DNA from: an uncultured Verrucomicrobiae bacterium
GTDB lineage: Bacteria; Verrucomicrobiota; Verrucomicrobiia; Chthoniobacterales; UBA10450
Assembly: GCA_963756875.1 (NCBI GenBank)
Contig: CAVWPA010000001.1
Coordinates: 668,689-732,688, forward strand
Direction of reading: 5' to 3'
DNA: 64,000 nucleotides
The notes below the pieces were generated by a model, which saw nothing but the letters and a program-made list of their open reading frames with translations, was not told the origin of the DNA and did not search any database. The position numbers were made by a program, and so were the translations under genes. Shown here in pieces: positions 1 to 64,000 of this stretch (within the stretch, counting starts at the first letter, position 1; the number at the start of each line of letters is the position of its first letter).

Positions 1-759
1 GGTGGTGAGCGCGCCCTCTTTGAAATAAGACATCCAAAGCAGGTTCTGGTAGTCGCGTAAACCTCCGCATCCGTTCTTCAGATGCGGCTCCTGCATATAA
101 ACGCTGTCGCCGAATTTGCTGTGACGCGCCGCCTGGTCTCGCATCCGCATCTCCACGTATTCGCGTTCGAAGCCCTCGACACATTTGAGCCGAAATTGCT
201 TGCGAAAATCGTCCGCCATCCCAGGCTCGCCCGCGATATGGCGCGACTCCAGCATCGCGGTTTTCGTTTGCATGTCGCGATTTGCCTGCGCGATGGCTTC
301 CTTAATGGATCGTGTGGAGTGGCCTACCTTGAATCCGATGTCCCAAAGCAGATAGAGAATTTGTTCCGCCATTTCCTCGATGTAAGGCGAGATTTTCCCG
401 CCGTTGCCGCCGTGCAGTAACATGAAATCCACATCGCTGAATGGATTGAGCTCGCCGCGGCCATAACCACCAAGCGCGATGAGCGTCAGCGGGGTTTCCG
501 TTAGTCCCAGCGCTTGGCCCGTGGCGGCCGCCGCCGCGGCGAAAATATGACGCAGAAGAACATCAACCAGGTCCACCCGGCGCGCGCAAATTTCGCGGCC
601 TCCTCCACCGGCCCGATGTTTCAAAAGCAAACGGTGCTCTTCGATCTTGAGGAATTTTTTGTAAATCGGCAGGACCTCGGTAGGTCGCTGCGCACCCGAG
701 ATCGAGAGTTGTTCTTCTGCGTGCGCCAGAACCTGTTCCAGATGTCGAGACTTCGGCAT
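1..759 (-). CDS. glnD: [protein-PII] uridylyltransferase, N-terminal part (runs off window)
   Basis: Manual translation from ATG at 759 (not in ORF track): MPKSRHLEQVLAHAEE...ALGGYGRGELNPFSDVD (NTase motif)...LWDIGFKVGHSTR...QEPHLKNGCGGLRDYQ, typical GlnD motifs. Confidence 0.93.
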   Translation of the reverse strand, partial: MPKSRHLEQVLAHAEEQLSISGAQRPTEVLPIYKKFLKIEEHRLLLKHRAGGGGREICARRVDLVDVLLRHIFAAAAAATGQALGLTETPLTLIALGGYGRGELNPFSDVDFMLLHGGNGGKISPYIEEMAEQILYLLWDIGFKVGHSTRSIKEAIAQANRDMQTKTAMLESRHIAGEPGMADDFRKQFRLKCVEGFEREYVEMRMRDQAARHSKFGDSVYMQEPHLKNGCGGLRDYQNLLWMSYFKEGALTT

Positions 760-765
760 TACGGA

Positions 766-1101
766 TTACGGATTACGGATTGCACTGCCACCCAATCTAA
801 AAGCGAAAACCCAAAATCCAAAATGGTACTCGGACCTCCGAATAACTTCTGTGCCCTCGGTGTCGCTCGGGAACGTTAGGGGAACGCACGCGCCTCGCGT
901 GCGATGCCAGTCCGGATCGGACTTGCGACGCCATCGCCGCAATGCGAGGGGGTAGAGATCGATCGCGTAACGCTTCAACTTGTTATAAAGCGTTCGGCCG
1001 TCTCCGTGACGTAAACCATGCCTGCTCAAAAGCGCCTCGAGCGTCAGCAGAATGGGGCACTCATCGTCGATGATCAGGATCCGGTGATTCTCTTTCCTCA
1101 T
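766..1101 (-). pseudogene. Internally deleted NtrC-type response regulator remnant
   Basis: Receiver start RILIIDDE..ILLTLEALLSRHG joined directly to the Fis-type HTH end RTLYNKLKRYAI; no AAA+ domain. Confidence 0.6.
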
Positions 1102-1802
1102 GAGGAATGGCGTTCGTTAGACAACGGCAATGTCACCGTCGTAAGCAGCGCCGATGCCGCCGCGTCGTACTCAGCGTCCAATTTGCCTCCGTGCGCTTCG
1201 ATGATCGCGCGTGCGCGGCTCAACCCGAGACCATAATGACCCTGGCTCACTTTGCGCAGCGGCTCGCGCCCCCAATTTTCCGTGCTCAAATCGAATCGCC
1301 TCTTTGGCTCGCGCAACGTGAATACAAGGCGGTCCTTGTCGATATGAGCTTTCACGGCTGGCGCCCCTTCACCCGGCTCGTGCTGAAACGCGTTTGCGAA
1401 AAGCTCCACGAACGCTTGCAGCAACAGTTGCGGATCGATGTTCAAATCGGCGTCGCCGACTTGCATGTCCCAGGTGGTCGTCGCAGCCTCGCCGGCAAAA
1501 TCATTTGTTACTCTATGTTTCAAATCGCCCAGGAAATCAGCCAAGTCATAGGAGATGAAAACAGGATTGACCTCGGCCAGCGCGCTGCTGAGACGTTGCA
1601 GGTTTGTGCCCACTTGAGCGACCATCTCACGCAGTCGCTGGATTTCGCTTTTGAGCTCGGCATTCTCCGTGAGCTCACTGAGATAGGCGGATTGCAGTTC
1701 GACCGCGTTCAGATTGTTTCGAAGATCGTGATTCAACTGCCGAACAAACCGAACCATGTCGCTCCAGGCAATATCTCGATTTTGCGAAGGCAATGTTGCC
1801 AT
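1098..1802 (-). CDS. Histidine kinase-like protein (HisKA + HATPase, no sensor domain)
   Basis: H-box LNHDLRNNL, N-box ELFANAFQH, G2 GLGLSRARAIIEAHGG. Confidence 0.8.
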   Translation of the reverse strand: MATLPSQNRDIAWSDMVRFVRQLNHDLRNNLNAVELQSAYLSELTENAELKSEIQRLREMVAQVGTNLQRLSSALAEVNPVFISYDLADFLGDLKHRVTNDFAGEAATTTWDMQVGDADLNIDPQLLLQAFVELFANAFQHEPGEGAPAVKAHIDKDRLVFTLREPKRRFDLSTENWGREPLRKVSQGHYGLGLSRARAIIEAHGGKLDAEYDAAASALLTTVTLPLSNERHSS

Positions 1803-1817
1803 ATTCAGGGGTAATTT

Positions 1818-3398
1818 CTATTGGTCTGCCAGCGAAAATCGATCTTCCACCGGCTGGTCGCCTGTAGACACCTCGACCCGCGGATCGTTGGCGGCCAGGT
1901 GGCGCAGCGTGTGAAACACATCTTCGGGATCGGCATCGATGGCGCGGGCGATTTCCTCCGCGGTCTGGCCGGCGCCGGACGAAAGTTTCTCGCGCACTCG
2001 TGCCTGGAGCTGCAACAGCTTTGTCGCCGCCTTTTTCCCGGCTTCCACTCCCGGTTGATGATACGCGTTGATATTCACCAGCGATCCATAAAAGCCGACT
2101 GCCCGTTCGTACAGCGCGATTAACGCGCCGATGTTAAACGCATCGACCTCCGGAATGCCCACCGTGATCGATTCGCGTCCCTTTTCGTAAAGCGCCGCGC
2201 GCGTGCCACGTAAAAATCCGTGCAAATAATCGCCGCTGGTGACTCCTTTTTCCACTTCGAACCGGCCCGCGCTGCGGTCTTTGTTTACTTCGATGAAGGT
2301 CACAAAAAAATTGAGAACGCCATCGCGCAATTGTTGCACATAGGCGTGCTGGTCCGTTGAGCCTTTGTTGCCGTAAACAGCGATCCCCTGGTGCACAACC
2401 TTTCCGTCGAGATCCTTTTCCTTGCCTAACGACTCCATAACGAGCTGCTGCAGGTATCTGCTGAACAACAGGAGCCGATCTTTATAAGGCAGGATCACCA
2501 TGTCTTTTTCACCCTTGCCGTTCCCGGCGTAAAACCACATCAACGCCAGCAGCATCGCTGCATTCTCCATCACATCGGTCGCGCGAGTGTGTTCATCCAT
2601 CGCGGCCGCGCCGGCAAGAAAATTGTCGATCTCGAAACCTTGCAAGGCCATGGACACCAATCCAACGGGGCTCATCACCGACGTTCTGCCGCCTACCCAG
2701 TCGTGCATGGGAAAATGAGCCAGCCATCCATTTTTCTCCGCGTATTTGTCCAGGTCGCTTCCAACTCCCGTTACCGCAACGGCCTGTTTGGTAAAATCAA
2801 TTCCCCTTTGTTTGAATCGCGCCGCCGCTTCCAGCATTCCATTGTGCGTCTCTTTGGTGCCCCCCGACTTCGAGATCACAACGACAAGTGTCTGGGCGAG
2901 CCCGTTCCCGATCTTGTCGAAGACGCGATCGAATCCGTTGGGATCGGTATTGTCGAAGAAGTAAATATCCATCGGGTCGCCTGACGCTCCGAGCGCTTCG
3001 GAGACGAATTGCGGTCCCAGCGCCGAACCGCCAATTCCGATCGACAAAATGTGAGTAAATTTATTCCCGTCGGCTGCCGCGATCTTTCCTGCGTGCACGT
3101 CGGCCGCGAATTTCTTTATGCGCGCGTTGGTTTCTTCGATCTCGGCGCGCAATTGCGCATTCGGCGCAAGTGCCGGGTTGCGCAGCCAGTAATGACCAAC
3201 CATTCGCTGTTCGTCCGGGTTGGCGATTGCGCCGGCCTCCAGTTCCCGCATCGCCGCGAATGCCTTCTCGATCTTTGGCCGCATTGTTTCGAAGAAATCG
3301 TCCGGAAATTTCATCCGGCTGATATCGATCGAAAAATCGAGGTCCTCGTAATGCAAAAAATACCGCTGGAACCGGGACCAAAGCGAAGAAAACGCCAT
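1818..3398 (-). CDS. pgi: Glucose-6-phosphate isomerase
   Basis: [44 protein letters not shown]. Confidence 0.97.
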
Positions 3399-3408
3399 GA
3401 GGCGAATT

Positions 3409-3431
3409 GTAGGCCGTCTGTGTCAGACGGC
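3409..3431. repeat. GTAG-type REP hairpin
   Basis: GTAG GCCGTCTG TGT CAGACGGC. Confidence 0.7.
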
Positions 3432-3456
3432 AATAACTCGCTGCTGCCCTGTTGCT

Positions 3457-3516
3457 GGAGGGACGACCGCTGTGTCGTCCCATTAATTTCGGGGACGGGA
3501 CAGCGCCCGTCCTTCC
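3457..3516. repeat. REP doublet (REPIN-like) downstream of RAYT
   Basis: GGAG-GGACGA..TCGTCC hairpin, spacer CATTAATTTC, inverted hairpin GGGACGGG..CCCGTCC; near-identical copy at 3996-4049. Confidence 0.8.
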
Positions 3517-3517
3517 G

Positions 3518-3988
3518 TTACCATTGCAAAATATTTAACTCGCCTTGATAAGGCCAGTCTCCGGAACGGTCGGTCAGCCCGGCACGAACGGGGTTTTGTT
3601 CGACATATTCCCATTTGTCCCGGTAATTTTCGTCTCGCCGCAATTGCGTGTCCCAAAAATGTCGCTGCCAGATCGGCGCGTCCTCGCGCTGCGCCCAATG
3701 CCGCGCCGCGTGCGATTTCCAAAGAGCTACCCATTGCATTAAGGGTTTGGGAACCAAGTCAGCCGGCGCGCAAAAGAGATGGATGTGATCGGGCATAATC
3801 ATATACCTTCCGACAAGCCAGGACCGCGCATCAACCCATCCTCCTCGCAAGAGTTCGTGGGCCGCGCGGTTTGCAAAAATCGGCTTACGATGTTTTGCGC
3901 AAACCGTTAGAAAAACGATGATCGGCGTGTTATGACGCTGCCGGACCGGCGAATGCGCCGGATGTCTGCGGCCAGCGTTTTCTTCCAT
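3518..3988 (-). mobile_element. REP-associated tyrosine transposase (RAYT, HUH Y1 family)
   Basis: FLTVC, MPDHIHLF (HUH), WQRHFWDTQLR, YVEQNPVRAGL, WPY; flanked by REP hairpins. Confidence 0.92.
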
Positions 3989-3995
3989 TCTCGTT

Positions 3996-4049
3996 ACGAC
4001 CGCTATGTCGTCCCATTAATTTCAGGGACGGGACAGCGCCCGTCCCTCC
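3996..4049. repeat. REP doublet upstream of RAYT (direct copy of 3457-3516, left end clipped)
   Basis: ACGACCGCTATGTCGTCCCATTAATTTCAGGGACGGGACAGCGCCCGTCCCTCC. Confidence 0.8.
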
Positions 4050-4053
4050 TGAG

Positions 4054-5364
4054 CTACATATGCTCGATGACATTCGTTCCAAATTCGCTACACTTGATCT
4101 CGGTCGCGCCTTCCATCAGTCGCGCGAAATCGTAGGTGACGCGCTTGCTCGCGATCGCGCCGTCCAGTCCTTTTAGAATGAGATCCGCCGCTTCGGTCCA
4201 GCCCATGTAACGGAACATCATTTCCCCCGACAAAATCACGGAGCCGGGATTCACCTTGTCCTTGTTCGCATACTTCGGCGCGGTGCCGTGCGTTGCCTCG
4301 AAAATCGCGTGCCCGGTGATGTAATTAATGTTGCCGCCGGGCGCGATGCCGATGCCGCCCACCTGCGCAGCCAGCGCGTCGCTCAGGTAATCGCCATTGA
4401 GATTCAGCGTCGCGATCACGTCGAAATCCTCGGGCCGGGTCAGCACTTGTTGCAGCGTGATGTCGGCAATCGCGTCCTTGATCACAATACCGGCGCCCGG
4501 TTTGCCTTTCGGAATCTGGCACCACGGTCCGCCGTCGATTTCTTCCGCCCCGAAATAATTTTTCGCGGTTTCGTAGCCCCAATCGCGAAAGGCGCCTTCG
4601 GTGAACTTCATGATGTTGCCCTTGTGCACAATTGTGACGCTTTTGCGCTTGTTCTGAATCGCGTACGAAATAGCGCTGTGAATCAAACGAATGCTCCCGG
4701 AGCGGCTGACCGGCTTCAACCCGAGCCCGACCATCACGTCGCTTTTTTCCGGTGCGCCGACTTTCTTCCAAAACTCGGCCGCTTTCTCGCGTGTGCCGAA
4801 CCGAATTTTGCTGAACTGTTTTGGAAATTCTTTGGCCAGGAAGTCCAGGATCTTTTGCGATTCCGGCGTGCCTGCTGCCCACTCGATCCCGGCATAGATG
4901 TCCTCGGTGTTCTCGCGGAAGATCACCATTTCGATCTTCTCCGGGTGCTTTACAGGCGAGGGGACGCCCTTGAAGTAATGAATCGGGCGCAGGCAGACGA
5001 AAAGATCGAGAAGCTGCCGGAGCGCCACGTTGAGCGAGCTAATGCCTCCGCCCACCGGCGTGGTCAGCGGACCTTTGATTCCTACCAGATATTCGCGGAA
5101 CGCCTGGACCGTGTCGTCGGGCAACCAGCTGTCGAATTTGTCCTTGGCCGACTGGCCCGCGAACACTTCGAACCACGAAATTTTCTTTTTACCGCCGTAC
5201 GCCTTTTCCACCGCGGCATCGAAAACGCGCACGCCGGCCGCCCAAATGTCCGGCCCCGTCCCGTCGCCCCGAATAAACGGAATCACCGGCCGATCCGGCA
5301 CTTTCAATGTTTGATCGCGTGTAATTTTCTCGCCTGCTGGCGGTGTAACATCTTTGTACGGCAT
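4054..5364 (-). CDS. icd: NADP-dependent isocitrate dehydrogenase
   Basis: [62 protein letters not shown]. Confidence 0.97.
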
Positions 5365-5375
5365 AGGGGATCACT

Positions 5376-5900
5376 GTAGCGGCAGGCGTGTCGCCTGCAA
5401 TCCTCTGTAGCGGCGGTCTACCTGTCGCGCCGTAGCCTTGGCGAAGGCGGATGACCGTCGCATTTAACCGCGGATGACGCTGGATGTTCTCTGACCAAAG
5501 GGCAACGAGACGACAGGGCAACGAGACAACCGACCACAGCGCCGGTTTGGGAATTGTAGGGCAACCGCATCGGTTGCCATGTTTTGGTTTGGCAAGCGGA
5601 GCGCGTGCCCTACAACGGCAGGCGTCGCCTGCAATCTCCTGTAGCGGCGGTCTCGCCATAGAGGGCGAAGGGCGAAGGGCGAAGGGGTAAGGGCTAAGCG
5701 GCAAGGGGTTCGCCGGCAAGGGCCAAGGGGCAAGCGCATAGGGCGACAAGACCACAGGACGATAGGAGCATCGGAGCTTTCACAAAAGGTAACGAAGGCA
5801 ACGAAGTAGCCCCAGAATCCAGGACCTCTTCTTCTTCCAATCCGCAATCCGCACTCGGCAATCGATTCCCCCTTAGCCCTTCCCTCTTACCGCTTTGCTC
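5376..5900. repeat. Cluster of GTAG REP hairpins, palindromic mini-elements and heptamer arrays
   Basis: GTAGCGGCAGGCGTGTCGCCTGC (5376), GTAGCGGCGGTC.. (5407, 5641), GTAGGGCAACCGCATCGGTTGCC (~5557), AGGGCGA runs (~5662-5700). Confidence 0.75.
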
Positions 5901-6057
5901 AATACGTGACCCAGCCGCCGCGCTTCCGGTTGCGTCGTTTGCGCAAGTAGATCCGCAAACGAAATACAACGATGAGCAAAAAAGCAACGACGCCAACGAC
6001 TGCCAGCACCTGAAGAAGCGGGTCGAGTCCTGTGAACGCGTCAAATAAACCAAACAT
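5899..6057 (-). CDS. Small single-pass membrane protein (52 aa)
   Basis: Manual translation MFGLFDAFTGLDPLLQVLAVVGVVAFLLIVVFRLRIYLRKRRNRKRGGWVTY; AAGGA upstream; below ORF-track cutoff. Confidence 0.55.
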   Translation of the reverse strand: MFGLFDAFTGLDPLLQVLAVVGVVAFLLIVVFRLRIYLRKRRNRKRGGWVTY

Positions 6058-6198
6058 GGCGGTCCTTACAATCTACAGCAGATGAGCGTTGTGTGAAAGT
6101 CCTACGAGCGAGCAACCCGTAGCAAAATGAATTGTAGGGCAAGCGCATCGCTTGCCGCTCTTTTGCTTAGTGATGGCAGGCGGCCGCCTACGCCAAGG

Positions 6199-6966
6199 CT
6201 ACGGCGCGCCGTGGAGCGCCCGCCGTACAAAACGCTCCTGCGACGTTTGAGCCTTCGCCGCCTGATAAACCAAGAACTCCGACATTCGTCGCGAGCGGAG
6301 CTGATAACCAATAACTGCCAGCGCCAGCGCCGCAGCCAGCCACGTCGAAGGCTCGGGGACCGCTTCGACACTTCCGTTGAGTTGAACGTTTACAACGTTG
6401 CTGGCCGTATCAAAGCCGCCGGTCCCCGAGGTCCCGGTTGCGCCGTAACGCGTAGAAGACGGAACGTCGTGGCCGCCGTGATGTCAGATAGTCCCGAGAT
6501 CGTAATGGTGTTCCCCGTTGTCAAGCTTGCGGACAGACCGGTGACCGATCCCAAATCGCTTCCAAAGGAATCAGCGGAGGATCGAAGGGTTAGCGATGAG
6601 GGTCCTGTGCTCGAGTGATCCCAAGAGAAGACAAACGATGATGGCGTAAACGCGAATCCCGAGTCCGGAGTAACGATGAACTGAATATAATCGTTTCCCG
6701 AGATCGAATTCGGATAGGCAGTCGGGTTCGAATCGCCTGTATCGAACCAGTTCGAGCCGCCGAATCGATTCGTATTAGCTGCGGCTGTTACGCCGGCTCC
6801 GAGGGTAAGATTAGTAGCGTCAATTCCTGCAGCGTTGAAGACGCTCGGGCTCGTTGTTTCGGTGCCAGCGTTGCCAAAAGTGTCCCATTGGAGCAGCTGC
6901 CCACGGACGACGGAAGTAGCCAATCCAATAAACTGTTAAACTAGCGTTAACGAGTTTTCTATTCAA
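6199..6966 (-). CDS. PEP-CTERM protein, unit 3 (frameshifted)
   Basis: Ser/Thr/Gly-rich beta domain (ORF 6390..6923); after a frameshift VEAVPEPSTWLAAALALAVIGYQLRSRR (VPEP at 6360). Confidence 0.75.
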
Positions 6967-8200
6967 AGTGAGAGTATCTGCCAGTATGCACGGGCGAATC
7001 GCCGCCGTTGCATAAATCCAACTGCGCCCAGTGCGAGTAGACCGGCAACCCAAGTGCTCGGTTCTGGCACGGCTTGGACAAAGGTGGGCACGATTTCGCC
7101 ATAATTGATCGTTGCGAAAGACGCGCCGCCACCGCCAAGGAGCGTCATACCACTATCGGAATAGAAGTTGATCTCGCCGAGCTGGTCGCGCTAAGGCCGG
7201 ACATATCGATCCGAAAAGCTGATCGGTGCCACCGCCCGTCTGCCGGTGTGCCGGTCCAGTTCCAGAGTATCAACGTGCCGGTCCATGATTGCGTGTGGCT
7301 GTCAGCGAAATTGATGTGCTCTCGACCATTAGCAAGGTCGATGACGGAACTGCTCGTCAAACTCAGCGGTCCCATGCCTTGACCGAGCCTTTCTCGGAAA
7401 GACCGGCTGGTGTTGAATGTCCCGCCCGCCATGATCATGGTCGCGTTGTCATTGATATGGTTGGTCGTCGGCGCCATCGGCCAACTTCAGCGTGTACTGT
7501 TAATTGTAATGCTAGACGTTCCGCCCAAAGCGTTCGCCGCGCCCGCGACCAGGGTACCGCCGCTCACCGTTGTCGAGCCAGTGTATGTGTCCGCGCCACT
7601 AAAACAGCAGTGCCGGCTCCGGTTTTTGTGATCGAGCGAGCCCCGCCCGTTTCGCTAATCGCAACACCAATGCTAAGAGTGGCGCCTGGGTTCTCCACAT
7701 CGACGTTTCCGCTCGTGCCGAAGAAAGTAGCTCAACTGTCCAGCGCCAGCGCCCGCATTAGGATTAAGGGTGAGCGTGTTGGTCGTCGCGCTCGTTCCCC
7801 CATCAAGAGAAGATCGCCTGTAGCGCCCCCAGCTGCGATGGCTGCAGTGCTGCCACCGCCACCGCTCAGGGTAATCGTTCTGTTCGTCGACGTGCCCGTG
7901 TTAATAGTGATCGTCGAGCTGTTGTTGGTGTTCCAAATCAGATCCCCCCCACGTTTGGTTGTTGCTTGTGGTTGTAAATTGCGTCGGCAAGGTGGGTGAT
8001 ATGCTGGAATTATCGAACAGCACCTCATCTGTTGTCACAGGAAGACCGTCAGGATTCCAATAAGTTGTATATACCCAAATTAAAGTTGGTAGCGCTGCCG
8101 TTGCCGTCCCAAGTCTTCGTTCCCGCCTGCGCGGATTGGCTGAGCCCGAGCGTTAACAATGTAGCAATCGCGAGGGTGCCGGTAAGAGAAAGCCGTCGCG
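6963..8200 (-). CDS. PEP-CTERM protein with autotransporter-associated beta-strand repeats, unit 2 (multiple frameshifts)
   Basis: Fragments with TYTGSTTVSGGTL-type repeat and SWTGTLILWNWTG; ends QAVPEPSTWVAGLLALGAVGFMQRRR (VPEP at 7070). Confidence 0.7.
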
Positions 8201-10009
8201 CAAGCCGCGGAGAACACGCCGCCGTTGAGCAAATCCGATTGCGCCCAGTGCAAGCGCCGCGACAAGCCAGGTGCTGGGCTCGGGAACGGGAACAATCTCG
8301 TAGAAGCCGTTGCCCAACGCAATTTGTGTGGCAGATATTCCGCCGAAACTAAAGTCACCTAGATTCCCAGCCAGAGCCTGATCTGATTGAAGATCAGACG
8401 GTCGTCTGTGTTATCAACACCCGAGATCCCGCTTGGTGCGAAAGCACTGCTGGTCCAATTAAAATGTCCAACACATTCGAATTCGGGACAAAACTTGCAA
8501 AAGTGAGTGTGCCGACTCCACCGGTTCCGAAATCCAGCGTGGAATTCAGTCTCAACGTTAACGCCCCCAGTCCGACAGCGCTTGTTCCCGTGTGACTCGC
8601 ACCGCCATCAGTCGTGCTGGCCCCTGTACCTTCGCTGGCCGTCCCAGTTCGTGCCAAAGTTCCCGCAGCGCCTGCGATGGTGCCGAGTGCGATTCCCGCA
8701 AGAAATCAGTGACGCGATTGAGATTTCCCGTGCCGCTCAAGAGAAGTGTCCCGCCGCTATTGACGGTAACTCCGGAAGTCGATGCGAGCGCGCCGGACGC
8801 CGCCGCCTCTAGCGTGCCACCGTCTACGCTGGTGGTGCCGGAGTAGGTATTGTTACCTTGGTAAATTACCGTTCCGACACCGAGTTTTTGAACATTGTTC
8901 GTGTTGCCATTATTGTTCGTAATTTGGCCCGTGACAGTTTTCGTTTCGCCGGTGTTCGCTGTGTACGTAATCGTGGCAAGATCGGCAACTGAAACGCTTC
9001 CAAAAAAGGCGTCACTATTGTTCCAGCCGCGGTTAAAGAAAGAAAAGCTGTCGAGAGAGGCCCCCGGATATTCCGCCTAAAGTGACCCGACATTGTAAAC
9101 TGCCCCGCCACCTGAAACGGTGAAATTGTACTCGTTGGTGGATACGAGCGTGAATGTATAAGTTAGTCCGCCAGCGAATGAGCGATCCAGGTAAACCCGC
9201 ACTCTGGGTGCCGCTATCGTAAATCTTAGCGGAGCTGTCGCCCCCGGTATAATGAATATTCGAAGCGACCTCCGGAATTGTAGTCCTGTTAACGCTGGAG
9301 GCGCTTGTTCCATTGTTCAGACTGAACCCAATTGAACGGCCCTGTATGCCGGGACTTGAACTCCCGTTCATGGTGACAAATACCTGGAATGACTGACCTA
9401 CTTGAAGCGAAATCTGAGTACCCCCAAGCGAACCATCCGTTGTAAAAGGATGGAACACCACAGCCTGAGAATACTACCAAAGTTGCCGTTTCCCCATTAG
9501 CGTAAAGCCGGGTTGCTTCCACTCGTCTGCTCAGGCGCCAGCATATGGCGCGGAAAAATTATCTTGAGTCTGTATCGTAAAATTACTTGTCGAGCTCGTG
9601 TCGGTCCGAGAGTCGTCGACTGTATGGTATCACCTCCTCCGCCGCCGTGGATCGGGATGGGCAAGATGTTATCGCCGCCGCCGCCGCCGCTTACTGGCGG
9701 AATTGGTTGGATGTTATCGCCGCCTGAGCCTCCGCCGCTAACCGGCGAGAGGCTGGTTGATCCTCCTCCGCCAGAGGCTACGGCGGACAAGGAGGACGTT
9801 GAAGCGTTAACGGGTTGAAGCGTTGAATCGGAGGAGCTTGAAGAAGCTTTGCGGGCTTTGACGAGATCGCGAGCATCATTCGACTCCGCTGGTTGCGCGC
9901 CCGCGAAGAGAGTTACGCTGCTGCAAATCAGCAGAAATGGGACAACAAGACCACGGACAACGGACCGAACGGACCACGGGAAAGCGGGGTGCCGTGCGAG
10001 TGCACACAA
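8153..10009 (-). CDS. PEP-CTERM protein with autotransporter-associated beta-strand repeat, unit 1 (multiple frameshifts)
   Basis: Signal-like N-terminus, Gly/Ser linker, KLGVGTVIYQGNNTYSGTTSVDGGTL repeat; ends EIVPVPEPSTWLVAALALGAIGFAQRRR (VPEP at 8287). Confidence 0.7.
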
Positions 10010-10149
10010 CGCGCGTAAACCCTGTGTAAGGCGGTATCCACTTTTTAGGGACTTTTTAAGGGGCTAATCGGAACAATTTCTCTACCGCGCGATCACATCA
10101 ATTTCAGAGGGAAAAGTCAATCCAAATTTTGCCTGAAATTCCAGAAAAT

Positions 10150-10450
10150 TTGACCACGGATTTCACGGATTTTGGCGGATGGGATTTTGCTTCGCGGTAA
10201 GGGGTAAGGGCGAAGGGCGAAGGGCGAAGGGCGAAGCGGTAAGGGGTAAGGGGTAAGGGCGAAGGGAAGAGAGCATGGAGCACGGAGCGTGGAGCGGGGA
10301 GACTCAAGGGGTAAGCGGGAAGGGGGAAGGGCGAAGCAGAAAACGCCTCTCCGAACCGTATGGCTCTACGAGTAGGAGGCGAACGCTCAATTCCGAAATC
10401 AGATTTTCACAGAAGGAAACTAAGGGAACGAAGGCGAAGGGAAAGAAGCG
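10150..10450. repeat. Mosaic heptamer/palindrome repeat block
   Basis: AGGGCGA, AGGGGTA, GGAGCA(T/C) units; CCACGGATTTCACGGATTT; GCCTCTCCGAACC..GGAGGC; CACAGAAGGAAAC..GAAG. 10233-10332 recurs at 11235-11334. Confidence 0.85.
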
Positions 10451-10490
10451 TCGGATTTCTGCATTTCAGCAGATGCTGCACGGCGAATGA

Positions 10491-10796
10491 TCACTTCCCG
10501 GGTTCGCTTAATCGGTCTTTCCAGTTCTGCGGCTTTCTCGAAGCGTGAAAAACCGCCACGACGTGAACGGTTTCTTGCAGGATAATGTAGAAGACGGAGA
10601 AAGGGAACCGACGCGTTATCGCCTGTCGCACATTATCGTGCACGACGGGATACATTTCCGGATGCCTCTTAATCTGGTCGAGACTAGCCTCTATGGCGCG
10701 AATGAACTCAGCACCAAGTCCTCTGTCGCGTTCTTCATACCATTGATATGCTTCGGCAAGATCGAGTTGCGCTTCGGGTCTGAAGATGATTATCAC
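10491..10796 (-). CDS. RelE/ParE family toxin
   Basis: IIFRPEAQLDLAEAYQWYE...RFPFSVFY...VVAVFHASRKP; GTG start overlaps the antitoxin TGA. Confidence 0.9.
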   Translation of the reverse strand: MIIIFRPEAQLDLAEAYQWYEERDRGLGAEFIRAIEASLDQIKRHPEMYPVVHDNVRQAITRRFPFSVFYIILQETVHVVAVFHASRKPQNWKDRLSEPGK

Positions 10797-11014
10797 GGCG
10801 CTTCGAGAACCCGCCGCTTGACCTCTTCCCATGGAGATCCCGCTTCAGGATTCTTGCGAAGAGCCTCGAGGCGACGATCCAGTTCTGCGCGCTGAGCGTC
10901 GGTAAGAGGAGGTCGAGTTTGCGTCGTGGCGATTGAATCCCAAATATCTTCAACCAGCTGAATCCGCTCCGAAACGCTCAAATCGAGGAGATCTGCCGCA
11001 GAAATTTTGCTCAT
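10793..11014 (-). CDS. Addiction module antitoxin (TIGR02574-like)
   Basis: LSVSERIQLVEDIWDSI...QRAELDRRL...PWEEVKRR. Confidence 0.9.
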   Translation of the reverse strand: MSKISAADLLDLSVSERIQLVEDIWDSIATTQTRPPLTDAQRAELDRRLEALRKNPEAGSPWEEVKRRVLEAP

Positions 11015-11129
11015 GAAGCCAAATCGTATCATCCGAGAACCCGCAGGGCAAGATTCGCATAGTGAAAGTGCGCAGGGAAGTCAGACGTCAGAAATTCTAA
11101 AAAACTGAAAAGTCCGCCTGCGAAGCGGA

Positions 11130-11580
11130 ACGACCCCGAAGGCTTTCGGGGCTGAAACGGATGTTTCACAGAAGGAAACGAAGGGAACGAAGGGGGAGGA
11201 ACGCAAAGCGGTAAGGGCGAAGGAAGGGCGAGGGGAAGCGGTAAGGGGTAAGGGGAAGGGCGAAGGGAAGAGAGCATGGAGCACGGAGCGTGGAGCGGGG
11301 AGGCCTCAAGGGGTAAGCGGTAAGGGGGAAGGGCAGGGAAAAACCACCAAATTCCAAGCACCAAACCTCAGGGAAACTTCAAGCTCCAAGCTTCAAGGGT
11401 TACGGAGCGGCGGGGATGCAGAGAGGTAAGGGGTAAGGGCTAAGGGCGAAGGGCACGGAGCATGGAGCGGGGAGCATGGAGCGGGCGGAAAAGCATTCTC
11501 ACAGAAGGCAACGAAGGGAACGAAGGGGGAGGAACGCAAAGCGGTAAGGGGCAAGGGCTGGGAAAAACCCCAAGCTCGCC
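11130..11580. repeat. Mosaic repeat block between the two TA pairs
   Basis: Left part matches 10233-10332; right part (11315-11550) matches 12236-12507. Confidence 0.85.
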
Positions 11581-11713
11581 GCGGCGAGTCCGTCCTGTGG
11601 CGGCAGAGCGCCGTGGCTACACCGACGGCCAGGCCAAGAGGTAAGCCGTCTTCTGTGCCGGTCCTCGATATGTAAAAAAGTATGGATATTTATCAATATC
11701 ACTTTAGGTTCTG

Positions 11714-11989
11714 ATGGTGAGGTTTGAATGGGACGAAAAAAAGGAGGCAGCCAACATCGCCAAGCACGGCGTCGATTTCACGGAGGTGCAACGCGCGTTT
11801 TTGGATCCGCGTCGACTGGTTTTCGAGGATCGCGCCCATAGCGGGAACGAGCCGCGTCTGCTGTGCATCGGCAAAACGGCCCGCGGAATTTTGAGCGTCC
11901 GTTACACACGTCGAGACGGACGTCTTCGTATCATCGGCGCGGGTTACTGGAGAAAGGGCAGGAAAATGTATGAGAAAGAAAACGGTTAA
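11714..11989 (+). CDS. BrnT family toxin
   Basis: FEWDEKKEAANIAKHGVDF...EPRLLCIG...RIIGAGYWRKG. Confidence 0.92.
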   Translation: MVRFEWDEKKEAANIAKHGVDFTEVQRAFLDPRRLVFEDRAHSGNEPRLLCIGKTARGILSVRYTRRDGRLRIIGAGYWRKGRKMYEKENG

Positions 11990-12221
11990 ATACACAGACG
12001 ATAAAGGCGAGCTCACGGGCGATTGGCATCGCATCAAGGACGATCTGCCTTCGCCGGATGAACTCGCAGGCGAAATCAGCAAGCGAACTAAAATTACCCT
12101 TGAGCTGGACGATGAGGCTCTGGCGTTTTTCAAACGCGAGGCGAACCGAAGGCACACCAGCTACCAACGAATGATCCGGAATCTTGTCCGATCGTACGCC
12201 AGGGCAGCGTCTTCTCGCTAA
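11970..12221 (+). CDS. BrnA/CopG-like antitoxin
   Basis: KITLELDDEALAFFK...YQRMIRNLV; overlaps the brnT 3' end. Confidence 0.85.
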   Translation: MRKKTVKYTDDKGELTGDWHRIKDDLPSPDELAGEISKRTKITLELDDEALAFFKREANRRHTSYQRMIRNLVRSYARAASSR

Positions 12222-12610
12222 AAGAGCAAAGCGGCAAGCGGTAAGGGCGAAGGGCAGGGAAAAGCCACCAAATTCCAAGCACCAAACCTCAGGGAAACTT
12301 CAAGCTCCAAGCTTCAAGGGTCACGGAGCGGCGGGGATGCAGAGAGGTAAGGGGTAAGGGGTAAGGGCGAAGGGCACGGAGCATGGAGCATGGAGCATGG
12401 AGCGGGGAGCATGGAGCATGGAGCAGGGAGCAGGGGGAAGGCGGAAAAGCATTCTCACAGAAGGCAACGAAGGCAACGAAGGGGGAGGAACGCAAAGCGG
12501 TAAGGGCTAAGGGCAGGGAGCATGGAGCAGGGGGAAGGCGGAAAAGCATTCTCACAGAAGGCAACGAAGGCAACGAAGGGGGAGGAACGCAAAGCGGTAA
12601 GGGCGAAGGG
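12222..12610. repeat. Mosaic repeat block with internal ~80-bp tandem duplication
   Basis: Copy of 11315-11550 with extra GGAGCAT units; ~12428-12508 is repeated at ~12525-12605. Confidence 0.85.
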
Positions 12611-12631
12611 TGGTTCGCGGAGCGCAGGGAG

Positions 12632-12967
12632 CTACGGCGTAACGGACAAGGGCGTTGCCGCGGGGCCTGGCGACGGCGCGGGATGCTCGAAACTGATGCG
12701 GTATTTTGTGACCAACGCGCGCGCGTCATCGTCGCTCTGCGAAACATTCACCAGATCGCGCGCCAGCAGTTCGAGCCCATGCTGGATCTTCTTCGATTCT
12801 TCAACCGCTCGCGTCTGTTGTTCGCGCAACCGCTGACCATTAAGACGCGTCTGGTTTCCAATCCACAACTGCCACCCCAGGATAGCAATCAGGCTGATGG
12901 CGATTAAGACGAACGGGAAAAAACTGCTGCTGCGAATCCGGTTCGGTTGTGACGTCGTCTCGGGCAT
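12632..12967 (-). CDS. Hypothetical bitopic membrane protein with coiled coil
   Basis: TM FFPFVLIAISLIAILGWQLW, Gln-rich helix, Pro-rich tail. Confidence 0.7.
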   Translation of the reverse strand: MPETTSQPNRIRSSSFFPFVLIAISLIAILGWQLWIGNQTRLNGQRLREQQTRAVEESKKIQHGLELLARDLVNVSQSDDDARALVTKYRISFEHPAPSPGPAATPLSVTP

Positions 12968-12978
12968 GGGGAGGGGAA

Positions 12979-13425
12979 TTGTTAGTCGTTATCAGTTATC
13001 AGGTTATCGGTTATCGGAAGAATCTCACAGAAGGAAACGAAGGGCCAAGCGTCAAGGGGTAAGGGCAAGGGAAAGTAGAAAGCAGTCTCACAGAAGGAAA
13101 CTCCGAAAGCTTTCGCGAGCAGGCGAAGGTAACAAAGGGGTAAGTGGTAAGGGCGAAGAAAACGCCGAACGCCGAAGTCAGAACGTTTCTTTGTCTTGTC
13201 ACTCATCACTGTGTCACTTGGGAAGGCAGATCTGCAAAAGAGTTGGAACTTGGAGCTTTGGAATTTCTCTGGTGCTTGGTGCTTGGAACTTGGGGTTTCG
13301 CAGCGCGGCTGCGCGCTGCCTTCGGTTATCTGTTATCAGTTCTCTGTTCTCTGTTTCTCGTCCTGTCTCTGTCCTGTCCTCTGTCCTCTGTCCTCTGTCC
13401 TCTGTCCTCTCCTCTGTCACCTGGG
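12979..13425. repeat. Mosaic heptamer block (TTATC[A/G]G, CTTGG[A/T]N, CTCTGTC)
   Basis: Successive 7-bp-period runs of different sequence. Confidence 0.85.
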
Positions 13426-13432
13426 TGTCGGA

Positions 13433-13699
13433 CTAGGTGGGCGAATTTTCTTTCAGCCTGAACCCGTGGCGAGTAAGTAGATCGCGCAGTGTTTGGTTCT
13501 TTTCGGCCGCTGCGGCAATGTCGCGTACAAGGGTCGTGCCGACCTGCTGGCCGTGAATCCCCTTATTGATTTCTATTTGCTGCGCCTGCAGTTCGACTTG
13601 CAGATCTTGATTTGATTTGCTGGAAACGATCACGGCGCCGCTCAGGCCGACACAGATCAGGCCGAGTATCACTGCGAAAACAAATTGCCAGCGAGCCAT
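13433..13699 (-). CDS. Hypothetical bitopic membrane protein with coiled coil
   Basis: TM WQFVFAVILGLICVGLSGAVIV then Gln-rich helix. Confidence 0.7.
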   Translation of the reverse strand: MARWQFVFAVILGLICVGLSGAVIVSSKSNQDLQVELQAQQIEINKGIHGQQVGTTLVRDIAAAAEKNQTLRDLLTRHGFRLKENSPT

Positions 13700-13752
13700 T
13701 GAGAGGAATTAAAGAAAAAAGCGGAAGTTAGAAAAGGAAAAAATAGGCGGCA

Positions 13753-13935
13753 GGGAGCACGGAGCAGGGAGCAGGGAGCAGGGAGCTGGGAGCTGGGAGC
13801 TGGGAGCTGGGAGCTGGGAGCTGGGAGCTGGGAGCTGGGAGCTGGGAGCTGGGAGCTGGGAGCTGGGAGCTGGGAACTGGGAACTGGGAGCTGGGAACTG
13901 GGAGCAGGGAACTGGGAGCTGGGAGCTGGGAACTG
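13753..13935. repeat. Tandem heptamer array GGGA(G/A)C(T/A), ~26 units
   Basis: Directly visible GGGAGCT run with GGGAGCA/GGGAACT variants. Confidence 0.95.
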
Positions 13936-14354
13936 CCAAGCAGAAAACGCCCAACTCCGAAAGCTTTGATTCGTTTGCTGCCCGCTCTCTCACCCTCGCC
14001 CCTCGGGTTGTATGATCTATGTCGCGGTGTCCCCACTCGCTCCATTCGCGAGCAGGCGCTCAACGCCGAACGCCGAAGACCGAAACGGATTTTTCACAAA
14101 AGTAAACGAAGCAAACGAAGGTCGGAGATCGGACGTCGGAGGTCAGCTTTCGGCGGTCGGATCGAAGTTCGTTGCGGCGAGGGCGCCGCAACCAACACCC
14201 GAGGCGGGTGTGCTCCCCGGAAGCGGAGATCAGAAGGTCCTATCCAGCCGCGAGCATCAAGCATCAAGCGCCTCTCCGAGCCCCTTAGCCCTTACCGCTT
14301 TGCCAGCGTTGTTACCGCTGGAATCGCAGGCGACACGCCTGCCTCTACAGGGTT

Positions 14355-16268
14355 TTAGTGCGCGGGTTGCGTTTCCTTGGGAAGAAAGGCGCGCTCTTCG
14401 GGGAGGAGCTGCTCGGGATGGAGATGGGCGAGCTCGGCCTGGGCTTCTTTTTTCTCGCCCGCTGCGAAGAGCACTGCCGCGTGCACTGCAATGGCCGAGG
14501 GACTCACCGCATTCTTTGGGACCGTCAGGCCCCGGTAAAGCGCCAGCGCAGTGAACGGACGGTTTTGTTTCAGAAGCGCCAGTGCCAGCAACGTCCGATG
14601 CGGAAGGCTGGCCGGTTCCTCTTGCACGAGTTTCTCGCCGAGGCGCTCAATCTCTTCCAGCTCCGAAGAAGCTGAAAGAGACTGGTTATCAGTTATCGGT
14701 TCTTTGTTATCAGGAGGCTGGCTGTCCTCTGTCCTCTGTCCTGTGTTCTCTCTCCGAGCCGTAGGCTCTACAGAGCCGGAGGCTGTCTTCTCCGTCGAAT
14801 CCAAGAGCAGCAGCCGCGTGTACGCTTCGTCGTTCTGCAGGCCGGTGTCGTTAGGCCAGATTTTCAACAAGTCCACGAGCGCGGCATGGATCTTTTTCGT
14901 GTCGCGACCTTCATAAATCGTGCGCAACCGCCCCAGCTGTGCCGCGCGCGATTTGGGCGAGATCGTTGCCGCGGCATCGTAAGCGGTCGCCGCCACCTGA
15001 TGCGCGCCGTTTTTCTCGGCGTAATCGCCGAGCATCAGCAGTTTGTTCACGTCGCCGGCTGCATCCTCGACCGCGCGTTGCCAGTTGTTATCGGCCCCTT
15101 TTTGCTGGCCTTGCTGCGCGTAACAGCGCGCCAGATACATGTCCTGAATCACCTGATCGAGCGGGAACCGTTCGTTCTCGAGAATTTTTCGAATGTCGTC
15201 CCAGCGGCCGAGCGCGCCGAGCGCGTCCACGTGTTGCAGGAAAAGCTCGCGCGTTTGGGTGGCGCGAGTGAGCGGAACGGTATCGAGAATACGCTGATAT
15301 TCGCCGCGCCGGTAAAGCCAGGCGGACAGCGCGTACAAATCTTCGTTGCTCGCGCTTTTCCAGCGATCGATCGCGCGCTGCTCGATCTCTTGTTTCTGTT
15401 CGGGGTGCTCCGAAATATCGAGGTCCACCGCGATCAGCTTGTGCGCAATTTTCGCCCGCGGATGATTGTCGATGTCGTGAATCAACTGGTCGATTGGGAT
15501 CGGCGACGAAACTTTTGCATTAGCCGGCGTCGCGAGAACGTGTTGCGCGGTCACGATGAGCGCGTCGAGCGAGACATCGTCGTCGCCCTTGGCGAGCGCG
15601 GCCATGCGATCGCCAATCTGTTTGGGATCGCCCACCAGACTGGCTCCGCCGTTCTGGCCTACGGTGTCGAGGACGATTACCGCCCGCAATTGATCGCGTC
15701 GCGTCGCGCCCTTATCGGCCAAAACTCTTTGGGCGAGCTCGCTGGCTCGGTCGAACCGGCGTTTATCCAAAGAAACTTCCGCGGCCAGGAGAAGGTCCGC
15801 CGGGGCAGGTTTTGCGCCGGGATATTTGAGCAGATGTTCGACGGCGGTTTCCGCGGCGGCGAGATCTTTCACTTTTATCGCGAGCCCTGCTTCGTCGCGC
15901 AAATCCTGGCGGGTGAGCGTTGTCACCGCCGCCAGATTTTTCCAAAACTCGAGCGCATCCGCCTGTCCGGCGCGCGACAGCAAACGGGCGACGGCGCGAA
16001 GAGCCTGCGGCTCGTTAGGCTGGAGGCGGTACGCGGCGGTGGCTTCGTCCCGGGCTTCGCGCCATTTCTGTTGATCGAGGAAAGTAAACGCGCGCGCGGC
16101 GTGACGCCTTGCCTGCCAGCTTCGGATTCCGTTTCGCACGGGCCGCGCCACGAGAACTCCAACGACCGCGACGATCACCACGGCCAGCGCGATGAAGAGG
16201 ATCCGGCGGCGTTTGCGTTTTCGATAACGCAGCTCTTCCGGGGTGAGCATGAAATCGCTTTTTGCCAT
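14355..16268 (-). CDS. Membrane-anchored TPR-like protein
   Basis: Basic N-terminus, TM, helical repeats ([23 protein letters not shown]); repeat-derived insert near the C-terminus. Confidence 0.8.
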
Positions 16269-16525
16269 GAAGGGAAGTTTTAAGTCTTAAGTTTTAAGCT
16301 TTAAGTAGAACCGCGGATTTCCCGCCACGGCGGGCATGGCGAATGACGAAAGAAGAAGAGAGAAAACGCCGAACGCCCAACACCGAACGTCCAACGTCCA
16401 ATGGAAGACCAAGAAATGACGAATGGCGAAGGAGATCGCAGCCGACACGGCTGCCTCCACAGCGGCAACAGAAAAGAGGAGAAAGGCACGGATCAAAAAC
16501 TCTGGAGAAAGGTCGTTTCCGGATT

Positions 16526-18268
16526 CTACTTTGTTTCGATCAGATTGGGAAGAAGCTTGGCGAATTGCTGGTCGGCGATGGAATCGTCGGCCTCCGGGGG
16601 TATCAACATGATCAGTTCGAACACCTGTTGGCCGCGGTTGCGGATCCCGTTTCGCACGACACGCCAGCGGTCGGCCCAATCCCAATTGGAATACAAGCCG
16701 GCGGCTGCCCCGGCGCCCATTTCCGTTTTGTGAGCGACATCTTCGTGCAGAGTGAAAAACGCGACGGCGTGCAACGGCGGCCCGCCGCGGTTTGGCTTGA
16801 CGAAATCGAATCGCCGGAAAGGAAGGGATCGATTCGGACCAACAAGGTAACTCTCGATTCGAGCCTTCCCCACTTCTCGCCAGCCGGCCGCCGGCAGACA
16901 GATGTCCGGCCGGTGCGCGCGCGCGCGCAAAATGGTTCCGCTGCCGGGGTTCCAACGGAAGAAGAAAAGATAATCAACGGCGGAACGGGGCGCCGCGGCG
17001 GGGCTGTTTTCTCTCGGGGTCCAGGCGACTTCGCGGCCCGAATCGAAGCGCAAAATGTTGCGCACTTCGCTGTCGATCTTTAGCTCGCGATAGCCCGGCT
17101 CATTGTTTGGCCATCGCACAGACCATCCGGGCCTGACGACCAGGTCGCGTTCGTGGATCCGATACCAGAACTCCGCGCCAATCTCGGCTACGATCACCCA
17201 CAAAAGGAGAGCGGCGGAAAAGTAGAAAGTAGAACGTAGAAAATTGAAACCCGAGGCTAACCTCCGGCCTCTGACCTCTGGCTCCGGCTCCGTAGAGGCG
17301 ACGCCTCGGAGAGGCTTCTGATCTCCGTGCTCCAAGCTCCCAGCTCCCGGCTGATGATGCGTTTTCCACCGCGACGCGATCCACATTGTCCCGATAAAGA
17401 CCAGCACCACGATGGCGTAACCGGCGACATCGTGCCACCGGCTGAGTGCGGCGAGTCCGTCGGCCGACGCGATCCACACCAAAAAAGTCGCGCGCAAAAA
17501 ATTGGCGAACAACGCGATGGCGACCGCGCTGGCGATGAGAATGAAGCGGGGACCCAGGCGCAACCGTTTTAGCTCGCCGAAAAGAAGACCGATAGTCAGC
17601 GAGGTTTGAAGCGAGCGCACACCGCTGCAGGCTTCGTTCACCCCGACCAGTCCGTGCGGAAGCGCGATCAGGTTGCCTTGCACTTCCGCGGGAATGCCGA
17701 ACAACGCCAATACCTCGGCCGCGCTCGCCGCGATGATGCGCATGAGACCTTGCACAATCGGTTCCTCGATCGGCGTCGGCCACGGCACCGCCACGAAAAA
17801 GAAGAGCACCGGAAAACTGAAATGGCGGAGCCAGCGTGTTCCGCCGGCAAGATAAATCATCGACAGCGTGATGGTCGCCACAGCCGCGACGTGCACCCAT
17901 CCGAGCGGCCGCCAATCGGCGCTGCCGATTTCAAAGATGCGCAGCGGCAACAAGATCAACGCCGCGCCGATGATCAGCGCAATCGCTGCCGATTTGGGAT
18001 TTGGGGTTTGGGGTTCCGGGTTTTACCGGCTGGGCCGATCTTCCCAACGCAGCCAGAACAGGTATGCCGCGAAGAACGGGACGAACCAGCCGTAGTTATA
18101 TTGTTCGTTAAAACTCCATTCGTCGCTGAGATACCGGCAGACAACGAACCAGAGCGCGCCGAGGGCGAGCACGAGGAGAATAAAGGTCGTACGGTTGGGC
18201 GCGCGATCGGTTGCGACCAAATTTGTGCTGCTGGCAGACTCTACGGCGGATTGCGCGTCCAAGCCCAA
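16526..18268 (-). CDS. Exosortase fused to EpsI-like C-terminal domain (frameshift near 18020; start approximate)
   Basis: EWSFNEQYNYGWFVP, FAVPWP-like motif, VNEACSGVRSL (catalytic Cys), ANFLR, WHD; C-terminal HRPDICLPAAGW. Confidence 0.88.
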
Positions 18269-18444
18269 ATCATACGATGATTCTGCGTCCACGAAAAACG
18301 GAAATAGTTGTCGCTTGTAGGGCGTGTGTGTCAAACGCCTGCAATTACCCACTCTGGTTTCAACATTGGACGTTGGGCGCCTGCCGCGCCGTAGCCTTGC
18401 GAAGGAGGGTTCGGCGTTGGACGTTGCAGCTGAACATTTCTCAA

Positions 18445-19332
18445 GTGCTTCCCACTCAACAGATTCTTGGAATTCGATTTTTCGACGGGAACGTCGATCA
18501 GGCGGTCGATCGCATGTTTCGCGACGGCGGATTTCTAGTCGCGCCGTCCGGGACTTGTTTCGCGCGGTTGCGCCGCGACGCGGCGTATCGCGACGCGGTG
18601 ACTCAGGCCGATGTCGCGATTCCCGACAGCGGCGCGATGGTTACTTTCTGGAAACTTTTTCGGGGACGCGCGCTGACCCGCATTTCCGGGCTGAAATATC
18701 TTCAACATGTGTGCGCGCGATTGTTTGCCGCAAAATCGCGAACCCTTTGGGTCCTGCCTAACGAACGCGCCCTGCAAAAGACCATAAAATGGTTACGTAC
18801 AAATCAATTCGCAATCGACCAGGACGACTTTTACATCGCGCCAATGTACGCCGAGCCGGTGCAGGACCCCGGCCTGCTCGCACTGATCGAAACGCGCAGA
18901 CCGGAGCACGTGATCGTGGCGATCGGGAGCGGCCCGCAGGAAAAGCTGGGCCATTATTTGCGCGATCGTTTGAGTTACCGGCCGGCCATTCATTGCATCG
19001 GCGCTGCGCTCGGATTTCTGACCGGCGACCAGATCAAAATTCCCGACTGGGCGGACCGGCTTTATCTTGGCTGGTTCCTTCGATTGCTTGCACAGCCGCG
19101 CGTTTTTATTCCGCGACTGACGCGCGCGGCACAATTACCGCTGCTCATTTATCGCTATGGAGAGAAATCCGCCGCCGCTCGCGGCAGCGCAGAGGACAGA
19201 GGACAGAGGACAGAGGACAGAGGACAGAGGACAGAGGACAGAGGACAGAGGACAGAGGACAGAAAACAGCTGACAAAAGACCGGGAAAGACGAAGTAACA
19301 GGCTATGCAAATCGAATCAGCAAAAGATTTGA
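18445..19332 (+). CDS. WecB/TagA/CpsF family glycosyltransferase
   Basis: QILGIRF, ADVAIPDSG, RISGL, IGSGPQEKLG, CIGAALGFLTG..IPDWADRLYLGWFLRL; the tail is translated AGAGGAC repeat. Confidence 0.88.
   Translation: MLPTQQILGIRFFDGNVDQAVDRMFRDGGFLVAPSGTCFARLRRDAAYRDAVTQADVAIPDSGAMVTFWKLFRGRALTRISGLKYLQHVCARLFAAKSRTLWVLPNERALQKTIKWLRTNQFAIDQDDFYIAPMYAEPVQDPGLLALIETRRPEHVIVAIGSGPQEKLGHYLRDRLSYRPAIHCIGAALGFLTGDQIKIPDWADRLYLGWFLRLLAQPRVFIPRLTRAAQLPLLIYRYGEKSAAARGSAEDRGQRTEDRGQRTEDRGQRTEDRKQLTKDRERRSNRLCKSNQQKI
19191..19263. repeat. Perfect (AGAGGAC)x10 array
   Basis: 70 bp exact repeat at 19191-19260. Confidence 0.95.
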
Positions 19333-19688
19333 ACGTGTACAAAATTGCGTATGAGCTCGCGATGGAGATTTTTGAAGCCACGAAAGGATTTCCGGTTGAA
19401 GAGACGTATGCCCTAACGAGCCAGATTCGCAGGTCTTCAAGATCAGTTTGTCTGAATTTGCGTGAGGCATGGGCAAAACGACGTTATGAAGCTCACTTTC
19501 TGAGTAAGCTGACTGATTGTGATGGAGAAGCGAATGAGACAGATTCTGCGATCGATTTCGCGAAGGACTGCGGTTATATCCCACACGACCAGCATGAAAC
19601 GCTCGTCGCCAAATGCACGGAAGTGCGCCGAATGGTCGGCGGAATGATAAACAAGCCCGAGGCCTTCATTGTTCCGGGGAAGCTGTAG
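19305..19688 (+). CDS. Four-helix-bundle protein (23S rRNA IVP / TIGR02436-like)
   Basis: DLNVYKIAYELAMEIF...FPVEETYALTSQIRRSSRSVCLNLREAWAKRRY...DGEANET. Confidence 0.93.
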   Translation: MQIESAKDLNVYKIAYELAMEIFEATKGFPVEETYALTSQIRRSSRSVCLNLREAWAKRRYEAHFLSKLTDCDGEANETDSAIDFAKDCGYIPHDQHETLVAKCTEVRRMVGGMINKPEAFIVPGKL

Positions 19689-19733
19689 GAGCATTCGTGT
19701 AATGACGGCATTCCGGTTTGGTATCGTGCTTGC

Positions 19734-19790
19734 CCTCTGTCCGCTGTTCTGCCTGTTTTCTGTCCTCTGTTACCTGTCCTCTGTCCTCTG
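19734..19790. repeat. Degenerate (GTCCTCT)n array, reverse complement of 19191-19260
   Basis: CCTCTGTCCGCTGT...GTCCTCTGTTACCTGTCCTCTGTCCTCTG. Confidence 0.85.
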
Positions 19791-19792
19791 GA

Positions 19793-22133
19793 ATGAACAT
19801 CCTCGGCCTTAACGCTTACCACGGCGATTCCGCCGCTTGTTTGTTTGTCGATGGCAAACTCGTGGCCGCGGCCGAAGAGGAACGCTTTCGGCGGATCAAG
19901 CATTGGGCCGGTCTGCCCACGAACGCCATCGATTATTGTCTGCGCGAGGCGCAATTGTCCGTGGCGCGAGATCGATCATATCGCAATCAATCGCAAGCCA
20001 GGCGCCAACAACCTGCGGCGGCTGGGCTTCGTTGTTTCCCGCTGGCCGCACCCGAAATTGATGCTGCAGAAAATCCGGAACATTCGCAGCGCGGCCTCCA
20101 TCAAGGAAACGCTGGAGAAGGCGTACGGAATCGAGCTGAAAGCCCAGGTCCACCACGTCGAGCATCACCTCGCGCATCTGGCTTCGGCGTTTCTCGTTTC
20201 CGGATTCAACGAGGCGGCCTGCATCTCGATCGACGGGTTCGGCGACTTTGCCAGCACCGCATTCGGGTTCGGGCGCGGCAGCGAGATCAAAATCGACAAC
20301 CGCGTTTATTTCCCGCACTCGTTAGGCATCTTTTATTCCGCGCTCACCCAGTTTATCGGATTCCCGAATTACGGCGACGAATACAAGGTGATGGGACTGG
20401 CGCCTTACGGTGAGCCCACGTTTTTCGAGCAGATGCGCGAGATCGTTCGCATCCGGCCGGATGGCACGTTCCGGTTGAATTTGAAATATTTCCGGCACCA
20501 CAGCGACAACGTTTCTTACACGCTGGAAAGATTGCGCCCCGGAAGTCGGACCGCTTTACCGGAAAGAACTGGCCGATCTGTTAGGGCCGCCGCGAAAACC
20601 GGACGAGCCGCTCGAACAAAAACACAAGGACATCGCCCGTTCCGTCCAGACGATTTACGAGAAAGCGTTCTTCGAGTTGCTGCATGCGCTGCACAAAAAA
20701 CATCCGTCCGATAATCTCGCGTTGGCTGGCGGTTGCGCGATGAACTCGGTCGCCAACGGCAAGGTGTATCGCCGCACGCCGTTCAAGAAAATGTATCTGC
20801 CTGCCGCGGCCGGCGACGCCGGCGGCGCGATCGGGGCGGCCGCTTTTGTCCAATGTCAATTGGGCAAAAGCGAAGAAGATCGAAGTTCGAAGAATGAAGA
20901 TGGGTCCTCCAGCCGCCGAGCTGCCGTCTCCCAGCTACCAACTTCAACGGCGGTGTCCGCCTGGACTCCGCGATACTCTCGGCTCCCGAAGCGACACCGG
21001 AAGAACTGCACGCGCTGGTCGAATGGAAGAAAAAGGAGATCGCGGATGCCGGTTGCCCCATAGCGCTGATCACTGGTGAAGAAGAACTGGTGCGCAAAAC
21101 CGCGCAGGCCATCGCCGACGGAAAAATCGTGGGCTGGTTTCAGGGACGAATGGAATGGGGACCACGCGCGCTGGGGCACAGGTCCATTCTGGCCGATCCG
21201 CGCCGGGCCGACATGAAGGAAATTTTGAATGCGAAGATCAAACGGCGCGAATCGTTCCGGCCGTTTGCGCCTTCGATTTTACGAGAGGCGGTCGGGGAAT
21301 GGTTCGAACAGGAGGACGACGTTCCGTTCATGATGGAAGTGTTCCAGATCCGGCCGAAACATCGGGAGCTTATTCCCGCGGTCACGCACGTCGATGGGAG
21401 CGGCCGGTTGCATACCGTGACCAGGGAAACCAACCCGCGTTACTATGGCGTGATCGAACATTTTCGCGATCTGACCGAGGTCCCGATGGTTCTCAATACG
21501 TCGTTCAACGAAAACGAACCGATCGTCTGTTATCCGGAAGAAGCGCTCGAATGCTTCTTGCGGACGAAAATGGATGTGCTGGTGCTGGAAAACTTTTTCC
21601 TGGATCGAACCGGCGACGAGGGCGGGGAGGGCCAAGGGCAAAGAGCAAAGGGCAAAGAGGAAGCGGAAGGGCAGAGGAAGAAGCAAAGGGGAAAGAGCGG
21701 TAAGAGCGAGGAGCACGGAGCGAAGAGCGCGGAGCAGGGAGCGAAGGGCAAAGAGGGAAGCGGTAAGGGCGAAGAGGAAGAAGCAAAGGGCGAAGAGGGA
21801 AGCGGTAAGAGGGGAGCGAGGAGCAAGAGCACGGAGCAGGGAGAGAAAGGCAAAGAAAGCGAGAGCAAAGAGGAAGAAGCAAAGGGCGAAGAGGAAAGCG
21901 GTAAGGGCGAGGAGCGAGGAGCTAAGAGCACGGAGCAGGGAGCGAAGAGCAAAGAGGAAAGTGCAAAGGGCAAGGAAGAAGGAGCGCGAAGTGGCGAGCA
22001 GCTTCCAAAAGCAGAGGCGAAAGAGCAGGGGACAACCACCGAAGATAAGCGCGAGACGAAAACTGAGGAAGCTCCGATGAAAAAAGCCGAGCCGGAACCG
22101 CCTGTGAACGAGCTCGAAATCGGCGGCGCATGA
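19793..22133 (+). CDS. NodU/CmcH family carbamoyltransferase (several frameshifts) with low-complexity C-terminal extension
   Basis: MNILGLNAYHGDSAA..AAEEERF, HHLAHLASA, DGFGD, EYKVMGLAPYG, AGGCAMNSVANG, GRMEWGPRALGHRSILADP, KRRESFRPFAPS, NTSFNENEPIV. Confidence 0.9.
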
Positions 22134-22160
22134 GTTGGAACGACTTTAGAACTCAGCGAT

Positions 22161-22334
22161 ATGGAAAACTACCTTAAGGAGATGCTGGTAATTTTGACCG
22201 ACTCGAAGGTGGAATTTGTTGTAGGCCGGGGGGCCTGTGTTCTTCATGGGGTGGAACGCGTTACACTCGACCTCGATATTGCACCAGCGGCAGACATGGC
22301 GAGACCTCCGGAATTCAGTTTGCAGTCAAACTGA
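22161..22334 (+). pseudogene. Truncated nucleotidyltransferase (N-terminal fragment)
   Basis: Manual translation MENYLKEMLVILTDSKVEFVVGRGACVLHGVERVTLDLDI: degenerate GGxA..HG..RxTxDxD NTase motif; stops after 57 aa. Confidence 0.6.
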
Positions 22335-22354
22335 AGTGGTGGGATAATCCCACC

Positions 22355-22585
22355 ATGACGTTAACCGCCGACAGCAAGAAAAGAGTCGTGCTGCCCGGAG
22401 CGGCGCCCGGTGATGTTTTTACATATGAGCAGACCAGTCAGGGTGTGGTCCTGCGGCGTATTTATCGTCCTGAGCCCGGGAAAAAAAGGATGACCAAAAA
22501 ACAGGTTTTGGCGGAGATCCGAAAATGGAAAGCTCTCCGTGGCGTGAAATGGGAGGAGCTCCGTAAGCTCACCCGAGAGCCGTGA
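22355..22585 (+). CDS. AbrB-like antitoxin
   Basis: TADSKKRVVLP...PGD...GVVLRR; overlaps the PIN gene. Confidence 0.7.
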   Translation: MTLTADSKKRVVLPGAAPGDVFTYEQTSQGVVLRRIYRPEPGKKRMTKKQVLAEIRKWKALRGVKWEELRKLTREP

Positions 22586-23001
22586 TCCTGCTGGACACGA
22601 ATATAGTGGTCGATGCGCAGAATGAAGCGTCGCCTTTCTTCGAGCGGACCAGGAAGCTAATCGTCGAAGCCGTCGTCTCCACAGGCGCAGCCGTAAACAC
22701 GGTGATTTTGGCGGAACTCTGCGCAGGAAAGCGCGATATCGCCGACTTGATTCAATCCGAACTGCGTCGAGGAGGCGTTCAATTTTTCGATTTGCCCGCG
22801 AATACAGCGCCAATCTGCGGGGACGCTTATCGTAAGTATCGACTTTCAAGAAAAAAGTCGGCTGGAGGTAGCGCGCCAACAATGCCGTTGCCGGATTTTT
22901 TTATTGGCGCGCACGCGGAACTGATGGGTTGGAAACTGGCGACGCGCGACACGGAACGTTACCGGCTTTACTTTCCAAACGTGCAGATTATCGAGCCTTG
23001 A
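22582..23001 (+). CDS. PIN domain (VapC-like) toxin
   Basis: ILLDTNIV, LAEL, LPDFFIGAHA, LATRD..RYRLYFP. Confidence 0.92.
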   Translation: MILLDTNIVVDAQNEASPFFERTRKLIVEAVVSTGAAVNTVILAELCAGKRDIADLIQSELRRGGVQFFDLPANTAPICGDAYRKYRLSRKKSAGGSAPTMPLPDFFIGAHAELMGWKLATRDTERYRLYFPNVQIIEP

Positions 23002-23189
23002 GTGGGGCGATTGCGCCGCGATCGCAGTTATCCGTTATCGGCCTGCCATCGGACGGCCCCGAAAGCTTTCGGGGTTAACGGTTATCGGTTGCCGAGTTCA
23101 AAGCAGGGGAAGGGATTTAAACAGTCGCCACGGCGACTTCGTCAGACAGAAGGAGAAGACCGCTTAAGTCCGCGGTACTGCGCGGGCGC

Positions 23190-24224
23190 CTACTCGGTTG
23201 AAGAGCCGGAACCGGACTGTTCCAAATTTCGCGATCCGGACGGGTTCAAGGCATAATCGATAAAAACGGAGTGTCTGTCACCGTCGGTTCGAATGCTCAC
23301 GCGTCCGTAGGTATGCGACTGATTGAGCACGAAATAGAACTTTTTCGCGAAGGCTACCCCTTCCATACCGTTTTGGACATGAAACGAATATTCAAGCGTC
23401 GGCTGATAACCGGTTTCAGGTGCCTTGAACGGAAATTCGTCGGCATGCTCAATCAAACCGCCGCCCGGCACCGAAATTGAGATGCTCCAGTCATACGGAA
23501 ACCGCGGCTGATGAGGTGGTGGCTTCGACACATTGAGAACCAAGTGGCCATCGGGCGATTCACGGCCGGTAAACAAATCTATCCGAGCCGAACGATTTTC
23601 CCCAAAAGGAATCGAAGTGCTGATTGACTTCGCAATTAGGTCTTTGGTTCCTTCTTTTTTCCGCAACTGAAATATCACCGGCGCATTCGGGCTCGGAGTG
23701 TAAAAGATCTTCTCATACGGGTTGGCAAATTCATAGCTCATTTCATTTGCCTGAGTGGGTGTGTAATAGCCATCTTTTGAGACTCGCACCTCCAAACGTT
23801 TGCCGTGCGTACCCGTCAAGGAGAATAACCCTTGCGCATCAGACGTTGTTTCGGCTCGGGAGGTACCGCGCGGCGAAATATCAGTCCACAGAAATTGAAC
23901 TTTCGCATTCGGTACGGGTCGCAATTGCTCGTCCACCACCTTACCATAGAATCGAATCGGAACTTTCCATTCCCATTGGCGATCTTGGGCATGGCGGCGT
24001 GTTACTTCGTCTGCGACTTGTTGCTTCGAAAGCGATCTGGCATCTATTTGGGGGTAAGCATTTGTCGGGCGGAATATCTTGCCGGCAGCGTCTGTTAAGC
24101 GTCTCGTCGAAAGATGCGCACGCTGTTTATGGTTTGGGTAATCTCGCTCGCGTCGGAGTCCGTACAGGATGAAACCACCAAGCGCCACTAGGACCAGCAA
24201 GACGGCGATCCAGTACTTACGCAT
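23190..24224 (-). CDS. Exported hypothetical protein with carboxypeptidase-regulatory-like domain; candidate immunity protein
   Basis: N-terminal TM; FYGKVVDEQLRPVPNAKV...TSDAQGLF...VSKDGY; starts 1 bp after the upstream stop. Confidence 0.7.
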   Translation of the reverse strand: MRKYWIAVLLVLVALGGFILYGLRRERDYPNHKQRAHLSTRRLTDAAGKIFRPTNAYPQIDARSLSKQQVADEVTRRHAQDRQWEWKVPIRFYGKVVDEQLRPVPNAKVQFLWTDISPRGTSRAETTSDAQGLFSLTGTHGKRLEVRVSKDGYYTPTQANEMSYEFANPYEKIFYTPSPNAPVIFQLRKKEGTKDLIAKSISTSIPFGENRSARIDLFTGRESPDGHLVLNVSKPPPHQPRFPYDWSISISVPGGGLIEHADEFPFKAPETGYQPTLEYSFHVQNGMEGVAFAKKFYFVLNQSHTYGRVSIRTDGDRHSVFIDYALNPSGSRNLEQSGSGSSTE

Positions 24225-24225
24225 A

Positions 24226-27200
24226 TTATTGTCGAAGCTCTCCCACTATCTGGCTGTAAAATGGGTTCAGTATTTGAATTGGACGTTCAAATTGGCCACT
24301 GTGATCTTCCACGTTCGCTCCAAAATTGCATATTGCCTTGAGGCTTACCGCCGAGTTAAAAATTGTCACGTTGTTGGGCTCGGCACCAGCAGCTTTTGAC
24401 CGTGGTCGAGCAACAAATGCCATGGATTCGTGAATATCGTTTACTGGCCGCGTGACAAGGTAGTCTCCGGACAAGGTGCGGCTCCAGTTCAAGGTCACTC
24501 GTTGGCCGATTGGCTGGTCGCTCGCGTACAGATAATCACCCGCCGTCGAATCCTGATCGTTAAACCTGTTCGGCTTGTAATCGATTTCGTTTTGTTCCCA
24601 GTTTGTTTCAAACGGCCAGCCGGGAACGATGCCGATTGTGCCGGTCGCCAGTGCATAATCGTCAACATTATAGAACGAGATAAATTTACCTGCGTTCAAT
24701 CCGGTTGAATACAACCGATAACCGAGATCGTTCCCCGAATCGGGTGTTGGACTAGTCTGTTCTGCGGTCAAAAACGGTGCGTAATTATTGACACTATCGT
24801 TGAAGCAGCCCGCGGGAATGGCCGCCTGCATCAGAAAATATCGATCAACGACTCATTCCACGCTTGAGCGCTGACGTGGTAACGATGTTGCCCATACTGT
24901 GGGCGGCGACGTTGATGGTGTAGCCCGGAAGTTGATTCTTCAGGTAGTTCTCGACATAGCTGGCCAATGATTTTCCGTATTTCCAGGCAAGCCATTCGCT
25001 GGTGTTATACGAATCAAATGACGTCTGGGTGGCCCACCGAAACGCGGCGAAACGTCCCTTGTATCCCTGCCACCAAAGGCGTTTAAAGAATGTTTCGCTG
25101 AAGCTGATCGAATCGTCATAACTCATTCGCCAGCCATGAACAAAGACGAGACACTGCGCTTCCTCATCGGGCGCTTGTTCAAAGTGCGGATTGACGTCCA
25201 CGGTGTAGTAGATCTCGCTGTCATCGAACGTGCTGTTTGAGGATGTGTATGGAAGGGGTCCAACGGGTCGGGCGTTGCGCTCGCTCGTTGGTACATCTTC
25301 TTAATATTCTTCAGCTCCAGCCAGACGCTGCTGCCTTCAGTCAGCTCGTTGCCGTCGCGGTCCAGCAGAACGACTGTCAGTTCGCCTTTGCCTTCGTGGA
25401 CTCCTTCGAACAGCAGACATTTCCTGGGGTTCTGAGAGCTAAGACCGTTCCAAAAATCGCTCTTAAACAAAAAGACACCGTTTGGGTCGACTGTTATTCG
25501 GTTGTTTTGGTCGGTAATGGCGTTGTTGAACACGCCTTGGATCTGCCTTGCCGCCGCGGCTTGGTCGGTAAGGTAATTGTGTCGAACCGTCACCATCTTC
25601 AGAGGGATAAATGTTAATCGCCGGCGCGTCCGACTCGACCGTTTTCCATTTCAACCCAACCTGGATGTCGCCAGCCAGGACTTGATCTTTAATCCCGGTC
25701 AAATTGATCCAGAGACGCGCGAAATCCTCGAGGTTTCGATGGGTCACGATATGATATTGCGAGTAGTCCGGCTGAAGAGGAGGTACCTGCTCTGTTCCAA
25801 TAAATGACGGTTCCGTGGTCTGGTAATCGATTTCGGTGTCATCGTCATCATTCAACCAGAATCGGTACGGTCGATCCTCACTTGTCAGATCTTTGTTGTG
25901 AATGGCGCCGTCGGTGATCGACATTTCACCGTCTCGATTTCCGTCTACCATTAACTCGCCGGCAAGAATCTGGATCCCGTAATATCCCGGACGATCGGGA
26001 GTCAAATAGTAGATGTCTGTCTCGGTTCCGGTTCCTTCCCAGCGACGCACCGTTTTTATGGGAGTGCCGTCTTCCTGCTCCGGTGTTCGCTGGTCGTCCA
26101 GAGGATAAAAAATTTCGATCCAGGAGATCGATTTTCGATCGGGCAAATTCGGACTCGGGCTCCATTTGAACTGATAATTAGAGTGACTGATATAAACGCC
26201 TTCCTGGTTGCCCGGCAGAAACTCGAAATCGGCAAAGATCGCGTCATCGTCGATGGTAGGAGGGGCATCAAACGGCGGAATGGCCGGTAACGCGGCGCGG
26301 GTGCGACCGATCAGTTCGTCCGTCGTGTACTCTTCGCTCAAGGTCGTTCTTTCTTCAGCAGTGGCCTGCCAATCGTCGATCAAGTTGGGCGGATCATCGT
26401 ACGCGCCGCCGTCCGCCTCTGCCCCGAAAAACACAGTCAGGCGATCAAACCGAAAGGTCGCCGTCGGCGCAGGGTCCCAATCCATGGACCCGTAGTAGGG
26501 CGCAGGAGCGTTGCCTGTCGTCGTGGTCTGCTGCTCTCCCGTATCCGGATCGACGTTCACCTCGATGGTTCCATGCACGGGGCTTTCCGGATTGCCGCCC
26601 ACAAGATCGATGATCATTTCACTTTTCAAATAGTAGGCCGGCGGTTGGGTCGGAACGAACGGCCGCAGTCCCGTTTTTCGCTTTCCTACTCCGCGACTGC
26701 GATTAAGCATTCTCGGATACGGCACGCCGCCATCGTAATAATCATTGGCCATGCCGCCCGCCTGGAACTCCTCTAAATTACTCAGGCCGTCGCCGTCGAA
26801 ATCGCCATCGCCCGTTTGGCCGAGGTTTCCGAAATTCGCCATCTCCCACTCATCCCCTAATCCGTCGCCGTCGGAATCGTGGTCCACCTCCACATATCGC
26901 GGCGCAGATACGGCCTGTAGCTCCCTGCTCGTCGACCGCCCGTGCTGTCAGGATAAACGAGCCTGCTCCGCTTGGTTGCCAGACGACTGTGAAAGGGGGC
27001 TGCGTGCTCGCACCGATAAGAGTCGATCCTTCGTAAAACTCTACCATGACGACCTGGCCTTGCCGATCCTGCGCCTGCGCTTCAACGGCGACATTCTCTC
27101 CCGCAATAACTCCGGCGTTCTGCAAGGGAGCGACAAGTTCGACCTCCGGAGGCGCGTTCGCCGTGGCCGTGGCGGGAATCTCCAGCATGCTTTGGTCTGC

Positions 27201-30200
27201 GTTTGATTGCACACGCAGCAACCCGGCATAGTTTCCATCCGCCAAACCGGAACCGTCGGCGGTAACCATTACTTCGGCCGTTCCGCCGGGATCGATCTCA
27301 CCGTTCGCGGGCGATACCTGGAGCCAGGAATTGTCACGGCTGAGCCGGACAGCGAGACCATCCCTGATGTAAGGCTTTTCAAACGCTACTTCTAAGCCTT
27401 GATCCTGCTCCAAATTCTGCAGGCCCACGGACGCGGCATTGAGTGTGCCGGTCATCGATTTGTACCTGAAACGTTATCGCGCCGGTTTCATCGAGCCGGA
27501 TCTGGAATGTCACCGGTCCGCTGCCGTCGTAATGGGACACCTGATCGAACTGAATGACCGTGTGATCGGAGCTATTTAAATAACGAACCTGTCCGCCGGC
27601 CGCGGGATTGAGATCGGTGTGAAACGCTGCGATCTCGCCCGGTGCGGCTTCGGTCCCGGGAAAGGAACCTGGACCAGGGTTGCTCGAGCCCGACCCGACG
27701 GTTACGAATCCGTCGCTGCTGACGTAAATTCTTGTGTAGAGACTTCCAAAAAACGGAAAGCTAAACGGCAGATCGATCGCCTCGAAATCGTCATCTGACT
27801 GGGACACGACCGAAAGCACCGTACCCGTGCTGGTAATGTCGTCCCACTGATAGACAGGGCCATCCGCCGAGTTGGAATCCTTGAACGAGTAGGATAACGC
27901 GTCTGTCTCGCAGGCAAAATCGAGGGGGAGCGGTCCCGTGTTGTGAAGAACGACGTTTTGAGACTGCGTGTCCGGTATGTTCAGAGCGAAGCTTAAGCTC
28001 TCGGGTGTCGCCTCCAGAAATGCATCGGCCTTTTCGGTGAACGTGACAGCCGCAGTTTGATTTCCTCCCGCGTGAATCTCGGCGACGACCGACGACTTTG
28101 AGCCGCGCGTTTCCGGTGCGACCAGGGAAACAGATCCCTCACCGGATGCATTGGTGCGCACCTGGAGCGAGGGCACCGGGTTGCTGTCATCCCCGGCGAC
28201 GGCGCCGCTACCGGCCCCGACATAAAAATCCACCGGAGCGTTGGCCAGGGGCGATCCCTGTGGATCGCTTACCAGGACGGTTGCGGACAACGGCAGCGTG
28301 GATCCCGCCGGTCCATGTTGATTGTCTCCCTCCACAATCGTGATATTCGGCAGGACGCCGTTGAAATAGTCCGCCGGATCGGACCCATTCAGGTATTCCT
28401 GCTCATTCGTTAGGCCATCGCCGTCGAAATCGTCGCCGCCCGTCTGGTCGAGATTTCCGAAATGCTCCAGTTCCCAGACGTCCGGCAGACTGTCTCCGTC
28501 GCTGTTCGTCCACACGATCAAATGCGTCGCGTTCGAAAGAGCAGTCGAATTGCGGTCGTCAGTCGCGCGCGCTGTCAAAACATGGTTGCCAGCCGGCGGA
28601 GACTGCCAGATACAACTAAAAGGCGGGGCTGCGGCTTCGCCGATTAATTGGTCGTCAGCAAGGAACTCGACCTTTGTCACGACGCCGTCTTCATCGGAAG
28701 CATCGGCCGAGACAGTGAGCGCCTGGTTCTCGAGACACTCGAAGTTGTCCGGCGGGAAAATAATTGCCGATTGCGGTTCGTGATTCACCGTCAAAGTAAC
28801 CGCCACCGATTGAAATGGCGGCGTTGAACCATCGAGCGACAACGCCAATTGCCCATTGTAAATCCCGCTCGGGAGATTTGAGGTGTCGAAGGAGACAGTT
28901 ACCGGTTGATTCTGGGCCGGATCGAGAGTCCCTGCTTCCGGCGAAACGGCAAACCATTGGCTCGCGGTGATAACACGTATCGCCATGTTCGAATGCAGGT
29001 AATTCTGCCCGTAGGAGACAGTCAGGCCTTTGTCGCGGGTTTCGTTTTGAATGCCCACGGTAACGTCGTCCACAACCGCAGGAACATCTTTGTACTCGAG
29101 ATCGATAACGCCGTCGCGATGCAGGATAATCTCGAAATCGACGATATCGTCGTCATCCAGCCGCGCGACATGATCAAATTGAATGATGCTCCGATCGGTT
29201 TCGTTCTGGTAATAGATCGCACCCGGGCCTTCCGTGGTTAGGTCCACGTGAAATCCGGCAATCTCATTGGCCGGCATGTTCTCGCCGGGTAATGGATAAT
29301 TATCGTACTGGTCGGAGCCTTCCCCGAACGTGATGAAGCCGTTCGAACTGACAAAGACAGTCGAAAAACTCTGGCCGAAATACGGAAAAGAAAACGGAAG
29401 CTCGAAGCTCTCGAACCTGTCGTCGGCTTCCGAAACACTGGAAAGCATCGTCCCGGTCGTCTTGATGTCCTCCCATGTGTAAGATGGGCCGGACGGCTGA
29501 TCGGAGTCCGTGTACGCGGGATTCTCGATTACATTATCGACGGGGGTTATCTGGAACATCGAAGGCAAAACCGATGTGTTCGTCAGCGTGAGCAACCCAT
29601 CCGCGGTTTGGTTGGCATTGAGAAGCATGGAAATGCTTTGCGGCGAAAGTTGCAGCGGCATTACCGAGTCGGAATCGTTCGGATCGGTTCCGCGTTGATA
29701 CTCCTCCAGATTGCTAACGCCATCGCCATCCGCGTCTCCGGCGGCGTCGTCCGTCGTCGGGTCGAGGTGATGGACAAATTCCCATTGGTCCGGCATTCCA
29801 TCGCCGTCGCTGTCAGGATCTGAGTCGCTCGTCCCCAGCTGGTTCTCTTCCCAGGCAGTCAGACCATCGCCGTCCTGGTCGATGTCGCCTGCAAGAAGTC
29901 CGCGATAAACGATCACGCCGGCGCCGGGTTGATCAGGGCGCGGAACGGGAGTCTCCACGACGCCGCCCGTTCCCGTGATCTGAGTACCAAAACTCGACCA
30001 GCCCGAAAGATCGTTGCTCGACTGAATCTGGTAAAGCTTGCCAAAAGCGGTGTGGATCAAAAGCTTGAACGTGTTCGCGTCGTCGCCCGGCCCGAGCTCC
30101 AGCGGAAAAGCGGAATGCGGGTCGTGCGGATCGGTCCCCAGCGCGCTCTCCTGTCGGTTGGTCAATCCGTCTCCATCGTCATCGCCATCCGCGGCGCTCC

Positions 30201-30402
30201 CGTTCACACCATAAATCCTCTCCCAAACGTCGCTCAATCCATCCTGGTCCAGATCGATCGCATCGACGCTGAGCAGTGCGCCACTGAACAAAGCGGCGCC
30301 GAACACGGCGCACAGCTTGCCCAACTTCCAACCCCTGGTGCGCGTCGCCCATCGTCTCCGCCGTCGTGCGGGAGAACCTGAGCGTATCTGGTTTCGCGGC
30401 AT
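24226..30402 (-). CDS. Giant secreted protein (~2000 aa if frameshifts are errors): Asp-rich Ca-binding repeats, duplicated nidogen-like/Ig modules, C-terminal alpha/beta hydrolase
   Basis: Five co-oriented ORF fragments; DxDGDGxxDxWE repeats; two LPFSFP(Y/F)FG..VSS(N/D)GF modules; VFVHGW..KRLWWQGYKGRF..AAHSMGN. Confidence 0.78.
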
Positions 30403-30738
30403 GGTTCAAAATAGGACCGCCGACGATAGTGAAGTCAGGCGTTGCCCGACAAGATGATTTCGTTCGTGAACGCCAAAAGTTATTCACAATGGACTTCGTT
30501 TTCCGACATCCGAACTCCGAAAGCCCGCCCTTAGCTTATCCCTTCAAAAATCTCACAGAAGATAACGCATCCAGCCCGTAGGCTTTCCTGGCCGGAGGCG
30601 AAGGTAACAAAGATCAGATGATCGCTGCATCCAGCCCCGAAATGCTTCGGCGTTGTCATGCTTCGCAGAGGACATCCAGAATCGAGCATCTGCCCCGCCA
30701 AACCCATCCGCGAAATCCGTGTAATCCGCGGTTAGATC

Positions 30739-30937
30739 TCAGGCGTTATCGAAACTCCAGCGCCGTCACGATCGCGATATTCGTGATGTGCGTTCCTTCT
30801 TGCGCGAGGGACTGATTCAGGTGGATCGTTTGCATGAGATGTTCGCACAAATTGAACCGGGCCTGATCCGGTATCCCGCGATTGATCCAGTCTCGTTTCG
30901 CGCCGCAGTCACGGAGTTTTGTGATGAAAACCGCTGA
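30739..30937 (+). pseudogene. C-terminal remnant of a DUF6036-like nucleotidyltransferase
   Basis: QALSKLQRRHDRDIRDV / LREGLIQVDRLHEMFAQIEPGLIRYPAIDPVSFRAAV; 5' part absent, abuts the ATCCGTGTAATCCGCGG repeat. Family recalled from memory. Confidence 0.5.
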
Positions 30938-31265
30938 CCTGATCGCCGGCCTGCCTGGGGAAACGCTGGTGCGAAAGGGTTTGTCTGATTTTCGGTCGGG
31001 CCGCTGCACCATTGCGGCTTGTCTGGTGGCCATCGCGCGCAGTCGACTGGCCGGCGCGGGAGTGATCCGCGATTCAGAAGCGCCCACGTTCGTTGAACCT
31101 GAGCTTCAACTTTATCGGCTGCTTCAACGGGAAGGGGGCGATCCCTATTCGCGATACAACGCTTTGCTGCGCGAACTGGTTAGCTTCGAACAAGCTTTGG
31201 ACTGGCGCCGCAGCAGACAACATCTGAGCGAAAAGACTCGCCCCGGCAAGGTTTCCGACGTCTGA
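30924..31265 (+). CDS. Hypothetical protein, probable partner of the upstream nucleotidyltransferase remnant
   Basis: LPGETLVRKGLSD...ELQLYRLL...YSRYNALLRELVSFEQAL; start overlaps the remnant's end. Confidence 0.7.
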   Translation: MKTADLIAGLPGETLVRKGLSDFRSGRCTIAACLVAIARSRLAGAGVIRDSEAPTFVEPELQLYRLLQREGGDPYSRYNALLRELVSFEQALDWRRSRQHLSEKTRPGKVSDV

Positions 31266-31419
31266 TCTCGCGTTTTCCGCTCAGGCTTCGACGTTTTCTT
31301 CGCCCCGGCTCTTACCGCTTACCGCTTCGCGCTTGGCATTGCTAATCCCGAAGGCTTTCGGGGCCGTCCGCTGGCAGGCCATTAACCTATAACCGGTAAC
31401 TGCGCGTCTGCGTGGACCC

Positions 31420-32250
31420 GTGGAGCAGGTCCGCCGCCAACAGAATCATTCGCAGGTGATGAACAAGATGAACCTGTTCAATGTTAACCTGAGCTATCAA
31501 GCCACGCCACGCTGGAGCTTCTCTGCGGACGTCCCTGTATTGTTCGCAACCCGACGTGGCCAGAGTTCCCCGTATACCACTGCTGCCCAAGGTGTCGGAG
31601 ATATTATTCTCACCGCGCAATCCTGGCTCTGGAGACCTCCGACAGAATCCGCGGGCAATGTGGCTGTAGGATTTGGCGTGATGCTGCCAACCGGCAGGTC
31701 CAATGTCAAGAACACCGTCGACAACGGGACCGACATAGTCACCATACCCGTCGACTATTCGATCCAGCCCGGTCAGGGAGGTTGGGGAATCGTGGGACAG
31801 GTTCAGGCTTTCAAGGCGGTCAGCAAGGCGGTATTCTACTTCGACGCCAGTTATATTGCGACTCCGCAGAGCGTTAACGGCACTTTCAGAGGCGGAACTA
31901 ACCCCCTGACCCAATACAATTCCATCTCCGATCAGTACCTGGCTGAAGCCGGCATTGCTTACCCGATCAGCCGCATTCCGGGACTGTCTCTAACCTTTGG
32001 GCCGCGCGACGAAGGCGTCCCGGTGCGGGACCTCTTCGGCAAAAGCCTCGGGTTCCGCAGGCCGGGTTTTGCGATTTCGGTCGAGCCGGGATTCGAGTAT
32101 GCTCGGGGAAAGAGCATCTATACTTTTGGGATCGGCAAGGCCGTGTATCGTACCCGCGAGCGCAGCGTTCCGGATTTCGTGAGCGGCGGCCATGGAGATG
32201 CTGCCTTCGCGGACTGGGTATGGCTCGCGAACTACACTTATCGGTTTTAG
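31420..32250 (+). CDS. Outer-membrane beta-barrel transporter-like protein, 5'-truncated
   Basis: [20 protein letters not shown], alternating beta pattern, terminal YRF; no signal peptide before the junction. Confidence 0.7.
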
Positions 32251-34583
32251 TGACGACTTGCGATCGACCAACTTCGAGCCCAGGAGAGGCCAAACGTCCC
32301 GGCCTTCGAGCGGCGCGGCGTCCCTACTCTCCTGTAAGAAGAAGGTTGTTACCGCTGGTGGGCGTTTCACTCACCACGTTCTTCCTTCTTCCGATCGGAA
32401 CGCGAAGCAATCTTCGAGGGGCGCCCGGCAATATGCGGGCGCCCTCTCTCTTGGCCCGCGGCGAAGACACTGGGAACCATCTTGTCTCCCAGAAGAGCCC
32501 TTATCTTCTCGATCACGCGCACGACCTCGTGAATTGGTATCCGTGGGGACCTGCCGCGTTCGAGAGAGCACGCAAGGAGAACAAGCTTATCTTCCTCTCC
32601 ATTGGCTACTCCTCATGCCACTGGTGCCACGTGATGCAACGAGAGAACTTTGAGGATCCCGGCGTTGCGAAGCTCATGAATCAGGCGTTCGTCGCCATTC
32701 TCGTCGACCGGGAGGAGCGCCCCGATATCGACCGCGAATACCTGGCCGTCTCGGAGATGCTCACCGGGTCAGCGGGGTGGCCACTAAACATCATCATGAC
32801 TCCGGACAGGAAGCCGTTCTTTGCGGCAACCTACATCCCCAAACAAAGCCGCCCCGGCATGCCCGGGATGCTGGAATTGATTCCAAGGGTCGAGCGAACG
32901 TGGCAGAGAAATCCGGCCGAGTTATCAGCCGGTGGCGACAAGGTGAGGGGCTTGCTTGAGCAATCACTGAATCGGAAAGCGCCGGGGCAGGACATCGGAC
33001 AGTCCGTGTTAGACACGGCCTACAGGCAGCTCTCTTCGAGCTTCGATCCGCTCTATGGAGGCTTTGGCGGAGCCCCAAAGTTTCCCCCGGCGATGGACGT
33101 GCTTTTCCTTCTTCGCTACTGGAGGCGTACCCGCGACAGCAAAGCGCTGGTCATGGTGGAAAAGACTCTGGATGCCATGCGCCTGGGCGGGGTCTATGAC
33201 CAGGTTGGGTTCGGTTTCCATCGCTACGCCACGGATCGGGAGTGGCGGGTGCCGCATTTCGAGAAGATGCTCTACGATCAGGCCCTGATCGCGATGGCCT
33301 ACACCGAAGCCTACCAGGCCACTCACCAGGAGCGCTATGCGCGGACGGCGCGGGAGATTTTTGCCTACGTGGCGCGAGATCTTACGTCGCCCGAAGGCGC
33401 ATTTTACGACGCCCAGGATTCCGATTCCGAAGGCCAGGAGGGCAAGTTTTACCTGTGGACAGAAAGGCAGATTCGTGAGGTCCTGGAAAAGCGTGAGGCG
33501 GACCTGATCGTGAAGGTGTTCGGCGTGAACGACGCCGGCGATTTCTCTCCAGGCGGGCGTGCAGGTGGACCTTCAGGTGAAAAAGATCAGAATGTGCTTC
33601 GCCTGCGTGCTCCGTTAAGCCAGATCGCTTCGGAACTGAGCATCTCCCAAGACGATCTTGAACGGCGCCTCGAATCAGCACGTGAAAAGTTGTTCAGAGC
33701 GCGCGCGAGGCGCGTGCATCCGAAGACGGATGACAAGATACTGACCGCCTGGAACGGCTTGATGATTGCCGCGCTGGCCAAGGGTGCCCAGGCGCTAGGT
33801 GAGAAGCAGTATGCCGACGCAGCTCGGCGCGCCGCCGATTTCGTCCTGAGCAAGATGCGAACCTCCGATCGTTCGGCAACGGGCCGGCTGCTCCACCGCC
33901 ATGCCGGCGGAGAGGCGTCGCTTGCTGCAAATCTGGACGACTACACTTACCTGACGTGGGGATTGCTTGAACTCTACGAAGCCACTTTCCAGATAGCGTA
34001 TCTTCGAGCAGCGATCGACTTGAATCGGCAGGCCATGGAGCAGTTCTGGGACGCAAACGATGGCGGTCTTTTTCTGACCGCCTCCGCCAATCGCGATGAT
34101 CTGGTAAGGCAGAAGAGTTTTGATGACAGTGATCTGCCCTCGGGAAATTCCGTCGCTGCGCTCAACCTGATCCGGTTGGCGACCCTGACCGGCAATACGG
34201 CGCTCGAAAAGAAGGCCACGGAAATCAGGCGCGCCCTCGCGAGCATCATTCAAAAATCCCCTTCGGAATACCCGGTAATGCTTATTGCGGCGGATTTCGC
34301 CTTAGGGCCGTCCTATGAAGTTGTGATCGCGGGCAGACCGCGGGCCGCGGATACTGAGGCCATGTTGCGGGCGGTGACGGCTCCGTTCGCGCCTAACAAG
34401 GTTGTCCTGCTGCGGACCACGGAAGAGGCCTCGCCCGAAATCGTTCATTTCGCGGATTACACGCGCTACCAGTCGGCAATTCAGGGGAAGGCGACCGCGT
34501 ACGTCTGTGTCAAGTACAACTGCAAGCTTCCCACGACAGACGCCGGGAAGATGCTGGAGCTGCTCGGCGTCAAGTCGGAGTGA
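32220..34583 (+). CDS. YyaL/SSP411-like thioredoxin domain protein (start uncertain)
   Basis: [70 protein letters not shown]. Confidence 0.93.
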
Positions 34584-34710
34584 GGATTGGAGGCGAGGTC
34601 GGTCCATCGGCTTGGGTAATAGCCGCTGAAAGAACCGGAGCTTGTCATTCGCAGCGTAGCAAAAATCAAAATCCTGATGAGCATAACAAATCACAGTGAC
34701 GCTCAATTCT

Positions 34711-34762
34711 GTAGCGGCGCTGTCCCCAGCGCCGAAATCGCCGGTGCGGACACCGGCGCTAC
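34711..34762. repeat. GTAG...CTAC REP doublet
   Basis: GTAGCGGCGCTGTCCCCAGCGCCG..CGCCGGTGCGGACACCGGCGCTAC; related copy at 38310-38358. Confidence 0.7.
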
Positions 34763-34797
34763 AGGAAAAGCGGTTAGAGCACTGACGTTGCACGGCA

Positions 34798-35345
34798 ATG
34801 AAATTCTCAATCTTCAAAATTAGTGCCGTTGCGGCGTATCTCGCTCTCACAACGCTCGGGAGCGCGAGAGCAGCAGACCCGGCGCCGGAACTGGGTCTGT
34901 GGGACCTTAACGGCCAGATGCAGAAGCTGACCCAGTACCGGGGCAAGATCGTCATCCTCAACTTTTGGGCCACGTGGTGCGTTCCCTGCCAGGAAGAGTT
35001 GCCCCTGCTCGCTGAGGAACGGAAACGCTACGGCGATCGCATCGTGGTGATCGCCGCGTCCGTTGATGATGCGACCACCGTCAAGAAGGTCCGGCCTTTC
35101 GCGAAAAAGGAGAAGCTCAATTTTCCGGTGTGGATTGGCGCGACTGTCGATCACATGGAGCAGTTCAAACTCGGCGACGCGGTCCCGGCGACTGCATTTC
35201 TCGACAGCGACGGCAACGTCGTCGGGCGCGTGATGGGCCTGCTTCGCAAAGACGACCTCGAGCACCGCATCGAGTGGCTTCTTGGCGACCGCCACGGGAC
35301 CGCACCTCCGCCCCTCGTCAACAATCTGAGTCCCGAGATAACTGT
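34798..35345 (+). CDS. TlpA family disulfide reductase (end approximate)
   Basis: Signal peptide; GKIVILNFWATWCVPCQEELP. Confidence 0.88.
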
Positions 35346-35424
35346 CCTCGACCCAAGTTGCCATGCACGCCCGCCCAGTCTCAGGCTTTATCCTCTCCCG
35401 GCTTATCCCTTATACTCTTTGGAT

Positions 35425-37135
35425 ATGGAGGAGAAACCCAGGGGCGCGGGGTTGGAGACTCCGCAGGAGCAACGCTCCGAGAGGAACCCCTCCGCATCTG
35501 AGGTTCGGTGGCAAGAGCAGACGCTCGAGCCCGCCTTGAAGAAATCCCCTGAGCGCCAGACGAGTTTCACCAGCCTGTCCGGCGTTCCGGTCGAACGCCT
35601 CTACACACCCGCTGACCTTAGCAACTTCGAATATAAGCGCGACCTGGCCGACCCGGGGCAGTACCCGTTCACGCGGGGCATCCACCGACAATGTACCGGG
35701 GCAAGCTCTGGACCATGCGCATGTTCGCGGGCTTTGCCACCCCCGAAGATACCAACAAGCGTTTCAAGTTCCTGCTGGAAGCCGGGCAGACAGGGCTTTC
35801 CACCGCCTTCGACATGCCCACCCTCATGGGCTACGACCCGGATCACCGCTGCCTGGGCGAAGTCGGCCGCGAAGGCGGTATCGGTAGCCAGCATCGAAGA
35901 TATGGAAGACTCTTTGGAGACATTCCCCTCGAGAAGGTCTCGACCTCGATGACGATCAATGCGCCCGCGCCTATCTTCTGGCGCTGTACATTGCCGTCGC
36001 CGAGCGCCAGGGCGCGGACCGGAAAAAATCCGGGCACGATGCAGAACGACATGCTCAAGGAGTTCATTGCTCAGAAGGAGTAGATCTCCCCGCCGGCGCC
36101 CACATGCGCATGGTACCCGCGACATGCTGGTCTATTGCGCCAAGAACATGCCGCAGTGGAACACCATCTCCATTAGCGGCTATCACATTCGCGAAGCCGG
36201 CGCGACGGCCATCCAGGAGCTCGCGTTTACCCTGGCCGATGGCATTGGCTACTTGCAAGCCGGTGTGGATGCCGGGCTCGACATCGACGACTTTGCGCCG
36301 CGCCTGTCCTTCTTCTTCGATGTCCACAACGACTTCTACGAGGAGATTGCCAAATTCCGCGCCGCGCGCCGCATCTGGGCCCGAATTGTCAAAGAGCGCT
36401 TTGGCGCCAAAGATCCCAAATCCTGGCTCCTGCGCTCGCATGCGCAAACCGCCGGCGTCTCGCTCATGGCCCCGCAGCCTCTCAACAATGTGGTCCGCAC
36501 CACCATGCAGGGCCTGGCGGGCGTATCTAGGCGGAACGCAGAGCCTTCATACAAACTCTTACGAGAGACCTAGGCCCTTCCCACAGAGGAGGCCGCCGGC
36601 CTTGCCCTGCGCACCCAGCAAGTCATTGCGCGAAGAGAGTGGCGTGATGGCCATGGCCGACCCCTGGGCCGGTTCCTACTTCGTGGAGAAGCTCACGCTC
36701 GATACGGAGCGCGCCTGCTTGGAGTATTTCGAGAGAATCGATGCACTCGGCGGTATGGTCGCTGCAATTGAAAAGAGCTATCCACAGAAAGAAATCCATG
36801 ATGCCGCCTACGCTTACCAGCAGGAACTGGAGCGCAAGGAAAAGGTGATTGTAGGCGTCAATGAGTTTGTGTCCGGGGAAAAGCGCCCCATCGAGATCCT
36901 GGTTATCGATGAAGGCGTGGCCCACCGGCAACGTCAAAAGCTGGCCGAGTTGAAGAGAAAGCGGGACTGCGCGCGCGTCAAATCGGCGATTGAGTCGCTC
37001 GCCGGGGCTGCCGCGTCGGATACGAACTTGATGCCCTACATCCTCGAATGCGTACGCGCCTACGCAACCCTCGGTGAAATGTGCGACGTCTTGCGGCGCG
37101 TGTTTGGGACTTACGAGGAGCCAGCCTTTCGCTGA
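35425..37135 (+). CDS. Methylmalonyl-CoA mutase family, substrate-binding subunit (multiple frameshifts)
   Basis: [89 protein letters not shown]. Confidence 0.92.
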
Positions 37136-37185
37136 TTTCGAGCGGCGGGTAACCGTCGTACACTTGACTCATACCGTTACTTTCC

Positions 37186-37735
37186 ATGACTGATCGCCGT
37201 ATTCGTGTTCTCGTTGCCAAGCCCGGGCTCGACGGGCATGACCGTGGTGCCAAGATCATCGCCCGCGCCCTGCGGGACGCAGGAATGGAAGTCATCTACA
37301 CAGGCCTCAGGCAGACTCCGGAACAGATCGTGAACGCGGCGCTTCAGGAAGACGTCGACGCCATCGGCATTTCCATCCTTTCGGGCGCGCACAACACAAT
37401 CCTGCCGAGAATTTGTCAGCTTCTTCACGAGAACGACATGGATGAGCGCGCTGCTGATCGTCGGCGGTATCATTCCCGATGAAGACATCGCCGGACTGAA
37501 GCAGGCGGGGGTGGCGGAAGTGTTTCAGCCGGGTGCTTCAACACAGGATATCGTTAGCTTCATCCGCACTCGGGTACCAACATCCGCCGGGGGAGAGAAG
37601 ACGTTGAATCCGGAAACTTCGGGGGACCGGTTATGCCCACGGGAACTCTGCAGTAATAGTTTGGTCGTGTTGCTCCTTCAGAGCCCGGGTTTTCCCTGCC
37701 GAATGCCCGCACCCATTAGACATGCAAACGCCTGA
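37186..37735 (+). CDS. Cobalamin-binding subunit of split acyl-CoA mutase (frameshift; end uncertain)
   Basis: [13 protein letters not shown] (DxHxxG), [15 protein letters not shown]. Confidence 0.9.
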
Positions 37736-38180
37736 TCCAGCCTCCGATTCTCCAACTCTCTCCAAGCGAGCCGCACGACGTTTGATTCAGCGTGCTTTCG
37801 TGCTTGCCGGGCGCGACCGCATCGTCCGCCAGCATATCCGCGAAGCCCGCCTGACCACCCGCTGGATATTGGAAGATTGGAAGCTGACATGGACGTTGAT
37901 TCTCGATCGCGGCAAGCTCGACTTTGACCGGCGTCCCATAAAAAAAGTCCACCTGATCCTCACCTGGGCATCGGCCTCGGCTTTCTTCAAAGAAGTGCAG
38001 AATGCCACTCGCTCTCGAGGCTGGCTCGGACGCCGGTCAACACGGTGAAGCGTCCAGGGCCAAATTGAACGGCAATATGCAGCTCGCGAAAGTACTGGAA
38101 CCGTGTATTTCGCGTTCTGCGCGGCGCTCCGCGAAGTGCTCACCAATCCGGTGGATGAGAACGGCGATCCGTTGGTGTAA
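37722..38180 (+). CDS. Hypothetical protein (frameshifted, possibly SCP2-like fold)
   Basis: ORF 37722..38048 continues in another frame to ...[10 protein letters not shown]. Confidence 0.45.
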
Positions 38181-38309
38181 CCCTGCGTCTTTCCGCCGGC
38201 CTTCTCGATAGTTCCCCCTGTGCGTTCCCCGTCCTGCATCTAAGTATTTGCAAACCGGTCGCATTGTGGAGAGTCACACGCGCTACACACGCTAGGGACA
38301 TCGGTTTCT

Positions 38310-38358
38310 GTGCCGGTGTCCTCAGCGCCGAAGCCGCCGGTCGGGACACCGGCGCTAC
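38310..38358. repeat. REP doublet related to 34711-34762
   Basis: Ends CGCCGGTCGGGACACCGGCGCTAC. Confidence 0.6.
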
Positions 38359-38399
38359 AGCCACGGTCGTCAGCTAAGTCTATAAATTGTTCTTCGGAA

Positions 38400-39834
38400 T
38401 CAGTGCGCATCGGCATTATGGCGGATGAAATAGTGCCACTTGTCCAGAGGCGGGTACGGCGATATCAAAGAAACCGACCATCATCTCCTCATAGGTCTGA
38501 TCCCCCACGTCACCGTCCTCGAAGGGTCAGGATTATGAGGATTGTTCCTGGAGTTATCGTACCAGGCAACCGCCTGAAGCTCGGTGCCCGCCTTGAGAAA
38601 GCGAGGCTCCGCCAAACGGTAGCTCAGCTGCCAGTAAAAATCGTAGTTGACCCGCAGCAGATTCTCGATGACCCTTCCGTCCGGGATGAATGATGTTGTA
38701 CTCGAATCGTTTCCCGCGTAGATGCATGTGCGGAAAGAAACTGAGCAAAGTGGCGTCATTCGGCAGGGTGCCGTGGACTTCGACTCGATAATCATCGACT
38801 TGCGGCGGGATCACGAAATGGTCATTGGTCAACTGCAACGTGATACCCGCTGCCTGGCGGGCGCTTTGCAAAGACAAGGCCAACGCTTGTCTGATCGCTG
38901 GCCGGACGGCCGTTAGCGACGTAATGCATCTGGAAGACGAGGTCCGATCCGGCGGGAATAAATTTAGCCATACCGTCCGGCCAATCGTCCGGTGAGCTGC
39001 CGGGTGCATAGACCAGAAGCAGATCGCTATCGGTCCAGTGTGCGCCATGTTGGTCTTGCGCTTCGGTCAGGCTGGATGCCGTGAAAGGCACGCCGACAGG
39101 CGCATGCCCTAGCCAACCGGAATGTGGCGGGCGGATATAAACGACGGCATGGTGAACGTTCCGCCGGCTGGATGGAAGGATCTCCGACATTTGCACCCAC
39201 TTGTCCTCGGCGAAACCAGTAGGCACGATCTCGTAGGTGTACTCAACGTCCCCGCTGCGCGGGAAGTGACGACCGGTCTGCGGCATTTCGAGGACGAGTC
39301 GGGTCGCGGGATATTCCAACCCTCGGTCCAGCGCCGAGGCGGCGGTGCGTCGCGGGGATCGCCGGACGGAGCGTGCGCGTCAGCCCAGGCCGAAAGCGTT
39401 TCGATCTGCTGCGGAGTAAGCGAAGGGTCGTTCGAGAACCGGCCTGAATGCGGATCGGCAAACCACGGCGGCATCTTCCTCAGGCGGACTGCCTGCCGGA
39501 TCGCCGCTGCCCACGGCCGGGTCTGATGATAGGTCACCAGCGGCATAGGCGCGATTTCGTTTGCACGATGGCAATTCTGGCAGTGCTGCTGGAGGATGGG
39601 CAGCACATCTCGATAAAACGTGGGCTTCGTGGGGTTGCCGGCCTGCGCGATTGCTTGCAGCAGGATCGTGGCGATGCAGGATAACGCGAGAGCACCGGGC
39701 CCGCCTCGTCGGGCGGGGGTGGTTAGCTGAGCTATAAGGAGATTGCCTTCGATGTCCTCGCCGCTGGAGCTTTCCATTTCACGCCGGGTTTCCAGCCACT
39801 TCGCAGACAAAATCCCGATACATACTGTCAGCAT
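38400..39834 (-). CDS. Exported cytochrome c / copper type II monooxygenase-like protein (frameshifted; start uncertain)
   Basis: CQNCHR heme motif, RKMPPW, NVHHAVV, FQMHY, FPHMHLRGK, YDFYWQ, DQTYEEMM. Confidence 0.8.
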
Positions 39835-40138
39835 AGCACGGCTGGTTCTCAGTCGATTCGGTCCGAGGAAGGTGCTGTGCGACGGTACTGTTTCGATGGC
39901 CGGAGAAACCGAGCCGGCGTGAACTTGAGAGCACGATCCCAGGGCTGAACACGCAATGGTCGAAACGGTCCTCAGTCGGAGTTGGCGGCGCCCTGGAGTC
40001 CCCTCGCGGGTTGGTCAAGGGTGGGATGGCGGACGAGAAGAATTGGGAGCGCGTCCTAGCGGAGTGGCACGACTTGGTGGCAAAGCAGGTTGAGCGAACC
40101 GCTCGACCTGCAGCTGAGCGACCCAGCCGCGCCGTGTG

Positions 40139-41299
40139 TCATTTGCGGTTACTGGCCAAGCTGCCCGCCCGATGCGAATCGAGTGCGCGCACGCTGAATG
40201 AGCGCGCTCGCCGCGGAGGAAAACTCCTCGCCGAAGTGCCAACTGTCGAGAGGGAATTAGCCGTTTGCGCCGGAGGCAGGGAACCGGAGCTTGAATGTTC
40301 AGGGCGACTCCTGACCCACTCCGAGGCGCGACGCTGCGCCTCAACAAGTTGATCAGCCTTCATTTTTCCCGCCAAGCGCTCCTTCGCGTCCTGGATGCTC
40401 CTGTCAACGTAATCGCCGGTGGTTCCCGAGAGGAGAAGCCACATGTACGCGGACACCTTGTCCTCCGGAACGCAGTAGCCGTCGCGAAGCATCTGCCCCA
40501 GGATAAACTGAGCTAACCCGTTGCCCTGCGTCGCCGCCTTCTGAAACCAGTCGAATATGGCAGCAGGGCGTTGACGGAAGACGCTTGATTCGCCCCCGCT
40601 GTTGACGGCTGGGGCCGGGCCGCTCTGCCGGAATGCGTACAGAATCGCTTCTGCGCGATTGGAAACGCCTAGCTTGTCGAAGATCCGCAGCAGGTAATTC
40701 TTTACCGTATGCTCGCTCAGCTTCAGTTCCGCGGCAATCTCACGGTTGGTAAGGCCTTCGGAAAGGCTACGAATCACGTCCTGCTCGCGTTTTGACAGCA
40801 GAGCTATGCCCTTGGAATCGACCAATCTGGACGGTGGTGATTTCCCCAGCGCTTGCAGCACAAAATCCAGTTCGGCGGTTGTCGCCCAGATTTGTCCGCG
40901 ATGCACAACGTCAAGGCACTTGCAGAGGTCGTCGATTGAATTAGACCGGCAGAAAACTCCCCTTGCTCCAACCCGAAAGGCCTCAAGAACGAGGCCGCAG
41001 GATGATGCGTCAGTCAGAACAATGAGCTTCATCTCCGGGTAAGACGCCCGCAACTGGCGTGCAATGACAAACCCTCTACCTTCTTCATCGTCCAGGTTCG
41101 GGCTGAGCACCACAACCTGTGGCTTACCCTCCGCTGCCGCCTGCAGCAGATCAGCCGAGCTTGCTACGGCGGCAGTCACATTGAAGCGCCCCGAGCGATT
41201 GAGAGCATCGCCCAGTAACTGACTGCCCATGCGCGTGGCATCGGCTACCAGAACGCGAACATGATGGTCGACTTGCAATAATGAGTTTGCACTTGCCAT
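40139..41299 (-). CDS. LuxR/NarL family response regulator with C-terminal Sel1-like repeat
   Basis: Degenerate receiver; LSKREQDV..GLTNREIAAELKLSEHTVKNYL; WFQKAATQGNGLAQFILGQMLRDG..AYMW. Confidence 0.88.
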   Translation of the reverse strand: MASANSLLQVDHHVRVLVADATRMGSQLLGDALNRSGRFNVTAAVASSADLLQAAAEGKPQVVVLSPNLDDEEGRGFVIARQLRASYPEMKLIVLTDASSCGLVLEAFRVGARGVFCRSNSIDDLCKCLDVVHRGQIWATTAELDFVLQALGKSPPSRLVDSKGIALLSKREQDVIRSLSEGLTNREIAAELKLSEHTVKNYLLRIFDKLGVSNRAEAILYAFRQSGPAPAVNSGGESSVFRQRPAAIFDWFQKAATQGNGLAQFILGQMLRDGYCVPEDKVSAYMWLLLSGTTGDYVDRSIQDAKERLAGKMKADQLVEAQRRASEWVRSRPEHSSSGSLPPAQTANSLSTVGTSARSFPPRRARSFSVRALDSHRAGSLASNRK

Positions 41300-41436
41300 A
41301 GTATCGTCAAGGTCCGAAAAAGCGAACCTGTTTCTCCCTCCGCGAAGTTACCGGCCAAACCCTCGAACGCTCCCGGCCGCCGGCATCGGGCCCCAAACCC
41401 TTTTCAGGTGTTTAGGCTGCGGGGACTTCCTGCCGC

Positions 41437-41478
41437 GGTACAGGTATCTTTACAGTAGGTACAGGTCCCGGTACAGGT
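41437..41478. promoter_or_regulatory. Three direct GGTACAGGT repeats, candidate regulator site
   Basis: Copies at 41437, 41458 and 41470 in the divergent intergenic region. Confidence 0.4.
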
Positions 41479-42197
41479 AGACCTCTATTTAACGCAACCC
41501 GCTCACCGACGTCTGTTCAAAACTGACCATTTTCCGATGGCAAAGCGCCTATTACTAAACAATTACAACGGTATGAGGACCGCGCTCCATGAGTCACTCT
41601 AACTTAGCGGCCGAGAATGACTTTGCCCTACCGGCGGGGAGGACCGACACCCCCGACACTTGACAAGCCCGTAACTGTTTGTACATAAAGGCTCGGCGCA
41701 GGGGCATTCCAGGTGCAGGGGCCTTTCTTCTCCAGGGACTGAGCATAGTGTCTCCAAACTCGAGATGAGGATGGGGCTAGGACTTAAGTACCAGGTAGTG
41801 AGATACAGAGCATGATTGCCTGGGTCACCCTGCCGTGAGCAGCGAGGTCTTTCGGCTTCTTGCGGCGAGTGCTGTCGGCGTCTTATGATCTTCCCTGTTC
41901 TCCCTGGGCTCACAAATACAGGGTCCGGGAGGTTCCCATGCCAGACTTGATTCCCGGCGCTTGGTGTTTCCTCAGAAGACTGCGGCGGCCCTGCGCGGTA
42001 GTGTTCCTGCGGGCAGGAAGGACGACTACACGTTGTTCTCGAAAACTGTGGCAGGCAGCGGCAGTGCCGATCATAATCATAACTGGTGCGGACTTTACAC
42101 GTGGCACCGAGCGAAGAATCGATCGGGAGCATACTGAGGGTCGAGTGACGATTTTGATGCGGACTGAAACCGTGTCGGCCCAGGATTTCGAGGTTCG

Positions 42198-43154
42198 ATG
42201 ATAGGTGACGTCAAAGAGTCACATGCCGAGGTGCAGTCTGCCACTTGTCCCGTAGAGGTGAATAGCCGGAGTGTCGATTCAACGATCTCGGCCCCGTTTA
42301 TACGAGCTATATTCAGGCGCCAGTGGCACCTCTGTTTGCTGGTAGCAGTCGTGGCACTGCTGTACGGCTCCGTGCTGAAAGACCTGGTTCTCGACTGGGT
42401 GAGGGACCCCGATTATGGCCATGGGTTCATCGTGCCCGTTTCCGCGGGTTACGCGCTGTGGCGATCGCGCAGCCGTTGGCGAAACCTTCCGCTCAAACCG
42501 AGTAATTTCGGGTTATCGGTCGTACTGGCCGCAATAGCTTTGCTTCTTGTCGGATCGCTCGGAGCTGAACTCTTCCTGACCCGCGTGTCACTGCTCCTGC
42601 TGCTGGCAGGCATTGTGCTTTACCTCTTTGGATGGAAGATGCTCGGTGCGGTTGCGTTTCCGCTGGGCTATCTGGTTCTGATGATACCTTTGCCGAGCAT
42701 TGTCTACAATCAGGTGACATTCCCACTACAGCTTCAAGCCTCACGCCTCGCCGCTGTCAGCCTGGATGCGGTGCAGGTTCCGGTTCTGCGCGAAGGTAAT
42801 TTGCTGATCCTTCCCAATCACACGCTGGAGGTTGTGGAAGCTTGTAGCGGGATCCGGTCGCTCATGTCGCTGATCGCGCTGGCGATCGCCTACGGATATC
42901 TGGCAGAGCGCCGCGCCTGGGTGCGTGCCACACTTGCGGTTCTTATGATTCCGATGGCCGTGCTGAGCAACGGCTTCCGCGTCTTTGGGGCCGGGGTCTC
43001 TACTTACGTGCTCGGGCCAGAGTGGGCCGAGGGTTTTTTCCACACATTCTCCGGATGGCTGATTTTCATGACCGCGCTTGCCGGCATGCTGGTTGCTCAC
43101 CGGATATTAAAGCGCGTGGCCGTCTTTCTGGAAACAAGGGGCGCGAATGCCTGA
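42198..43154 (+). CDS. Exosortase
   Basis: DPDYGHGFIVP, MIPLP, REGN, LEVVEACSGIRSL, NGFRV, FFHTFSGW. Confidence 0.93.
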   Translation: MIGDVKESHAEVQSATCPVEVNSRSVDSTISAPFIRAIFRRQWHLCLLVAVVALLYGSVLKDLVLDWVRDPDYGHGFIVPVSAGYALWRSRSRWRNLPLKPSNFGLSVVLAAIALLLVGSLGAELFLTRVSLLLLLAGIVLYLFGWKMLGAVAFPLGYLVLMIPLPSIVYNQVTFPLQLQASRLAAVSLDAVQVPVLREGNLLILPNHTLEVVEACSGIRSLMSLIALAIAYGYLAERRAWVRATLAVLMIPMAVLSNGFRVFGAGVSTYVLGPEWAEGFFHTFSGWLIFMTALAGMLVAHRILKRVAVFLETRGANA

Positions 43155-43791
43155 CCGGTGTGTCAAGCGGCGAGCTGTATTTATTGTGGGTCTAATGGCC
43201 GCAACGTTCCTGCTCATTCATGGCGTGAGCCACGGCGAACGAAGGAGTCCGCGGCATCCGCTCGAGCAGCTGCCTTCCACCCTCAGTGAGTGGACCGGCA
43301 AGGATTCGCCGCTCGATCCACGAGCCCTCAAGCTATTGCGTCTCGATGACTACTTGAGTCGTGTTTACAGCGATGGGAGAGGGCACCTCCTAGGACTGTA
43401 CATCGGTTTTTACGGCAGCCAGCGCACCGGCGATACGATACACTCCCCCAAGAATTGCCTGCCGGGGTCAGGTTGGGAACCGGTGCATTCGCGCCTGCTG
43501 ACGATCGAGTTGCCCGGCCAAAAGCCGGTTCAGGTGAACGAATACCTGATCGAGAAGGGTCTTGACCGTCAACTGGTTCTCTATTGGTATCACGGCCGCG
43601 GCAGGGTCATCGCAAGCGAATACTGGGGAAAGGTTTGGCTGGTCACCAATGCGATCACCCGGAACCGAACGGACGGTGCCTTGGTCCGCCTTGTTACCTC
43701 GACCGCAGATGGGGAGGCGGAAGCGCGAGCACGAGAGATAAAATTCGTGACAGAGCTGTACCCTCGCCTGAACGAGTTTATTCCCGAATAG
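43147..43791 (+). CDS. epsI: EpsI family exosortase-associated protein
   Basis: DDYLSRVY, HSPKNCLPGSGW, VLYWY, RTDGALVR. Confidence 0.9.
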   Translation: MPDRCVKRRAVFIVGLMAATFLLIHGVSHGERRSPRHPLEQLPSTLSEWTGKDSPLDPRALKLLRLDDYLSRVYSDGRGHLLGLYIGFYGSQRTGDTIHSPKNCLPGSGWEPVHSRLLTIELPGQKPVQVNEYLIEKGLDRQLVLYWYHGRGRVIASEYWGKVWLVTNAITRNRTDGALVRLVTSTADGEAEARAREIKFVTELYPRLNEFIPE

Positions 43792-44368
43792 ATCCAGGAC
43801 TCCTCTGAATAAGCACCGTCTGCCACTCTCCGTAGCGATTTGCTCGCTTTAATAACTTCTGCGAACTCCGGAACAGCGCAAGCAAAACTACCTGCAATAA
43901 GCCGAGAAGATCTAATCGGGGAGGGCCTGGAGCGGAACCCTGGTGCGACAGAGCTTGGTACAAGATTGGCTTACGTGCTCACACATTGCCCAGACACGAA
44001 CTTGGGAACGGGCCGCGCACGGCACTCACCCAGGTCGCTGAAAGACTGGCTCGACATGCTCGGGGGCCGAGTCTTCGGTTCCACCCGAAAAGCGTGCTGG
44101 ACACTCTCAACGGCTTCAACCCAATGGTTTGGTGTATAACTACATAGTTATTTTGGGGTTTTATACAAAGCGTTAATACAACTTTTGGGCCATTGTCCAA
44201 ATTCTGGAACCCACGCATCATAACTATATGCGCCGGAGGTTTACCGCTACCTTCAGGAGAGGAAGGGTGGCTGAATCCTTTCTGAAGACGATTTACGCTT
44301 GACTGGACTTTTCTGCAAATAGCAAGAAGCAGTAAATTTGACCGCTCGGTAACAACAGGAGAAAACGA

Positions 44369-44925
44369 ATGCGACGAGGCATCATGTTGGCTATTTTTTG
44401 CGAGCTGTGCTTAGTGCTTTCTCTGAGTTCTGCTTCGGCACTCGCCGACAGTACGAAGAATTTCGACGAAAACATCGGCAAGCTGTCATCCCACGACGCT
44501 GATTCCCTGTCCGGATACGCCCCATGGAAGGACATTGCTCGCAGCTTGAAGGACTCTGATTTCGATGGCGTCCTCGCGATCCATTGGGCGTCTGGCTACA
44601 CGACATTCTCAAACGGGTTTAAGCATGCGATTGGTAAGCGGCGCCAAGGTGCCTCAGGCGACGATGAAAATACCCTTCTCTTATCGGAAATTATCACGCT
44701 CGTGCCTCACACAACGGTTGTAAGAAACAAGCGCTGTTCGCGCCGGTCAGGCTTTCGTCTGACGCGCCCTCTGCCGGCCCTGGCGAAGGGTTTTCTGATC
44801 CGCCGGCTAACGACCCGGTTTCAGCGAATGCGACGCTCGCGACTCCAGAATCAGGATCGATTTTCCTGCTTGCTCTGGGTATTCTGGGTTTGAGCCCCAT
44901 GCTCTTTCGCCGCAAGATCGCTTGA
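44369..44925 (+). CDS. PEP-CTERM-like protein (frameshifted)
   Basis: Signal peptide ..ASALA; alternate frame ends ATPESGSIFLLALGILGLSPMLFRRKIA*. Confidence 0.7.
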
Positions 44926-45130
44926 GGCGATTGTCATCTGGCGAGGACGGCTTGCGTCACCTTGGTGCCTCTGCGGTCGCAGGGGCAGCAGACTGCTTTG
45001 GTCTCCGCTCAGTTCTTGCCAATGCCGCCGGTCCGAAGCTATCCAAAGTAAGCAGGCTGATGACGGAAGACGTACCCGCCGAGGTGCCGTGCCGCCATTT
45101 GCCTCGGATCCAGTGTTTATCCCCGCCCCG

Positions 45131-45615
45131 TTATTTAGGAAGCTGGTATTCGCCCTCGACATTGACGAGCATGTTGTCACCTTCAGCCTTGCCGCTGAAC
45201 GTACCTTTGCCCTTGATGCCCTTCAGCTTGCCCGTGCCGCTCGTGAAGCTCCAGGTGCCCCGCTCGCTCACCTGTTTCCCGCCGCTCCACCTTTCTGTGC
45301 TGTGGGTGCGCACCGTATACTTGTCTCCGCTGTCCAGCGTATCCGTCACATAGCCGTGGTCCCGCATGGTGTTGCCGCTGTGTTCAGAGAACATGGTGAA
45401 AGCACCACTCTGAGTTTTCGCTCCTTCGATCTCGAGCGGCTTGATCCAGGTGCATTTACCCTGCACGATATTGAAGGAATGTTGGGCGCGGTCGCCCACA
45501 TCCATCGATTGCTGCTGGTCCGGCTTGCCGCATTGCACGGTGCCCGACACTTTCGTCTGCGCTACTGCAAGACTGACCCCCAAAAGAATCAAAAACACAC
45601 CCCACCTGCTTTCAT
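45131..45615 (-). CDS. Exported beta-rich hypothetical protein
   Basis: Signal ..LAVA-QTK; GTWSFTSGTGKLKGIKGKGTF; ATG at 45615 is one base out of frame in an A run. Confidence 0.7.
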
Positions 45616-45783
45616 GTGACCCTCCTGCTTCATTGAAATTGTGAGCGTGCACCTGCAATCACAGCCGAGCCCGATTAGTCGGCGGGGAAGTATATCATCC
45701 GTTCGAGCACGGCGACAAAGGTACCCACGCGAACTCACCTGCAGGAGAGTTCACATGTCTGGTCGAAGACCTTGTCCGGCGAT

Positions 45784-46062
45784 TCAGGCTTTTTTCTGCG
45801 GAGGAATGTATCCCGGCGGGAGCGCGGCACCTTCTCCAAAGAAGTAATTCTCCATCTGCTTGGCGATGATTTCCTGCGCCTCTTTTGTGGCAGGGCTGAG
45901 GCGGTATTCATTGATGATCATCTTCATGTGCTCCACCCACATGTCCCACGCTTGCTCTGAAACATTGTCGTAGATGCGCTGGCCCAGTTCACCCGGCCAG
46001 GGCGGCTCGTCAAGACCCGGAAGTTCCCGGCCAAACTTCGCACATCACAATACGTCCGCCAT
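45784..46062 (-). CDS. yggX: Fe(II)-trafficking / oxidative damage protection protein (5' errors)
   Basis: [48 protein letters not shown]; not in ORF track because of an early TGA. Confidence 0.85.
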
Positions 46063-46243
46063 AAGAGTGCCTCCGGTCTAACCCATTGAGTCGCGAGAGC
46101 CGGATCACCGACTCGATTCATCCTGTTGCGTTTAACGCGCCGCCGCGCAGATGTGTTGAAAGGGTGAGAGCATTATATAGGAAAATCGCCGGTTGCGCTG
46201 ATGGCTTCAGGCACGTTCGAAGGAGGTAGGCCGAAATAGGTGC

Positions 46244-47382
46244 TTAGGTGCTATACCGGATTGTGGGTTGTCTTGAGGGCCTTCTGGCGCTACACCGTTG
46301 CCGTGGTCGAAGGCCAGCTGCTTCATTAGCTTTTGGTATTGCTGCCGGAATTCCTGGTGCTTTTCCATTTCCTTCGAAGTGGCTCTTCAGTTCCTGGGCC
46401 TGTCTTAGCGCTTCTTCCTTCGCCATCTGTACCTTCCGGAGTTGCTCGTTGATTTGCTGGTTCAGCTTCTGGACCTCTGCCTTCTGCAATGTGTCAATGT
46501 AGGGAACCGCGATCTGAGGCGGTTCAGGCTCGACTCCGGAAGCAGACGCGTCTGCACTGTCGTGCGAGTTCGATGGCCGCTGAGGCTCGAGTTGCACTGT
46601 TGCCGTCTCTTCGTGATGGTTGCGGACGATGCCCAGGACATGCGTCTGCTTCTCGCCGGATTTTTCCGGGAATCTGTCATTAAGGGAATTTTGCAACGCC
46701 CAAACCCGAATCCACTTCCTTATCATCAATCTTGACGATGCAGTCACCGGCCTTCAGACCGGCTTTCTCCCCGGGGCTGCCGCCCCTTACTTCGAGCACA
46801 AGCACGCCTTTCCCTTGCCTCACGCCGAAATACTCGGCGAGCTGCGGCGTCAGCTTCTGGGCGGAGATGCCCAGGCGTGCGCGCCTGGAGAAATTCAAAT
46901 TGAATGCAGGGATCCTGATCTCCGGTATCGCGACCTCGGGCATGTGCATGCTTTCAGGCATACCGTGCTGAGGCTCCAGAGCGATCGTCAGAGTTCGCGG
47001 CTGTCCGTCTCGGGTCAATTTGATCTTCACAGTCCGGCCGGTGGGAGTCTCACCAATCGGCGCAGCTCAGCCACGCTACGGACACGCTCGCCGTCGAACT
47101 CGACAATCACATCGTTTTTCTGGATACCAGCCTTCGCGGCCGGGCTGTCGGGCCTAACCTCGTTCACCACCGCGCCGTAGTCGCCGGAGAGCTTCCATTC
47201 GCGGGCTTTATCCGCAGTCACGTCGCTACGCTCACGCCCATCCAGGCCTGGTTTCCGAATCGCTCCATCATCATCATGCCGGCGGTTGGGTCATGGCGCT
47301 CGGTGTTCTGCGCCGGGAGCACGGAAGTCACCAGGAATAAGCCGATGACCAGTACAGTTACGTTGCAAATTTTGCGTATCAT
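46244..47382 (-). CDS. Exported double-PDZ protein (frameshifted)
   Basis: AWMGVS, VRPDSPAAKAGIQKNDVIVEFDG, RLGISAQKLTPQLAEYFGV, AGLKAGDCIVKID. Confidence 0.8.
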
Positions 47383-47549
47383 GATCTTTGCCCTCAAAAA
47401 CTGGAACAACAGTTCACTGCTTCAAGAACAGTGATATTGCCAGCGTTGCGCCGGACTACTCGAGTCTCGACGCCCAACAGCTGGAGTGCGCCAGCCCCAA
47501 ACAGGACGTGCTTGTTGGTGCCCCGGATTCCATTTGAAGCCGTCGCCAC

Positions 47550-49009
47550 CTATTCAGTTTCGATCCCCGACTTCCCGCGCCATGGGTTTCCGCAGCCGCT
47601 CCTGCTGCACAGTTCTCTCTGCTGCCTCTCGATCCGTATCTGCCGCGCGTGTTGCAGGTTATGCAGGTTCTGTTGCAATAGATTTCCCTCGAGAGCTTGC
47701 CACCTGCTCCAGTACATCTCCTGGCGCCGTCTCAGCTCACTCAGGATCGGGGAGTCCAGCTTGCGGATCTCGATATTGCCCATCAGGGTGTGGATCACGA
47801 GCCTCTTACCGCCGCCGTTCAAGGCGCCTTCACCGTGCACGGCACCCATACCGAAATCCTGATCATTTCCGCCCTGCACCAATAGTGGAAAATCCGACAA
47901 GATCTTCTGCCCGGCTACTTCGTCAATGACCGCTTCGAGGCTCAGGGGGAGATCGGCGGGGACGAAGACCTCGACATCGCCCACCGAAGTCTCAAGACGC
48001 GAAGTGGCGAACGTCTGCTTGCTGGCATTGATCTCCGCCAGGATAGTTCCGGCGCCGCTGATAGCGTGAACGGAGCTCTGCGGACCCGGAACAAGTCGAT
48101 ACTGCCGCCGCCCGTCTGCGCCCTCACCATTCCCCGTGCGCTTTGCAATCGAATGTTGCCGCCTTCGGTTTCCGCATGGACAGTCGACCCGCAGTCCCCG
48201 ATCTGGATTTGGCCGCCCCCCGTTTCCGCGTTCAGGGGGCCCGCGGCACCGCGCAGGACTATGTCGCCGCCGCCACTGCGGGCATCAGTTGCGCCGTCGA
48301 TCGGTCCCGCTACAATTTCTCCGCCGCCGGTGGCGAGCACGGCATTCCCTCTGACGTTGCCCACCCGGACGCTGCCGCCCTGGGTGCTGGCCTCGAGCCT
48401 CTGGCCGACATTACCCAAGGTGATGTTGCCGATCGCGGTCTCGACTTTCACCGGTCCAGCCACATCTCCCGTACGGATATCGCCGCCTCCTGTGGAAACC
48501 CGGAGCTGTCCATCCAGGCGATCCACGCTGACGTCGCCTGCCTGGGTTTCGAGGTCCAGGTTGAATCGCAAAGGAACGACGATGTCAAATTCAGCCCTGA
48601 GCTCTGGCTTGTGCCATTCGCCGCGCGGCGACTTGCCGGAAACATTCACGACGCCTTCACGCGAGCTGCGGTTTAGCTCGAAACTCCTGAGGTACCCCTT
48701 GGCCTGCTGCGGATCTTCTGCATAAGCTGCCAGCCGAACCTGGCAAGCCAGGCGATTGCTGTGCCCCGCCCGCACGGTGATGAAGCCGAAATCAGTGTGC
48801 AAGACCAGGCGATCTCCATCCCGCACGGGCAGGCTGCAATCGGCGTGCTCCACCCAGGCGCGCCCTTCACGGCTGGGTGCTCTCCACTTCACACGACCCT
48901 GTTCCGAAGCCGCAAGTCTGCCCGTTCCGCCCCCAGCGAACGCGATCAGTGCAAGCAGCACGATCATCAGATTTCGGCCTCTTTGCCGGAATGAATTCAC
49001 GAAAGACAC
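47550..49009 (-). CDS. DUF4097-like beta-strand repeat protein (frameshifted)
   Basis: Repeated T(G/Q)GG(D/S/N)I units; IHTLMGNIEIRK. Confidence 0.8.
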
Positions 49010-49048
49010 CGATTCAACGTCTGATCTGCGGCGGCGCTCTGCATTTGC

Positions 49049-50016
49049 TTACCGCCGATCGGCTGCCAGCTCATGGATGGCTTCAGCGCACTTGACGCGA
49101 ATATACGGATTGGAATTCCGGGTCGCCAGCGAACGCAGCGCCGGCAGCAAGGCCGCATCCTTCTCCCGTACCGCGCGATTCACAAGCGTATCCATGGCGG
49201 CGAAGCGCACGCCGGGATTCTTGTCACGCTCGGCTGCGGCCAGCAACGCCTGATGCACATCGTTGCCCCAATCCATGGTTTGGATCGTCTTGAGCGCGTC
49301 AAGGCGGTCCCCGGCATTCGGATCCTTGCGCATCGCATAGATCAAGGCTTCACGCACGGCCGGGTGGTCGCTCTTGCTCCGCAAGGCGTCCAAGGCGTCG
49401 CGGCGAATCCCGCGTTCTCGTACCCTTTAACCGTGTTTACCAGCAGTTCGCGGATGCGCGGGTCATCGAGCGAACCCTCCAGGGTCATGCGACGCTCGGC
49501 GTTCACGGTGATGCGCACATCACCCGTCTTGGGATCGGGAGTCACCTGGTTGATACTCTTTACGTTGAGGTTTGTAAGGTCGGGCCCGAGGATCGAGGAG
49601 ATGGCCGGTTTGTCTGCCGGGATAAGCGCGGGAGAGCGGGACCGCAGATTCCAGCCCAAGCTGAAAGCGAAGACGCTCAGGGCGGAGGCAGTAAGAATCG
49701 CGGATCTCGATATCCGATTCGGGATACTTCCAGCAGCCGGCAACCAGCTTCGAAACAGGGATCTCCAGCCAGTCTGCTCGCGGCCCAACGCCTCCTCGAG
49801 CGCCTGCCGGCAATGGACCACCATATCGGGCGTGAATTCGATCCCGGCGCGCTGATCGAGCAATTGCTGCAGGCGCCGCGAGTCTTCCAGCAGACGGCGG
49901 CAAGGTTCGCATTCCGCCCGATGAGCGTCGTAGGCCGCACGCTCTTCGGCGGGAAGTTCGTCATACAGGTAGGCTGGAAGAGTTTCTTCAAAAAGCTGGC
50001 ACGTCATCGTTTCATT
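49049..50016 (-). CDS. Zinc-finger anti-sigma factor with HEAT repeats (frameshifted)
   Basis: C..YLYDEL..HRAECEPC (HxxxCxxC), TM, DPNAGDRLDAL / DKNPGVRFAAM. Confidence 0.82.
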
Positions 50017-50040
50017 CACTCGCGTTTACGGAATCAACGG

Positions 50041-50664
50041 TCAAACCAGGTCCGCAAGCGCCTCACGAAGTTTCCGTGTAGCACGGAACAGGCAATTCTT
50101 CGCCGTCTCCTCGCTCGTCCCGCACAGTTCGCCGATGGCACGGAGTCTGAGCCCCTGGTAATGCTTGAGTTCGAAGATCATCTTTTCCCGTGGGTTCAAG
50201 CGCTGCAAAGCCAAGTCGATCCGGCGCTGGATCTCACGGGCCTCAAGGGCACGCTCCGGATTGAGGCTTTCATCCGGCAGATTGTGAAAATACTCGGTGT
50301 CGCCTTCTTCAGTTTCGGGCGCCTGGACTTCGTTCCTGCTCTTCTGGCGCCGGAGGTGATCGAGACACACGTTCATCACCACGCGATAGAGCCAGGTGGA
50401 GAAGCGGCAATCAGACCGGAAGTGCCCGAGCGACCTGTAGACCTTGAGGAAAGCCTCCTGATAGAGGTCCCGGGCCTCTTCCGGTGAATGCACCACCCTC
50501 AGAGCCAGGCGCAGCACCTCGTGATCATAGAGGCGCACTAAGGCGTCGAAAGCGGCGCGGTCGCCGCGTTGAGCCCGCTGAATGAGTTCGCGCTCATCCG
50601 CTTCGAGCAACCGCGAGCCCTGGGCCGGAATTTTGCCAGCCACCTCCAAACAGGCGCCATCCAT
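50041..50664 (-). CDS. ECF RNA polymerase sigma-70 factor (start uncertain)
   Basis: GDRAAFDALV, DLYQEAFLKVY, FSTWLYRV..N.CLD, region 4 EETAKNCLFRA. Confidence 0.92.
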   Translation of the reverse strand: MDGACLEVAGKIPAQGSRLLEADERELIQRAQRGDRAAFDALVRLYDHEVLRLALRVVHSPEEARDLYQEAFLKVYRSLGHFRSDCRFSTWLYRVVMNVCLDHLRRQKSRNEVQAPETEEGDTEYFHNLPDESLNPERALEAREIQRRIDLALQRLNPREKMIFELKHYQGLRLRAIGELCGTSEETAKNCLFRATRKLREALADLV

Positions 50665-50813
50665 CGGGAAGTGCACTCTCGTTGCGTGTCTCCTAACGTT
50701 TAGACGCATTCTGTAAGCAGAAGGTAAGCGAGCAAGGAAGGCAAATCATGACGGGCCGGAAACTCATGCCCTTTGCGAATCGGGTAAGGGCAGCAAAAGC
50801 ATATTCAGGAATA

Positions 50814-53102
50814 TCAATCCTTTGACTTCAGTACGTCCGCCAGAAGTGATCGGACGCCGGCATCGTCGGGGCGGAGGCGAAGGTATTCCCGGTAATTGGC
50901 GATGGCCTCGTTGAGGTCTCCTTTTTGACGCAAGCTTTCAGCCAGCTTAAGCCGGGCCTCGGGGTAATCGGGACGATCGCGCAAGGCCTCGCGAAACTCA
51001 TCGATCGCCTCGTCGGACTTTTGTTCCATCGCCCGCGCCTCTCCCAGCGCGAAGTGCGCCTGCGGCAGGTTAGGGGACGATTGCAGGACCGCCTTGGCCT
51101 CCCTGGCCGCACCCTCCGCGTCGTGCAAATGGATCAAGGCTTCAGCCAAGTTCAGGTGGAATTCCGGCGTGGCGGGCTTCAGGCTGAGCGCTTGGCGAAA
51201 TGCAGCGGCGGCATTCACCCAGTCGCCTTCCTTCGCAAGGGCGATTCCGAGGTGGTCTTCCGTATCCGCATCGTTGGCGTGGTGCGCTAAGGCTGCGCGA
51301 TACGCGTCGGCCGCGCCTTTGAAGTCGCCGCGCTGAGCAAGCATATCGCCCAATTGCCGCTGAAATTCGGCATTGTCGGAGGAGCTTCGCAGCGCCTCAC
51401 GCTGCTCGGCCAACGCACCATCCAAATCACCGCTCTCGCGCAGAACAGCGGCTAGGCGTTCGCGGAGGTTTGCGTCGCCCGGATGGAGGCGCAGTGCATC
51501 CCGGTAAGTCGGAATAGCAAGCTCATAATTCTTGCGTCCGGCCAGCAGATCGGCCAACGCAACCAGCGCCTCCGGATAATCGCTCCGCAATCTAACCGCC
51601 TGCTCAAGCTCGGGTTCGGCTTCTTGCGGCTCTCCGCCGGCTCTCAGCGCCATGGCCAGACGGTAATGGAGTTCAGGACTCTCCGGCCGCAGCTTGAGAG
51701 CGATGCGGTATTCGGCCACGGCGTATTTCACGTGACCTCCGCCTTGGTAGGCATTGGCCAGGTGTAAATGCGCGTCCGGGTCATCAGGGCGCAGCCGCAC
51801 TTCCTCGCTATACTCCGCGATGAAGCCCGGAATATCGCCCGACGCCTCGAGGGACTCACCCAGATTGCGGTGATAGTCGGGATTGTCCGGCACAAGAGCG
51901 GTCGCTTCCCTGAGTTCTGGAATCGCTTGCACCAGGTCTCCCGTTTTGCGCAGCACCAGCCCCAAGCCTTCGTGCAGGTCGGGATCGTCAGGCTTCAACC
52001 GCAACGCCTCCCGGTATTCCGCGATCGCGGCGGGGTGATTGCCGGAGGAGAGATAAGTCCTGGCGAGTTCCGTATGAGCCATGAGAATATCCGGCTGATG
52101 GTGAATGATCCCGCGAAACTCCTGTATCGCTCCCGCGTAATCCCCGGCCTCGCGCAGCGCCAGAGCGAGCCCGACGCGGTAATCCGTCTGCTCAGGACGA
52201 AGCTGGACAGCCTGCCGGTACTCCTGAATGGCGTGGATGAGATCGTTGCTGGCGCGCAGCGCATTCGCGAGGCTCCAATGAAGATCGGGATCGGCGGGGC
52301 GCAAGCGGCTGGCGGCTTGGTACTCGGCCAGACCCGCGTCAATGTCGCCGCCCTGGGTGAGAGCGGAACCGAGGCCGGCGTGCGCGTCGGCACTGCCGGG
52401 ATCGAGCTTAATGGCGGTGTGAAACTCCTCGACGGCTTTGGAAAGCTCTCCGGCCTGCTGCATCGAGTTAGCGAATGCGATGCGAACTTCCGCGTCGCGC
52501 GGCGCAAGCGTAAGGGCACGATTGTACTCCTGGCTGGCTTGCGCGAACTGACGAGCCGCGACCAGCGCGTTTCCCAGAGCCAAATGAGCGCGGGCGCTCG
52601 AAGCTTGAAGCCGGACCTCGGCCCGATATTCGTCGATCGCCTCCGTAAGCTGTCCCTGCGATTCGTACAGCGCGCCAAGGTTCATGTGTACGCCGGGCAG
52701 CGTGGGCTTCAACTTAAGCGCTGTACGATATTCACGGATTGCTTGAGGCGCGTCCTGCTCGCCCGTGTAAACCGCAGCGAGGCCGTAGTGCGCTTCCGCA
52801 TAATCCGGCCTGGCGGCGAGGACCTTCTTGTATGCGGTCTTAGCCTCCTCCAATTTTTCCTCGCGCAGGAGTTCGTTCGCCCGCTTAAGTAGCTGTTGCG
52901 GGGTCGTGGCGTCCTCTTGTGGCCCTGAGGACGCTTGCGAACTGGGTAGGGCCGCCGGGCAGGGAAGGGCCAGCAGAGCGGTAAGAACAGCGGTTATCAG
53001 ACCTACGCGCGCAGCCAGCAGGCAGCATGATTTCGGTCTTACATCGTTCGCTGGCATCGCCTTTAGCATACACCTATCCGTATCGATGAAACAGAGCGGC
53101 AT
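50814..53102 (-). CDS. Exported TPR repeat protein (start probably downstream)
   Basis: Many 34-aa TPR units (AHxxLGxAL...A++EYRxA+xLxP). Confidence 0.9.
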   Translation of the reverse strand: MPLCFIDTDRCMLKAMPANDVRPKSCCLLAARVGLITAVLTALLALPCPAALPSSQASSGPQEDATTPQQLLKRANELLREEKLEEAKTAYKKVLAARPDYAEAHYGLAAVYTGEQDAPQAIREYRTALKLKPTLPGVHMNLGALYESQGQLTEAIDEYRAEVRLQASSARAHLALGNALVAARQFAQASQEYNRALTLAPRDAEVRIAFANSMQQAGELSKAVEEFHTAIKLDPGSADAHAGLGSALTQGGDIDAGLAEYQAASRLRPADPDLHWSLANALRASNDLIHAIQEYRQAVQLRPEQTDYRVGLALALREAGDYAGAIQEFRGIIHHQPDILMAHTELARTYLSSGNHPAAIAEYREALRLKPDDPDLHEGLGLVLRKTGDLVQAIPELREATALVPDNPDYHRNLGESLEASGDIPGFIAEYSEEVRLRPDDPDAHLHLANAYQGGGHVKYAVAEYRIALKLRPESPELHYRLAMALRAGGEPQEAEPELEQAVRLRSDYPEALVALADLLAGRKNYELAIPTYRDALRLHPGDANLRERLAAVLRESGDLDGALAEQREALRSSSDNAEFQRQLGDMLAQRGDFKGAADAYRAALAHHANDADTEDHLGIALAKEGDWVNAAAAFRQALSLKPATPEFHLNLAEALIHLHDAEGAAREAKAVLQSSPNLPQAHFALGEARAMEQKSDEAIDEFREALRDRPDYPEARLKLAESLRQKGDLNEAIANYREYLRLRPDDAGVRSLLADVLKSKD

Positions 53103-53343
53103 CGGGTTGGCGAATTCTTGTCACTCGACACTTCGGAAGCATGGCCGCGAGCCACGTTGACTCTCGTTTGGCGGCTCAAAAAGACCTGACGCGGCGGTAT
53201 CGCTAAGGGGATTTTCACATTTCAAACACATCTCTGATGTAACCGCGATTGCGAGGGACCGTGTTTCCTGCAAGCCACCGCCGAAGACTATGTTAATTTA
53301 ATAATTGAGGCCCGCGCCCGGGCGGTATCAGGAGAACTGGATC

Positions 53344-53886
53344 ATGACCCTGCGAGCAATCTGGCTGGCTGCGATTCCGATTTGCTTGGCGGCGAGTTTT
53401 GTGGCGGCCCCAGTGCCGACGCAGGTAGTTCAAGCCCGAACCCTCCTGGCCGCCGACAGCGCACACGCGGGCGCAAGGATCAAGGCTGCTATCAAGGCTC
53501 AAATCGCTTCAGGCTATCACATCAACGATCACCATCCGACTCTGGAATACCTGATTCCTACGCAAGTGAAGCTCAATTCCAGCAAGCAGATCAGTGTGGA
53601 CAAAGTGATCTACCCCAAGGGTGAGCCCATAAAATTTGCTTTTGCCGACCAGCCTTTATCCGTCTACCAGGGGACGCTGCTGGTGGGAGTGTTGCTCAGA
53701 GTGGCGCCGGGTGTTCCCGCGGGAAACTACGAACTTGAAGGCAAGCTCGCTTATCAGGCCTGCAACGAAAACGCCTGTCTGCCACCTGCAAGTGCTCCCC
53801 TGGCGCTCACCGTGAAAGTGGTGGACCGCGGCGTGCCCTCCAAGCCGGTCAACACCGATGTATTTAGCCGAATCGGCATCCAGTGA
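53344..53886 (+). CDS. DsbD N-terminal domain protein
   Basis: Signal; IASGYHIN, YPKG, YQACNENACLPP. Confidence 0.85.
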   Translation: MTLRAIWLAAIPICLAASFVAAPVPTQVVQARTLLAADSAHAGARIKAAIKAQIASGYHINDHHPTLEYLIPTQVKLNSSKQISVDKVIYPKGEPIKFAFADQPLSVYQGTLLVGVLLRVAPGVPAGNYELEGKLAYQACNENACLPPASAPLALTVKVVDRGVPSKPVNTDVFSRIGIQ

Positions 53887-54331
53887 GCGCAACACGGCGT
53901 CTGCGGACGCACCTGAAACCGGTGCGCGCCGTCATGATCGAAGCTCTTGGGTCGTGATTGCAGCGACCCTTAGCCTGCTGGGTGCTTTGGTCTGGGGTTT
54001 GAATCCGCATCAACCGAGGCTATCGCCTGCGCCGCTCAAGCCTGCGGCTCCAGGTTGCGAGAAGATGGTCCACGAATTTCTGCCCAGCAACATTACCGAG
54101 TTACCCCGGTGGGCTACGGCTGCGCGGCGCCAATCGCCCAGGGACGCGGCCAACGCGGCGGCCTTTCGGGCCCTCTCGGATCGTCAAAGGGAAAAGGCGC
54201 TCTTGCGTCTGAACATCGAAGCTTGCACCTGTGGGTGCAACCTGAGTATTGCGTCGTGCACCGTGAACGAGCCCGCTTGTGATTTCTCGAAGCAGCTAGC
54301 GCGGAAGGTAGTCGAGCCATCGAAACATTGA
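53858..54331 (+). CDS. Membrane-anchored hypothetical protein with CxCGC-x6-C-x6-C motif
   Basis: LNIEACTCGCNLSIASCTVNEPACDFS. Confidence 0.65.
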   Translation: MYLAESASSERNTASADAPETGARRHDRSSWVVIAATLSLLGALVWGLNPHQPRLSPAPLKPAAPGCEKMVHEFLPSNITELPRWATAARRQSPRDAANAAAFRALSDRQREKALLRLNIEACTCGCNLSIASCTVNEPACDFSKQLARKVVEPSKH

Positions 54332-54479
54332 ATCGCCTTCTCCGAGATGCAACCTGAGGCAGCCTATTCTGCCGCAAGTTCCCGCTCCCTTGATACTGCC
54401 AGCGTGAACAGCGGTGCCTGTAGCCAAGCCGCGGCGGCTGCTGTGGGCCTTCTCATTCCTGGCCGGGCGTCAAACTGAA

Positions 54480-55058
54480 ATGAGAATCGGCGTCGTGTCG
54501 GACACGCACGGATATTTTGACCCGAAGCTGAACCAGGTGCTTGCCGGTGTTCAGATGATCCTGCATGCCGGCGACGTCGGCTCACAGGACGTGCTGGACT
54601 CGCTGGGCCGGATCGCACCAGTACGCGCCGTCCGCGGAAACGTCGATTCCCCGGAAGCAGACCTGCCGTTGTCGCAGAAGCTGCACTGTGAGCAAGTGCA
54701 GATCGAAATGGTACACATCCTCCCCGCTTCGCAATCGGAAGTGCAGGAATGGACAGAGCTGGCCTCAGCCGGGAACAAACCGCCGGCAGGAAGCGAGAGG
54801 TTTCTGAAGGCCTTCGATGATTCGACCAACGTCGTTATCTTCGGGCACAGCCATCAGCCGTATCTATCGGCCCTGGGGCGAATACTATTTTTCAACCCGG
54901 GCAGCGCCGGAAAAAAACGATTCTCGTTGCCGCGCTCCTGCGGCTTGCTGGAGCCGGTGCCGGGCGGGATTCTCGCGTCGATCGAGCTGCTGGAGAAGTA
55001 TAATGGTCCCGTACCGCCCAGGATTCAACTAGACTTCAAAAGGATAGCCGGCTTATGA
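54480..55058 (+). CDS. YfcE-like metallophosphoesterase
   Basis: SDTHG, HAGDVG, VRGNVD, FGHSH, FNPGSAG. Confidence 0.92.
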   Translation: MRIGVVSDTHGYFDPKLNQVLAGVQMILHAGDVGSQDVLDSLGRIAPVRAVRGNVDSPEADLPLSQKLHCEQVQIEMVHILPASQSEVQEWTELASAGNKPPAGSERFLKAFDDSTNVVIFGHSHQPYLSALGRILFFNPGSAGKKRFSLPRSCGLLEPVPGGILASIELLEKYNGPVPPRIQLDFKRIAGL

Positions 55059-55189
55059 AGCTAAAAGAGATCAAGCGCGCTCTGAGGATCATCGCGACTG
55101 TCGCCACGGTGGCGTTGATCGTGATTGAAAGGCTGGAAAAAGCTGAACTGAATGTGACCAGGAGGGAAGTCCGGGAAGTCCGTGACTAA
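55055..55189 (+). CDS. Small hypothetical protein (44 aa)
   Basis: ATGA overlap with the upstream stop; MKLKEIKRALRIIATVATVALIVIERLEK... Confidence 0.4.
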   Translation: MKLKEIKRALRIIATVATVALIVIERLEKAELNVTRREVREVRD

Positions 55190-56646
55190 AGCCGTCCCCG
55201 TAAATACGACGCCGCGCGCAAGAGGCGGGCTACAACGCGGTCCCGGCCTAGGACTGCAATTACTTCAAACAATCCTGGCGCCACGGCCTGACCCGTCAGT
55301 GCCACCCGCGACGCGTTGATCAATACTCCTGCCTTGATGCCGCGCTCTTCCGCGAGGCCGCGCAAGCACCGCTCGGTGGTCTGCAAATCGAATGGATTCA
55401 ACTTGGAAAGCCGCTCCGCCAACTCGTCCAGATGTTGCGGCAAACCGGGATCCTTGCAGAATTTATTTATGGATTCGGGATCATAGTCGAACTCATCTGT
55501 AAAGAAAGCGCGCCCCGAGCCCGCGAAATCCTTCAAGCTGCGTGCCCGCGTCTGCAGCAGGTGCACCGAGAGATCAAACCGCTCACGCTCCCCACTTGCG
55601 AAGGTCTCACTCCATATCCCCGCCGTCTTCAGTTCCTTTTCCACCAAAGGCAGCAACCGCTCCGAGGGAAGGTGCCGCAGGTACTCGCTGTTCATCCACG
55701 CGAGCTTTTCCAGGTCGAAAACGGCGTTGGACTTCGAGACGGCTTCCAGCCGAAACGTCCGCGCCATCTCTTCGAGAGGCAGCACTTCCCTTTGTTGCCC
55801 GTCTGATTGCACTGGAGGAGTCCATCCGAGAAGCGCGAGAAAGTTGCGTAAAGCCTCCGGGAGGATTCCCTGTTCGCGGTACGCCCCTACCGCAGTGGCT
55901 CCATGTCGTTTTGAAAGCCGCTGTTTATCCGGACCCAGGATAAGCGGCAGATGCGCGAAGACCGGAACGTTCGCGCCCAGAGCCTGGTACATGAGGAGCT
56001 GCTTGGGAGTATTGGAAAGGTGGTCGGCGCCCCGAATCACGTGGCTTATGCGCATATCGAGATCATCCGCAACCACGCCGAGATGGTAAGTGGGGTTCCC
56101 GTCGGACCGCACAAGGACGAAGTCCTCGAGATCTTTGTTGGAGACGCCTGTGGGGCCGACCACCAAGTCGTTGAAGACTGTCTCTCCGCTTGCCGGCACT
56201 CCGAAGCGCAAGGCGCACGGTCGGCCCTCGGATCGCAGACGGCTGCGCTCCGCGCCGGAGAGACTGCGACATGTTCCCTCATATTTCCAGGCGCGTCGTT
56301 CGGATTCGGCCTTCGTGCGCTTGGCTTGGAGTTCCTCAGCCGTACAGAAGCACGGGTAGGCATGACCGGACCGCTCGAGTTCGACGGCAATCTGTTGATA
56401 CCGGGCGAGACGCTGTGATTGGTGATAAGGTCCCTCGTCCCAATGTAATCCCAGCCATTCCAGGCTTTCGAGGATTGTCGTTACCAGCTCGGGCCTCGAT
56501 CGGTCTGCGTCCGTATCCTCCACCCGAAGAATGAATACGCCTCCCTGTTGCCGGGCAAAAAGCCAGTTGTAAAGCGCGGTGCGCGCACCTCCCACATGCA
56601 GGTAGCCGGTGGGCGACGGGGCAAAACGCACTCTGACGTTGGACAT
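55186..56646 (-). CDS. gltX: Glutamate--tRNA ligase
   Basis: RFAPSPTGYLHVGGAR, LRVEDTD, HVIRGADH, LSKRHGA. Confidence 0.96.
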   Translation of the reverse strand: MSNVRVRFAPSPTGYLHVGGARTALYNWLFARQQGGVFILRVEDTDADRSRPELVTTILESLEWLGLHWDEGPYHQSQRLARYQQIAVELERSGHAYPCFCTAEELQAKRTKAESERRAWKYEGTCRSLSGAERSRLRSEGRPCALRFGVPASGETVFNDLVVGPTGVSNKDLEDFVLVRSDGNPTYHLGVVADDLDMRISHVIRGADHLSNTPKQLLMYQALGANVPVFAHLPLILGPDKQRLSKRHGATAVGAYREQGILPEALRNFLALLGWTPPVQSDGQQREVLPLEEMARTFRLEAVSKSNAVFDLEKLAWMNSEYLRHLPSERLLPLVEKELKTAGIWSETFASGERERFDLSVHLLQTRARSLKDFAGSGRAFFTDEFDYDPESINKFCKDPGLPQHLDELAERLSKLNPFDLQTTERCLRGLAEERGIKAGVLINASRVALTGQAVAPGLFEVIAVLGRDRVVARLLRAASYLRGRL

Positions 56647-56900
56647 ATGGTTATCCCCGGCCCGTACCGCCTTGGGAACGAGATAGCATCCTAGCAGGTT
56701 GCTGCAGAATTCCCTAGACCGGCAGCGCTTAGCTCGTGTTGAACTCAAGGAATCATCACGATAACGAAGCGATCGATGGGCCGAAACCAGGCGCCGCAGA
56801 AGCTTTATTTATCAGTGCCAGAAGATCTATTTGGCCAAAGCTTTTTTATCTGCTTCAGAAAAACTATTTGTTTGACCCCTATTTGGCAATGGCCTTATGG

Positions 56901-56941
56901 TCTTGATGCAGTCTTGATGAGATCTTTATGCGTTCTTTATG
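56901..56941 (+). promoter_or_regulatory. Four 11-bp-period TCTT(G/T)ATG direct repeats upstream of the porin
   Basis: Units start at 56901, 56912, 56923, 56934. Confidence 0.6.
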
Positions 56942-57011
56942 CTGGGCGTCTCATGCTGCCCATTGCGGATACCTTGGAAGCCTCGAAAAGGGGAGAAAGG
57001 CACACAAAACT

Positions 57012-58427
57012 ATGGAAACTGCAGTTCGGAGGGTCGGGGCACTGGCGTGCACTCTGGCGCTGGTTTGTTGTTTAGCCTCAATCACGAAGGCCCAGGATCA
57101 GAGCGCCAATGCTGCGACGAGCGGCTCCTCCGTGGACCTGACGAAGCGAATGGAGGAACTACAGAAGCAGATGGATGCTTTGCAGGGAGAGCTCGCGACG
57201 GTGAAGAAGCAGATGGGTGAATCTCCGACCCGGATGGCTTCTGCCGCACCCGTGGCTGCAACGGCGAGTCAGGCGGCAGCATCGCCGCCGGCAGACGCGC
57301 CCGCGGCAACACCGGCCCAGGCCACGCCCGCGGCTCCGGCCGCAACCACGCTCGCAACCCTGCTGGGTCCGCTGAATGTAACTGGTTTTGTGGACGGCTA
57401 TTACGGTTACAACTTCAACCATCCTCAGACGACTCCGTGTCCGAGCGGTAACATTCCCAGTGGTTTCGCCCCGCCTTGTTCCGGTTTCCGCGCGTTTGAT
57501 GGACCTTCCCAGCAGCTCAGCCTCAACATGATCGAGCTCATCATGGATAAGCCCCCTGACGCGAGTGGCAGCCGCATCGGATATCACGTCGCCTTCGGCT
57601 TTGGCAACGCGATGAACGTTGTGAACGGGGCTGATCCGGGCGGGTTGGGCTTTGCGCAGTATCTTAAGGAAGCATACGGCTCTTATCTGGCGCCCGTCGG
57701 CAAGGGGCTGCAGATCGACTTCGGGAAATTCGTAACGCCCGCCGGCGCAGAGGTCATCGAGAGCAAGGACAATTGGAACTACTCGCGCGGGATACTCTTC
57801 ACCTACGCTATCCCGTTCTACCACTTTGGTTTACGCGCTAAGTATGCGTTCAATGACAAGTACTCGCTGACCGGGTACGTTTTGAATGGCTGGAACAACA
57901 TCATCGACACCAATACAGGCAAAACGTACGGAGCGAGCTTTGCCTGGACTCCCAGCAAGAAATTTAGCCTGATAGAAAACTACCTCGCGGGACCGGAGCA
58001 GATACGCGATAACGGTGACTGGCGGCAGCTTTCAGATACGGTGATTACGTACTCCCCGACCTCGAAACTATCTTTCATCGCCAACTATGACTACGGCCGC
58101 GACCACCTGCCGGCCGCACTGGATTCCGTTTACTGGACCGGAATCGCGGGTTATATCAAGTACGCGTTCGATGATAAGTATGCGTTGGCGACTCGCTACG
58201 AATATTACAACGATCACAGCGGCTTCACTACGGGCACGCCACAACACTTCAACGGGATTACAGGCACTTTTGAGCGCAAGATCGCCGGATCCCTGATTAC
58301 GCGGCTCGAGTACCGCCACGATATGTCCAACCAGCCAAGCTTTGTGAAGGGCACCTCCCCGGTTAAGGGGCAGGATACAGTAGCTGCAGCCCTGATCTAC
58401 ACTTTTGATGTCAAGGAATTGAAGTAG
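57012..58427 (+). CDS. Outer-membrane beta-barrel porin (bbp2/OmpL-like)
   Basis: Signal, coiled coil, GFVDGYYGYNFN, DFGKFVTPAGAEVIE..NWNYSRG..YAIPFYHFG, RLEYRHD. Confidence 0.85.
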   Translation: METAVRRVGALACTLALVCCLASITKAQDQSANAATSGSSVDLTKRMEELQKQMDALQGELATVKKQMGESPTRMASAAPVAATASQAAASPPADAPAATPAQATPAAPAATTLATLLGPLNVTGFVDGYYGYNFNHPQTTPCPSGNIPSGFAPPCSGFRAFDGPSQQLSLNMIELIMDKPPDASGSRIGYHVAFGFGNAMNVVNGADPGGLGFAQYLKEAYGSYLAPVGKGLQIDFGKFVTPAGAEVIESKDNWNYSRGILFTYAIPFYHFGLRAKYAFNDKYSLTGYVLNGWNNIIDTNTGKTYGASFAWTPSKKFSLIENYLAGPEQIRDNGDWRQLSDTVITYSPTSKLSFIANYDYGRDHLPAALDSVYWTGIAGYIKYAFDDKYALATRYEYYNDHSGFTTGTPQHFNGITGTFERKIAGSLITRLEYRHDMSNQPSFVKGTSPVKGQDTVAAALIYTFDVKELK

Positions 58428-58919
58428 TGCTTTTGTCGGGCTCGAGTTCGCAGACTTTTGATCAGTCGCTTGGGGTCTGTAATCTGAACTCTGTCGAATT
58501 ACGCGAGGGTGATTGGGATCTGTCGGGAAGAGTGGATTCGGAACGTCAGGAAGGTGATGAGTCGCGTATTGGCCACCTCCTATTTCCTGGCGCTTTTGAA
58601 ATGCACTCTTCCTTCGGCAGCAACGTGGAGTTGAATCAACCGGATGATTCCTGCTTTGTGAACGTCGACTTTAACATGCGGGCTTCGGGCCTGGGCTTTC
58701 GATCACAAACCCCCACGACCAGCGCCCAACCGAAGCCCGCGCCACCTTTTGAGCGAAATGATGCTTGACCTGCGCCCAGCGCAGATATGCTGCCGGTAAG
58801 GTCGGATTCCTAAGTCTGACCTTTCGCCAAGCCCTCCCAAATCATGGAAGAGCCTGAGTACGCCCCCTCCAAACCAGCCACGGCATAGAGGTTGTATCCG
58901 GGATCTTCTGCGATTCAAT

Positions 58920-60476
58920 TCAACGGTTTTTCCCGTACGGCCGTAGGCGCAGAAAAAACACGACCCCCTTAGGATGTGATCCGTAGATCGGCCGAAGCGA
59001 ATCAGGCACTCCGTAAAAGGTGATTTGCCCTCCGGGCGCCGTTGCCAGGTGAGGAATCAGATCAATATCGTGGTCGAAGCCTGCGGTGTACGCCTGCACC
59101 CGAGCCAGGAAGCGCTCCTCGAAACTGGCGGGTTCCGGCTTTCCGCCGAGAAGTAATTCATTGGTCCGATCCAGGTTTTCCACGCGACCCCAAATGTAGT
59201 TGCGGGTTCGGAAGCGCAACGTGGATTCGATCAGATAGCCGTTGAATACTTCTCCCGCGGGCATCGCGCGATTCCTTCCCCAAATCAGAGTCGTAGCGGA
59301 GTTACCGTTGCTCCAGGGACGATTGTACGTGACGGACGCCGTCATTCTCAGAATGTCTTCGCCGGGGTTGAGTTCTTCGGGGCCTTTCAGGCGTGTGATG
59401 GAGTACTGCCCGCTCCAGTTCTGTGCCGGATTGACAGTCAGACGCGCGGACCACGAATCGAGTTTGCCGCTGTCGATGTTCCAACGATATTCGTCCGGCT
59501 CACGACCATGAAACCCGGAAACTTCCACACGCACGGAACGGTGAGTGAAACCGACCGTCACGACGTCATTCGCGAGATGAGTGGAATCCTGCAAATGGTG
59601 ACCGAGCGCAGCGATCGGGTCCTCACTGGCAGAGACGCGATGCGGGTAGGCGGTCGGACCCATGGCCGGATCGCCGACGGGAGCAACATAAAACGAAAGC
59701 AGGCTTCTCTCACCCAGCTGTAGATCATAGAGCGCCGCCACCTCCATGAAGAAATCATGCGGATGCTGCCCGTCGACGATGGGCCTGCCGAAGGCTGTTT
59801 CGCCGAGCTGAAACAGTTCCGGGTAGCGGCGCCCCGTGATTGTCGCAGGTTCGAGACTCAGCATCGTGCGCAAGGTCAGGGTGCCGGGGCCGAACTCTCG
59901 CTGCGCCATGGGCATGATCCAGTTCGTCGAAAAGATTCTGTCCCTGCCCCGTGGACCGCTCTGTTGAATGGAGTTCAGGAACCCGACGCCATGCAGCATC
60001 AGCATCCAGTTGTGTTTCATGGTCATCAGCATCGGGTGCGGTGTGGAGTTGGGTTCGGCGCTCGTTCCTGCGGTGCCGTGACGCAGAATTTCGTCTACAA
60101 ATGGCGACGCGTGCATTTTCATCCCGCCGTGGTCCTGCATTCCCTGCATGTTGTCCGGCGCGGTCTCACCTTGGGTTGAGTCCGCCTGGTCGCGGGATCG
60201 CTGCAATTGGCTCGGGCCGGCAGCGACCGTCATTTCCGGAGTGTGCCGGCCGCAACCAGCTTCGTGGATGGCACTCTGGCCTGTTGTTCTGCTTGATTGC
60301 TGTCCCGCTTTCGCTTGTTGCATGGCCCCGGTCAGTGGACCCGCGACGTTCCCGCAACTGGATATTCTCGCTGCCCTCGCGCTCTCGGACGGCCAAGCCG
60401 CGCAGAGTATCAACGGCAGCATCCACACGGATACCGGAACTGATGAGGACAGGTTTCTTCGCTTGTGCTCTCCCAT
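58920..60476 (-). CDS. Exported His/Met-rich hypothetical protein, probable outer-membrane barrel
   Basis: MQGMQDHGGMKMH, QHPHDFFME, GHHLQDSTH, ends FFLRLRP. Confidence 0.7.
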   Translation of the reverse strand: MGEHKRRNLSSSVPVSVWMLPLILCAAWPSESARAARISSCGNVAGPLTGAMQQAKAGQQSSRTTGQSAIHEAGCGRHTPEMTVAAGPSQLQRSRDQADSTQGETAPDNMQGMQDHGGMKMHASPFVDEILRHGTAGTSAEPNSTPHPMLMTMKHNWMLMLHGVGFLNSIQQSGPRGRDRIFSTNWIMPMAQREFGPGTLTLRTMLSLEPATITGRRYPELFQLGETAFGRPIVDGQHPHDFFMEVAALYDLQLGERSLLSFYVAPVGDPAMGPTAYPHRVSASEDPIAALGHHLQDSTHLANDVVTVGFTHRSVRVEVSGFHGREPDEYRWNIDSGKLDSWSARLTVNPAQNWSGQYSITRLKGPEELNPGEDILRMTASVTYNRPWSNGNSATTLIWGRNRAMPAGEVFNGYLIESTLRFRTRNYIWGRVENLDRTNELLLGGKPEPASFEERFLARVQAYTAGFDHDIDLIPHLATAPGGQITFYGVPDSLRPIYGSHPKGVVFFLRLRPYGKNR

Positions 60477-60626
60477 TCCCGTCTCCCTTTGTGCCTACAG
60501 GCCTGGCGCACCTGCATCTGGATTATTGACGGAGTTGGACAACAAGGCTGTGGCGGAGAATGCTTGTCGCCTGCTTGCTGGCAGCTCTCGTACTTTCTAA
60601 ATCCGGCCTAAGACGCGAGGGCCCGG

Positions 60627-61079
60627 CTAAATGCGCAAAAGGGATTGGCGGCGGCAAATCATCCGCCCGGTCAGGAGTGTTGGAGGAGAATGAGAGGAGT
60701 CGGGAATGGAAGCGACAGTGTTGGAGGAACCGAAGTTAGTTGATGCTGACAAGTTCGTCCACCGCACCGCATGCGGTTCCGGGACTACGGACGACCCTGC
60801 GGTGGACGAGTCACCAAGCACGATAAAGTTCTGGTGGGGACAAGTGGAATCACCGTGATTTGAGGGTTGGTTCGGCCGAGCAGGCGTGCACGCTTGACAC
60901 TTCCGGTCCGTATACCGCGTCTGACTGGACGAACCCAGCTGCTGAGCGCAGGATTCTAAACCACAGCGTGAGGAGCAGCCGATGACGCTGAAAAACGCCG
61001 CATTCAAAACACCCAGCAGCGCAACGGCCGCTATGTGATTGCGAACGTTCGCTGCCGTAGAAGTTCCGGTTCTACTCAT
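60627..61079 (-). CDS. Cys-rich hypothetical protein ending SPP...LLRI
   Basis: TM then scattered Cys/His; resembles small ORFs that precede metal-transport genes. Confidence 0.5.
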   Translation of the reverse strand: MSRTGTSTAANVRNHIAAVALLGVLNAAFFSVIGCSSRCGLESCAQQLGSSSQTRYTDRKCQACTPARPNQPSNHGDSTCPHQNFIVLGDSSTAGSSVVPEPHAVRWTNLSASTNFGSSNTVASIPDSSHSPPTLLTGRMICRRQSLLRI

Positions 61080-61213
61080 CCCAACAACCTACACAGCGCA
61101 GGAATGTCCCCGACTTCGATCGAGCGTGGCACGCGATTGGCAGATCGCGTGGTTGGCATCGCTGAACGGGTCGGAGTATTGCAATGTGTTGGTATCGCGA
61201 GTCTCCCTGGCGA

Positions 61214-61405
61214 CTATGTGGGTTTAATAACTTTTCCCGCGCGGATGCAGGCCGTGCACACTCGAAGTTTCTTGTGACTCCCGTTTATCAGCGCACGGAC
61301 GCTGCGCAGGTTGGGATTCCAGCGACGCCTGGTGATATTGTGAGCGTGGCTCACCCGATTCCCGTAGTGGGGACGTTTGCCGCAGAGTTCACACATGAAT
61401 GCCAT
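61214..61405 (-). CDS. rpmB: 50S ribosomal protein L28 (Zn-ribbon form)
   Basis: CELCGK..GNRVSHAHNITRRRWNPNL..VCTACIR. Confidence 0.96.
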   Translation of the reverse strand: MAFMCELCGKRPHYGNRVSHAHNITRRRWNPNLRSVRALINGSHKKLRVCTACIRAGKVIKPT

Positions 61406-61654
61406 AGCATACCTCTTCAGACTTGGAAAAGCACCAGCCGGAAACACAATGCTACCAGAAACCCTGATTTTTGCCCATGGTTCAGAGGGTATCCAGTCCA
61501 ACTAGAGATTTGACCGGATGACGCATCACCGGGCTTGGCGGAAGGTCAGCTCATCAAGGCCCTGATAAAACAGACCGCGGCCGTAGATCCTGGGGCGTCA
61601 TCAGCACTGTGTCAGTAGTTCCAAGGCCTGCGGGCCTGTTTGCCAGCAGCCAGC

Positions 61655-61876
61655 CTAGGTCCCTGTTTTCGCGCTCGGCAGGTTCTCATGAGGATGTTCT
61701 TCTTCAGAGGTTCTCTTTAATGCTTGCCTCTGATCCTGCACTTGGTCATCGAGGCGTTCATGGATATAGGTTTGATAGAGCTTCACTTGCGCGCGAAGGG
61801 CCCGGAGACGAGTCCACCAGAAGGCAGCGCCTGCACACAGGCCCAGCAGAAAAGCGACCAGGATCGCGGCTGTCAT
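61655..61876 (-). CDS. Small membrane protein
   Basis: N-terminal TM, helical tail, GAAGGGGG upstream. Confidence 0.5.
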   Translation of the reverse strand: MTAAILVAFLLGLCAGAAFWWTRLRALRAQVKLYQTYIHERLDDQVQDQRQALKRTSEEEHPHENLPSAKTGT

Positions 61877-62261
61877 TGGATTCCCCCTTCAAAGCTGACA
61901 GCGCTCTCGTTCGGAACCCAATTCTTAACCAGTAAAGTCCGGTTTGCAAGTGCCGACTTTTATTAGTCTATATGATCGATGTCATCGTCTAACATGAAAT
62001 ATCGTAGTCAACGGAATAATAGAAATTTTTGGCTGCAGCCTGGGTGAAGAAGCATTCAAATGCCACCGAACTTTGAAACCTCCGACGACTGGATGCCCTG
62101 AACACCCAGAGGTGACGCGAAACAATCTTTCGGAGCGGGGTCTGGTTGGTTCACCTCTGGACGAGGCCCCTGGACGATGGTTGACCCTTCGGACTACCAT
62201 GTAGAAGCAGGCTGAGAGTCGACGATTAGCGTGAAGACGCCCGCTTCCGCTGGCCACGAGT

Positions 62262-64000
62262 ATGGACTCCCTCAAAGACTATCGCAAGAAAAGAAGCTTT
62301 AACCGGACGCCCGAACCTTCGGGCGAACTGTCCAAGAGGTCGCGGGCCGACGGGAATAGCTTTGTGATTCAGAAGCATGACGCCACCCGGCTCCACTATG
62401 ATTTCCGCCTCAAGATTGATGACTCGCTGAAGTCGTGGGCAGTGCCGAAAGGCCCTTCGCTCAATCCCGCGGATAAGCGCCTGGCCATGCAGACCGAGGA
62501 CCACCCTCTTGATTACGGCGGGTTCGAAGGGGTGATACCCCAAGGACAATACGGCGCTGGTCCGGTGATGGTGTGGGACCGTGGCACGTTCGAAGGGGAA
62601 GGCGGCCTGCCGGCTTCGGAGCAGTTGCAGCGTGGCGAACTGAAGTTCACCCTGCACGGCGAAAAGTTGCGCGGTAGCTTCGTGCTGGTCAAGATCCGAT
62701 CCAGTCGGGCGGGCGGCAAGGGCGGCAAGAACGAGAGGCCGTGGCTGCTGATCAAGCACAAGGATGCTGCGGCCGATGCAAACTGGGATATCGAGGAGCA
62801 CGATGGCTCCGTCCTCAGCGGACGGTCCCTCAAGGAAATCGAGGAAGAATTGCCGCCCTTGGGGACGGCCGAACCAGGTCCGGACGCGCTCGAGGGTGCT
62901 CGGCAGGCCAAGATGCCGGCGGGACTGGAGCCGATGCTTGCCGCAATTGCGGAAAAGCCCTTTTCGAATCCCGACTGGCTTTTTGAGATTAAGTGGGACG
63001 GAGTCCGGGCGCTCGCGTGGATCAAGGACGGCAAGCTTGAACTGCGAGCACGTTCTGGGCGCGTAATCACGGATTCCTATCCTGAGCTCGGTCAATTAAC
63101 CAGCCGGTTTCGGGCAACCGAGGCTGTGCTGGATGGTGAAATTGTAGTGCTGGACGAGCACGGCCGCAGCGATTTCGAGCGGCTGCAATCTCGCATGCAC
63201 GTTGTCCGTCCCTCTCCCGCGCTGGCACGACAGGCGCCTGTCGTCTGTTACCTGTTTGACTTGCCTTTTTGCGACGGCTACGACCTCCGCCGAGTGCCGC
63301 TCATCGAGCGGAAGCATCTCCTGAAGCGCCGCCTGGAACCCGGTGATCCTTTTCGCTATGCGGACCACATCGTTGACAAGGGGCGCGAGCTCTTTGAGCT
63401 CGCTCGTCAGCGCGGCCTCGAAGGCATCGTCGGCAAACAGTTATACAGCACGTACGAGCCGGGCGAGCGCAATCCTTCATGGTTGAAGATCAAGATCACG
63501 GCGGAAGTGGATGCGGTAATCGGCGGCTGGACTGCGCCGCGTGGCTCGCGCACGCACTTCGGTGCCTTGCTGCTTGGCCTTTACCAAGGGAAGGAGCTGC
63601 GCTTCATTGGCGGTGTGGGGACTGGATTCACAGAAAAGTCGCAGGCTGAGGTGTTTCGACGTCTGCAGAAACTCAAGACCACCCATTGCCCGTTTAACAA
63701 GGTGCCCGACACGAGAGAAAAGCCTGTCTGGGTGGAGCCTGAGCTGGTTGCCAAGGTCAAATACAGCAACTGGACAGAGGAGCAGCGCCTGCGTGCGCCT
63801 GTCTTCATGGGATTGCGCGATGATCTCAATCCGAGGGAGTGTCGACTTCGAGACCAGGTGCCCGTGACCCGAAATCGTGAGCCGGCGCTTAGCAGCAGCG
63901 AGACTGGACCCGGGGCCCGGAGTTCCGGGACCCGTAAATCGCGAACGGCCAACCCCGGTGCCGATGGTTCAGAACAACCTCAGGCGGGCGGTAACTGCGC
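62262..64000 (+). CDS. ligD: NHEJ DNA ligase D (phosphoesterase + ligase domains; runs off window)
   Basis: Manual translation: YRKKRSFNRTPEP, FVIQKHDATRLHYDFRL, SWAVPKGPS, EIKWDGVRA, LDGEIV, EGIVGK, WLKIK. Confidence 0.95.
   Translation, partial: MDSLKDYRKKRSFNRTPEPSGELSKRSRADGNSFVIQKHDATRLHYDFRLKIDDSLKSWAVPKGPSLNPADKRLAMQTEDHPLDYGGFEGVIPQGQYGAGPVMVWDRGTFEGEGGLPASEQLQRGELKFTLHGEKLRGSFVLVKIRSSRAGGKGGKNERPWLLIKHKDAAADANWDIEEHDGSVLSGRSLKEIEEELPPLGTAEPGPDALEGARQAKMPAGLEPMLAAIAEKPFSNPDWLFEIKWDGVRALAWIKDGKLELRARSGRVITDSYPELGQLTSRFRATEAVLDGEIVVLDEHGRSDFERLQSRMHVVRPSPALARQAPVVCYLFDLPFCDGYDLRRVPLIERKHLLKRRLEPGDPFRYADHIVDKGRELFELARQRGLEGIVGKQLYSTYEPGERNPSWLKIKITAEVDAVIGGWTAPRGSRTHFGALLLGLYQGKELRFIGGVGTGFTEKSQAEVFRRLQKLKTTHCPFNKVPDTREKPVWVEPELVAKVKYSNWTEEQRLRAPVFMGLRDDLNPRECRLRDQVPVTRNREPALSSSETGPGARSSGTRKSRTANPGADGSEQPQAGGNC

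Follow-up and report, generated by a model that had tools for sequence, protein, structure and literature searches.

The window is a stretch of 64,000 nucleotides, and its left part carries a dense series of short tandem arrays set among small genes (Table 1). The host, a Candidatus Udaeobacter-like Verrucomicrobiota MAG, has an isocitrate dehydrogenase 86–89% identical to those of Udaeobacter, Spartobacteria and Chthoniobacterales MAGs, so the cyanobacteria invoked in the first-pass annotation were the wrong host. The accessory genes described there were recovered as ParE/antitoxin and BrnT/CopG-like pairs, a PIN gene, a four-helix-bundle (PF05635) gene and a weak Y1_Tnp ORF, but not as truncated NTases, since no NTP_transf_2 match lies inside 759–31363. 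Toxin genes are few in the host genome, with only three PIN and one or two ParE genes. The ATTACGG array (758–781) abuts the start codon of a long minus-strand gene ending at 759, and the arrays at 12988–13418 lie between small minus-strand genes (12632–12967 and 13433–13699). The block at 9797–10440 also holds dispersed modules that recur elsewhere in the genome, and the degenerate CCAAGCN module has about 20 genomic copies. The block at 12346–12610 contains a 97-bp tandem duplication (96% identity).

Table 1. Repeat arrays, REP copies and associated genes in the window.
Position	Strand	Feature
758–824	.	Two short period-7 arrays, ATTACGG x3.4 and AATCCAA x4.4
880–902	+	REP copy, GGGA/GTAG-type palindrome, family of 99 in the genome; outside the heptamer system
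3518–3988	-	Weak Y1_Tnp (RAYT-like) ORF, 24.8 bits; no array within 1.5 kb; candidate of the first-pass annotation
5662–5863	+	Mosaic block 5' of the isocitrate dehydrogenase gene: AGGGCGA (x6.6 at 5662)/AAGGGGT, GAAGGCAAC 9-mers, CAATCCG x3.7
9797–10440	+	Mosaic block rich in purines: GGTAAGG/AAGGGCG, followed by GAGCATG in an unchanged 7-base register and by AAGGGGG
10491–11032	-	ParE toxin and antitoxin pair; directly repeated mosaic blocks on both flanks
11171–11543	+	Mosaic blocks AAGGGCG/GGTAAGG, GAGCATG, GAAGGGAAC 9-mers and degenerate CCAAGCN heptad module
11714–12221	+	BrnT toxin and CopG-like antitoxin pair between mosaic blocks
12346–12610	+	GGTAAGG x3.1, then GCATGGA x8.4 grading to GCAGGGA
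12988–13418	+	GTTATCG x4.1, AAGGGGT, AACGCCG, TGGTGCT, GTTATCT x4.4, CTGTCCT x8.7
13750–13935	+	Longest array: 26 heptamers, gradient GGGAGCA to GGGAGCT to GGGAACT
14195–14217		Second REP copy of the window
14685–14755	-	GTTATCA x4.1 and CTGTCCT x4.9, within the TPR-protein gene 14355–16268, whose frame stays open
16275–16401	.	AAGTTTT x4.6 and AACGCCG/AACGTCC arrays, between TPR and exosortase genes
17219–17352	-	AAAGTAG x3.4 and GCTCCCA x3.4, within exosortase ORF 16526–17959
19190–19263	+	Upstream purine-rich arm of the cassette: perfect (CAGAGGA) x10.6
19305–19688	+	Four-helix-bundle gene, PF05635 23S_rRNA_IVP, 105 bits, bAvd-like; located in the loop that the array stem closes
19735–19790	+	Degenerate CCTCTGT x7.7 forming the downstream cassette arm, reverse-complementary to the arm at 19190–19263
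21634–21985	+	Arrays of AAGAGCA, GAGCGAG and AGAGCAA (16 copies) that make up the end of ORF 21090–22133, past its Carbam_trans_C domain
22582–23001		PIN gene
23027–23100	+	Two GTTATCS units either side of a small palindrome, 3' of the PIN gene; weak example

TRF returned 96 rows for the window, of which 43 have period 7, two period 6 and three period 8, with many more at the multiples 14 and 21. Of the period-7 rows, 41 fall at 758–21973; the other two are at 31311 and 36358. The units named in the first-pass annotation were found at or near their sites for AGGGCGA, GGGAGCT, AACGCCG and AAAGTAG (5662, 13750–13935, 16365 and 17219), in shifted phase for ATTACGG x3.4 (758), GCATGGA x8.4 (12374), GTTATCG x4.1 (12988), CTGTCCT x8.7 (13363) and CAGAGGA x10.6 (19190), and near 10200 as GGTAAGG/AAGGGCG arrays at 10196–10266. 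CTTGGNN at 13245 was seen only as TGGTGCT x2.4 (13270–13286); the example at 23030 does show its two units around the palindrome but lies under a TRF score of 30.

The preference for seven extends over the whole genome. We counted exact arrays with 2.5 or more copies and compared the numbers with three third-order Markov simulations. Period 7 gives 134 arrays against 1, 4 and 1 simulated, period 6 gives 100 against 19, 11 and 16, period 8 gives 5 against 1, 1 and 1, and period 9 gives 10 against 0, 0 and 1. This confirms an excess of period 7 far beyond chance, above both neighbouring periods, and with it the earlier observation of a constant 7-bp period with changing sequence: the 134 arrays comprise 60 distinct canonical units. 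Period-7 domains number 375 in the genome and period-8 domains 36, and the left part of the window is one of four period-7 hot spots.

In the window, the PF05635 gene is enclosed by a stem of about 65 bp formed by inverted arrays, which pair over long range in the computed fold (z = -5.7). The WecG-family ORF (18211–19332) reads through the upstream arm, and the downstream arm overlaps the start of a carbamoyltransferase ORF. We surveyed the 30 best PF05635 genes from the genomes of 30 relatives, counting arrays within 200 bp. An array lies downstream of 13, upstream of nine and on both sides of six, compared with 6.6, 6.0 and 1.3%, respectively, for ordinary genes of the host genome; TIGR02436/PF05635 genes, next to which the first-pass annotation had proposed to test for enrichment, thus have flanking arrays far more often. 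Wherever both sides carry arrays, the arms are reverse-complementary; some arrays begin 0–20 bp after PF05635 stops. All five further PF05635 copies are flanked by an array on one or both sides, and in five octamer-rich genomes flanking arrays occur at 11 of 14 copies. Each of three unit families falls within a single supported clade of the PF05635 tree. Whether flanking arrays have period 7 or 8 shows no clustering on this tree (4 changes compared with 4.7 with shuffled labels), and one genome can hold PF05635 genes with period-7 and period-8 arrays; thus, the protein does not visibly set the repeat length. The host has only three PF05635 genes for its 375 period-7 domains, and one of the three is bracketed by arrays.

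The association extends across the phylum. In 301 genomes, PF05635 copy number (scored among the best ~15 candidates per genome) correlates with heptad counts at rho 0.69, where the heptad measure is a proxy based on AAC- and CAA-anchored heptads and related genomes are not independent. Median heptad matches rise from 1 in genomes with no PF05635 copy to 85 in those with at least six. Controlling for genome size and Y1 copy number leaves a partial rho of 0.56, and the family-centred correlation of 0.60 was reached in none of 2000 within-family permutations. A period-8 pattern gives a rho of only 0.19. Among the 95 genomes without a PF05635 match, four still have at least 20 heptad matches, one of them 164. 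At the level of association only, the four-helix-bundle protein is supported as one of the two candidates proposed earlier; the other, the RAYT, is considered below.

Many arrays form inverted pairs that give hairpins. Neighbouring inverted-related pairs number 18 compared with 4.3 expected with shuffled units, and 154 adjacent domain pairs include 42 inverted and 14 direct pairs. Handedness is constant within a family: AACGYCS, the commonest hairpin family of the host genome, has the C arm first in 12 of 12 cases, and AATCCGC is G-first in five of five. The two-sided PF05635 cassettes have the purine arm first in all six cases, and because this order is opposite to that of the AACGYCS hairpins, the latter are not simple gene-deletion products of such cassettes. 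These results support the arrays being part of dispersed structured elements, both hairpin modules and a gene cassette, rather than isolated slippage products.

Arrays also lie in frame inside DXR, TGT, UvrA/B/C, MetH, ThiC and ThrRS, where they occupy permissive loops of housekeeping proteins. All 13 ORFs examined remain open across their arrays, and 12 have housekeeping Pfam domains. Comparison of orthologous sites, as proposed in the first-pass annotation, revealed empty and differently filled versions. The DXR site is filled in six relatives and empty in 20, and the insert of the host is a 45-bp stem (MFE -64). The TGT insert is common to six genera and has the same starting sequence but now different units. 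Neither a mobility event, a target duplication, an excision product nor any enzyme activity was observed. The arrays thus take the form of single arrays, inverted hairpin pairs, in-frame inserts and stem arms around a PF05635 gene.

It had been argued that a single period shared by unrelated sequences would not be expected from slippage alone. This argument is weakened, since the units are related: within arrays one grades into the next (e.g. 13750–13935), and single in-phase changes join them into a few mutationally connected families. A length-specific cause for heptamers had already been proposed (Mrazek 2007, as quoted in PMC4692102). In the orthologous TGT insert the period is kept while the units differ between genera, and so an existing array transmits its period. 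Once present, an array would grow, shrink and be homogenized by slippage in the register of its unit, passing on its period while point mutations and re-amplification alter the unit. Slippage in register and an inherited period would together account for most of the combination of constant period and variable sequence.

STRR repeats are reportedly found in cyanobacteria, and are said to occur also inside the cyanobacterial RNase P RNA gene. Like these and the heptanucleotide repeats of other prokaryotes, the present arrays are tandem 7-nt units in excess over periods 6 and 8, with many units per genome and mostly outside conserved coding sequence; we regard them as the Verrucomicrobiota form of the known heptanucleotide long simple-sequence repeats (STRR-like class). 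They differ from STRRs in their host and probably in their units, and they go beyond both classes in having hairpins with family handedness, in-frame housekeeping inserts and the PF05635 link; we found no published account of such inserts or of this link. Intervening sequences of 23S rRNA can carry a PF05635 ("S23p", four-helix-bundle) ORF. The cassette similarly places this ORF in the loop of a long stem of flanking inverted repeats; however, it lies between WecG-family and carbamoyltransferase genes and not in rRNA, and its stem consists of heptamers. Rickettsia palindromic elements, reportedly a family of repeated palindromes inserted in frame in essential genes, resemble the inserts, which likewise leave frames intact and have empty sites in relatives. 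The elements described here are much shorter and more variable, and because their arms consist of tandem 7-nt repeats, gain or loss of one unit alters the frame. With REPIN–RAYT systems the arrays share inverted doublets that form hairpins, many dispersed copies and a cognate small gene flanked by repeats, but the true REP/RAYT of the host is statistically unrelated to them and the array-linked gene encodes a four-helix bundle without a known nuclease or transposase motif.

The over-representation of heptamers itself is already published: heptanucleotide long simple-sequence repeats of prokaryotes were described by Mrazek, Guo and Shah (2007), as quoted in PMC4692102. In the Nostoc tRNA-Leu(UAA) group I intron (PMC4476775), the P6b stem is built from complementary 7-nt motifs, with two sequence classes sharing one structure and indels in one-unit steps on one side. 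The hairpin stems here are likewise complementary 7-nt repeats; they occur between genes, within protein-coding loops and around a protein gene, in contrast to the structured cyanobacterial RNA of the intron. The G-rich repeats GGGAATC and GGGGA(T/C)T of Xanthomonas and Nostoc (PMC4692102) and the TAACTGA repeats of Beggiatoaceae (PMC4679880) are intergenic heptamers near gene ends, sometimes convergent inverted pairs and variable among close relatives, as here. Each of these studies concerns one unit, whereas 60 coexist in this genome, the commonest without G-quadruplex capacity.

Recognition or generation of the heptamer blocks by a Y1 (RAYT-like) transposase, in the manner of REPINs, was the other proposal of the first-pass annotation. 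The system is present: the REP family has 99 copies, many as inverted doublets, a complete RAYT-like domain with inverted REPs on its flanks has a heptamer array 211 bp away, and Y1 copies, our control family, correlate with heptads at an unadjusted rho of 0.47. That correlation falls to 0.08 when PF05635 and genome size are controlled for, a period-7 domain is found within 100 bp for eight of the 99 REP copies and for 9% of random intergenic sites, and five of six Y1_Tnp genes have no array within 1.5 kb. The RAYT model is therefore largely refuted and very improbable, and RAYT/REP is a separate system coexisting in the same genome. An assembly or sequencing artefact of the long-read MAG is hardly credible: split genes in the region (four carbamoyltransferase ORFs, two for the exosortase) may reflect indel errors, but arrays of this kind, with units in common, recur in many independent assemblies of relatives, and the 13 frames mentioned above stay open. 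Selected cis signals (terminators, mRNA stabilizers, processing sites or sites for single-strand-binding regulators), with abundance reflecting function and not spread, are improbable. Many arrays do directly follow stops, as at PF05635 genes, or abut starts (758–781; 23 of 151 are no more than 60 bp from a called 5' end), and such roles are proposed for TAACTGA and GGGAATC repeats (PMC4679880 and PMC4692102), the stem pairing of Nostoc P6b (PMC4476775) being a further precedent. However, elements also lie within the coding sequence of DXR, TGT, UvrB and other genes, where termination or cleavage would do damage; 60 different units exist, and no Rfam family matches across 1–32000 of the window. 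At orthologous sites most relatives lack an insert and others carry a different one, which argues against a conserved function tied to the site.

Pure slippage deserves more weight, although we still consider it rather unlikely. Here a polymerase preference for about 7 nt, the hypothesis of Mrazek 2007 that is in print as quoted in PMC4692102, would combine with neutral accumulation in tolerant DNA, and the PF05635 link would be a by-product of small genes landing or hitch-hiking in repeat-rich DNA. Many other phyla show a low-level period-7 excess (17 arrays against 4 of period 8 in 1.14 Mb), arrays are enriched in intergenic DNA, gene edges and variable protein loops, stop-free units are not enriched (74% compared with 66–70%), heptad-rich genomes without PF05635 exist and the host has few PF05635 genes. 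Against this, 30 of the 301 genomes are octamer-dominant, some in the same families as heptamer-dominant ones, which a fixed polymerase geometry does not predict. Nor does slippage fit the recurrence of a few unit families at many loci and across genera, the constant handedness of hairpins within families, the retention of their own unit by PF05635 clades, or a PF05635 correlation that is specific to period 7 and survives control for genome size and another mobile-gene family.

The explanation to which we assign roughly an even chance is that STRR-like arrays of the Verrucomicrobiota inherit their period and that a PF05635 cassette promotes their spread or retention. The array–gene–array cassette would be the autonomous form of the element, or at least a co-inherited unit. 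Its protein, probably related to Avd, a nucleic-acid-binding protein of diversity-generating retroelements, may bind or protect the stem of repeats, in RNA or single-stranded DNA form, and in this way promote array spread or retention, and the gene-less hairpins may be passengers or relics of the cassette. The PF05635 association offers a testable suspect for the old puzzle of bacterial heptamer repeats.

The constant 7-bp period that the first-pass annotation described in the left part of the window is real. Over the whole window (G000:C1:668689-732688, where G000 is the source genome), period 7 accounts for 43 of the 96 Tandem Repeats Finder (TRF) rows, and many further rows are its multiples 14 and 21; periods 6 and 8 account for two and three rows, respectively. 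All but two of the period-7 rows (41/43) lie between 758 and 21973, and the remaining two are in the right two thirds of the window. We then counted exact arrays of at least 2.5 copies in the G000 assembly (2.69 Mb, three contigs, 57% G+C) against three third-order Markov simulations. Period 7 gives 134 arrays (simulated 1, 4 and 1), period 6 gives 100 (19, 11 and 16), period 8 gives five (1, 1 and 1) and period 9 gives ten (0, 0 and 1), so the expected excess of period 7 over 6 and 8 is confirmed genome-wide. A looser lag-match measure finds 375 period-7 domains (15.5 kb) and 36 period-8 domains. The 134 exact arrays contain 60 distinct units, and there are four genomic hot spots, one of which is the left part of the window. 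The unit examples given earlier are as described except for two: the one at 23030 is merely two units on either side of a small palindrome, and CTTGGNN at 13245 is visible solely as TGGTGCT ×2.4.

The arrays exist as hairpin modules that colonize spacers and permissive protein loops. On our own crude gene calls (2318 genes, 84% coding), the 151 merged arrays (TRF score ≥40) divide into 82 in DNA called as intergenic (16% of the genome), 43 no more than 200 bp from the end of an ORF and 26 inside ORFs, several of them genuinely in frame. Neighbouring arrays form 18 reverse-complement pairs versus 4.3 expected under shuffled units, and a looser test of 154 adjacent pairs gives 42 inverted and 14 direct. 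Handedness is fixed per family, with the C-arm first in 12/12 AACGYCS pairs and the G-arm first in 5/5 AATCCGC pairs; the 42 inverted pairs comprise 24 C-first, 14 G-first and four mixed. In the mosaic region of the window, the arrays are mixed with other repeats, and the ParE and BrnT toxin–antitoxin pairs sit between directly repeated blocks. One mosaic-module pattern, CACAGAAGGNAACGAAGG, has nine copies in G000 and zero across the 30 relatives searched. The features of the window, together with two of a second contig (C2), are collected in the table. The split carbamoyltransferase and exosortase listed there are either pseudogenes or long-read assembly indel errors. Rfam and tRNA scans of window positions 1-32000 return zero matches, so there is no rRNA in this part. 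The array that abuts the start codon of the 922-aa gene resembles the TAACTGA repeats of Beggiatoaceae, which also adjoin start codons (PMC4679880).

Coordinates of repeat arrays, associated genes and neighbouring features (window positions unless prefixed)
Feature	Coordinates	Observation
AATCCGT ×3.4 array, minus strand	758-781	Abuts ATG of 922-aa gene
Isocitrate dehydrogenase	4054-5364	86-89% identical to MAG genes labelled Candidatus Udaeobacter, Spartobacteria, Chthoniobacterales or Verrucomicrobiota
Stretch of ~5 kb edged by mosaic repeat blocks	5364-10490	No confidently called gene; zero Pfam matches for ORFs ≥75 aa, zero Rfam or tRNA matches
Mosaic region	9797-14360	Arrays mixed with 9-mer repeats, small palindrome, REP copy and dispersed modules, each module with 7 to ~50 further genomic copies
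Unit transition	10196-10295	AAGGGCG-type to GAGCATG-type units, register unbroken
Small palindrome, CCCCGAAAGCTTTCGGGG type	11120-11145, 13095-13115, 13950-13970, 23058-23078	Recurrent in mosaic blocks
97-bp unit, tandem duplicate	12416-12610	96% identity; built from heptamer and 9-mer repeats
Unit gradient	13750-13935	GGGAGCA to GGGAGCT to GGGAACT
Arrays in TPR gene	14685-14755	Open frame kept
Exosortase	16526-18352	Split into two ORFs
Array in exosortase ORF	17219-17242	Open frame kept
Upstream arm of PF05635 cassette	19190-19263	(CAGAGGA)10.6
PF05635 ORF	19305-19688	105 bits to PF05635
Downstream arm of PF05635 cassette	19735-19790	Degenerate (CCTCTGT), ~8 copies
Carbamoyltransferase	19718-22133	Split into four overlapping ORFs
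Arrays in tail of ORF 21090-22133	21634-21985	Open frame kept
MetH ORF	G000:C2:23183-27799	1538 aa, stop-free
RAYT-like Y1 domain in MetH linker	G000:C2:26121-26695 (2939-3513 of fetched locus L092)	Complete, in frame; HVH and YxxxNP motifs

Insertion into genes is not restricted to the window. We examined 13 ORFs that contain arrays, 12 of which have housekeeping Pfam domains (DXR, UvrC, ThiC, MiaB-like and HpnH-like radical-SAM enzymes, TGT, MetH, UvrA, MqnA, aconitase, UvrB and ThrRS), and the frame is open across the arrays in 13/13. The arrays encode hydrophilic peptides that repeat every seven residues, of the types RRTPNAE, AIRNPQS, SQLSTLN and ASSIQHP. The comparison of empty and filled orthologous loci that had been proposed can be made for two of these genes. 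In DXR, six genomes are filled between FQCLEGK and VRRIILTASGGPF, and the site is empty in 20 other relatives. In G000 the insert is 35 residues long and its DNA folds to a ~45-bp stem (MFE −64 kcal/mol as RNA); shorter AACGYCC hairpins are present in the relatives G017 and G012, a single arm, (AACGCCG)5, in G016, different units (GATCCYC within GATGCTG/CAGCATC) in G011 and a non-repeat hairpin in G013. The idea that the DXR insert arose once is rejected, as the six filled genomes do not form one clade (AU p = 3.9e-05, one-gene tree). The starred branches of this single-gene tree force at least three changes and the filled genomes are scattered on it; therefore, gains or losses recurred, and the pattern reflects either repeated loss or repeated gain. 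In TGT, the site is filled variably: ~15 of 25 relatives have an insert of 8 to ~80 residues at one site. In the DXR and TGT alignments, the rows of the unpublished genomes G002, G007 and G014 are empty or hold a short non-repeat insert only. No target duplication is evident by eye at the DXR or TGT junctions. These inserts are RPE-like, being palindromic repeats in conserved genes (DXR, MiaB-like, UvrC and others) with the frame kept and empty orthologues. A reading as MITEs or transposons would call for terminal inverted repeats, target-site duplication and a cognate transposase; the G000 elements have inverted arms, and there is no linked transposase.

The TGT insert bears directly on why one period accompanies so many sequences. 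Its start is common to six genera (G000, G010, G011, G012, G015 and G017), and the units differ among them (AACGCCS, AACACCC, AACTCTC, ATCAACY and AATCCGC). This old insert shows directly that the 7-nt period is kept while the sequence drifts. Within the window, units grade into one another in the two stretches listed in the table. Joining in-phase neighbours that are one base apart produces a handful of components, and the largest of them takes in 79 of 225 units; one component unites AACGCCG, AACGTCC, AATGACG, GGAGCAT, GGGAGCT and CAGCATC, and the other units of the first-pass annotation fall into five more. We treat the network as weak evidence, because in a sequence space this small some links will arise by chance. 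Taken together, the TGT case, the gradients and the network indicate that the units are not unrelated. The argument that slippage alone would not favour one period across unrelated sequences thus loses much of its force, although the initial choice of 7 is still left unaccounted for by slippage. Slippage that keeps register, followed by mutation and re-amplification, would conserve the period. Stop-codon avoidance was considered and rejected, with 99/134 arrays (74%) stop-free on both strands versus 66-70% of random genomic heptamers.

The locus that ties a gene to the arrays is the four-helix-bundle gene of the window, a member of PF05635 (TIGR02436, 23S_rRNA_IVP). G000 has three PF05635 genes, of which only the window copy is bracketed by arrays. 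Of the control genomes, Bacteroides thetaiotaomicron alone has PF05635. In the predicted fold of the 641-nt array–gene–array cassette, the two arrays pair as a ~65-bp long-range stem enclosing the ORF; the MFE is −252 kcal/mol versus a shuffle mean of −202 (z = −5.7, with 0/20 shuffles as good). The layout, an ORF of this family enclosed by inverted repeats that pair as a long stem, is shared with rRNA intervening sequences, whereas insertion in a 23S rRNA helix is not, the neighbours of the cassette being protein genes. We know of no catalytic motif in PF05635.

To place this locus among relatives, we surveyed the flanks of the best PF05635 gene from each of 30 genomes for period-7 domains within 200 bp. 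An array lies downstream of 13/30 genes, mostly beginning 0-20 bp past the stop codon, upstream of 9/30 and on both sides of 6/30, versus 6.6%, 6.0% and 1.3%, respectively, of 2315 called G000 genes. The enrichment beside TIGR02436 genes that the first-pass annotation had anticipated is therefore found in the relatives; the binomial p values against the baseline (~6e-09 and ~5e-07) are inflated by the shared ancestry of the genomes. The arms of the six two-sided copies are reverse-complementary, with the purine-rich arm upstream. The sampled pieces of G017, G012 and G024 contain five extra copies, and 5/5 are flanked by an array on one or both sides, with arms that include AACGCCG and AATCCGC types. 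In five octamer-rich genomes of other families, 11/14 PF05635 genes have flanking period-7 or period-8 arrays, and both periods sometimes flank PF05635 genes within one such genome. Arms of the AACTCTC/ATCAACY set flank the genes of five fetched loci (L239, L240, L241, L245 and L251), ACTCGTC arms those of three (L242, L243 and L247) and TTAAG arms those of two (L246 and L248). Each unit set is confined to one supported PF05635 clade; thus, gene and arrays are inherited together. A PF05635 subfamily that sets the period finds no support in a comparison that includes just five period-8 rows: the label is unclustered on the protein tree (four changes versus a shuffled mean of 4.7; 116/500 shuffles as low as observed).

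The same relation holds across the phylum. We scored 301 Verrucomicrobiota genomes with an AAC-anchored heptad pattern and a reversed, CAA-anchored control as a proxy for array density, and with PF05635 matches at E ≤ 1e-08; PF05635 and Y1_Tnp copies were counted among the best ~14-15 candidates per genome, so high copy numbers are minimum values. The heptad count correlates with PF05635 copies with a Spearman rho of 0.69, or 0.64 with genome size controlled, in a set where related genomes are not independent. Ranks centred by family still give 0.60, which is matched by 0/2000 within-family permutations, and rho is positive in 10/10 families with at least eight genomes (range 0.20-0.77). The 95 genomes without a PF05635 match have a median of one heptad match and 4% of them reach at least 20; the 45 genomes with at least six copies have a median of 85 and 84% reach at least 20. 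The exceptions are four genomes without PF05635 that have at least 20 heptad matches, one of them 164. The period-8 form of the pattern is weakly correlated with PF05635 (rho 0.19).

The other local candidates fare differently. The RAYT proposed in the first-pass annotation would carry a Y1_Tnp domain, and only one of the six Y1_Tnp matches in G000 has an array within 1.5 kb. The REP family of palindromic repeats has 99 copies at no more than four mismatches, many as inverted doublets, and 8/99 lie within 100 bp of a period-7 domain versus 9% of random intergenic points. Across the phylum, the correlation of Y1_Tnp copies with heptads falls from 0.47 unadjusted to 0.08 with PF05635 and genome size held, whereas that of PF05635 is 0.56 with Y1_Tnp and genome size held. 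The spatial and numerical tie of repeats to a Y1 gene that marks REP/REPIN–RAYT systems is thus not seen in G000, and the RAYT candidate is not sustained. Truncated NTases, also proposed, give zero PF01909 matches inside 759-31363. Toxin–antitoxin genes (three PIN and one or two ParE in G000) are too few for a test; two of the three PIN genes are within array hot spots. Only the PF05635 family has both a physical and a numerical tie to the arrays, through association and co-inheritance. As a separate observation, REP-like GC-rich palindromes also lie in frame within variable loops of housekeeping proteins, in TGT of G016 and G003 (loci L133 and L135), where they occupy the insert site, and in ThiC (L088) and MetH (L092) of G000, with encoded peptides of the GSARASRA and SRDP...LRFARND types. 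The RAYT-like domain in the MetH linker, which is the single Y1_Tnp match with an array nearby, is flanked by inverted REP copies, and an AATCCGC array lies just downstream.

Relatives of G000 share the preference for 7. There is no second member of its genus among the genomes compared. In 12 Udaeobacter-like isocitrate dehydrogenase loci (155 kb), exact arrays number 13 for period 7, two for period 6 and one for period 8. Samples of 400 kb from G017, G012, G024 and G005 contain 21, 18, 14 and five period-7 arrays and 0, two, five and 0 period-8 arrays, respectively, and AACGCCG, AACGTCC, AATCCGC and AATGACG units are common to G000 and these relatives. The other 68 such loci (1.14 Mb) come from many phyla and have 17 arrays of period 7 versus four of period 8, in line with the over-representation of heptamers published for many bacteria. 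Among the 301 Verrucomicrobiota genomes, with period-8 typing confined to those with ~5 or more matches, 30 are octamer-dominant (including G269, G298, G207, G246, G135 and G301), and they sometimes share a family with heptamer-rich genomes. The preferred period, 7 or 8, is lineage-specific.

With tandem 7-nt units and over-representation of period 7, the G000 arrays fall into an established, STRR-like class, the heptanucleotide long SSRs. Strict identity with the STRRs of heterocystous cyanobacteria is rejected, since the host is a Udaeobacter-like verrucomicrobiote, and the STRR consensus units known to us are absent from the G000 unit list. Heptamer repeats have been known from cyanobacteria since 1990. 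Their over-representation in many bacterial genomes was found in 2007, and polymerase geometry, the only published idea of a cause that we met, is quoted in the same source (PMC4692102). Seven-nucleotide motifs of two sequence classes build the P6b stem of the Nostoc trnL intron (PMC4476775). In the literature on PF05635/TIGR02436 function, intervening sequences and heptanucleotide/STRR repeats, we found no link of the family to heptamers, and in that on Udaeobacter repeats no description of these heptamers; both searches lay mainly outside subscription journals.

The main rival explanation of the association is that slippage biased by the polymerase makes the arrays and PF05635 is a passenger. 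PF05635 genes are few in G000 and the period is unclustered on the protein tree, both of which are objections to a role for the protein, whereas the lineage-specific choice of 7 or 8 speaks against a single geometric cause, although the rival stays plausible even so. If the family does act, its protein may bind or propagate the repeat stems, and the gene-less hairpins might derive from array–gene–array cassettes; an objection to this origin is that the commonest G000 hairpins are opposite in handedness to the cassettes. The most far-reaching reading, which we consider unlikely, is that PF05635 proteins would be the trans-acting partner of a widespread, unrecognized selfish element with a repeat stem of 7 nt (8 nt in some lineages) as its cis part, the array–gene–array cassette as its autonomous form and the gene-less hairpins as non-autonomous progeny. 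The bacterial heptamer excess, including STRRs and long SSRs, would then be largely the footprint of this element and not of polymerase geometry.

In summary, the search for the cause of heptamer repeats gains a concrete suspect: a small gene family that is bracketed by arrays and from whose copy number their abundance in a phylum can be predicted. A period that differs between lineages argues against one universal geometric cause. In a soil lineage that ranks among the most abundant, essential genes are invaded in frame by these repeats, which matters for how proteins evolve, for how genes are called in MAGs and for where rRNA intervening sequences come from.

Follow-up and report, generated by a model that had tools for sequence, protein, structure and literature searches.

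A 23-nt hairpin element and related gene-less repeats lying within other repeats of a Verrucomicrobiae genome

The closest known kinds of element to those described here are the REP/BIME elements and the small dispersed repeats of cyanobacteria. The latter, in Nostoc and relatives, are reportedly 21-27 nt long and nested in one another, in tandem heptamer repeats and in hairpins; they are also said to show evidence of recent mobility, and no enzyme is known for them. Insertion sequences of the IS200/IS605 type and their miniature derivatives (PATEs) insert in a fixed orientation by a short specific target, with neither target duplication nor terminal inverted repeats, and are recognised via a hairpin in single-stranded DNA. 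They measure at least 100 nt and require a different subterminal hairpin at each end, and a lagging-strand bias is expected of IS200-type elements.

REPs are described as imperfect palindromes of 20-40 nt with a short conserved unpaired tail, which are extragenic, belong to several families per genome and build up mosaic intergenic regions (Bertels and Rainey 2011, PMC3116915; Di Nocera et al. 2013, PMC3733652). The members of certain REP families regularly lie within other palindromes, and Opitutus terrae (Verrucomicrobia) is given as a genome rich in REPs; the same source provides the MITEs Nezha, NEMIS/Correia and RUP as examples for comparison (PMC3733652). REP hairpins are in turn targeted by insertion sequences, namely IS1397 and others (cited in PMC3116915). 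In the literature searched, we found no paper joining Udaeobacter with intergenic repeats.

Interrupted repeats in the window

The DNA analysed here (the window) is a stretch of 64,000 nt, whose source genome is denoted G000; other G-numbers stand for the further genomes compared. Its carrier repeat is one arm of an inverted-repeat (MITE-like) element of 100-130 bp, built of 9-nt tandem units (unit NAACGAAGG), and reads TCACAGAAGG(A/C)AACGAAGG when uninterrupted. At up to two mismatches, this pattern has ten matches in the window, three of which are second-unit overlaps, all on the plus strand, and none in 100 shuffles. The original prediction placed intact carriers near 11167, 11500 and 12455; direct reading and pattern matching locate them on the plus strand at 11166-11193, 11499-11526 and 12455-12482, with further uninterrupted arms at 12552-12579 (plus; a local duplicate of 12455) and 13025-13043 (plus; one unit). 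The window holds the carrier as solo arms only and on a single strand. Complete copies have terminal inverted repeats about 28 nt long, a length in the 70-300 bp range of MITEs and no ORF; they exist in G000 at C2 9.5-10.9 kb and C3 5.1-5.9 kb, and at the metagenome loci L186, L191, L126 and L128; inspection of complete copies by eye revealed no consistent target duplication. The copies are dispersed as well as clustered. Outside G000 the pattern gave only three single matches in 100 family genomes; the carrier is thus nearly confined to G000, and the presence of E1 (see below) within it therefore arose in the G000 lineage.

Genome-wide, G000 has 27 uninterrupted and six interrupted carrier arms. 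The spacing measured between CACAGAAG and the second unit is 13 in the 27 arms and 36, 36, 36, 37, 46 and 55 in the six, all of which are interrupted at the identical junction AA^CGAAGG. Because three of them are tandem duplicates, the six represent four independent loci, at which the common offset predicted from two arms is borne out.

Two interrupted arms lie in the window. The first splits after ...GGAAA: its left part, TCACAGAAGGAAA (13088-13100, plus strand; spacing 36 instead of 13), is followed by CTCCGAAAGCTTTCGCGAGCAGG (13101-13123, plus) and then by its right part, CGAAGGTAACAAAG (13124-13137, plus), the joined flanks being matched by an uninterrupted arm. This insert 1 is the hairpin mini-element E1 (CTCCGAAAGNNTTCGCGAGCAGG), of 23 nt and not the 22 nt first read, a string that left one C over. 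The second arm splits after ...GATAA at the same point, as had been claimed: behind its left part, TCACAGAAGATAA (30553-30565, plus; spacing 46), stands insert 2 or E2, CGCATCC...GGAGG (33 nt; 30566-30598, plus), past which an identical CGAAGGTAACAAAG resumes (30599-30612, plus), so that the same 14-17 nt lie right of both inserts. Both also end in AGG before C, as direct reading confirms.

Insert 2 is a singleton. Three probes of 13-14 nt (up to two mismatches) and BLAST did not find it elsewhere in G000, and a 28-mer (up to three mismatches) did not find it in any of 100 other family genomes. It is a degenerate relative of E5, a second and longer family (33-35 nt) with the same GCAGG end as E1: its core agrees with E5 at 17 of 20 positions, a score equalled by one of 1000 shuffles, and with E1 at 13 of 20. 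E5 elements occur in the window at 11117-11151 (minus; hairpin CCCCGAAAGCCTTCGGGG plus a tail ending GCAGG), at 23042-23074 (minus; 33 nt, at TAA^CCG in a CCGATAAC array) and at 31346-31378 (plus; 33 nt, the closest relative of insert 2), and the junctions of the E5 family in four host arrays have the form AA^[C...GCAGG]^C. A degenerate CCCCGAA..TTCGG hairpin at 30627-30660 (plus) has the 11-mer GCATCCAGCCC in common with insert 2. As ends and hairpin core are shared, inserts 1 and 2 form one superfamily; of the two distinct elements originally proposed, insert 1 is a discrete one with exact boundaries and a junction rule.

A third level of nesting is found between these two arms. An AACGCC-type array (level 1; 13940-13954 and 14057-14078, plus) is interrupted by E1 (level 2; 13955-14056), whose left flank is AAAACGCCCAA and whose right flank is CGCTCAACGCCGAACGCC, and the joined flanks keep the period of the array, as they do at other E1-bearing arrays. 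E1 is itself broken between T13 and C14, in its loop, into halves CTCCGAAAGCTTT (13955-13967, plus) and CGCGAGCAGG (14047-14056, plus) that join to the exact 23-mer of 13101. Here too the predicted arrangement was correct, while the intervening sequence, E4 (level 3; GATTCG...CTATGTCGCGG...GCTCCATT; 13968-14046, plus), measures 79 nt and not about 75. E4 has about 14 copies of 72-79 nt in G000 and is spread family-wide as a repeat, and its 3' hairpin shows compensatory changes. Seven of the about 14 copies in G000 occupy a GTAG REP loop, inserted at TTT^C (GTAGGGCGTTT^CTGYGA), and 11 uninterrupted copies of that REP were found.

Copies and junctions of E1

G000 contains 31 copies of E1 at up to two mismatches and 43 at up to four, compared with none in the shuffled genome and none of a reversed control pattern in 31 genomes. 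At the 31 copies, the preceding base is always A, with AA in 21, and the following base is C in 25; at the loci of relatives, A precedes in 43 of 50 and C follows in 46 of 50. No target duplication is visible. When the flanks were joined and used as queries, 19 of 36 aligned across the junction to insert-free sequence elsewhere in G000, and the hosts with such uninterrupted counterparts comprise at least five unrelated repeats, including carrier arms, AACGCC arrays, CCAAG arrays, REP loops and a CTAACCAGG element. The orientation of E1 relative to its host repeat is fixed, with no reversed copy within GGCGTT arrays; in G000 as a whole, 19 copies are on the plus and 12 on the minus strand, and the orientation of the 31 bears no relation to local GC skew.

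Of 18 other genomes in the family, 14 have E1, whereas none of 12 genomes from other families does; copy numbers range from one to 56 per genome. Copies are single, apart from direct pairs in a few relatives. E1 consists of a 19-nt hairpin plus 4 nt, with a tail C(A/G)GG (CCTG on the opposite strand). The predicted fold has a 3 + 4 bp stem with one bulged C and, at -2.8 kcal/mol, is no better than those of shuffles (z -0.16). Both E5 and a 42-nt form of E1 have a possible second small hairpin.

Insertion, descent or function

We think it probable that E1, E5, the 42-nt form of E1 and E4 are gene-less hairpin mini-elements, inserted into other repeats as units with exact ends. Entry would be right after A (usually AA) and before C for E1 and E5, and at TT(T)^C for E4; a single orientation is kept and no duplication of the target is visible. 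The landing places would be DNA prone to becoming single-stranded or to folding back, such as REP hairpin loops and palindrome arms composed of short tandem units (AACGCC, CCAAG, CCGATAAC and the carrier unit). The first AA^CGAAGG of the carrier arm would be one site of this kind, which may explain why E1, its 42-nt form and an E5-like element are all found there. The boundaries and junction rule of E1, together with its likeness to E5, support site-preferring insertion as a property that the related mini-elements have in common. The original prediction of a shared site-specific insertion thus agrees with the like junction rules of E1 and E5; the common offset in the carrier follows largely from a general AA^C(G) preference, the arm offering two to three such sites.

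It is unlikely, in our estimate, that the interrupted carriers are due to shared descent, that is, to one old E1 insertion in a carrier arm that spread as a MITE subfamily, with insert 2 as its decayed or converted version. Such a history fits the three tandem duplicates among the six interrupted arms, the right flank common to both arms of the window, and the complete MITEs with E1 in one arm in metagenome contigs, one of which has the same E1 variant (AACG) as the G000 copy at C3 5888. However, it does not account for the occurrence of E1 in at least five unrelated hosts, or for the greater closeness of insert 2 to E5. Nor does it explain an orthologous pseudo-tRNA locus of two genera, in which E1 occupies different sites in opposite orientations: the G000 copy is in the D-loop, on the minus strand, and the G006 copy in a hairpin loop, on the plus strand. 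Removal of both E1 copies raises the identity of the alignment from 77.5% to 87.5% and leaves two gap columns, and independent insertion is shown at this locus. In the tandem triplicate at C3 5.1-5.9 kb, the E1 slot is filled by the 42-nt form in one copy and by the 23-nt form in two; the copies are near-identical otherwise, and their differences are concentrated in this slot, contrary to simple descent. The interiors of E1-bearing MITEs are mutually unrelated while E1 is nearly identical throughout, which again argues against this history.

The metagenome scan for further carriers, in which the offset was fixed by design, yielded at least 117 stretches, and most of these are chance matches. 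For the metagenome carriers that have the E1 variant of one G000 copy, composite inheritance fits as well as re-insertion.

A functional role is another, rather improbable, explanation: E1 would be a protein-binding site or an RNA hairpin, for example a signal for processing or termination, maintained by selection and transferred between repeats by gene conversion or template switching at short homologies. This would suit a sequence that is nearly invariant between genera, is held at low to moderate copy number, varies (among 81 copies) in the predicted loop (positions 8, 10 and 11) and tail (21-22) with the stem spared, and recurs in the context CCTAACCAGG...AA[E1]CTGGC in G000, G012 and G017; that no enzyme emerged from the flanks of Y1 genes or from occurrence across genomes also accords with it. 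On the other hand, conversion at random microhomologies would not be expected to leave exact, scar-free ends in many hosts or to obey a single-base rule at the junction. No T-run follows the hairpin. Rfam at the gathering score has no family in the whole window, and at E-values up to 1 it gave two chance matches to lncRNAs and nothing else in 10800-14500. The two orientations at the pseudo-tRNA locus argue against a strand-specific RNA role there. Chance resemblance, with the inserts as divergent stretches between purine-rich tandem units in low-complexity intergenic DNA, is scarcely credible: the surroundings are indeed a mosaic of short tandem arrays and insert 2 is unique, but the shuffle and reversed controls for E1, and the shuffles for the carrier and for the match of insert 2 to E5, count against it. 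It is already contradicted for E1, E4 and E5 and could hold for insert 2 only.

Returning to the mini-elements, by analogy they may move, or have moved, through an enzyme that recognises the hairpin and the unpaired GCAGG tail on single-stranded DNA in the HUH manner of REPs and IS200. The HUH/RAYT chemistry originally suggested found no backing in gene neighbourhoods. A RAYT-like Y1 transposase gene in the window (3518-3988, minus), a candidate enzyme not linked to E1, is flanked by its own double-hairpin REPs and not by E1. None of the six Y1_Tnp genes of G000 has E1 within 260 nt, whereas other REPs are found at each, and canonical GTAG REPs flank the RAYT-like genes of this genome. E1 likewise adjoins no Y1 gene in G012, G017, G004 or G009, the nearest copy in G012 and G017 being at least 1.7 kb away. 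Across genomes, E1 occurs without a match to the RAYT-like protein of the window in G004, G006 and G018, and RAYT-like homologues occur without E1 in G002, G011, G013 and six of the 12 genomes of other families. With neither adjacency nor matching occurrence, the RAYT was rejected as the partner of E1. In integrons (attC/attI), cassettes are joined at G^TT on both sides of a GTTRRRY core. Integron-like recombination, an idea taken from the target GCCCAA^C, was likewise rejected: the A^C side fits, and the other end is ...CAGG^C, not ...AA^C.

Points that stand against the mini-element reading are the weak hairpin of E1, the lack of relation to GC skew and the unlinked Y1 genes.

More tentatively, E1/E5 and E4 could form a layered, protein-less set of 23-79 nt that homes to AA^C or TT^C in hairpin loops and tandem-array palindromes by means of an enzyme that is neither encoded adjacently nor one of the neighbouring RAYTs. 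This would be a REP-like but separate class of single-stranded-DNA mini-transposons whose terminal tag, GCAGG, would be new; the class would predate the genera of this Udaeobacter-like family and still be turning over, as is suggested by the differing slot occupants in recent duplicates and by the confinement of E5 to G000.

Comparison with known systems

With its 23 bases, E1 comes close to the smallest size conceivable for a unit that behaves as mobile; it has a one-base junction rule and is itself kept almost unchanged across genera of an abundant uncultured soil lineage (Udaeobacter-like Chthoniobacterales). The hairpin with its GCAGG tail and the target AA^C offer clean substrates for the question of movement. 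E1 is also relevant to the construction of the mosaic intergenic regions, unusually large for such small genomes. The departures of E1 from REPs given below would mean either that RAYTs act in trans on untagged hairpins or that another enzyme is at work.

The carrier resembles MITEs in its size (100-130 bp), its terminal inverted repeats of about 28 nt and its dispersed and clustered copies, and differs from them in its arms of 9-nt tandem units, in the lack of a consistent target duplication as judged by eye and in its solo arms in the window. Like the IS200/IS605 miniatures, E1 is inserted in one orientation on the 3' side of a short target that is fixed and not duplicated; however, it has one 19-nt hairpin plus 4 nt instead of two hairpins, its target is essentially one or two bases, and it shows no strand bias with respect to GC skew. 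E4 in the loop of the GTAG REP and E1 in REP loops are placed like the insertion sequences that target REPs, although they are non-coding and of only 23-79 nt. The small dispersed repeats would agree with E1 in size and nesting and differ in phylum and sequence. This situation is different again for the REPs: the tail of E1 is CAGG (CCTG on the opposite strand) and not GTAG or CGTC, its units are single and not inverted doublets as in REPINs, it flanks none of the Y1 genes, unlike the copies in REPtrons, its distribution over the genomes is at variance with that of RAYT-like homologues, and its junction follows a strict single-base rule. In short, E1 has in common with REPs, BIMEs and REPINs its small size, a short conserved tail, its extragenic position, the presence of several families per genome, its part in building mosaics and its placement within palindromes.

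Interrupted carrier arms and their setting

The genome under study (G000) comprises 2.69 Mb in three contigs (C1, C2 and C3), with a G+C content of 57%, and the window occupies C1 668689–732688. Because its isocitrate dehydrogenase shares 86–89% identity with that of Chthoniobacterales, Candidatus Udaeobacter and Spartobacteria MAGs, the lineage is regarded as Udaeobacter-like, within the Verrucomicrobiota. At 10.9–14.4 kb of the window, small genes are separated by spacers of 0.4–0.8 kb, which consist almost wholly of short tandem arrays (GGTAAGG, GGAGCA, AACGCC, CCAAG and GGGAGCT) and small hairpins. These genes include a BrnT/BrnA pair (BrnT toxin, 79 bits, with a CopG-like antitoxin; 11714–12221), which is flanked by two repeat-filled spacers, and two short minus-strand ORFs without a family match. 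The modules recur in order, namely GGTAAGG arrays, GGAGCA arrays, GGCGGAAAA and, last, either a carrier arm or an AACGCC array, both at 11000–14400 and at C3 1550780–1551300; one strand of this mosaic is purine-rich, and in many cases it is mirrored further on.

Genome-wide, the carrier motif is the arm of an inverted-repeat (MITE-like) element of 100–130 bp, complete copies of which are clustered at C2 9.5–10.9 kb and C3 5.1–5.9 kb and are also contained in soil metagenome contigs. At C3 1550843–1551158, two carrier arms surround about 300 bp of other modules. Within the window, the carrier search pattern matched 10 times with up to two mismatches, always on the plus strand; 100 shuffles yielded no match. 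Uninterrupted arms, TCACAGAAGGNAACGAAGG(NAACGAAGG), lie at 11166, 11499, 12455, 12552 and 13025, and more diverged ones at 5780, 10407 and 14094. The original prediction that two further arms are split at one and the same point was borne out: the arm starting at 13088 is broken after GGAAA by 23 nt (CTCCGAAAGCTTTCGCGAGCAGG; 13101–13123), the arm starting at 30553 is broken after GATAA by 33 nt (insert 2; 30566–30598), and CGAAGGTAACAAAG resumes identically after both inserts.

The common point held when the offsets were tabulated throughout G000. By the spacing from CACAGAAG to the second 9-nt unit, the arms divide into 27 without an interruption (spacing 13) and six with one (spacings 36, 36, 36, 37, 46 and 55), which is located at the first AA^CGAAGG (^, insertion junction) in all six. 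Since these include three tandem duplicates, they represent four independent loci. Two or three sites in an arm fit the rule AA^C(G), and the coincidence of four independent loci at one arm site has, by simple counting, a probability of about 0.04–0.13, which is suggestive but weak.

The 23-nt mini-element E1

The 23-nt insert, E1 (CTCCGAAAGNNTTCGCGAGCAGG), is a hairpin mini-element with 43 matches in G000 at up to four mismatches, 31 at up to two, and none in the shuffled genome. Among 18 other family genomes, all from different genera, 14 contain E1, with 1–56 copies each (12 of 16 without the unpublished G007 and G014), as against 0 of 12 genomes from other families of the order; a reversed control pattern gave no match. 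The base preceding E1 in G000 is A in 31/31 copies, the base at −2 is A in 21/31 and the base following is C in 25/31, and among 50 copies in the relatives A precedes in 43 and C follows in 46. The hosts are carrier arms, AACGCC arrays, CCAAG arrays, the loops of GTAG-type REP hairpins (REP, a short palindromic repeat with a GTAG or CGTC tag), a pseudo-tRNA and a CTAACCAGG...AA|CTGGC element; within arrays, every E1 copy is on the AACGCC strand, and none on the GGCGTT strand. Joined flanks (45 nt on each side) of 19 of 36 copies match uninterrupted sequence elsewhere in G000, and the flanks are therefore taken as complete host repeats, with no duplication or loss at the site. Copies differ at positions 8, 10 and 11, in the predicted loop, and at 21–22, in the unpaired tail, with hardly any change in the stem. 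The hairpin predicted for E1, CTC-CGAA/TTCG-(C)-GAG, is weak on its own (−2.8 kcal/mol) and not better than shuffles.

The context (A)CCTAACCAGG..GAGCNAA[E1]CTGGC is common to three genera (G000, C3 1532323 and 1543787; G012, loci L028 and L030; G017, L033). E1-free paralogues of it are present in G000, and it may represent a conserved element located up- or downstream of the genes of one family.

As to independent insertion of E1, both G000 and the relative G006 have a pseudo-tRNA upstream of tRNA-Met(CAT) (L005, C1 541.0–542.0 kb, and L003, respectively), in which a hairpin CCC(C)GAA..TTCGGGG (CCCGAAAG..TTCGGGG) takes the place of the anticodon arm. E1 is located in the D-loop on the minus strand in G000 (GCTCAGCGG^...^TAGAGC) and in the hairpin loop on the plus strand in G006, and each genome is empty at the E1 site of the other. 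Once both copies are removed, the alignment of 176 columns improves from 77.5% identity with 22 gap columns to 87.5% with 2 gap columns. Three tandem copies at C3 5.1–5.9 kb are near-identical over about 190 nt, and their differences are concentrated in the E1 slot: two copies have the 23-nt form there, and the third has one of 42 nt whose loop and tail differ. Downstream of the pseudo-tRNA, G000 has two tandem units, each consisting of a small ORF and a tRNA 3' part with the same CCCGAAAG..TTCGGGG hairpin.

With a pattern allowing 0–30 nt at the AA^CGAAGG junction, the carrier is nearly restricted to G000 (12 matches, versus one match each in three of the 100 other family genomes searched). 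E1 is family-wide and the carrier lineage-specific, and therefore E1 entered the carrier arms within the G000 lineage. A metagenome scan found at least three complete elements in which E1, or a 24-mer resembling it, occupies the carrier junction (L186, L191 and L126), although its pattern fixed the insertion offset and so provides no test of it. One of the three shares its E1 variant with a G000 copy, so that inheritance of a carrier subfamily that already bore E1 is also conceivable.

Related inserts and three-level nesting

The E5 family (33–35 nt) consists of a hairpin, CCCCGAANNNNTTCGGGG, followed by CCGTCC..CGGCAGG, and its members start with C(C/T)CCGAA and end with GCAGG, as E1 does. 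Members sit at AA^C junctions, and their hosts are of four kinds: AACGCC arrays (C3 1334392, 1346547 and 1550911, with a variant at C2 4586), a CCGATAAC array (23042–23074, minus strand), a CTCTCAA array (C2 23751) and other sites (31346–31378, and 11117–11151 on the minus strand). The 22-nt tail pattern detected six copies in G000 but had no match in 30 relatives, by which E5 is judged to be young.

Three probes and BLAST found no other copy of insert 2 in G000, and a search of 101 genomes for its 28-mer, with up to three mismatches, returned the window copy only. Its core, CCCGTAGGCTTTCCTGGCCG, shares 17 of 20 positions with the E5 copy at 31346, a level reached by 1 of 1000 shuffles, versus only 13 of 20 for E1, and an 11-mer (GCATCCAGCCC) is common to insert 2 and a degenerate hairpin 60 nt downstream. 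Judged by its sequence, insert 2 would be a decayed or rearranged E5-type element. Of the predicted site-specific insertion shared by two distinct elements, a site preference of related mini-elements is supported, but the two were not shown to be unrelated.

The predicted splitting of the first element within an array was confirmed at 13955–14056, where the E1 23-mer, lying in an AACGCC array, is divided between bases 13 and 14 by 79 nt (13968–14046). This third-level insert, E4, has about 14 copies in G000, and 10 of 18 other family genomes (the unpublished G007 and G014 included) contain its core, as against 0 of 12 genomes of other families. Seven copies are located in the loop of the REP GTAGGGCGTTT^CTGYGARACGCC, of which 11 uninterrupted copies exist, and the window copy occupies the E1 loop, at GCTTT^CGCG. 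In each of the 11 copies aligned, TT precedes the element and the TT at its end is followed by C, so that a 2-nt duplication is indistinguishable from an element-borne TT. The 3' part forms a hairpin, ATGTCGC...GCTCCAT, two inner pairs of which change on both sides in four and five of the 11 copies. Four tandem units of about 143 bp at C3 1738564–1738992 contain one E4 copy each. Directly upstream of the nested E1, a long GGGAGCT/GGGAACT heptamer array occupies 13750–13935.

Candidate enzymes and known repeats

HUH (Y1) enzymes of IS200/IS605 and RAYT read hairpins and insert into single-stranded or folded DNA. A hairpin-reading enzyme would likewise insert the present elements into single-stranded or folded DNA, as suggested by the exact units of hairpin plus unpaired tail, the fixed orientation without duplication, the one- or two-base target and the landing in loops and palindrome arms. 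Pfam Y1_Tnp has six matches in G000, one of them in the window, and two more loci were recovered with the RAYT-like (Y1 transposase-like) protein of the window as query, which is encoded by an ORF of 156 aa at 3518–3988 on the minus strand (Y1_Tnp, 24.8 bits). Four of the six Y1_Tnp loci are flanked by REPs of their own; E1 lies within 260 nt of none of the six genes, and no E1 copy in G012 or G017 is closer than 1.7 kb to a Y1 gene. With the window protein as query (E ≤ 1e-10), RAYT-like homologues are absent from G004, G006 and G018, in which E1 is present, and they are present in G002, G011, G013 and six of the 12 from other families, in which E1 is absent; the unpublished G002, G007 and G014 were included in this comparison. 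The orientation of E1 has no relation to GC skew in G000. A link of HUH (Y1)/RAYT enzymes to E1 thus finds no support in adjacency, co-occurrence across genomes or GC skew, and the HUH chemistry that had been predicted was not shown.

At 3450–4050, a double-hairpin unit (GGGACGACC..GTCGTCCC, ATTAATTTC, GGGGACGGGACAGCGCCCGTCC) lies on either side of the RAYT-like ORF in the same orientation, not inverted. Near C2 22–27 kb of G000 (L014), a MetH-like open frame of 1538 aa contains an in-frame RAYT-like (Y1_Tnp) segment with repeat-derived peptide stretches at its borders, and long open frames with Y1_Tnp matches also occur in G017 (1514 aa), G004 (1236, 1347 and 919 aa) and G009 (1078 aa).

Elhai is said to have described, in 2008, small dispersed repeats of Nostoc that resemble these elements, and a search of one literature library found no paper joining Udaeobacter with intergenic repeats. 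The E1-type elements are notable for their very small size, clean junction rule, three-level nesting and lack of an identifiable enzyme. They work like REPs, which, according to Di Nocera et al. (2013; PMC3733652), are divided into super-families defined by GTAG or CGTC tags, are in some families regularly inserted in other palindromes and, in the GTAG form, are abundant in the verrucomicrobium Opitutus terrae. E1, however, lacks the tag, the doublet and the RAYT adjacency of REPs, and for this reason it is considered a REP-like variant and is not filed as a REP.
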